A stretch of DNA of 29,168 bases, taken from the NCBI GenBank assembly GCA_050010515.1, contig JBEKKX010000031.1:1-29168 (forward strand), in the 5' to 3' direction. Made by a program: the position numbers and the translations under genes. How positions within the stretch are numbered: the stretch's first letter is position 1; each line of letters opens with the position of its first letter. Source of the DNA: Candidatus Bathyarchaeia archaeon. GTDB lineage: Archaea > Thermoproteota > Bathyarchaeia > Bathyarchaeales > Bathycorpusculaceae. The notes under the pieces were generated by a model. That model worked only from the letters and a program-made list of their open reading frames with translations, did not search any database and was not told the origin of the DNA. Below are positions 1 through 29,168 of this stretch, piece by piece.

Positions 1-242
1 CTGGTTTCGCCCTCTCTTGGCGGCATCTCCTCTGTTCCTATCACGATTTTGCTTACTTTCAGGTCTTTTAGGAAGCGATTTCTCGTTATTTCAGCTGCGT
101 CAACAGCTGTAGTTATTGCTTGCCCTCTGGCCTTCAAGGTTATATCTTTAGCATCGCTCGCCGACATGCCTGTAATAATCGCTAGAACATAATCCATTGG
201 CATTTTCTTTCCAACGAAAACAATTTTTGATTTTTCCGATAT
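1..242 (-). CDS. albA: DNA/RNA-binding protein Alba (partial, runs off the left edge; apparent ATA start)
   Basis: Not in the ORF track. Manual translation gives (I/M)SEKSKIVFVGKKMPMDYVLAIITGMSASDAKDITLKARGQAITTAVDAAEITRNRFLKDLKVSKIVIGTEEMPPREGET, with the Alba motifs VFVGKK, LKARG-AI--AVD and IGTE. SD-like GGTGATG at 253-247. Confidence 0.92.
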   Translation of the reverse strand, partial: MSEKSKIVFVGKKMPMDYVLAIITGMSASDAKDITLKARGQAITTAVDAAEITRNRFLKDLKVSKIVIGTEEMPPREGET

Positions 243-400
243 CTTTCATCACCATTTAATCATAACGTTACTGCCCTATACTACACAAACTTCCCTATAA
301 ATCGATTAAACAGAGCAGCCTGAGGATGTTTCAGTGTGGCTCCCTTAATCCTAGATTCTGGTTTTAGACACGACACGCGCATTGGGTATACCTGATCTCT

Positions 401-1650
401 TCAGAGTAATGATTCGTAGATTTTTAGTGTCTCGTCAGCAACTTTGCGCCATGTGAAGTATTCTAGTACTCTTTTGCGTCCGTTCTTACCCCAGTTTCTG
501 GCTTTTTCGGGGTTTCGCAGGGTCTCTTTTATTCCCCAAGCTATGTCGAGGGGATCTGCGCCGTTAACATGCACCCCGTTCTGGTCTGATCCAGAGCTCA
601 GTACTTGTTCTCTGAAACCCACCACGCCGCGTGCACCTACCACGACTGGCTTTTCCATTGCCATTGCCTCCAGACTAACTATGCCAAAGGGTTCATAAAC
701 GGATGGGAATATGCATACGTCGGAAGCGGCGTAATGCATGATTCTCTCTGGTTCCGGAACAAAATCAAAGCGATACGTAATGTTATTCTTAATGTTTAAC
801 CTGTCCGCTGATTCAACTATGTCCCGTTGTTCTTCTCCTTTGCCCAGAATTACGAGTTTAGTGTTAGGGTATTCCTTCAAGACAGAGGGCATTGCTAGCA
901 AAAGGTTTCTAGCGCCCTTTACCCAAGATAGCTTTCCCACGAACAGAAGCATATTCCAGTCCTTGGGAACGCCATATTTTTCGCGAATCGCGGCTACGTC
1001 CTCCGGTTTACATTTTGCCATGTTGTAACGTTCGGGGTCCACGCCATTCCAAACCGTACTTATTTTTGATGGCGCCCAACCGTGCCTTATTAGATCTTGT
1101 TGCATGGCGTAGCTAACGGTGATTATTCTGTCTGAGTTTTGGGCCATGGCGTCTTCAAAATGCGACACTACTTCTGATCCTTGGCCCTCGCTTCTTCCCC
1201 ATTCAGTGCTGTGTGTATGGAAGACCACTGGGATTTTTGTTTCATTCTTTATTATAAGACCGGAAATACTGCTCAGCCAATCGTGCACGCAAACAACGTC
1301 AAAATGGTATTTCTCCTTTTTTTATCAGGCCGTTGATGAATTTAGTCGCGCTGAGAATATTGTAAATAAAAATGTCATTGAAGAATTTTATGTTAGTGCC
1401 CCATTTCTTTAAATCGTCAACCACAAAAAATGGAAAAAACGTTGCTCGCATCAGCAATCAGGGGTCGATGAACCTCCACACCTCTTAGAATTTCCCTGGT
1501 TTTCAAATTGCCGCCATTTAGCGTGAAGACTGAAACGTCATGCCCTAAGTCGATATATTCCTGCGTTACGTATTCAGCATACGTGCCTAGACCACCGACA
1601 ATTGCTGGCGGATACTCATAGACAAAGAAGCCGATCCTCAAAATGTTCAC
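401..1650 (-). pseudogene. GT4 (glycogen-synthase-like) glycosyltransferase interrupted by two +1 homopolymer frameshifts; may be intact if these are sequencing errors
   Basis: The N-terminus (1417..1650, EYPPAIVGGLGTY) and C-terminus (401..1288, HDW...HSTE...EPFGIVSLEAMA) join into one frame via ...NVFPFFVVDDLKKWGTNIKFFNDIFIYNILSATKFINGLIKKEKYHFDVVCVHDW... if one base is removed from the A6 run at 1434-1439 and one from the T7 run at 1317-1323. Confidence 0.85.
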
Positions 1651-1713
1651 CCGAGTTATAGCTCCAAACTAGTTTCGAATTGTACTTATATGTTCCACAA
1701 GTACTTAAATGAA

Positions 1714-2217
1714 CTATAAATTTAATAATAGCTTCCTTGTTAATGAAGCAACTTTCTTATCTGTAACCGGAAGTCCTGTTTTCTTTGCGACCATTTCTAA
1801 GAATTCTCTTACGATGGTTTGGGCAGCTTTTCCTATTTCTTCTGGAGCAGTCATTTCTCTGGTAAAAATACCTTTGCAGTTTATGGCTGCAAGCGGATTT
1901 AAGTCGAGAAAAATCCTATTTGTTTTATAATCATAGTCTGTGATAATAAATGGTTCCAAAATGCATATTGCTGGTTTGACATCGTGAATCTTACAGGTGT
2001 TTTCTTCGGTTAAGAAGAAACAGCTTCCGTCTTTCTTTCTGCGAATGTTCCTGTTATGAGGATTATTAGGGTCTTCCAAAAAATTCACGAATTCTTTAGC
2101 TTCTATCCTTTGTTGTTCTTTCAAATTGATATCTGGTGGCTCGTCTCTGCAGCAAACTCCACAATTCTTACATTGAAAGCCTACTGAATCCGGAAATATG
2201 ACATTTTCATATTGCAT
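1714..2217 (-). CDS. YkgJ family cysteine-cluster (putative zinc/iron-chelating) protein
   Basis: FQCKNCGVCC...GSCFFL...CKIHDVKPAICILEPF pattern typical of the CxxCxxCC/YkgJ family. Confidence 0.85.
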   Translation of the reverse strand: MQYENVIFPDSVGFQCKNCGVCCRDEPPDINLKEQQRIEAKEFVNFLEDPNNPHNRNIRRKKDGSCFFLTEENTCKIHDVKPAICILEPFIITDYDYKTNRIFLDLNPLAAINCKGIFTREMTAPEEIGKAAQTIVREFLEMVAKKTGLPVTDKKVASLTRKLLLNL

Positions 2218-2302
2218 GGTAACCCATACCTTTTAACAGCTAAATGGACAAGAGTGCAGTTAAGCTTTTCAATTCGCCTTCAATGTTTAATAGTGAAACC
2301 AC

Positions 2303-2572
2303 ATGGGAAAAATTCATGCGAAAATCAAGAAGTTTGCCGACGGCTGGGCAAAAAGCTCTTTTCGCATGCTGGCTTGTCGACCCTATAGAAGCGTGGAAAG
2401 ATTGAAAAAGAAAAGAGTAACTTTAGAACAGTTAGAACAGTTAGCTTTAGAGCGTCCATGGAATACTGAAGAGGAAAAGAAGGACTTATTATCTTTAATT
2501 GTTGAGTATAATGATGTGGTGGATAAGGCTGTTCTTAAGTTTCTTGAGTGTAAAAATTGTTGGGTAGAGTGA
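2303..2572 (+). CDS. hypothetical protein (89 aa, C-terminal CxxC)
   Basis: ATG ORF following AT-rich TTTAATA (~2286). First of three closely spaced co-oriented ORFs; ends in CKNC. Confidence 0.5.
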   Translation: MGKIHAKIKKFADGWAKSSFRMLACRPYRSVERLKKKRVTLEQLEQLALERPWNTEEEKKDLLSLIVEYNDVVDKAVLKFLECKNCWVE

Positions 2573-2573
2573 T

Positions 2574-2744
2574 ATGGAAAACTTTGAAAGATTAAGTTAT
2601 AAAGTTCTCATTAGAACCTGCCCCTGCGGTATCGTATTTGAAACGTATGATCCAAAAAAAGTGTACCATTCAAACAAGTGTGGGGCAAGTTACGTTAGGA
2701 AAAGATATGGACGAAGAAAGAGAAGTAAAGCAAGCGAAGCTTGA
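2574..2744 (+). CDS. small basic putative zinc-ribbon protein (56 aa)
   Basis: Below the ORF-track cutoff. MENFERLSYKVLIRTCPCGIVFETYDPKKVYHSNKCGASYVRKRYGRRKRSKASEA has CPCG...YHSNKC metal-ligand-like spacing and an Arg/Lys tail. One base separates it from the upstream stop. Confidence 0.55.
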   Translation: MENFERLSYKVLIRTCPCGIVFETYDPKKVYHSNKCGASYVRKRYGRRKRSKASEA

Positions 2745-2761
2745 AGAGGTTTTATACTTGA

Positions 2762-3118
2762 TTGCGGAGTTTGAGACTGGAGGGTAAAGTGAAAGTGGTT
2801 TGTTGTGAATACGCTAAAGTCGAGACTGGTTTAGGGGAATTTGAATTAAGTATTCGTGAGTGTGGAGGTCAAACTTGTCCTCAATCTATTTTTTCTAATC
2901 CTTCAATTTATGAAAAATGTCCACAGCGGTTGAAGTACCAAAAAGACGGGTCTGTGAATCAAAGTGAACCGAAAAAGGTATTTGTTCGCGTTCACTCAAA
3001 ACAAGAGTCTGTACCTAAATTCACTGGTATTGCCTGTAACGGCTGTCAATACAAGGCTGGTTCTTACTGTTGGGGTCAATGTACATTTAACATTTGGAAG
3101 AGAAAACCTGATTGGTAA
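2762..3118 (+). CDS. Cys-rich hypothetical protein
   Basis: TTG start with GAGG upstream (~2745). Multiple Cys pairs: CC, CGGQTC, CNGC, CWGQC. Confidence 0.5.
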   Translation: MRSLRLEGKVKVVCCEYAKVETGLGEFELSIRECGGQTCPQSIFSNPSIYEKCPQRLKYQKDGSVNQSEPKKVFVRVHSKQESVPKFTGIACNGCQYKAGSYCWGQCTFNIWKRKPDW

Positions 3119-3194
3119 AGACAAAATGTTTGAGGCTTAAAGGATGGGTTTCGGAGCAAAGTGTCATTAGTGTTGTGCGTTTACAAGGGCTTGA

Positions 3195-3416
3195 GTGACT
3201 CATGTGAAGAGAGAGGAAGCGGTAGCACTACTAAAAGAATTAGGCACGGAGCATTTAGTTCAACCATCTTTAGTTCTTATTGAAAAGCGAAAACCCGACA
3301 GATACCAATTGCAGATTAGAGGCGATTATAACCGTCAACTAATTGGAATATTTCTAAAGAAAAGACACTTCTCATTCGAAATGAGCAACGATTATTTAAT
3401 TGTTTTCAAGCCATAG
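3195..3416 (+). CDS. hypothetical protein (73 aa)
   Basis: GTG ORF with protein-like composition (KREEAVALLKEL...), directly upstream of the LSm gene. Confidence 0.6.
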   Translation: MTHVKREEAVALLKELGTEHLVQPSLVLIEKRKPDRYQLQIRGDYNRQLIGIFLKKRHFSFEMSNDYLIVFKP

Positions 3417-3466
3417 AAGGTAATGGTTTCTTGGATATTGCAAGAAATGGACTAGGACACAGTAAT

Positions 3467-3709
3467 ATGATGGAACCAAGTAAAAAACCGTTGAACGTTC
3501 TCATAAAACAGTTGCACGGAAATATTGAAGTTGTTCTCAAAAATGGCTATGAATATAAGGGAAAAATGATAAAATGCGATGGGTACATGAACATTCTTCT
3601 TGAAGGCGCAAACGAATGCAAAGAAGAACAGTTGATGGCAAATTACGGCAATGTGCTGCTCCGCGGAAACAACATTCTCTACATTGTGCTAGATGCTAAT
3701 ATGCATTAA
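3467..3709 (+). CDS. Sm-like (LSm/SmAP) RNA-binding protein
   Basis: Sm1 motif (IEVVLKNGYEYKGKMIKCDGYMNILL) and Sm2 motif (YGNVLLRGNNILYI), preceded by KPLNVL. ATG at 3467/3470 is preferred over the TTG at 3431. Confidence 0.93.
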   Translation: MMEPSKKPLNVLIKQLHGNIEVVLKNGYEYKGKMIKCDGYMNILLEGANECKEEQLMANYGNVLLRGNNILYIVLDANMH

Positions 3710-4074
3710 ATAGCCAAGGCTTCAGTTAAATGGCGAAACAAACATCAACGTAATGCTTGGAATCAACGAACTAAGGCGGTCTCAATAAGCCTTTTTGCAA
3801 AGTTGTATGCTTCTTTTTGCAAAATCACATGTGAACTTGTTCTCGTGATTGTGACGCTCAGCACTCTTGAAAGCGCTATTTCCTTTAAGATTGAAAAAGG
3901 ATTTTGCTGATGTGGGAATATTCCCGATTTCGAGCGTCAATTCCCCCCACTTCAATAACGTTTAATTTCAAAACAGGTTTTGGTGAGAAAGCAAGATGAG
4001 CGATGGACAAATCGAAGACGCGGGAGGCAAAACGGATAAGGGCGCAGGACAATTTGATAGCACAGGAGGGGAAA

Positions 4075-4156
4075 TCAAAATAAAAAACAAAACAAAAAAC
4101 AAACCGAAAAACGAAACAAAAAAACAAACAAACCAAACGAAAAACAAAACAAAAAA
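4075..4156. repeat. A-rich low-complexity tract built of degenerate A(3-7)C units
   Basis: Directly visible: ...aaaataaaaaacaaaacaaaaaacaaaccgaaaaacgaaacaaaaaaacaaacaaaccaaacgaaaaacaaaacaaaaaa... Confidence 0.85.
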
Positions 4157-4233
4157 GGAATGGAAGCAGAGGTGAAAAAATTAGCATATAACGGCTTCAC
4201 CTCGATGGGGCTCAATTTTCACTGCAGACAAAG

Positions 4234-4466
4234 GGCTTAATCGCCAATGTCCCAATGCATTGTTGGGCTGTCCTATGGATAACAGGGAAAAGTGATTACT
4301 ATAATAGTATACGGTTTACCTGGGTTCTCATAGAACAGGGGTCTCTGCGATAAGGTTGGATTAAGCCTTAGCACAGTAAGAGATTAAGCGGCTAAGCGAT
4401 TAAGGGGTAGGGCGACTTTGACCCATGGGAGCCAAAGCAGAATTGCGAACACTGTGTGCCTTTTTT
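4234..4466. ncRNA. candidate structured non-coding element (unassigned)
   Basis: At least six local hairpins, long-range pairings (4236-4244 with 4396-4404; 4371-4377 with 4451-4457) and a terminal T6 at 4461-4466. No long ORF. Confidence 0.3.
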
Positions 4467-4619
4467 GGCTATGCCTTCTGTATAGTCCTTTATGTGTTTA
4501 TTTTTAGGTGTAGTATCTTTTCATATAAGTATTACGGTAATCAGATTACATGAACCTTTTTCAGTTTTTTTCTTGACTCAATCCACTTGCCAATATCCAA
4601 TTTGGAAAGAAATAGGCGT

Positions 4620-5573
4620 TTATGGTTTAACAAGTAAACCCATGCTGATGGGTGACAAAGTTTTTTTTGCATTCACCATTTGCTTTAGTAGGTTTTCATT
4701 TCCAAAATAGTGTTTACCATCACGTTCTATGGCTTTTGCATTTTCTAGTCTTCGCAAATTTAACCTCAGGCTAAGAGTTGATATGCGTTTATTGTAATAT
4801 TCTCTGTAGTCTTTTCCGATAGATTCCACAGTTCGGTATATTGAATTTTCTTCTTCTATTTCTGGGAGATATATGCAATTATCCACATGGATTGTCGGTT
4901 CAAGAATTGTCAGTTTAAAAACATCTCTGAGCGTTGGATATCTTTCTTTAATAATATATGACAATAGCACATTCCTCAATTCTTCTTCAGTGTAATCTGG
5001 ACGTTTATCTCTGATTGAAACAAAAGCGTTTCCAGCGATATATCCATCCTCATTTCTCCGTATAATTTCCAATCCCTCAAGAAGCGTTATATATTGCTGT
5101 ATCTTTTGTAATCGTTCTGGGCTTCTACATGAGCCAATTTCTTTATCGGAAACTCTGCCATAATCGCAAATTGATACAAGAAGGGCTTCTATAGGGTCAA
5201 AGTAATGTCTAAACCTAGAAACATTAACTAATGCTTCTGCTGAACATGAAACAATAATTTCTTCTGCTCTCTTTAACCATAAATTGAAAAACAACTTCAG
5301 ATTTTCGATGCACGCATCTCTTGAAGTCGTTTTTTCTGGCATAACTTTTAGGTCTTTATCAATGTAAATAGAGCCTAAACGGTCTACCTTAAGAATATGA
5401 AGCTTTGTTTCTTGCATTTTATCATCTTGAACCATTATGGGGTAATCTGACCTTAAATTTGCCACGTATACCTGCTTAGTTGCATCAAACATTGGAGTGT
5501 CAACTAGAATTAAGTCCCCATAATGCCCAAACAGAAACCTTTGTGCAGTCTGTTCAGCAGTCACATTACTCAT
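4620..5573 (-). CDS. hypothetical protein (317 aa) with two putative winged-helix segments
   Basis: Long ORF whose start overlaps the stop of the upstream peptidase by 8 bp. QYITLLEGLEIIRRNEDGY and LNLRRLENAKAIERDGKHY resemble wHTH recognition-helix plus wing segments. Confidence 0.8.
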   Translation of the reverse strand: MSNVTAEQTAQRFLFGHYGDLILVDTPMFDATKQVYVANLRSDYPIMVQDDKMQETKLHILKVDRLGSIYIDKDLKVMPEKTTSRDACIENLKLFFNLWLKRAEEIIVSCSAEALVNVSRFRHYFDPIEALLVSICDYGRVSDKEIGSCRSPERLQKIQQYITLLEGLEIIRRNEDGYIAGNAFVSIRDKRPDYTEEELRNVLLSYIIKERYPTLRDVFKLTILEPTIHVDNCIYLPEIEEENSIYRTVESIGKDYREYYNKRISTLSLRLNLRRLENAKAIERDGKHYFGNENLLKQMVNAKKTLSPISMGLLVKP

Positions 5574-6114
5574 GGATTAATTCCCCATTGATTTGATGCG
5601 CATTCTGATACTCGTATAGGCTACTCTGTTTTTCCTTGCTTATTAATAGTTTTACCATTTTAGCTTCAGTACCCCATTTACTAATAAAAACCCCTACTTC
5701 CTCGGTTTTTCTTTTGCAATCCCATGGGTCATTAAAAATAACAAAATGTGATTCATCAAACCCACGAACAACAATTGCGTGCCACAACTTGTCTGGCGGT
5801 TTCTGTGAGTTTACCCAAGTGATTACAGGTCTTTCTTCATCTAGCTCTTTTTGTATTTCGGGGAAACGGCGCATATACTCAGCTTTAAAATAAATACACA
5901 GTTTAGCTTCAAAATATTTGTTAATGTTTTCTACATCCTCTGGAGCTGTCCCATCCCATTGAGTATTCACGATTCTGGCTATTTGACTTATAGATAACTT
6001 AGGAATAGCATCTCCATATTTCTGACGCAAAAACTCTAGTAACATCTTTAGACAAGTTGGAACACAATAGTTTCTCGTTGGCTGTCCCCATAAAGGAACA
6101 TTCAGTTCTGTCAT
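5566..6114 (-). CDS. peptidase C39-like (papain-fold) cysteine protease
   Basis: LNVPLWGQ...YCVPTCLKMLL (oxyanion Gln plus catalytic Cys), WHAIVVRGFD (His) and FNDPW (Asp). Confidence 0.85.
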   Translation of the reverse strand: MTELNVPLWGQPTRNYCVPTCLKMLLEFLRQKYGDAIPKLSISQIARIVNTQWDGTAPEDVENINKYFEAKLCIYFKAEYMRRFPEIQKELDEERPVITWVNSQKPPDKLWHAIVVRGFDESHFVIFNDPWDCKRKTEEVGVFISKWGTEAKMVKLLISKEKQSSLYEYQNAHQINGELIHE

Positions 6115-6165
6115 ACATTCTCAAGTCGTGGCTTAGTAAACAAAGATAGCCTTTTGGCTCGTTTC

Positions 6166-6178
6166 TAATATAAGCTTT
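6166..6178 (-). promoter_or_regulatory. BRE/TATA promoter of the peptidase cassette
   Basis: Minus strand reads AAAGCTTATATTA about 50 bp upstream of the peptidase ATG. Confidence 0.5.
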
Positions 6179-6279
6179 AGGCATTTTTAGTTCATGCCCT
6201 TTGACTTAACAGTATCCGGTAATCAGGGTCACGTAACGCTTAAAGCGTACTTCACCTTTAAAAATTGAGGATGAAAATT

Positions 6280-6762
6280 ATGAGCAATGAAATGCCAGCC
6301 TTACTTGTATTTCTTGAACAAAAAGACATATCCCTAAAAAGCCTCATTCACTGTGCACTTGAAATGTTTGTGCCTCACCCAGGCGTAGAAACAGAGGAAA
6401 AAGCCGTTGAAATGCTCAGGGAAGAATTTCTCGATGTGTTAGCAGATGTTAATGTTTCCATCCTTGAAGTCGCTGCTTTCCATGCGCAAGAAGATGCAGA
6501 GAAGGGACTTATTCCCGGATTGACGCAAGAAAGGTTCAGAGGTAGACCAGGACCAGTCGCTGACGAAGTTTTAGGAATAGCAATTGCCAGCTACATCGGT
6601 GGAACCAGAGCAGTTTTCGAGTACGTGCGGTTTGACCAAGCTAAACCCGGGATTCTAAAAAAGCTAGGCTCAATCACAAACGACGCTATAGGCGCCTTGG
6701 TTGCAGGTGTATCATCAAACGTTTATACACGCGCCACAAAAAACGCAGAGGCGAAACAATAA
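6280..6762 (+). CDS. cobZ: alpha-ribazole-5'-phosphate phosphatase CobZ (PgpA-like fold)
   Basis: PHPGVET, DVNVS, GLIPGL, ADEVLGIAIASYIGG, FEYVRFDQAKPGIL and DAIGALVAG match archaeal CobZ. cobS/cobY/cobD are nearby. ATG 6280 follows GAGG; alternative starts are 6265 and 6271. Confidence 0.8.
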   Translation: MSNEMPALLVFLEQKDISLKSLIHCALEMFVPHPGVETEEKAVEMLREEFLDVLADVNVSILEVAAFHAQEDAEKGLIPGLTQERFRGRPGPVADEVLGIAIASYIGGTRAVFEYVRFDQAKPGILKKLGSITNDAIGALVAGVSSNVYTRATKNAEAKQ

Positions 6763-6982
6763 AACACTTTTTTATTGATTCTTACAAAAGTCCTAAGGCG
6801 GGTAGGGTATCAATTTTGCTAGTGAATTTCTCTAGCTAAATTGAGGTAGGTGGATAGGTATCCTGTTTGCTTGATAATCTAAGTACCAGAAAGCATACCC
6901 TAAGCCGTTTCTTAACCAGACTTTGTTTTACCATAAGGTTATAATACTATGTTGATTGAGGAGTTTAAGCAGTTGGGCTTCC

Positions 6983-8140
6983 ATGGTTCAAACAAGGCTG
7001 TGCATTGTTACACATACTTTTCTACCTCATATTGGCGGAATAGAAAGGGTTGTTTATGAGCAGAACAAGCGGCTGCTGCACAGAAATTTTGAGCCCACGG
7101 TGGTTACGAACCGTATTGATACACCAAAAAGTTATGTTGTTGACGGCATTAAGGTTGAGTGTTATGGATCGTTGAACACTGGTTTCCGTCTGGGAATACC
7201 CTACTCGATTCCGACAGTAACAAGTCTTGAAACTTTTCTTAAAGCTGTAAAATCAAGTGAAATAGTCCATGCTCATGGTCACCCGTACCTTACGTCGCTT
7301 ATTGCAGCTAAGCTTGCGAAGAGGTACTCTAAACCATTTGTGCTTACGCAGCACAATACCTTCATTGAATATGACAGTGTTTTTGATAGTATTGAACGGT
7401 TAAATGACTTGGCAGTTGGGAAAGAGACGCTAAAAGAAGCAGACAAAATAATCACTGTGAGCAATGCAACCAAGGATTACGTTTTAAGTTTAGGAGCAAA
7501 ACCCGAGAAGATTAAAGTGTTACATAACGGGGTTGACTTGGTTCATTTCAGGCCTTTGACTGGAAAACGAGAAGAAATGAGAAGAAAGCTTGGAATTTCC
7601 CAAAGCTCAATCGTGGTTTTAACCGTTAGAAGGCTTGTTTACAAAAACGGTATTGACACATTAATAGAGGGCGCAAACATAGCAATCAGAAAGAACCCAA
7701 AGATAACTTTTCTAGTGGTTGGAAAAGGACCAGACCTAAACAACGTTCAAATGAGAATACGACAGTTAGGGATAGAAAACAATTTTAGGCTTACAGGCTT
7801 TGTTAAAGATGAAGATTTACCGTTTTACTATAACGCGGCAGACTTCTTTGTGCTACCATCAAAATCAGGAGAAGGCTTGCCTTTGGTTGCGCTCGAAGCC
7901 ATGGCTTGCGGATTGCCAGTAATAGCCACAAACGTTGGAGGAATAAGTGAAATTCTAATGGAAGATTATGGAAAATTAGTGCCATCTAACCAGCCGGAGT
8001 CTCTTGCAAAAGCAATTTTGGAATTTTCTAATATTGATTTTTCTTCACGCAAATCAGAGCTTCGAGCAGTAATGGAAGAAAAGTATAGTTGGGATAAAAA
8101 CGTTGAAACACTCATCGGGATATACGAAGAGCTTATTTAA
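6983..8140 (+). CDS. glycosyltransferase family 4
   Basis: FLPHIGGIE at the N-terminus, HAHGH, and EGLPLVALEAMACGLPVIATNVGG (GT-B EX7E motif). Confidence 0.92.
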   Translation: MVQTRLCIVTHTFLPHIGGIERVVYEQNKRLLHRNFEPTVVTNRIDTPKSYVVDGIKVECYGSLNTGFRLGIPYSIPTVTSLETFLKAVKSSEIVHAHGHPYLTSLIAAKLAKRYSKPFVLTQHNTFIEYDSVFDSIERLNDLAVGKETLKEADKIITVSNATKDYVLSLGAKPEKIKVLHNGVDLVHFRPLTGKREEMRRKLGISQSSIVVLTVRRLVYKNGIDTLIEGANIAIRKNPKITFLVVGKGPDLNNVQMRIRQLGIENNFRLTGFVKDEDLPFYYNAADFFVLPSKSGEGLPLVALEAMACGLPVIATNVGGISEILMEDYGKLVPSNQPESLAKAILEFSNIDFSSRKSELRAVMEEKYSWDKNVETLIGIYEELI

Positions 8141-8170
8141 CCAAACTAATGAAACAATATAGCCTTTACA

Positions 8171-8920
8171 ATGGGAGTTAGCATGACGTCGAAAGTAGAA
8201 CTGGTCTCGGTAGTAATTCCAACACTCAATGAAGCAGGAAACATCTTAGAGGCTGTCACAACCATCGAGAAAGATTTGGCATATCCAAAAGAAATAATCG
8301 TTGTTGACGGCAACTCAACTGATGGAACAATAGAAATCGTTAAAGACACAAGTTTTTGCAAGCTTATTATTGAACCAAGACTCGGGTATGGTACCGCTCT
8401 TAAAACAGGTATGAAAAACGCGAAAGGCAACATTATTGTGATGGTTGACGGCGATGGAACCTACGAGGTAAAACACATCAATCGCTTGCTGGATAGGATG
8501 ATTCAGAAAGACGCTGACATGGTTTTAGCCACTCGCATGTATGACCCAAACAAAGCCATGGGATTCATGAATTTCGTTGGAAACAAAGTGATTACCTTCT
8601 TTTTCGACTTCTTCTACAGCCAATTCCTCAGCGACACACAATCAGGTTTCCGAGCAATATCTCATGAAGCCATCGACAACGTTAAGTTAAACCAGGGAGA
8701 CATGGCTTTCGCTACTGAAATGCTTGTACAATTCGCCAAAGAAGGATACAGCATGATTGAAGTTCCCACCACGTATAAAGCCCGAAAATATGGGAAAACC
8801 AAGCTCAAAAAATTTAAGTCAGGAATTGAAATATTTAGCACTATATTTAGGGGCCTTCTGGATGCCGACATGGTTAGAAAAAATGAAGAATATTGGAAGA
8901 AAAATTGGTTTAAGCGATGA
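8171..8920 (+). CDS. glycosyltransferase family 2 (dolichol/polyprenol-phosphate glycosyltransferase-like)
   Basis: SVVIPTLNE, VVDGNSTDGT, GYG, MVDGDGTY, SDTQSGFRA. Confidence 0.92.
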   Translation: MGVSMTSKVELVSVVIPTLNEAGNILEAVTTIEKDLAYPKEIIVVDGNSTDGTIEIVKDTSFCKLIIEPRLGYGTALKTGMKNAKGNIIVMVDGDGTYEVKHINRLLDRMIQKDADMVLATRMYDPNKAMGFMNFVGNKVITFFFDFFYSQFLSDTQSGFRAISHEAIDNVKLNQGDMAFATEMLVQFAKEGYSMIEVPTTYKARKYGKTKLKKFKSGIEIFSTIFRGLLDADMVRKNEEYWKKNWFKR

Positions 8921-9395
8921 AAAGGGCTACGCTGTCGCCATTTTCCTTGCCTTAGTAATTATTTCTGCACTAGTTGTAGGCTATTATGTGATAGCTAGGC
9001 CGCAACCCGAAGGCTACAGCACAATTTACCTGCTTGATTCACAAAACAAAGCCGTTGATTATCCCGCAGTTTTGGTTGCTAATCAGAACAGCACGTTTAA
9101 CGTGTCTGTAAACGTTGATAATCATATGGGTGGCACTGTGAAATACCAGGTTTTAGTGAAAATCACCAATGACCTTACAACTGTTCCAGTTAATACTCAG
9201 CCCATCGAAGCGTATAATATGACCTTAGGGAATGGTCAAAGCTGGCAAAAGTCAGTCACAGTTACGGAAAATCAAGTTGGAAGCTGCTCGGTGGTTTTTG
9301 AGCTCTGGCAATATAATTCAGATTCAGGAGCTTACCAGTTTACATATAACAATGTAAATAACTATTGCGTCTTAAACATTCAAGTGGTAAGTTAA
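8883..9395 (+). CDS. membrane-anchored protein, DUF1616-like
   Basis: N-terminal TM helix, then EGYSTIYLLDS...AVDYP...V-N...VVFELW, a beta-rich extracellular domain. ATG 8883 is preferred over 8757. Confidence 0.7.
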   Translation: MKNIGRKIGLSDEKGYAVAIFLALVIISALVVGYYVIARPQPEGYSTIYLLDSQNKAVDYPAVLVANQNSTFNVSVNVDNHMGGTVKYQVLVKITNDLTTVPVNTQPIEAYNMTLGNGQSWQKSVTVTENQVGSCSVVFELWQYNSDSGAYQFTYNNVNNYCVLNIQVVS

Positions 9396-10858
9396 GCCGT
9401 CTTGTGCCTTTCAGCGTACTCTTTTTCGATTGCAACCCTATGGATATTGTTGTATGCGCAGAAAGGTATGATCTTCAAGTCTGGCGTAACATAGTGCACT
9501 ACGCATCGTCTTACGCGGTTAACGTCAAAGTTGTATGAATCCATAAACGCCATGCAGCCTAAGAGGAAGATTCTTCTGCGTATCTTGCCAAGCGACTGGT
9601 AAGATGGAGAAAGATGCATCCTCATAATTGCGTTTGTAAGAGTCAACATGCCGACTTCTTTAGTAACTAAATACCAGTTCATCGACTCCATTGATGCTAA
9701 GAAGAGTGTTGAAAGAAGCGAAATCTTGCCCTTAGACTCAGCAGACTCAGCGGTTTTGCGAATGCTTTTAAAAAATCTGTCAAAGTTAACGAAACGGTTG
9801 ATTGGAATCATTTTGCCCTTTTTTGTAACGTAAATCCAATTTACGATGCCGCATTGTGGGCTACATGAGAACAGTGGCCAAGGCTTTTTCATGAACCTGC
9901 GCATTATCTTTATTGGTGAAGTCATCATTGACAGGGGGAAGAAATCAGTAGTCTTTAATTCACCGTGCGTTTGGTTTTCCACGTCCTCTGCAAAAGACCA
10001 CTCTCTAAAGTTCTCTCTAAACGGGTTTTCTGTCGCTCTGCCAGTAAAAGCGATCGGCTGGAAAATTAATCCTCTGATTATGTCAGTGTTTTTTGCAGCA
10101 AACTTGACTATGTCGCCGACTTCTTTATCATTTAAACTCTTCATTAACGTGTTAACGAGGATTATTTCGATGTCGTATTTGCGGCATACCTCAATAGCCT
10201 TCAGTTTATAGTCTAAAAGCGCTTGTCCTCTAACTTTCTTGTAGAAGTCATCGTGGAAACTGTCAAACTGTAAGTAAACAATGTTCAAACCGTTATTTTT
10301 TAGTCTCTCCGCTAACTGTGGGTTCTCAGCCAAATGTATCCCATTGGTCGCAATAATAGTCATAAACTTCAGCTTATGGGCGACCCCGATTATTTCAGGC
10401 ATATCTTCGCGTTCTAGGGGTTCGCCGCCTGAGAACAGGATGGCTGGAGGCTTCGGGTCAGCATTGTTTAGGAATTCCAGCATGTTTATGAGAGCTTGTT
10501 TTGTTGGTTCATAATCAACTTCTTGCTGTGGAAAAGTGGAGAAACAGACAGCACATTTTAAGTTGCACCGTTTGGTTACGTCGATTACTCCTATAACAGT
10601 GCCTGAAGCATGATTAGTACATGATTCGCAGACATATGGGCAGCCTTCAGGGTTTTTCGGGGCGTTTAAGTCGCCAAGGTATTGGAATTGGTCATAAGTT
10701 TGCATGTGATTAAAAACACCCAGGCTTTGCCAGTGAGTAGCTTCGAAAACTCCATGCTCAGGACATTGTTTAGTGATTTTAATTTTGCCATTTACTTCCG
10801 TTAATTCGGCATCAATTTTTTTCTGGCATTCAGGACAGACGCTTTTGGTTTTGGTCAT
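9392..10858 (-). CDS. tes: tetraether lipid synthase (Tes/GDGT-MAS, MJ0619 family)-like radical SAM protein
   Basis: N-terminal SVCPEC...KQCPEHG metal site, [27 protein letters not shown] (CxxxCxxC), SGGEP, YLQFD, and C-terminal [34 protein letters not shown]. Confidence 0.82.
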   Translation of the reverse strand: [488 protein letters not shown]

Positions 10859-11736
10859 AATAACCCTCCAAGTGTTGCCTCGATTATTAATGCTAACGGA
10901 AGAAGAATCATCGACATAGTAACTATTCGCTCATATTTTCGCACATTGGACACTGTTGAAGCTGAGGTTACAAGACGGATTGAACAGTAAATTAGAAGAA
11001 CGCTCCAAAGAAGAATAGGAGGCAAATAGTAAATTGTAAACTTGCCTATGAAGTAGGGAAGAGGCGCAAGCAAACCGGTCAACGTGAAAAACAGGGCAGC
11101 CACTTTCACAGAGTTTACGTTGCCGATTTTTTGCGGAAGCGTTGGATACCCAATCTTTGAGTCGCCGTCAAGGCTTAGGATGTCTCGCAGGACATTGCCG
11201 CCTATAGTGCCGAAAGCTATCGGGTAGAGACTTAAAGAAATCAAGCTTATAGTTGGAGGTATAGTGATGGTGGCTTCTCCATACATGAAGGCTGTACCTG
11301 TTAAAACGCCAACCAAAACGTTGGCAGCAAAGCCTGATTTCCGCTTTACAAGTGTTGAGTAAATCAATAGCAACAAGGAATCGACAGCGATTATTGCGAA
11401 GCTTAGCCAGTTAATAAAAAAAGCCATAATTAGACCTAAAGTAAAAAGTAAAGCTGAGATTGCCACTACTTGCTTTAGCGACAGCGCACCTGAGGGTATG
11501 GGGCGTTTAGGCTTGATTACTGCATCGCTTTCTCTGTCAAAGTAGTCGTTGATTGCGAAGCCTGCGGATGTTATGAACGCCATGGAAAAGAAAATCAGCA
11601 AATCTGTTTGTATGCTGAGGCTAAGAGGGTTTTTGGTGATGGCGAAAGCTGTTAAAAGAGATAAACCACCAGTCATCAGCCAGTAGGGAAGACGCAAAAG
11701 AGCGATTAATCCTCTAGCTGGCACCGCAGCGGCCAT
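10855..11736 (-). CDS. UbiA-family prenyltransferase, digeranylgeranylglyceryl phosphate synthase-like
   Basis: Multi-pass membrane protein with INDYFDRESDAVIKPKRPIPSG and RDILSLDGDSKIGYPTLP Asp-rich motifs. Overlaps the tes-like gene by 4 bp. Confidence 0.85.
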   Translation of the reverse strand: MAAAVPARGLIALLRLPYWLMTGGLSLLTAFAITKNPLSLSIQTDLLIFFSMAFITSAGFAINDYFDRESDAVIKPKRPIPSGALSLKQVVAISALLFTLGLIMAFFINWLSFAIIAVDSLLLLIYSTLVKRKSGFAANVLVGVLTGTAFMYGEATITIPPTISLISLSLYPIAFGTIGGNVLRDILSLDGDSKIGYPTLPQKIGNVNSVKVAALFFTLTGLLAPLPYFIGKFTIYYLPPILLWSVLLIYCSIRLVTSASTVSNVRKYERIVTMSMILLPLALIIEATLGGLL

Positions 11737-12668
11737 TACGAAAGTTTCCTCTCAGCGATAATTTCTCTTATGCTATCTTCAAGACTTACCTTGGGATTCC
11801 ATTTCAACTCTTTCTTTGCTTTGGAGTTGTCAAACCATATTTTTGTTACGTCGCCTTGCCAAGAAACATTAGTTGTTGTTATGAATGTCCTGTCTTGCAA
11901 GTTGAGGATTTTGAGCATCATTTTGGCAAGGTCTATTATCGTGGTTGTTGTTCCAAAGCCTATGTTGTAAGTTTTACCGTTAGCAGAATCATCTGAGCCA
12001 ACGGTTACTAAAGCATCCACCACATCGGAAACATGAACAAAATCGCGTGACTGCAGCCCAGTGCCGATGATTTCTAGTTTGCCGGGGTTTTTAGCGATTT
12101 TATCTATAAAGTCATGGATGACCCCGTGGCACCTTGACCCGTAAACGTTAGCAAACCTCATTATGGTGATGTCTAAGCCGTACTGGCTTTGGTACATTTG
12201 GCAGTATTCTTCGCCGACTACTTTGGATAACCCATAGCATGAAAAGGGGTGAAAACCGTATTCCTCTGGAGTTGGAAATACAGTTGGATTGCCATAGACT
12301 GCTGCGCTGGAAGCGAAAACTAGTTTTGCATCGTCTTTGCGTGCTTTCTCAAGAACTTGGAGTGTTCCTTTAGCGTTCGTTTCAAAATCTTCCAGTGGAT
12401 TCTCCATCGAGTAAGGAACAACAACTTGCGCAGCTAAATGATAAATTAAATCAGCCTTCTCTAAAGAACGAAGCTTTTTCAGGTCCAGTATGTCGCCTTT
12501 GATGAACTTAGCTTTTGGAACGTCTTTCACGTTTTCCTTTTTGCCACTTGATAAGTTATCATAAATCGTTAAGTTAGATGTTAGGTCTGATAGTCTTTTG
12601 CACAGGTGAAAGCCGATAAAACCTGCTCCACCAGTGATTAGAATTTTTTTTCCTTTAAGTTCCACCAT
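11736..12668 (-). CDS. NAD-dependent nucleotide-sugar epimerase/dehydratase (GalE-like SDR)
   Basis: ITGGAGFIG, ASSAAVYG, YGLSK, RFANVYG, RDFVHVSD. ATG at 12668 is preferred over the TTG at 12701. Confidence 0.93.
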   Translation of the reverse strand: MVELKGKKILITGGAGFIGFHLCKRLSDLTSNLTIYDNLSSGKKENVKDVPKAKFIKGDILDLKKLRSLEKADLIYHLAAQVVVPYSMENPLEDFETNAKGTLQVLEKARKDDAKLVFASSAAVYGNPTVFPTPEEYGFHPFSCYGLSKVVGEEYCQMYQSQYGLDITIMRFANVYGSRCHGVIHDFIDKIAKNPGKLEIIGTGLQSRDFVHVSDVVDALVTVGSDDSANGKTYNIGFGTTTTIIDLAKMMLKILNLQDRTFITTTNVSWQGDVTKIWFDNSKAKKELKWNPKVSLEDSIREIIAERKLS

Positions 12669-12716
12669 GTAATTCACGACAAAGTCTATATTATCTTTCA
12701 ATTAGTTGTAGGGTAT

Positions 12717-13547
12717 ATGTCGCCTGTGAAAGCTATAAAAACTTTTAGGGATTTACTGTCATTCCTAACCATTATCCCTGTGGGCGGAAAGGAAGATTTC
12801 ATTTTCACCACAGCCGAGCACATGTACCTTTTCCCCATAATCGGCGCTTTCATAGGCATACTTGCCGGCGCTTACTTCCTCGGCGCAAGCATTATCGTTC
12901 ATTTTCTGCTCAGTTTAGTTAACACAACCGTTGCCTTGCCAACTGACTTACTAGCAAAGCTTGCGGTTGCTGCGATGACCGTGGCTTTCCTGCTTGTCTT
13001 AACGGGACTCCAACATTTTGACGGCTTAATCGATTTAGGCAACGCGTTTGGGCTTAGAAATTTGCATGACCGCAAAATGGTTGCTCACGCCTGGACGGTG
13101 ACTTACTGGGGAGCATTACTTGCGATAATTGTAGAGTTTACCGCTTTCATAGGATTATTTTTAATTAACCCACTTTTTGCTTTTGGAGCAATAATTGCCG
13201 CTGAAGTCTCAGCTAAAATATCTATGGTAACGATTGTTTGGGTAGGAAAACCCACGCACAAAGGGTTAGGTTCAATTTTCCTTCAAAAAGCAAAAAAGAA
13301 ACTCAACATCATCGCTTACGCACTCTCTATACTGATTGTCTACCCATTTTTTGGTTTTACAGATAAACCGTTTTTAGGTTTAGTTGCCGTCGGAGTGGTT
13401 TTAGTCAGCATTCCAGTAGCGCTTGTAATGGAGAAAGTTGCTGAAAGCGTTTTCGGCGGAGTTTCAGGCGACATGATTGGGGCAACCAACGAGGTGGCTA
13501 GGGCAGTTACGCTTATTTTGATTGCAGGTGTATTGGTGCTAATATGA
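12717..13547 (+). CDS. cobS: adenosylcobinamide-GDP ribazoletransferase (cobalamin synthase)
   Basis: SFLTIIP, FPIIG, TGLQHFDGLIDLG and FGGVSGDMIGATNE. Hydrophobic membrane protein. Confidence 0.9.
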   Translation: MSPVKAIKTFRDLLSFLTIIPVGGKEDFIFTTAEHMYLFPIIGAFIGILAGAYFLGASIIVHFLLSLVNTTVALPTDLLAKLAVAAMTVAFLLVLTGLQHFDGLIDLGNAFGLRNLHDRKMVAHAWTVTYWGALLAIIVEFTAFIGLFLINPLFAFGAIIAAEVSAKISMVTIVWVGKPTHKGLGSIFLQKAKKKLNIIAYALSILIVYPFFGFTDKPFLGLVAVGVVLVSIPVALVMEKVAESVFGGVSGDMIGATNEVARAVTLILIAGVLVLI

Positions 13548-14170
13548 AAGTACCTGCGTTGATTATGGCTGGCGGAAAAGGTAAACGCATGGCTTTGCCA
13601 GTGGAAAAGCCGCTTTTAACTTTTTTAGGTAAACCGCTGATTGACTGGGTTGCTGAGGCTGTTGCTTGTGCCGAAAAGGTTTCAGAGTTTTATGTAGTGA
13701 CCAGCTTGAACACGCCTGAAACTGAAAAGCACTGCCTTAGCAAGGGATGGAAGGTTTTGCGGACGGAGGCAAAGGGATATCATGATGACTTAAAGCAAGC
13801 TGCTCTTACAGCTGGTTTAATGGGTCCTGTGCTGACCATTCCAGCGGATTCTCCAGCCGTAACTGGTAAGTTTCTTGATAAAATCATCAAACGGTTCGAA
13901 GTTTGCGGAAAAGATTTCTATGCAGTTTTCGTTCCTATCCAAGTTCGTGAAAACTTGGGACTTTCTGTAGACTCCACTGACGAGTACAAGGGCAAGTGGT
14001 ATGCTGTTTCGGGAGTCAACATTGTTAACGGCGCAAAAATTCAAGGCGAGAGCAAAATTGAAACAAGTGCCCTGATCACAAAAGAGGTTGAAGTACTCCT
14101 TAACATTAATACTTTGAAGGATTTAGAAATCGCCGAGAGAATAATGCATGATAGCAGTTGGAAAAGATGA
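13544..14170 (+). CDS. cobY: GTP:adenosylcobinamide-phosphate guanylyltransferase (MobA-like NTP transferase)
   Basis: ALIMAGGKGKRM..VEKPL, GYHDDL, PAD, SGVNIV, NINTLKDL. Overlaps cobS by 4 bp. Confidence 0.85.
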   Translation: MKVPALIMAGGKGKRMALPVEKPLLTFLGKPLIDWVAEAVACAEKVSEFYVVTSLNTPETEKHCLSKGWKVLRTEAKGYHDDLKQAALTAGLMGPVLTIPADSPAVTGKFLDKIIKRFEVCGKDFYAVFVPIQVRENLGLSVDSTDEYKGKWYAVSGVNIVNGAKIQGESKIETSALITKEVEVLLNINTLKDLEIAERIMHDSSWKR

Positions 14171-14249
14171 GTTTTCCTGTTAGAGAAATCTTTAACATCA
14201 CCACGCAACCTACTCTACCTCAAGTTGCTGTTTCAGGAGACCGTCTCGG

Positions 14250-15674
14250 ATGAGCCTACTTAGCCACGATAGCTTCTGGAATGCAGTGATAACTCTGCCC
14301 ATGACTAAAAAAATGCTAAAGCTATCGCTCAATAAGTGCCCTGCATGCGGTAGAACGGTTCTTGAAGCAGCATTGGATTCTTATGCTGGAAAAACCGATG
14401 GAAACTGTGAGAAATGCAGCATTCTTTACTCGCAGATTATTGGTTTTTGGGTTGAATTCCTGAGAAGAAGCCTCGACATTAAGCGGCAGAAAGTTGAAAA
14501 GCTCTTAGCAGACCCATACGCACGAAGAGCAATAACCAACTTGACAAAGTCCTTCGCTTACATTGGAATTAAAAAGCCAATTTCGCTTTATGCGCCTTTC
14601 TTGATTGTTTGGGATTTCACGCATAAATGTAACTTGAGCTGCAAGCATTGCTATTCAAACTCCGGCGCAGTAAACGAAGAAGAATTAACAACCAAAGAAG
14701 CCATGGCAGTCGTGGATCAGCTTGCAGGCGCTGGAGTTACAGCACTGGCTTTTTCAGGCGGCGAACCGCTTAGCCGAAAAGACTTCTTTGAAGTGGCAAA
14801 CCACGCAGTTAAAAGCGGCTTATATGTTTCCGTAGCTACGAACGGAACCCTGCTAACCAAAGAAAACGTTAAAAAAATAAAGCAAACCGGAATACACTAC
14901 GTCGAAATAAGCATTGACGGCGCCACCGCAAAAACACATGACGCTTTCAGAGGAGTACCTGGCGCGTTCGAGAAAGCTGTGGTTGGACTTAGGAATTGTG
15001 TGGAAGCGGATTTGTGCGCTTGCATAGCCAGTACAGCAACGAAAAGCAACCTTGAAGAAATGCCTGCAATAGTGACGTTAGCTGAAGAAGTCGGCGCCGA
15101 AAGATTCACCTACTTCAACTTCATTCCAACCGGACGCGGAAAAGCACATTTTGACCAAGATTTGTCGGCGGAAGAACGGGAGAAGCTTATGCGTTACTTG
15201 CTAAACAGGATGTCAACTGGCTGCAAAACAACCATTCTCACCACGGCGCCGCAGCTAGCCCGAGTAGCCTTGCAATGTCAAGGGGCAGCGGGAACTGGGG
15301 AAGTGACCATGTCTATGGCGCATATGCAAACGGCGAGAGTAAGCAAGAAAGCTGTTCCACTGGCAGATTTCATCGGCGGATGCGGAGCTGGAAGATTATA
15401 TTGTTCGCTTTCACCTCAGGGGGATGTTCACCCATGCGTCTTCCTGCCGATAAATGTGGGCAACCTGAAAACTGAAAAGTTCCAAGATATATGGTTAAAC
15501 TCAACACTTTTCAAAGCCTTACGCAACAGAGGCAACCTAAAAGGAGCCTGTGGAATATGCGCCTACAAGTACATTTGCGGCGGCTGCAGAGCGCGGTCAG
15601 CTGCATACCATAATGGTGACATGCTAAATTCCGATCCAGGCTGCATAATGGGAAAACAAGTGAAGGGTGCATAG
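14250..15674 (+). CDS. radical SAM/SPASM-domain protein with N-terminal CxxC pairs (possible GMGT synthase Gms-like)
   Basis: APFLIVWDFTHKCNLSCKHCY and SGGEPL. SPASM: GGCGAGR...PCVF...CGICAYKYICGGCRAR...DPGC. N-terminal CPAC and CEKC. The Gms label is from recollection of the family and context only. Confidence 0.85.
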   Translation: MSLLSHDSFWNAVITLPMTKKMLKLSLNKCPACGRTVLEAALDSYAGKTDGNCEKCSILYSQIIGFWVEFLRRSLDIKRQKVEKLLADPYARRAITNLTKSFAYIGIKKPISLYAPFLIVWDFTHKCNLSCKHCYSNSGAVNEEELTTKEAMAVVDQLAGAGVTALAFSGGEPLSRKDFFEVANHAVKSGLYVSVATNGTLLTKENVKKIKQTGIHYVEISIDGATAKTHDAFRGVPGAFEKAVVGLRNCVEADLCACIASTATKSNLEEMPAIVTLAEEVGAERFTYFNFIPTGRGKAHFDQDLSAEEREKLMRYLLNRMSTGCKTTILTTAPQLARVALQCQGAAGTGEVTMSMAHMQTARVSKKAVPLADFIGGCGAGRLYCSLSPQGDVHPCVFLPINVGNLKTEKFQDIWLNSTLFKALRNRGNLKGACGICAYKYICGGCRARSAAYHNGDMLNSDPGCIMGKQVKGA

Positions 15675-15676
15675 GT

Positions 15677-16642
15677 GTGCCTAACACAGAACAGAAAACG
15701 GTTAAAATCTTTCGAGCCAAAAACGGCATAAGCGAAATCTTAAAGGAAGCCGTTGATGATTCAGGGTTGCGTGGGAAACAGAAAATTTTTATCAAGCCCA
15801 ACATGAGCCACCCAGAGTACATTCCCGGCGTAGTAACATGCCCCAAACTGCTTGGTGAACTGGTTAGCTTACTTCGAGACGGCGCTAGAGAAGTAATAGT
15901 TGGCGAGTCTAACGGGTTTAATTATCCATGCAACTCAGCGTTTGAAAAAACAGGGATAGAAGCAGCCGTAAAGAAAGCAGGCGGCAGCGTGATCAATCTT
16001 TCAGAGGACAAAGTGGTCAAAGTAAAATTTCCAACCACCAACACTCCGCTGAAGGAGCTGCTTTTGCCAAAAACCGTGTTGGATGCTGACGCGGTTGTGA
16101 ATTTGCCTTTGATGAAAACGCATGAATTTGCAATATACAGTGGAGCCATAAAAAACCTTTTCGGCTGCGTTCCCAGCAACAAGCGCATTTACCTTCACCC
16201 GTATCTGCCGGAAGTTTTCTACAGGTTATACTCCGTCATTAAGCCGCAGTTAACAGTCATGGATGCGAGGGTTGGGATTGAGGGAAATGGCCCAACAAAA
16301 GGCAAACCCGTCAAAATGGACTTAATGCTAACCAGCAATGACGCCTTAGCTATCGATATAACCGCAGCGGAAATCATGGAATTAGACTGGAAACAAACAT
16401 ACCTCAACTATATTGCCAAAAAAGTAGGCTTGCAAAAGGAATCAGTCATGGTGGAGGGCTTGCAGGTAAATGAGGTAATGCACAAATTTGAGCCTCCAAG
16501 AATCGATTTGCCCGTAAAAGCGCAAATGAAAATATACCAACATGAACTTTTAACGAAAATGCTATTTTGCTCTCTGGATGTAGTGAAGCTTTTCCAGAAA
16601 ATAACCATTGCGTACAGAGGAGAGCCTATAGAAACCGCTTAG
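15677..16642 (+). CDS. DUF362 domain protein
   Basis: IFIKPN, GVVT, VGES, VNLPLMKTH, SGAIKNLFG, EGNGP motifs. Confidence 0.85.
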   Translation: MPNTEQKTVKIFRAKNGISEILKEAVDDSGLRGKQKIFIKPNMSHPEYIPGVVTCPKLLGELVSLLRDGAREVIVGESNGFNYPCNSAFEKTGIEAAVKKAGGSVINLSEDKVVKVKFPTTNTPLKELLLPKTVLDADAVVNLPLMKTHEFAIYSGAIKNLFGCVPSNKRIYLHPYLPEVFYRLYSVIKPQLTVMDARVGIEGNGPTKGKPVKMDLMLTSNDALAIDITAAEIMELDWKQTYLNYIAKKVGLQKESVMVEGLQVNEVMHKFEPPRIDLPVKAQMKIYQHELLTKMLFCSLDVVKLFQKITIAYRGEPIETA

Positions 16643-17832
16643 TCTAACGCTTCATCGTAGACTTTGAGCACATCCTTTACGACTATGCGCCAATCAAAGC
16701 GTTCCAGGATAGTTTTTCGGGCAAGAGAACCCATTTCCAAAGCTTCAGTTGGGTGCTCAAGCAAATACAGTATCCTATCAGCGAATTGTTTTGGATTGAA
16801 CGGCTCAACCAAGAACCCGTTCTTCCCACTTTCAATCGTTTCAGGAATCCCACCTACACTGGTTGTTACCACGGGCAAGCCGGTTGAAAGCGCCTCCAAA
16901 ACAGCGAAGGGGTGATGCTCATAGAATGTGGAGAACGCGAATACGTCTGCGGCTTGGTAAAGTTTGGGCAGTTTCTTGTCGGGATAGTAACCGGTGAAGA
17001 TTATGTTGTCTTTTACGCCGATTTTTTCTGCGTGAGCGATGAGTTTTCGCATTTCGTCGCTTTGTCCTTTGCCTGAAATTATGAATTTGGCGTTTTTGAA
17101 CCGCTTGATGACGGCGGGCATGCTTTCGATAAGTGTGAATAAGCCTTTGCGTGCATAGAGCCTGCCCACTGAAACTATGGCTAAATCGTTTGGGTTAAAA
17201 CCGAGTTCTTCCTTGATTTTGCGTTTATCTTTTGCTGGCTGAAACTTGTCAGGGTCAACGCCGTTGTGGATGACACGAATTTTTTCTTCAGGAATCTTAT
17301 AGTACTCAAGCAACTCGCGCTTTGTAAAATGGCTTACCGCAATAATCTTGTTTGCTCGCTCAAGCATTTTTTCCTCAAAAATCCGCAAAAACCAGTTGAA
17401 GCTAACCATAAACTTCTCGTTAGCGTTAAGCCTGCTGTAGGGTTCACCTCGGATGGCTTGTGCTTCGCCCTTCCATGTTGAGTGAACGGTGCAAACGAGC
17501 GTTTTTCCAAAGTTCGGCGGCACTGCAAAGTTAGGCGTTAACGGCAAGTTAGCGTGCGTAATATCTACGTTAACTCTTTCGCGGACGCTGTTTAGTTTGC
17601 TGTAGCTGGAGGCTGCAAGCATAAACGATTTTATGACAGGCGCTTTTGGGATTTTTAGGAAAAACACCTTTAATTGTTCGTTGACTTTGATGTCTAATGT
17701 TTGGTCGGAGCCTGTGACTACGTAGATTTTATAACCGTTTTTCATAAGTTCGTTTGATAGATAGTAAACGTAGGCGCCTGTTCCACCAGAGAGGGGCCAA
17801 TACTCAGGCGAGACGAAGCATACTTTACGCAT
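16639..17832 (-). CDS. glycosyltransferase family 4
   Basis: SPEYWPLSGGTG, TVHST, HNGVD, EHHPFAVLEALSTGLPVVTTSVGG. Confidence 0.92.
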   Translation of the reverse strand: MRKVCFVSPEYWPLSGGTGAYVYYLSNELMKNGYKIYVVTGSDQTLDIKVNEQLKVFFLKIPKAPVIKSFMLAASSYSKLNSVRERVNVDITHANLPLTPNFAVPPNFGKTLVCTVHSTWKGEAQAIRGEPYSRLNANEKFMVSFNWFLRIFEEKMLERANKIIAVSHFTKRELLEYYKIPEEKIRVIHNGVDPDKFQPAKDKRKIKEELGFNPNDLAIVSVGRLYARKGLFTLIESMPAVIKRFKNAKFIISGKGQSDEMRKLIAHAEKIGVKDNIIFTGYYPDKKLPKLYQAADVFAFSTFYEHHPFAVLEALSTGLPVVTTSVGGIPETIESGKNGFLVEPFNPKQFADRILYLLEHPTEALEMGSLARKTILERFDWRIVVKDVLKVYDEALD

Positions 17833-18829
17833 TGGGTGTTTTCCTCCCTTTGCCTCTAGCGTAGTTGATGGTAGTTGTTACTGCGCCGACAAACCAAGCG
17901 AATGCTCTCACAAAATATAGCACAACCAACCGCAAAGCAGCCTTATCATGGAACTTAACAGCAATTTTGGCTGCGGAGTAAACGAAGTAAACAAGCATTA
18001 AGACTAAAATTAAGCCTGAAATGTACCATAAGGACCTGAGGACTTCTATGATTCCAAGAAGGAAAAACGCAATGACAGCTAAGAGCAGTACTGGCTGAAT
18101 GTTCATGCCAAAATCCGTGATTTCATCACCTTTAGCCAATCGTCCATGTTTAAAGTACAGTTTTAAAGTGTTTTTTCCGTATTGCAACTGCTGCCTGTAA
18201 TAAGCTCGAACTGTTGGCCTGTTGTAGTGGTAGCAGATGGCGTTTGGTTCGTAAGCGATTTTGTAGCCTTTCGCGCTTATTCTAAAGCCTAAGTCTGTGT
18301 CATATTGGCTTGGCAAGTTTTCATCCCATCCGCCAGCCTCTTTGATAACGTCTTTTTTCAAGAGCAGGTTCATGGTGGCTATGCGACTTGTGTATTTTCC
18401 TATGCGGCTGTAGCGGTTTTTAAGTTCGTAACCGATGCTTTTTGCCCATGGATTCTCAGCGTTCCATGTTTCTATGCTGCCGCTGACTCCCGCCACTTTA
18501 GGCTCTTCCAAGTGGAGTACAAGTTTTCTTAGCCATTGAGATTCCACTTTAGCATCTGCATCTACAAAGCCCAGAACCGAATGCGTAGCAATTTTCATGG
18601 CGTAATTATAGGCTGCTGGAGCGTTTAAGCTAATGGAAACAACTTTGACAGGGAAATTTTCTGCTATTTTGACCGTGGCGTCTTTTGAGCCACCATCCAT
18701 GACGATAACTTCAATGAAGCCTGCGGGATAATCCAGCGCCAAAATCGAGTTGAGGCATTCCTCGATTGTTTGTTCATTATTGTAAGTTGCAACTATAATT
18801 GAAACTTTAGGATATGCGTTGCCAGCCAA
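17825..18829 (-). CDS. glycosyltransferase family 2 with C-terminal TM helices
   Basis: VSIIVATYN, MDGGSKD, FVDAD, GGWDE, YDTDL, RQQLQYG and a hydrophobic C-terminus. Confidence 0.9.
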   Translation of the reverse strand: MAGNAYPKVSIIVATYNNEQTIEECLNSILALDYPAGFIEVIVMDGGSKDATVKIAENFPVKVVSISLNAPAAYNYAMKIATHSVLGFVDADAKVESQWLRKLVLHLEEPKVAGVSGSIETWNAENPWAKSIGYELKNRYSRIGKYTSRIATMNLLLKKDVIKEAGGWDENLPSQYDTDLGFRISAKGYKIAYEPNAICYHYNRPTVRAYYRQQLQYGKNTLKLYFKHGRLAKGDEITDFGMNIQPVLLLAVIAFFLLGIIEVLRSLWYISGLILVLMLVYFVYSAAKIAVKFHDKAALRLVVLYFVRAFAWFVGAVTTTINYARGKGRKTPNA

Positions 18830-18834
18830 CTTGC

Positions 18835-19533
18835 TTAACCCTTCATGTACGCTGAAATTATCGATATGAGAATTTTGAATCCATCAACTATTGGGTCAAC
18901 TCCAGACCTGCCGTAGGTTCGCTGCTCAAAACTTATCGGCGCCTCAGTGATTCTGAAGCCTTTTTTGGCTGTCTTTACCAACATTTCAGATTCTATCTCA
19001 TACCCCCCTGACTTTAGCTTTTGGCTTTTCATCACTTCGCGTTTCATAGCACGATAGCCTGATTGAGAGTCAGTGATGGCGACGCCAGTTAATAGTTCGA
19101 TGAAAGAGTTGAAGAGTTTAACACCAAAAGCGTTTAGTTTTCTGGTAGCCACGTTTTTTTGGTTTAGGTATCTTGAGCCTATAACTAGGTCTGCTTTGTC
19201 TTGCACAATTGGCGCAAGTACCCGCGGAAGTTCTTCGGGTTTGTGTGAGCCGTCTGAGTCTATGGTGACTATTATGTCGCCTTTTGCTTTGGCAAAGCCT
19301 GCTCGCAGCGCGTAGCCTTTGCCTAAGTGCCTTTTTAGCGTGTAGATTTGGGCGTTGTGTTCTTTGGCTATTTCAAGCGATTTGTCATACGAGCAGTCGT
19401 CTACAACTATTATTTCGTTTTTTAAGCCTGTTTGCTTCACGGCTACTTTTACACGGTCGATTATGTTGCCTATGGTTAATTCCTCGTTGTAAACGGGAAT
19501 TATTACGGAAAGCAGCATTTCCTTTCGGCTCAT
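18835..19533 (-). CDS. glycosyltransferase family 2 (dolichol/polyprenol-phosphate glycosyltransferase-like)
   Basis: SVIIPVYNEE, VVDDCSYD, GKG, IDSDGSH, GSR, TDSQSGYRA. ATG 19533 lies about 28 bp downstream of the TTATAA at 19561-19566; the TTG at 19551 is an alternative start. Confidence 0.92.
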   Translation of the reverse strand: MSRKEMLLSVIIPVYNEELTIGNIIDRVKVAVKQTGLKNEIIVVDDCSYDKSLEIAKEHNAQIYTLKRHLGKGYALRAGFAKAKGDIIVTIDSDGSHKPEELPRVLAPIVQDKADLVIGSRYLNQKNVATRKLNAFGVKLFNSFIELLTGVAITDSQSGYRAMKREVMKSQKLKSGGYEIESEMLVKTAKKGFRITEAPISFEQRTYGRSGVDPIVDGFKILISIISAYMKG

Positions 19534-19559
19534 TTTACTTTTAGATGCCAATGGAAGAA

Positions 19560-19568
19560 CTTATAAAG
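19560..19568. promoter_or_regulatory. TATA box (CTTATAAAG) between the divergent GT and membrane-protein/cobD operons
   Basis: Palindromic TTATAA core in the short divergent intergenic gap, usable on either strand. Confidence 0.45.
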
Positions 19569-19615
19569 TTTGGCTACCCCAACCTTGTAAGCAATTGAAT
19601 GGATAGTTTGCTTAG

Positions 19616-20170
19616 ATGGAAACCGCTATGAACAGTAAAGTTAATGCTGACAGGAAAATGTGGTTTTCCATGTGGTTTTTAGCGGCGATTGTTACTTTTG
19701 GGTTGGCGTTTTTCCCCATGTTCTACCGCCTGATTGAGGGCAGGAATAGGCATTTTCAGCATGAGGCAGAATTAGAAAATCAGGTTGTCGCTTATCTGAG
19801 GAGTCAGGGAAAGGAGCCGCCGGCAACAAGTGAGCACTTTAAACGGAGGAATGCGAAGGCGTGGGCTGTCAGCATCGTTTTGGTTATTCCAGTTTTTGTC
19901 ATTCTTTACCTATTGTCGAGGGATTTATTGGTACATGAACGAAATCAAGACATGTTTCTTGCGGCTTCTTTTAGTGAACGGATGTTTATGCCGCAGACGA
20001 TACCGATAAAAACTTATGTTTTGATTACAATTGTTACGTTGGGCGTTGGAGCAGTTTACTGGCTATACAAGGTTGTTAACTTGTATAACGCTCACTTTAA
20101 AGCTCAGTTGCAAGTTGAAAAAGAAGCAGGTAGACTAATGGAGGAAGAGAAAGCTGTCGGACACATGTAA
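19616..20170 (+). CDS. membrane protein (three TM segments, DUF4234-like)
   Basis: Repeated IVTFG/IVTLG...YWLYK...N-HF pattern and hydrophobic segments. Confidence 0.7.
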   Translation: METAMNSKVNADRKMWFSMWFLAAIVTFGLAFFPMFYRLIEGRNRHFQHEAELENQVVAYLRSQGKEPPATSEHFKRRNAKAWAVSIVLVIPVFVILYLLSRDLLVHERNQDMFLAASFSERMFMPQTIPIKTYVLITIVTLGVGAVYWLYKVVNLYNAHFKAQLQVEKEAGRLMEEEKAVGHM

Positions 20171-21275
20171 AGAACGCAGGTTTGTTAGTCATGGCGGAGA
20201 CATTTGGGGTTTTATCCGAAAATACAATGTACCACTTGAAGAAGTACTTGAGTTCAGTGGACCTATCAATTTTCTTGGGCCTTCGCCCAAAGCTGTAGAA
20301 GCCGTTAAAAAGTATGCTAAGCTGATCAAGTTTTATCCTGACCCTAACCCAGTGGAGTTTAAAGCGGAAATCGCAAAGTACATTGGGCACGGAGTGAAAG
20401 AGGAAAACGTCATTTTAGGGAACGGCTCCATCGAACTCATCTACGCCATTACCGAGATTCTGCCGCGCGGCTTTAAAGCGCTCATTCCCGTGCCTTCATT
20501 TAGCGAGTATGAGAAGGCAGCACTACGGGTTGGTGGCGAAGTAGCGTTTCTCCAGTTGCCAGAGAACTTTGCTTTAGAAAACGAAAAAATCAAGCGAGCA
20601 ATCACACCTGAAACAAAAATACTCTACATTTGCAATCCTCACAGTCCTTCAGGGACACTGTACAGCAAAGAAGCGGTTTTAGACCTAGTTGATTTCTGCC
20701 ATAAAAAGGACGTCATCTTCAGCGTTGACGAGAACTATATCGAGTTTGCCGAGAAAGGCCAAGAAACCACGTTGGCTGGCATGGTTAAAGAGTATGAGAA
20801 CCTGTTTGTGATAAGGTCGGTTACTAAATTCTACGGCATGGCAGGCATACGTTTAGGCTACGGCACAGCAGCACCGAAACTAGTCGAGAAGCTGGAAAAT
20901 GTCAGGCTCCCGTGGAGCATCAACAGCCTCGCAAGCTGCGCGACGCTTGCAGCATTTAATGACACTGATTTCATTGAAAACACTAAAAGAACAATCGCCA
21001 AAGAAAGAGCACAGCTAGCCAAAAGCCTAAACGAAATCGGAGACTTACACGTTTACCCGTCAGTAACAGACTTTGTGCTTGTGAAAATCCTGAATCGAAA
21101 AATTACGTCCACCAAGCTTAAGGATTTGCTGGCTAAAGAACACATTCTAATCCGTGATTGCTGCACCTTCATGGGCTTGGACGATAGCTACTTCAGAATC
21201 ACAGTCCGTTCAGCAAAAGACAACCAAAAACTCGTGGAAACAATAAAAAAACACTTGAAAAACGCTGAGAACTAA
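20154..21275 (+). CDS. cobD: L-threonine-O-3-phosphate decarboxylase CobD (HisC-like PLP enzyme), apparent CTG start
   Basis: The frame is open 66 codons upstream of the track start and contains SHGGDIW...LEFSGPINFLGPSP...YPDP. Also GNGSIELI, CNPHSPSG, VDENY, RSVTKFYGMAGIRLGY and IRDC. The HGG motif and cob context favour CobD over HisC. Confidence 0.8.
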   Translation: MSDTCKERRFVSHGGDIWGFIRKYNVPLEEVLEFSGPINFLGPSPKAVEAVKKYAKLIKFYPDPNPVEFKAEIAKYIGHGVKEENVILGNGSIELIYAITEILPRGFKALIPVPSFSEYEKAALRVGGEVAFLQLPENFALENEKIKRAITPETKILYICNPHSPSGTLYSKEAVLDLVDFCHKKDVIFSVDENYIEFAEKGQETTLAGMVKEYENLFVIRSVTKFYGMAGIRLGYGTAAPKLVEKLENVRLPWSINSLASCATLAAFNDTDFIENTKRTIAKERAQLAKSLNEIGDLHVYPSVTDFVLVKILNRKITSTKLKDLLAKEHILIRDCCTFMGLDDSYFRITVRSAKDNQKLVETIKKHLKNAEN

Positions 21276-21417
21276 ATTTTACTCGACGACCCACATAAAT
21301 AAGAATTCTTCGAGGAGATAATTGCCGTGCTCTGTTAGGTTTCCATAAACGCTTATTAGGTCACGTGTTTATCCATCATCCAACAGGTCCAAAGTGTACC
21401 AGAGATGTTGAAGTAAA

Positions 21418-22161
21418 ATGAAAGTGGTTGTCCACTGGAGTGGAGGAAAAGATTGCTGTACGGCACTTCACAAAGTGGTAGAGCAGGGTCACGAAATAGC
21501 ATGCCTCGTCACCTACATCTATATGGAACCCTACGTTTTTCACAGTTTCAAAGTAATAGAGTTACAAGCCAAAGCTCTGGGCGTTCCCCACCAGTTTGTG
21601 AAAATAACAGATAACCGATATGACGACATCATGGGAACTCTCGAGCGGTTGCATAAAGAACAGGGCGTTGAAGCCATCGTAACAGGCGACATCGACAACG
21701 TACATCACCGACGGGTATGGAAGGACGCCTGCAAAAAACTAAACGTCAAACTCCTAATGCCCATGTGGGATAGACCACTCAACCTCATTCCAGGCAGCCG
21801 CTACCGAAAACGAATCATGGAAATGGAGCAGTCAATCGGAGTAAAAGCCATCCTCAGCTGCATTGACCAAAGATACTTCACCGAACAATGGCTAGGGCGA
21901 CAAATAGACAGAAAATGCATCGAAGACATGAAACCCCTAGTCGGTCCAGCGGGTAAAGGAATAGACATTTCGGGAGAACCAGGAGAATACCACTCAACAT
22001 CGCTTGATGCACCGCTATTCAAAGAACGCATTGAAATCACCAAGTACACCAAGAGAAGCCGAGTCGTCGATTTTGGCGGTTCACCCTACCGAGAAGGCGA
22101 TTTTCTCTACATGGACATTGAAGAAGCGGTTCTTAAACCCAAAAATCCCAGCATCGCCTAA
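21418..22161 (+). CDS. diphthine-ammonia ligase-like PP-loop ATPase (Dph6/MJ0570 family), paralog 1
   Basis: WSGGKDC, FHS, LQAKALGVP, VTGDI, MPMW, WLGR, GEPGEYHSTSLDAPLF. Confidence 0.85.
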   Translation: MKVVVHWSGGKDCCTALHKVVEQGHEIACLVTYIYMEPYVFHSFKVIELQAKALGVPHQFVKITDNRYDDIMGTLERLHKEQGVEAIVTGDIDNVHHRRVWKDACKKLNVKLLMPMWDRPLNLIPGSRYRKRIMEMEQSIGVKAILSCIDQRYFTEQWLGRQIDRKCIEDMKPLVGPAGKGIDISGEPGEYHSTSLDAPLFKERIEITKYTKRSRVVDFGGSPYREGDFLYMDIEEAVLKPKNPSIA

Positions 22162-22272
22162 GAAACTTGAGATTGCCGCCTGCCATGGATTAGCAGCGGT
22201 TGGGTGTTTTATGGCAATGTTGATTAAGCAAGTAGACGCCTAAAACAGTACTAAGGCTGGAGTTGAAGCGGA

Positions 22273-22569
22273 ATGGTAGAAAAAGAAGTTATTGGTAACC
22301 TGAACGTTGTTTGGCTCTGCGGAGGAACAACTGCAGACATAACTCCAGCGCAACCGTTAAAGTTCAACATGAACGATGCATGCGAAAAAATCAAGAAACA
22401 GCACTTCAAAATCCGCGTGAAGTCCCAGATGGTCTTGATGTTTGATTACATGAAGCTGGATGTAAGCCTGTTTGATGGGGGGCGGATGCTGATAAAAAAC
22501 GTAAGCGACAAGGAAACTCCGCTTAATGCTTACCGGGAAATTCTCAAAACAATCAACATAACCATATAA
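22273..22569 (+). CDS. small protein resembling the C-terminal domain of long ThiF/MoeB proteins
   Basis: WLCGGTTADITP...VSLFDGGRMLIKNV.D..LNAY resembles the LCG...F-DGR-LI pattern. SD-like GGAG upstream. Confidence 0.6.
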   Translation: MVEKEVIGNLNVVWLCGGTTADITPAQPLKFNMNDACEKIKKQHFKIRVKSQMVLMFDYMKLDVSLFDGGRMLIKNVSDKETPLNAYREILKTINITI

Positions 22570-22761
22570 AACTCAAAAAAACCCCGCGTTTTGCCTTATC
22601 TTTGCATAAAAAAGCATCAATTTGCATGCAAAAGTGCGCAACTTAGTTCTATGCAGCTCTATGTTGAATCATATTTGAAGCATATTAGAAACATCTAGTA
22701 GACCGGGGTAGGCTTGTGCACACACAAAAATCTAAGACAAAAAACCAAGAGTTAAATCTCA

Positions 22762-24129
22762 TTAGCGGTTAAAAACCAGAGAGACACTTTTTTTAACTGC
22801 GCTTCCCAAGCCTTCCTGCTTAATTACTCGGATAAGCTTAGACGCCGCCGACTTCTGGCAGTTTCGCTGAAAATCCCGCTGAATCTTGACGAGCATATCG
22901 TAATCGAATTCTTTGGTTTTGACTCTTGCCAAATAGTTATCTATCTGATCGTACAAGCCTTGGCTTATCACTTCATCGTACAGTCGGCTACCAGGGCACG
23001 CCACGTAAATGTTGAATTGGCACCAGTCCGCGTTCAGATGCTTTGCAAACTTAAATGTGGCTTTCATGTCGTTAACTGTTTCGCCAGGGATGCCCAGCAT
23101 GAAAGAAGTTGCTGTTCGTATTCCCACTTGCCTGCAAAGCTCAAAGGTACGCTCGACTTCTTGGAGATTGATGTTCTTGTCTAGCTTTTGCTGAATTGCA
23201 GGTGAACCCGATTCTACTCCGAAGAATATGGTTTGGCAGCCAGCGGATTTCATTTCAGCGAGCAATTCTTTGGAGATGAGGTCGGCTCTGGTTTCGCATG
23301 TCCATTTGATGTCTATTTTGCTTTCTCTGATTTGTTGGCAAAGCTCAGATGTGCGTTTTTTGTTTATGGTAAAGTTGTCGCCGACGAAGTAGATTCCCTT
23401 TGAACCATAGTTTTCAACCATGTGCTTTATTTCGTCTATGACTCTTCGGGGCGAGAAGGCTCGACAAGTGGTTCCCCACAATTCCCTAGTTTCACAGTAC
23501 GCGCAACTGTATGGGCAGCCACGAAGTATACTCATGGTATCGACAGGTTTAACACTCAAATAGCTTAGTGTACGGTCGTACATTTGCATCGGCAGCAGAT
23601 GACGCGCCGGAACGGGAACCTGATCCAAATCAGTGATGAATTCAGGCGCATTCTTCACCACCTCGCCGTTAATCCTGCATGCTACCCCTGGGATTTTGGC
23701 AATCACCGCCTTTTCTTCGCCTTTCATGATGCTGGCGACAAGGTTCACCATTGCCTGCTCTCCCTCGCCGATAACCACGTAATCTATCTCTTCGTGATCC
23801 AGCATGGTTTGAGGCATGTACGAAGGATGTGGTCCTCCCACAACTACCCTGCATGATGGGTATGCTTCTTTGACTGCTTTAGCCGTCTCGATGCACCGAG
23901 AATAAGTCAAAGAACTGCAGGTTATGCCCACTATTTCTGGCGCACGCTTTCTCACTTCCAATTTAACTTCTTCAATTGACCGCTCCAGCAGATAGTTGTC
24001 AAGAATTTCTACATGGAAGCCATTCTTTTCTAAAGCTGCAGCAACATAAGCTAACCCCAGTGGAGGAAGCTTTCCCGCCATACCCCAAGGCGATTTCAGG
24101 GGTGGAGCGGTAGTCATTAGTAAAATCAA
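22762..24129 (-). CDS. cobalamin-binding radical SAM protein (class B-like), paralog A
   Basis: PPLGLAYVAAAL, VVGGPHPS, GEGE, RGCPYSCAYC, GVESG, GIPGET, PGS. Start placed at TTG 24129 by alignment with paralog C; the track start (24255) overlaps the upstream gene. Confidence 0.9.
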   Translation of the reverse strand: MILLMTTAPPLKSPWGMAGKLPPLGLAYVAAALEKNGFHVEILDNYLLERSIEEVKLEVRKRAPEIVGITCSSLTYSRCIETAKAVKEAYPSCRVVVGGPHPSYMPQTMLDHEEIDYVVIGEGEQAMVNLVASIMKGEEKAVIAKIPGVACRINGEVVKNAPEFITDLDQVPVPARHLLPMQMYDRTLSYLSVKPVDTMSILRGCPYSCAYCETRELWGTTCRAFSPRRVIDEIKHMVENYGSKGIYFVGDNFTINKKRTSELCQQIRESKIDIKWTCETRADLISKELLAEMKSAGCQTIFFGVESGSPAIQQKLDKNINLQEVERTFELCRQVGIRTATSFMLGIPGETVNDMKATFKFAKHLNADWCQFNIYVACPGSRLYDEVISQGLYDQIDNYLARVKTKEFDYDMLVKIQRDFQRNCQKSAASKLIRVIKQEGLGSAVKKSVSLVFNR

Positions 24130-24173
24130 TGTCTGGCTTTCTCCATGTTCAATGTTTTGTGTTGCCCTCTTTT

Positions 24174-25586
24174 CTACTTCACCAAATTGTTTGCTTTTGC
24201 TATGATTGCCCTCCGAGCATGTGCCAGTATTAGACGCGTTGCGCCTAGACCCCACATTTTTCCTTGCTTAAACATGCCTAACGCGCTGACGAAGTAGGCT
24301 GGGCTGAGGTAGAACTTTTGGAATGCTTGTTCCCGAATTTCTGTCAGCTCCTGCATGCTTAAGTTTGGAATCTCAAAGATCGGCGTCGCCGTGTCGTATT
24401 TGTCAAAGTCAGTTATCTTTAGGGATCCGTTTGCTTTCACCTCGTCGTAGAGGGGTGTTCCAGGGTAAGGTGTGGCTATGTAGAATCCTACATCGTTAGG
24501 GTTAAGTTCCTTAACAAACCGAATTGTTTCCCAAGCGCTCTCTTTTGTTTCGCCGGGAAAACCCAAAATGACGCCTGCAACAGTCATCAACCCTGCTTCT
24601 TTTGCCCACTTGAATGCTCTTCTGGTTTGAGTAAGTGAGAAGCCTTTTCCCATGGAGTTTAATACTTTCTTTGAGCCTGATTCGACGCCGAACCAAACAG
24701 CTATGCAGCCTGCCTCCCTCATTTTTACAAGGAGCTCTTTACTTACCATGTCTACTCGAGTTTCACAGTCCCATTTGATTCTTAGTCCTCTCCGCTGAAT
24801 TTCATCGCATATTTTTGCGGTTCTATCCTGATCCACGGTAAATGCATCGTCATAGAATGTGAACTGGTTTGCATAGTAGTTTTTGTGGAGAAACTCCAGC
24901 TCGTCTACTACATTTTTTGGACTGCGCATGCGGTATCTTCTGCCGAACATTCTGACGGCTGTGCAGAAGTTGCACCAGTACACGCAGCCTCGACTAGTCA
25001 TCACGGGATAAGGTATCGTTCCGTACTTCCTCAAATTCTCCGTATGCTGCCAAAGATGGAGTGCTGGATAAGGCAGACTGTCGAGGTCTTCCAAGAAAGG
25101 TCTATCAGGGTTCTTCACTATTTCTGTGCCCTTCCTGCAAGTAGTGCCTGCAAGGTCATGGAAAGCTTGAGCTTTTTCAACTCTTTGTGCAAGCTCCAGC
25201 ATGGTGTTTTCGCCCTCGCCCCTGACAACAACATCTAAGGAGGGCTCTTCATGCAATGCCTTGTCATCCCAGAAGGTAACATGGGGACCTCCGATTGCAG
25301 TTATGCAGTTTGGCCAAACTTCCTTGCATATTTTTACTATTCGAAGGGCAGACTTGTACGTAAGAGTGGTGGAGGTGACTCCAACTATGTCAGGTTGGAC
25401 TTTACCAATTTCTTCTCTAAACTGTTTGTGAGTGAGTTTTTGCGCTTGACAATCAATCACGTTAACTTCAAAATGATTCGTATACAACACCGCACCTAAG
25501 TACCCGATGCCTAAGGGCATGAAAGGTGGATGCTGATGGGAACCGACAGGGTAGGGTGGATTCACAAGAGTTACGCGAGTTTTCAT
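24174..25586 (-). CDS. cobalamin-binding radical SAM protein (class B-like), paralog B
   Basis: LVNPP, PLGIGYLGA, IGGPHVT, GEGE, TSRGCVYWCNFC, FYDDAFT, GVESG, GFPGET, TPYPGT. Confidence 0.92.
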   Translation of the reverse strand: MKTRVTLVNPPYPVGSHQHPPFMPLGIGYLGAVLYTNHFEVNVIDCQAQKLTHKQFREEIGKVQPDIVGVTSTTLTYKSALRIVKICKEVWPNCITAIGGPHVTFWDDKALHEEPSLDVVVRGEGENTMLELAQRVEKAQAFHDLAGTTCRKGTEIVKNPDRPFLEDLDSLPYPALHLWQHTENLRKYGTIPYPVMTSRGCVYWCNFCTAVRMFGRRYRMRSPKNVVDELEFLHKNYYANQFTFYDDAFTVDQDRTAKICDEIQRRGLRIKWDCETRVDMVSKELLVKMREAGCIAVWFGVESGSKKVLNSMGKGFSLTQTRRAFKWAKEAGLMTVAGVILGFPGETKESAWETIRFVKELNPNDVGFYIATPYPGTPLYDEVKANGSLKITDFDKYDTATPIFEIPNLSMQELTEIREQAFQKFYLSPAYFVSALGMFKQGKMWGLGATRLILAHARRAIIAKANNLVK

Positions 25587-25734
25587 GTTCTTCCCTGAAA
25601 CAAGAGTTTATACTTTGTAAGCGCGTTCAAGTTCATTTACTTTATGCAAAATTTAGATTTTTCGCAAGCTACACAAATTACCAGAAATAACTGTAAAAGT
25701 TAGGAATTAATAATGAGGAATCTTCGTTTGCTTG

Positions 25735-26451
25735 TCATTTTGGCGTTTCTTTGGGTTTTAAATATGCTTCTTTGATGTCCATGTATAGCCAATTTCTTTT
25801 CCAGTTCTTCGACTTTTCCTTCTTGGTTTTCTTCTTGAATTTGCCGATTCCGATGGATTCTTTGAAAAGCGGTGCGTCGACAACTGTGGTGTGGTAGCCT
25901 TGTCCGTCTTCGCTGGAAACGTCTATGTCTTTTTCGTCGGCTAACTCTTTTAGTTCTTTGATGGAGGTGCTGTCTATCGCTCGTCCTAACCATTCTTCAC
26001 CAAAGAAATTGGTATTAATACAGTTTAATATTGGTCTTAAGCCGGTCTGAACCACTTCTTTCAACACATCGTAAGTGTCTCCTGAAGGGTTTTCCAAGGG
26101 CATCATGAAAGCCATGCCCAACTGTTTGCACATGCTCTCGTAGTAGCTAGAGTGGACAAGGGCGCATCCTGCTCCGACTATGTCGCCTGTTACGATGCCT
26201 TCGATGCCTTCTTCGTTGTGTAATTTTGTGAGAGCTTTGAGGATGTCCTCGTATGCCTTCTTAATTCTAACCCGCTTCAAGGGAGTCCCCAAAGTTTTGG
26301 ATTGAAGTTCCATAACTGGGAAACTGTGAAAAATGTAGGGTTTCATATATTCAAAGGTGAGAAGATAAGCAACCTGATGACCCTGTTTGATGACTTTGTG
26401 GTAAGCTAAGCCGCATTCTTTGCCCCCACTCCAGTGGACGACAACTTTCAT
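25735..26451 (-). CDS. diphthine-ammonia ligase-like PP-loop ATPase (Dph6/MJ0570 family), paralog 2
   Basis: MKVVVHWSGGKEC, FHS, VTGDI, WLGR, YHTTVVDAPLF. Clearly paralogous to 21418..22161. Confidence 0.83.
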   Translation of the reverse strand: MKVVVHWSGGKECGLAYHKVIKQGHQVAYLLTFEYMKPYIFHSFPVMELQSKTLGTPLKRVRIKKAYEDILKALTKLHNEEGIEGIVTGDIVGAGCALVHSSYYESMCKQLGMAFMMPLENPSGDTYDVLKEVVQTGLRPILNCINTNFFGEEWLGRAIDSTSIKELKELADEKDIDVSSEDGQGYHTTVVDAPLFKESIGIGKFKKKTKKEKSKNWKRNWLYMDIKEAYLKPKETPK

Positions 26452-26793
26452 TTTGAATCCTCTTCATTCTGGAAAGGCATGTGGAAGGGCTATAAACCTT
26501 TTCGTTAACCGCCACTCTTTGCTCAAAACACGCTTCAGAGTTATTCTAGATTATATCCAGTCTCAGCCCGTATTATTGGAAGCTGATTAATTTTGGTCCT
26601 TGCAGCTTTCCCGAAGCCTGAATTTACTTGAAAAACAGCAAAAACAAAAACGAAACCTGCATCGGCATTCTGTGCCGTTAAAGCTATTAACTCCCATATA
26701 ATCAAAGTTTTAATCAAAAACATTCACAGAGAGACAAAACGTGCATGCTCACCAATGGAATAAACAGTTCTGCAAAGAGGAGAAAACTCTCAT

Positions 26794-28170
26794 TTGATTC
26801 TCTTAATGACCACTGCCCCGCCAGAAAACGGTGCATGGTACCTTGGCAAACGGTTGCCTCCAATAGGCTTAATGTACGTTGCCGCCGCACTCGAAAAAGC
26901 AGGTTTCGAGGTGCAAATGCTCGACAACTATCTCATGAAAAAATCAACTGGTGAAATCAAGCAGTTAGTCACAACCCTTAACCCGCAAATTGTGGGCATT
27001 ACATGCGGCTCAGCTACTTACGCTCGCTGCGTAGAGACCGCGAAAGCCATCAAAGAAGCCCTGCCTAACTGCAAAATAGTTGTTGGTGGATGGCACGCTT
27101 CCTATGTGCCTGATAGTTTACTGGCGAACCCAGAAATCGATTATGTGGTTATGGGTGAAGGCGAAAGAGCAATGACACAACTTGCCACATGCATCACAAA
27201 CGGCAATGAGCCTGCTGCCGCAACTATTCCAGGTGTTGCGTGTAGACGCCAAGGAAAAAACATCAAAAACCAGCCGAAATTCATCGAAAACCTCGACGAG
27301 GTTCCTTATCCAGCGAGACACTTATTGCCGCTTGAACTCTACGATAGAACCATAGAGTATTTGAGCGTTAAACCCGCCGATGTCATGAGCATCTCACGTG
27401 GATGCGTGTTCAACTGTGGCTTTTGCGAAACAAGAAAACTCTGGGGAAACATTTGCCGAGCCTTCAGTCCGCAGAGAGTTATCGACGAAATACAAGATTT
27501 AATGACTAAATATGGCACAAAAGGACTTTACTTTATCAACGACAACTTCACTCTCAGAAAAAAAGAAACTATTGAACTATGCAGCCTAATGATAAAAAAC
27601 AAGCTGGATTTAGAATGGGTCTGCGATACACGTGTGGATTTAGTAGATCAAGAACTTTTAGAAAAGATGAGTAAAGCCGGATGCAAAACTATTTGGTTTG
27701 GAGTTGAATCAGGTTCGCAGAAAATTTTACAGCGGATCGGCAGAAACACAACGCTAGAGCAGATAGAAAGCGCCTTCAAACTTTGCCGCAAAAACAGAAT
27801 ACAAATTGCATGCTCATTCATGCTCGGTGTCCCAGATGAAACGTTAAGGGACATGGAAGCCTCGTTAAAATTCGCTAAAAAATTAAATCCTGACTGGTGT
27901 CTATTCAACATTTTCATTGCTAATCCAGACAGCAAACTTTACCAGGAAGTTTTGGAATCGAAAAATTACGTTCGCCTTGACGAGTTTTTGCTCAGCGTAA
28001 AGACCGAGGAATTTGATTACAACTCGCTTATGGCTATTCAAAGAAGATTTTTCCAGGAATTTCATAGGTCACCGAAGCAGATAATGAAGAGAATTAGGCG
28101 TGAAGGCGTTGTGAACTTTGCAAAAAGAAGATTGAATCCCAGCGCACAAAAAACCGTAGGAATTGCTTGA
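26794..28170 (+). CDS. cobalamin-binding radical SAM protein (class B-like), paralog C
   Basis: PPIGLMYVAAAL, VVGGWHAS, GEGE, SRGCVFNCGFC, GVESG. Co-linear with paralog A (e.g. PARHLLP..YDRT..YLSVKP.D.MSI). Confidence 0.9.
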   Translation: MILLMTTAPPENGAWYLGKRLPPIGLMYVAAALEKAGFEVQMLDNYLMKKSTGEIKQLVTTLNPQIVGITCGSATYARCVETAKAIKEALPNCKIVVGGWHASYVPDSLLANPEIDYVVMGEGERAMTQLATCITNGNEPAAATIPGVACRRQGKNIKNQPKFIENLDEVPYPARHLLPLELYDRTIEYLSVKPADVMSISRGCVFNCGFCETRKLWGNICRAFSPQRVIDEIQDLMTKYGTKGLYFINDNFTLRKKETIELCSLMIKNKLDLEWVCDTRVDLVDQELLEKMSKAGCKTIWFGVESGSQKILQRIGRNTTLEQIESAFKLCRKNRIQIACSFMLGVPDETLRDMEASLKFAKKLNPDWCLFNIFIANPDSKLYQEVLESKNYVRLDEFLLSVKTEEFDYNSLMAIQRRFFQEFHRSPKQIMKRIRREGVVNFAKRRLNPSAQKTVGIA

Positions 28171-28986
28171 TTATTTTTTAGCTGTCCAAAAGCTCATTTC
28201 AGGTCTGCAAAAGAGACGATAAATTAGGGATAGAGGGTTAGGAATCCATGTGCTGTTTTGATAATAGTCCGTGCGCTTTGAGAACTCATAGTTTTCTTTT
28301 TTGAATATTTGTTCTATGCTTTTGTGGTTTAGTGCGTGTTCTTTTTTGTGCCAGTAATCCGACAGGGAATAATCGATTGAGGGAACTTTTAGTCCGATAA
28401 TTTGGAAGTAAAAGCTGTTAAATATGGGGTTTGAATGAAAATAGATGCCTTTGATGAGGTTGGCTAAGCTGCTTGGTTCAGTTTTCCAATAGAAGGGGGA
28501 TGCTTCGTGGTCAATGTAGATTACGCCGCCTTTCTTTAGAAGGACTGAGAGGCTTTTGAGTGCGGTGACGTAATCAGGTAGGTGGTGAAGCACAGAGTAG
28601 CAGGTTATTAAGTCAAATTCGCCAACGTTAAAGGTTAGATTTTCTATTGGTGAGTTGATTATAGTTAATTTACTATTTTTCAAGTAAAAGTTGTATTTGG
28701 TTTGAAGGATTGCGCACATTTCTGCTGAGATGTCTACTGCTGTAACTTTATAGCCCATCTGCAAAAGTTTGCCTGTTAAGTTGCCGGTGCCTGCTCCAAC
28801 GTCAAGAGCGTTTTTTTGGTTATCTGTCACAAGTTTGTTCATAATGTCTAGTTTTGCAGTTATTCTTTTTTGCTCTTGTTTACTGTATACTTCTGGATGG
28901 AGCAGCTCATAGTATCGTGCTTCATGCTGGTGGACGGAAATGTTTGCTTGGTGAATTTTTTCTTTAAGCGTTTGATCTTGTTGCAA
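28171..28986 (-). CDS. class I SAM-dependent methyltransferase
   Basis: ALDVGAGTG, AVDISAEM, FDLITCYSVLHHLPD, LKKGG. TTG start with GAGGAG SD. Confidence 0.9.
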   Translation of the reverse strand: MQQDQTLKEKIHQANISVHQHEARYYELLHPEVYSKQEQKRITAKLDIMNKLVTDNQKNALDVGAGTGNLTGKLLQMGYKVTAVDISAEMCAILQTKYNFYLKNSKLTIINSPIENLTFNVGEFDLITCYSVLHHLPDYVTALKSLSVLLKKGGVIYIDHEASPFYWKTEPSSLANLIKGIYFHSNPIFNSFYFQIIGLKVPSIDYSLSDYWHKKEHALNHKSIEQIFKKENYEFSKRTDYYQNSTWIPNPLSLIYRLFCRPEMSFWTAKK

Positions 28987-29058
28987 CTTTACTCCTCATT
29001 CTCGCGAGTTAGCATTGCGAATAGTGCATTTTAAGATTTAAATAATTTGAAATGAATG

Positions 29059-29080
29059 ACCGCAACCTTACGGTTGCGGT
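29059..29080. repeat. perfect 9-bp hairpin, probable IS200/IS605 subterminal palindrome
   Basis: ACCGCAACC-TTAC-GGTTGCGGT, 13 bp beyond the TnpA stop. Confidence 0.7.
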
Positions 29081-29093
29081 ATCTTCAGAAAAA

Positions 29094-29168
29094 TTATGGA
29101 TGCTTAGATTGTTCTATGTAGCGTTTGATTGTTTCAGCATTGACCTGGCCAATTGAACGGTAGAATTT
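29094..29168 (-). mobile_element. tnpA: IS200/IS605 family transposase TnpA, C-terminal fragment (enters from the right edge)
   Basis: Not in the ORF track. The minus strand reads KFYRSIGQVNAETIKRYIEQSKHP*, matching the Y1 HUH transposase C-terminal F--S/T-G-V---TI--YIE motif with the catalytic Tyr. A hairpin lies adjacent. Confidence 0.75.

Follow-up and report, generated by a model that had tools for sequence, protein, structure and literature searches.

Does a stretch of DNA on which genes for archaeal core-lipid enzymes, sugar-adding enzymes and B12 assembly stand together encode one pathway, or have these genes merely become neighbors? DGGGPS is the diether-forming prenyltransferase and Tes the tail-joining radical SAM (rSAM) enzyme, and the make-up of the cluster points to a specialized membrane lipid, a candidate product that is open to testing. 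The window, i.e., the whole stretch that we analyzed, is an entire contig of 29168 bp, so the cluster may extend beyond 28986. Pfam and NCBIfam profile searches located every gene class listed in the original prediction at 6265-28986 (Table 1), including the five glycosyltransferases it had counted (two GT4, three GT2); a truncated sixth GT4 at 401-1288 lies outside the cluster. The genes had also been described as forming mostly overlapping operons, and their junctions bore this out (-4, -4, -1, -4, 2, -4, -8, and 5 bases).

Table 1. Genes of the cluster, with profile matches in bits and the corresponding curated cut-offs.
Feature	Position	Strand	Family evidence
CobZ-like	6265-6762	+	PgpA-fold alpha-ribazole phosphatase; TIGR03161 119, cut-off 152.5
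GT4a (operon A)	6956-8140	+	Pfam
GT2a (operon A)	8171-8920	+	AglJ / dolichyl-phosphate-hexose-synthase-like; TIGR04182 AglJ 159.6, cut-off 325
DUF1616 membrane protein (operon A)	8757-9395	+	Pfam
Tes2, Tes-like rSAM	9392-10858	-	NF045702 470.8, cut-off 450
UbiA2, DGGGPS-like prenyltransferase	10855-11736	-	PRK12884 171.7, PRK12882 167.2, both below cut-off
Epim, extended-SDR nucleotide-sugar epimerase/dehydratase	11736-12701	-	PF01370 197
CobS2, CobS-like	12717-13547	+	TIGR00317 113.2, cut-off 110
CobY2, CobY-like	13544-14170	+	TIGR00454 118.1, cut-off 174.7
rSAM/SPASM enzyme	14250-15674	+	Pfam; AhbD 304.9, NirJ2 292.6, cut-off 500
DUF362 protein	15677-16642	+	Pfam
GT4b (operon D)	16639-17832	-	Pfam
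GT2b (operon D)	17825-18829	-	Pfam; four TM-like segments
GT2c (operon D)	18835-19551	-	Pfam, NCBIfam; AglJ-like
orf184, membrane ORF	19616-20170	+	three TM-like segments
CobD2, CobD-like	20352-21275	+	TIGR01140 279.4 (N-terminus read through), cut-off 290.55
Dph6a, Dph6-like PP-loop ATPase	21418-22161	+	
orf98	22273-22569	+	
B12a, B12-binding rSAM	22762-24255	-	B12-binding and Radical_SAM domains (Pfam)
B12b, B12-binding rSAM	24174-25586	-	B12-binding and Radical_SAM domains (Pfam)
Dph6b, Dph6-like PP-loop ATPase	25735-26451	-	
B12c, B12-binding rSAM	26794-28170	+	B12-binding and Radical_SAM domains (Pfam)
Class-I methyltransferase	28171-28986	-	

Epim, UbiA2, and Tes2 form a translationally coupled operon in which Epim, the first gene, overlaps UbiA2 by 1 base, while the end of UbiA2 and the beginning of Tes2 share 4 bases. 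Tes2 has the domain order of the Tes/GDGT-MAS of Methanocaldococcus jannaschii (PDB 7TOL/7TOM, NF045702), with the radical SAM core placed behind an N-terminal zinc ribbon (PF23545), and passes the family cut-off. It aligned over its full length to 7TOL, its best solved match (375 bits), and retained in that alignment the CxxxCxxC motif plus the N-terminal and C-terminal Cys motifs. UbiA2, with six TM-like segments, matched best among PDB entries the DGGGPS of M. jannaschii (6M31, 119 bits), whose Asp-rich motifs are visible in it. As judged from these alignments, the predicted Tes-like and DGGGPS-like identities are supported as family memberships, although UbiA2 reached none of the curated DGGGPS cut-offs. 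Epim also gave sub-threshold matches to GalE (178 bits) and to dTDP-glucose dehydratase (155 bits). The genome holds another Tes, Tes1 (contig C7; NF045702 669.5-669.9 bits compared with 470.8 for Tes2), and another DGGGPS, DGGGPS1 (contig C13; PRK12884 233.1 compared with 171.7 bits for UbiA2), while GGGPS and CarS are represented by one gene each. Tes2 is 39% identical to Tes1 and UbiA2 32% identical to DGGGPS1; the two are diverged second copies beside stronger-scoring, probably housekeeping ones, and this extra-copy status fits a specialized product. Among 24 genomes of the genus, four (G002, G004, G016, and G022) have Tes2 read as two or three pieces, which counts against such a product.

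Synteny across related genomes had been named as a check on the prediction, and we compared 80 related loci, 51 of them with both 10-kb flanks. UbiA2 adjoins Tes2 in 79 of the 80 and Epim was found in 78, while UbiA2, Epim, and CobS2 each occur in all fully flanked loci, every one of which (51/51) retains the core, Epim-UbiA2-Tes2 opposite CobS2-CobY2. Since this core is so uniformly kept, the grouping of the modules is more than chance. Orthologues of the remaining genes are also frequent in the fully flanked loci: CobZ in 33/51; GT4a, GT2a, and DUF1616 of operon A in 41/51, 41/51, and 35/51; the SPASM enzyme and DUF362 in 40/51 each; and GT2c, GT2b, and GT4b of operon D, which are spaced by 5 bases (GT2c/GT2b) and -8 bases (GT2b/GT4b), in 30/51, 35/51, and 38/51. 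The orf184-CobD2 pair comes after the glycosyltransferase block in relatives. The modules stay linked across at least four arrangements, and the core recurs at 47% identity in a second family; G040 carries the modules in a co-directional arrangement with proteins only 40-57% identical. Together with the overlapping junctions, these results show that the "BGC-like locus" of the original prediction is a real, conserved cluster; it is also undescribed.

The distribution of the cluster is narrow. Of 251 Bathyarchaeia genomes, 31 carry a Tes2-type gene, and they fall in two families only (24/33 in its own family, 6/10 in one other, 0/207 elsewhere). Among 1.84 billion representatives, Tes2 had just one other 50%-identity cluster, the next match being at most 39% identical, and in the tree its clade has 100% support on a stem of 0.67. 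Tes2 thus differs from the characterized Tes in being a second genome copy, in a separate, long-stemmed clade of two Bathyarchaeia families, whose gene is joined in an operon to a DGGGPS paralogue and an SDR; UbiA2 differs from the DGGGPS family in scoring below all of its curated cut-offs and more weakly than the genome's other copy. Since all carriers come from just two families within a single order, the conserved synteny partly reflects shared descent. The locus is best read as a lineage-restricted conserved cluster of Bathy-6-type Bathyarchaeia within a larger cobamide and B12-rSAM island.

The results above show the families, the second-copy status, the operons, and the conserved but narrow occurrence of these genes; the substrates, the product, and whatever ties the lipid genes to the B12 enzymes we infer. 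UbiA2 would form a dedicated diether pool, with an acceptor or chain that differs from that of the housekeeping enzyme, and Tes2 would join chain ends to give a membrane-spanning or macrocyclic core. The SDR would supply a modified nucleotide sugar, and glycosylation by the GT4s and GT2s, two of the latter being polyprenyl-phosphate-hexose-synthase-like, would turn the product into a specialized glycolipid or lipoglycan anchor. Further tailoring of it may come from the rSAM/SPASM-DUF362 pair and from the B12-rSAM and methyltransferase genes of the variable edge. CobS2, CobY2, CobD2, and CobZ, with CbiB2 nearby, would not be lipid enzymes; they would constitute a genuine second cobamide nucleotide-loop line for the island's many B12 enzymes. 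Soil and peat Bathyarchaeia thus carry, in one conserved cluster, extra diverged core-lipid enzymes and sugar-adding enzymes together with a second B12-assembly set. A specialized glycosylated ether lipid is a plausible product, and the whole reading, a specialized lipid cluster with a second cobamide line, is one for which and against which we find the case evenly balanced. We count against it that Tes2 is only narrowly above its curated cut-off (470.8 compared with 450 bits), and that no curated cut-off is reached by UbiA2, CobY2, CobD2, CobZ, the SPASM enzyme, or any of the three B12-rSAMs.

A somewhat unlikely alternative is that unrelated modules merely lie adjacent in one island and are kept by descent, with Tes2 and UbiA2 as the sole lipid genes, needing none of the others. 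The GT4, GT2, SDR, and DUF1616 genes would then serve envelope glycosylation, the cobamide genes would be a duplicated salvage and assembly set, and the B12-rSAMs would act on, e.g., lignin-derived substrates. AglJ and Dol-P-hexose synthases act in protein glycosylation, and since GT2a and GT2c resemble them, the sugar genes may indeed serve surface glycans and not a lipid. The surroundings are also what such adjacency would predict: in G003, a region that matches contig C11 (B12-rSAMs, PQQ-domain proteins, and CbiB2) borders the locus at one end, and the canonical Dph6-like-CobT-CobS1-CobY1 operon with an ECF transporter borders it at the other. The B12-rSAM edge is variable, with a homologue in the 20-kb stretch in 9/13 genomes and none in 4/13, and a published report assigns a role in lignin metabolism to the B12-rSAMs of Bathy-6, of which each genome has 7-20 (PMC11697101). 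However, the modules have been shuffled between lineages and still lie within ~20 kb of Tes2, and translational coupling ties Epim to UbiA2 and Tes2. Moreover, CobS2-type and Tes2-type genes turned up together, in genus g1 and in G040, whereas of 15 other same-order genomes 13 had no CobS match and one had a canonical-type match only. An island of cobamide and B12-rSAM genes that is far larger than the locus encloses all of it in the closest complete relative; simple co-location would give the same pattern of cobamide genes, B12-rSAMs, and PQQ-domain proteins around it.

The original prediction had suggested Gms for the SPASM enzyme and Grs, Gmm, or Cds for the three B12-rSAMs. Their profile matches did not support these identities, since none of the four reached a curated NCBIfam family cut-off, and the B12-rSAM edge is variable. 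The best family matches of the SPASM enzyme were the tetrapyrrole-modifying rSAMs AhbD and NirJ (below cut-off), which weighs against the lipid reading. In the alignment, the N-terminal domain of the SPASM enzyme (117 residues, helical, four Cys) is conserved (mean pLDDT of the AF2 model, 69.2), and the enzyme shares with Gms, compared by published description, the layout of N-terminal helical domain, RS core, and SPASM. Together with DUF362, it is co-directional with CobS2-CobY2 (gaps of 79 and 2 bases). The premise that archaeal lipid genes are usually scattered was partly true, but a gms-grs-gmm cluster in Thermococcus guaymasensis (PMC11214058) and a ted-grs-hgs cluster in Ca. Bathyarchaeota B1_G15 (bioRxiv 10.1101/2025.10.20.683597) are in print. 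These likewise combine rSAM/SPASM and B12-rSAM genes whose action on tetraethers is either presumed or demonstrated; unlike the window, they include, as far as described in the available parts of these sources, no Tes/DGGGPS paralogue, glycosyltransferases, or cobamide genes.

The edge of the cluster allows a further reading, which we regard as unlikely: that the B12-rSAMs, class-I methyltransferase, CobD2, and Dph6-like ATPases tailor the cobamide and not a lipid, by BzaC/D/E-type lower-ligand methylation or through a variant linker. The B12-rSAMs belong to a set of ~10 homologues in the genome; B12a and B12c are duplicates that share 54% identity, and C11, on which CbiB2 lies in an operon between two B12-rSAMs, carries copies with 63 and 58% identity to B12b. 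Edge genes directly adjoin CobD2 in several relatives, the three extra Dph6-like paralogues all adjoin cob genes, the real Dph6 being encoded elsewhere, and BzaCDE homologues, including one at a B12 locus, are reported for Bathy-6 (PMC11697101). However, the B12-rSAMs scored only 128.8-138.7 bits with the BzaD model (TIGR04385; cut-off 450), lower than with the BchE or HpnJ models.

We think it quite unlikely that Tes2 and UbiA2 are condition-specific isozymes, providing regulated extra capacity for the same GDGT/archaeol core and no new structure. Both keep the catalytic motifs of their families, and the NCBI pipeline names Tes2 "Tes" in several close relatives, but their low identity to the stronger-scoring copies, the long, well-supported stem of Tes2, and their placement in one operon together with an SDR (Tes1 and DGGGPS1 are on different contigs) argue against it.

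Returning to the preferred reading of a lipid cluster with a second cobamide line, the prediction that the cluster has its own cobamide-finishing genes held in that these are embedded in it across relatives, but they are a diverged second set and not the only one of the genome. Better-scoring cobT-cobS-cobY and cobD-cbiB sets lie elsewhere, with CobS1 (156.3 bits) and CobY1 (145 bits) beside CobT on contig C50 and CobD1 on contig C16 (TIGR01140 309 bits compared with 279.4 for CobD2); the second set is 32-44% identical to the first, and CobD2 and CbiB2 complete it as a full loop-assembly set. The best family matches of CobS2, CobY2, CobD2, and CobZ are all in archaeal nucleotide-loop assembly and salvage (CbiZ, CbiB, CobD, CobY, CobS, CobZ, and CobT), from which the window's genes differ in being diverged, in lying among lipid and glycosyltransferase genes, and in that three of the four (CobY2, CobD2, and CobZ) score below curated cut-offs. 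In G008, a CobY2-type gene follows CobT-CobS1, serving in that operon, and a CobY1-type gene follows CobS2; since the two types swap operons, the second-set genes look like real cobamide enzymes. It is very improbable that CobY2 activates a phospho-alcohol with GTP and CobS2 attaches it to the Tes2 product through a phosphodiester in recruited head-group chemistry, for although the divergent CobS2-CobY2 pair invariably adjoins Epim-UbiA2-Tes2, CobS is a polytopic membrane phosphotransferase (CobS2 has eight TM-like segments), and family scores are at (CobS2) or below (CobY2) cut-offs, the exchange in G008, the full second set, the only CobY found in G040, which adjoins the CobS2-type gene, and the CobY1 gene of G014, which is broken by stop codons, argue against it. 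The CobD2 frame is open from 20139, its first common start codon is at 20352, and it ends at 21275. CobZ is the sole copy in the genome (tblastn, no second match) and in many relatives faces the canonical Dph6-like-CobT-CobS1-CobY1 operon.

The original prediction had read positions 6280-28986 as a putative B12-dependent tetraether-lipid tailoring cluster with cobamide-finishing genes, and Pfam and NCBIfam scans of the window recovered every gene class that it named, each at its predicted coordinates. The overlapping operons that it described were likewise borne out, with gene junctions of -4, -4, -1, -4, 2, -4, -8, and 5 bases. On the plus strand, the operons are GT4a-GT2a-DUF1616, CobS2-CobY2-SPASM-DUF362, and orf184-CobD2-Dph6a-orf98; on the minus strand, they are Epim-UbiA2-Tes2, GT2c-GT2b-GT4b, and Dph6b-B12b-B12a. 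The window makes up all of contig C31 (29,168 bp), and the source genome (G000) is 2.38 Mb in size and 98.5% complete. tRNA and Rfam scans of the window returned no match, and a bacterial-type promoter scan gave nothing useful (29 promoter-like sites vs. 25.3 +/- 4.7 in shuffles).

Genes of the cluster and number of related loci (of 51) carrying an orthologue; rSAM, radical SAM enzyme; GT, glycosyltransferase
Feature	Coordinates	Strand	Loci with orthologue
CobZ-like	6265-6762		33
GT4a	6956-8140	+	41
GT2a	8171-8920	+	41
DUF1616	8757-9395	+	35
Tes-like rSAM (Tes2)	9392-10858	-	
DGGGPS-like UbiA (UbiA2)	10855-11736	-	51
SDR epimerase/dehydratase (Epim)	11736-12701	-	51
CobS-like (CobS2)	12717-13547	+	51
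CobY-like (CobY2)	13544-14170	+	46
rSAM/SPASM enzyme (SPASM)	14250-15674	+	40
DUF362	15677-16642	+	40
GT4b	16639-17832	-	38
GT2b	17825-18829	-	35
GT2c	18835-19551	-	30
Membrane ORF (orf184)	19616-20170	+	24
CobD-like (CobD2)	20352-21275	+	14 (gene at flank edge)
Dph6-like PP-loop ATPase (Dph6a)	21418-22161	+	
B12-binding rSAM (B12a)	22762-24255	-	
B12-binding rSAM (B12b)	24174-25586	-	
Dph6-like PP-loop ATPase (Dph6b)	25735-26451	-	
B12-binding rSAM (B12c)	26794-28170		
Class-I methyltransferase	28171-28986		

The lipid genes of the cluster are second copies. Tes2 scored 470.8 bits on the Tes equivalog model NF045702, a narrow pass over the cut-off of 450, and the other Tes copy of the genome (Tes1, contig C7), to which it is 39% identical, scored 669.5-669.9 bits. 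Residues 3-482 of Tes2 align with residues 24-505 of the solved GDGT-MAS (7TOL; 375 bits), including the CxxxCxxC and other Cys motifs (CNLKCAVC and CPYVCESC) and the C-terminal Cys residues, and its N-terminal zinc ribbon matches PF23545 (59 bits). UbiA2 fell below all DGGGPS cut-offs (PRK12884, 171.7 vs. 269; PRK12882, 167.2 vs. 296; PRK12883, 108.7 vs. 353), and the other DGGGPS copy (contig C13; 32% identity to UbiA2) is likewise below that of PRK12884 (233.1 vs. 269). The closest solved match of UbiA2 was the M. jannaschii DGGGPS, 6M31 (119 bits), followed by chlorophyll synthase (52 bits), and the alignment with 6M31 pairs NDYFDRESD with NDIFDIEID, making the Asp-rich motif visible. Considering these solved-structure matches, the motifs, and the lower scores, Tes2 and UbiA2 belong to the expected families, each as the diverged member of its pair. 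GGGPS and CDP-archaeol synthase occur as one copy each.

Tes2 proved to be a restricted type. A search of 1.84 billion cluster representatives (50% identity level) gave just one other close full-length cluster (46% identity, 485 bits), the next match scoring 323 bits with identity no higher than 39%; the best 120 protein homologues listed were all at least 70% identical. In a FastTree phylogeny of 113 rows, Tes2 and the 46%-identical cluster formed one clade (100% support, stem of 0.67) that lies within the Tes radiation, separate from Tes1, at a position that FastTree did not fix exactly. When Tes2-type genes were called at E <=1e-125 in an evenly drawn set of 251 Bathyarchaeia genomes, G000 included, they were found in 31: in 24 of 33 genomes of the window's own family, spread over five genera, in 6 of 10 of one other family, and in none of 207 elsewhere. 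In the second family, every carrier comes from a single genus (46-47% identity). What is shown directly is which families the genes belong to, that they are paralogues, how the operons are coupled, and how far the cluster is conserved and distributed.

Conserved synteny in relatives had been set as a test of the lipid-cluster reading, and it was evident when every window protein was searched by tblastn against 80 related loci. With orthologues defined by at least 45% identity and 50% coverage, and counted in the 51 loci having both 10-kb flanks, UbiA2, Epim, and CobS2 were each present throughout. Module order varies by lineage, in that the SPASM-GT block occurs to one side of Tes2 or the other and CobD2 may adjoin CobY2, but the string CobY-CobS/Epim-UbiA2-Tes2 is unbroken across the shuffled lineages. 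In G040, a genome of the other family whose proteins are 40-57% identical to the window's, GT4a-DUF1616-Epim-UbiA2-Tes2 and CobS-CobY run in the same direction, alongside CobD, three GTs, SPASM, a methyltransferase, and two B12-rSAMs. We also took 20-kb stretches past the core for 14 genomes, one of which was shortened by a contig end. A B12-rSAM homologue occurred in 9 of the remaining 13 and was absent from four (G001, G008, G010, and G024), so the B12-rSAM edge is associated with the core but variable.

The wider setting was visible in the closest complete relative, G003 (~86-91% nucleotide identity). Past the methyltransferase end, G003 has 3.3 kb and then sequence matching the end of G000 contig C11, with a siroheme-decarboxylase-like regulator, B12-rSAMs, a second CbiB (CbiB2), an amidohydrolase, and PQQ-domain proteins; past the CobZ end, it has 6.3 kb and then the canonical Dph6-like-CobT-CobS1-CobY1 operon with an ECF transporter. 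Since both flanks are of this kind, the lipid/GT cluster lies within an extensive island of cobamide and B12-rSAM genes, and the same contiguity presumably holds in G000. The main rival explanation is that the modules merely share one island. Against it, the linkage survives rearrangements, and CobS2 and Tes2 share a matching phyletic pattern; this evidence is limited, however, since all carriers fall in two families of one order.

The cobamide genes are also duplicated. CobS2 passed the TIGR00317 cut-off (113.2 bits vs. 110; CobS1 on contig C50, 156.3), CobY2 was below those of TIGR00454 (118.1 vs. 174.7) and NF045495 (96.2 vs. 250), as was CobY1 (145 and 124), and CobD2, with its N-terminus read through, did not pass TIGR01140 (279.4 vs. 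290.55; CobD1, 309). The better-scoring first set comprises a Dph6-like-CobT-CobS1-CobY1 operon on C50 (CobT, 395 bits) and a CobD1-CbiB1 pair on C16, and the window copies are 32-37% identical to it. As a second CbiB and a CbiZ lie among the B12-rSAMs of C11, G000 holds a whole second nucleotide-loop set, with CobZ and CobT remaining single-copy. No CobQ or CobB equivalog scored above cut-off in G000 and only three TP_methylase matches were found, so de novo corrin synthesis, though it may occur, is not evident there; a PRK06278-type a,c-diamide synthase and early tetrapyrrole genes were found.

The two CobY types are interchangeable partners. In G008 (L128:5826-6440 and L114 ~16666-17265), they are exchanged: the last gene of the CobT-CobS1 operon is of the CobY2 type (67% identity to CobY2), and the gene adjoining CobS2 is of the CobY1 type (74% identity to CobY1). 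The single CobY of G040, at the search sensitivity used, adjoins the CobS2-type gene, and the CobY1 gene of G014 has stop codons. In 15 of 80 loci, the CobY adjoining CobS2 is <45% identical to CobY2. The pattern in G008, G040, and G014 fits genuine cobamide enzymes and opposes recruitment of CobY2 and CobS2 to lipid head-group chemistry. Genomic context therefore supports a putative CobY role for CobY2 despite its score below cut-off.

The SPASM enzyme (474 residues) carries a conserved 117-residue N-terminal extension (14250-14600), in which Cys30, 33, 53, and 56 (CxxC...CxxC) are invariant in 26 of 26 aligned sequences, suggesting a metal site additional to the RS and two SPASM clusters. 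In its AF2 model (mean pLDDT 69.2, SPASM part poorly modelled), residues 1-105 form about seven helices (block-mean pLDDT mostly 74-92, but 57 over the ten N-terminal residues). Gms, which cross-links lipids in archaea, is described in the accessible text of its report as combining RS and SPASM domains with a helical N-terminal domain in >420 residues (PMC11186832), and the modelled SPASM enzyme may resemble this layout, a likeness to the published description only. However, its best curated matches are the tetrapyrrole enzymes AhbD and NirJ2 (304.9 and 292.6 bits, both below the cut-off of 500), and it is co-directional with CobS2-CobY2. The published criteria for Gms homology are E <1e-50 and identity >30%. 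Foldseek with the model did not discriminate, returning SkfB, SuiB, BlsE, and PqqE, with GDGT-MAS only at rank 23, through the shared RS core, and the ESM Atlas gave just generic "radical SAM/SPASM" and "B12-binding radical SAM" clusters.

All three B12-rSAMs contain PF02310 and PF04055, a domain pair common to hundreds of non-lipid families. None passed a curated NCBIfam model; the best was BchE (207-253 bits vs. 481), and BzaD (TIGR04385, cut-off 450) gave 138.7, 128.8, and 138.5 bits. Their PDB matches were AprD4- and TokK-type enzymes. BDGTs are a marker of the Bathy-8 genus Baizosediminiarchaeum, according to the accessible text of PMC12694404. B12-rSAM methylation of glycerol to butanetriol (BDGT) was set aside as less likely, since BDGTs mark that genus and Tes2 was found in two families only. 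Among the glycosyltransferases, GT2a and GT2c are AglJ/dolichyl-phosphate-hexose-synthase-like by NCBIfam, a type that charges polyprenyl phosphates for extracellular glycosylation.

The best-supported account, judged from sequence, is a lineage-specific cluster whose core would make a dedicated ether-lipid product. The diether would come from UbiA2 and its tails would be joined by Tes2, with the SDR enzyme and GTs supplying and attaching sugars; next to the lipid core lie a second, genuine line of cobamide assembly and B12 enzymes that vary between relatives. The substrates and the product are inferred, as is any reliance of the lipid genes on those B12 enzymes. A prenylated corrinoid product finds a hint in the chlorophyll synthases that are UbiA2's next-best matches, but nothing else favors it. 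A more ambitious version of the ether-lipid account, which we consider improbable, is that Epim-UbiA2-Tes2 makes a new class of membrane-spanning ether lipid, perhaps with a non-glycerol or modified backbone or unusual chains, that the GTs glycosylate to give a lipoglycan-like anchor particular to Bathy-6 archaea of soil and peat, while the second cobamide line supplies a dedicated variant to the B12-rSAMs tailoring that lipid. The pathways for the lipid and for its cofactor would in that case have co-evolved as a unit.

In line with the original prediction, the literature searched, within its main texts, gave no account of an operon joining Tes and DGGGPS paralogues or of the cluster as a whole; lipid-modification clusters as such are already known (gms-grs-gmm and ted-grs-hgs). 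Bathyarchaeia of the Bathy-6 group are dominant in many soils, peats, and paddy fields, and the accessible portions of two papers describe their membrane lipids as uncharacterised (PMC12694404; PMC11868695). The Tes-paralogue, DGGGPS-paralogue, and SDR operon offers three concrete genes for expression, for which hosts exist from work on Tes, Gms, and Ted, and a new tetraether variant, if found, would provide a biomarker for Bathy-6 and document functional diversification of Tes-family enzymes. The duplicated cobamide loop set and the cob-linked Dph6-like ATPases are further testable leads, both bearing on cofactor management in an organism with about ten B12-radical-SAM enzymes.

Several minor features were also observed. 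In four of the 24 genomes of the same genus (G002, G004, G016, and G022), Tes2 reads as two or three pieces that overlap, which could reflect assembly-error frameshifts or genuine decay. The GT2a and DUF1616 ORFs share 164 bases (8757-8920), and the DUF1616 ORF, the least conserved cluster gene (29-86% identity among relatives), covers only the C-terminal half of its family model (profile positions 151-286 of 307); probably, either its real start lies further in or the two genes were once otherwise arranged. The left flank (1-6114) is particular to G000, with orthologues in 0-1 of 80 related loci, and holds a truncated GT4 (401-1288), a CxxCxxCC protein, a C39-like cysteine peptidase, a 317-residue ORF without a family match, and an LSM protein with an 86%-identical copy on C18. 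At the other end, G003 synteny (L136) suggests that the window (~29013-29168) and C11 (~65875-66260) abut, across a gap that in G003 is filled by repeated PQQ-domain-like sequence (~3.3 kb). Five further B12-rSAMs are encoded on C11, together with two SPASM rSAMs, CbiB2, CbiZ, large PQQ/beta-propeller proteins, and a NirDL/AhbAB-like regulator. Bathy-6 genomes have 7-20 B12-rSAMs each, for which a role in lignin metabolism with PQQ-domain proteins has been proposed; lipids are not discussed in the accessible part of that paper (PMC11697101).

From 20139 on, the CobD2 frame has no stop and covers the conserved N-terminal HGGD region, but ahead of 20352 it offers just CTG, ATT, and ATC codons in place of ATG, GTG, or TTG; stop-to-stop frames in relatives span 370-390 residues. 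CobD2 either begins at a rare codon or has a truncated 5' end. Lastly, G000 has four Dph6-family PP-loop ATPases (21418-22161; 25735-26451; C50, L105:12112-12789; C26, L131:1053-1733), only the C26 copy being above the diphthine-ammonia ligase cut-off (289.6 vs. 197.3). The remaining three (120, 101, and 143 bits) each adjoin cob genes or B12-rSAMs, and a Dph6-like gene immediately precedes CobT-CobS1-CobY1 in G000, as in G003, G008, and G014. The three cob-linked ATPases may perform an ATP-dependent amidation or ligation step of cobamide metabolism that has so far gone unrecognised.
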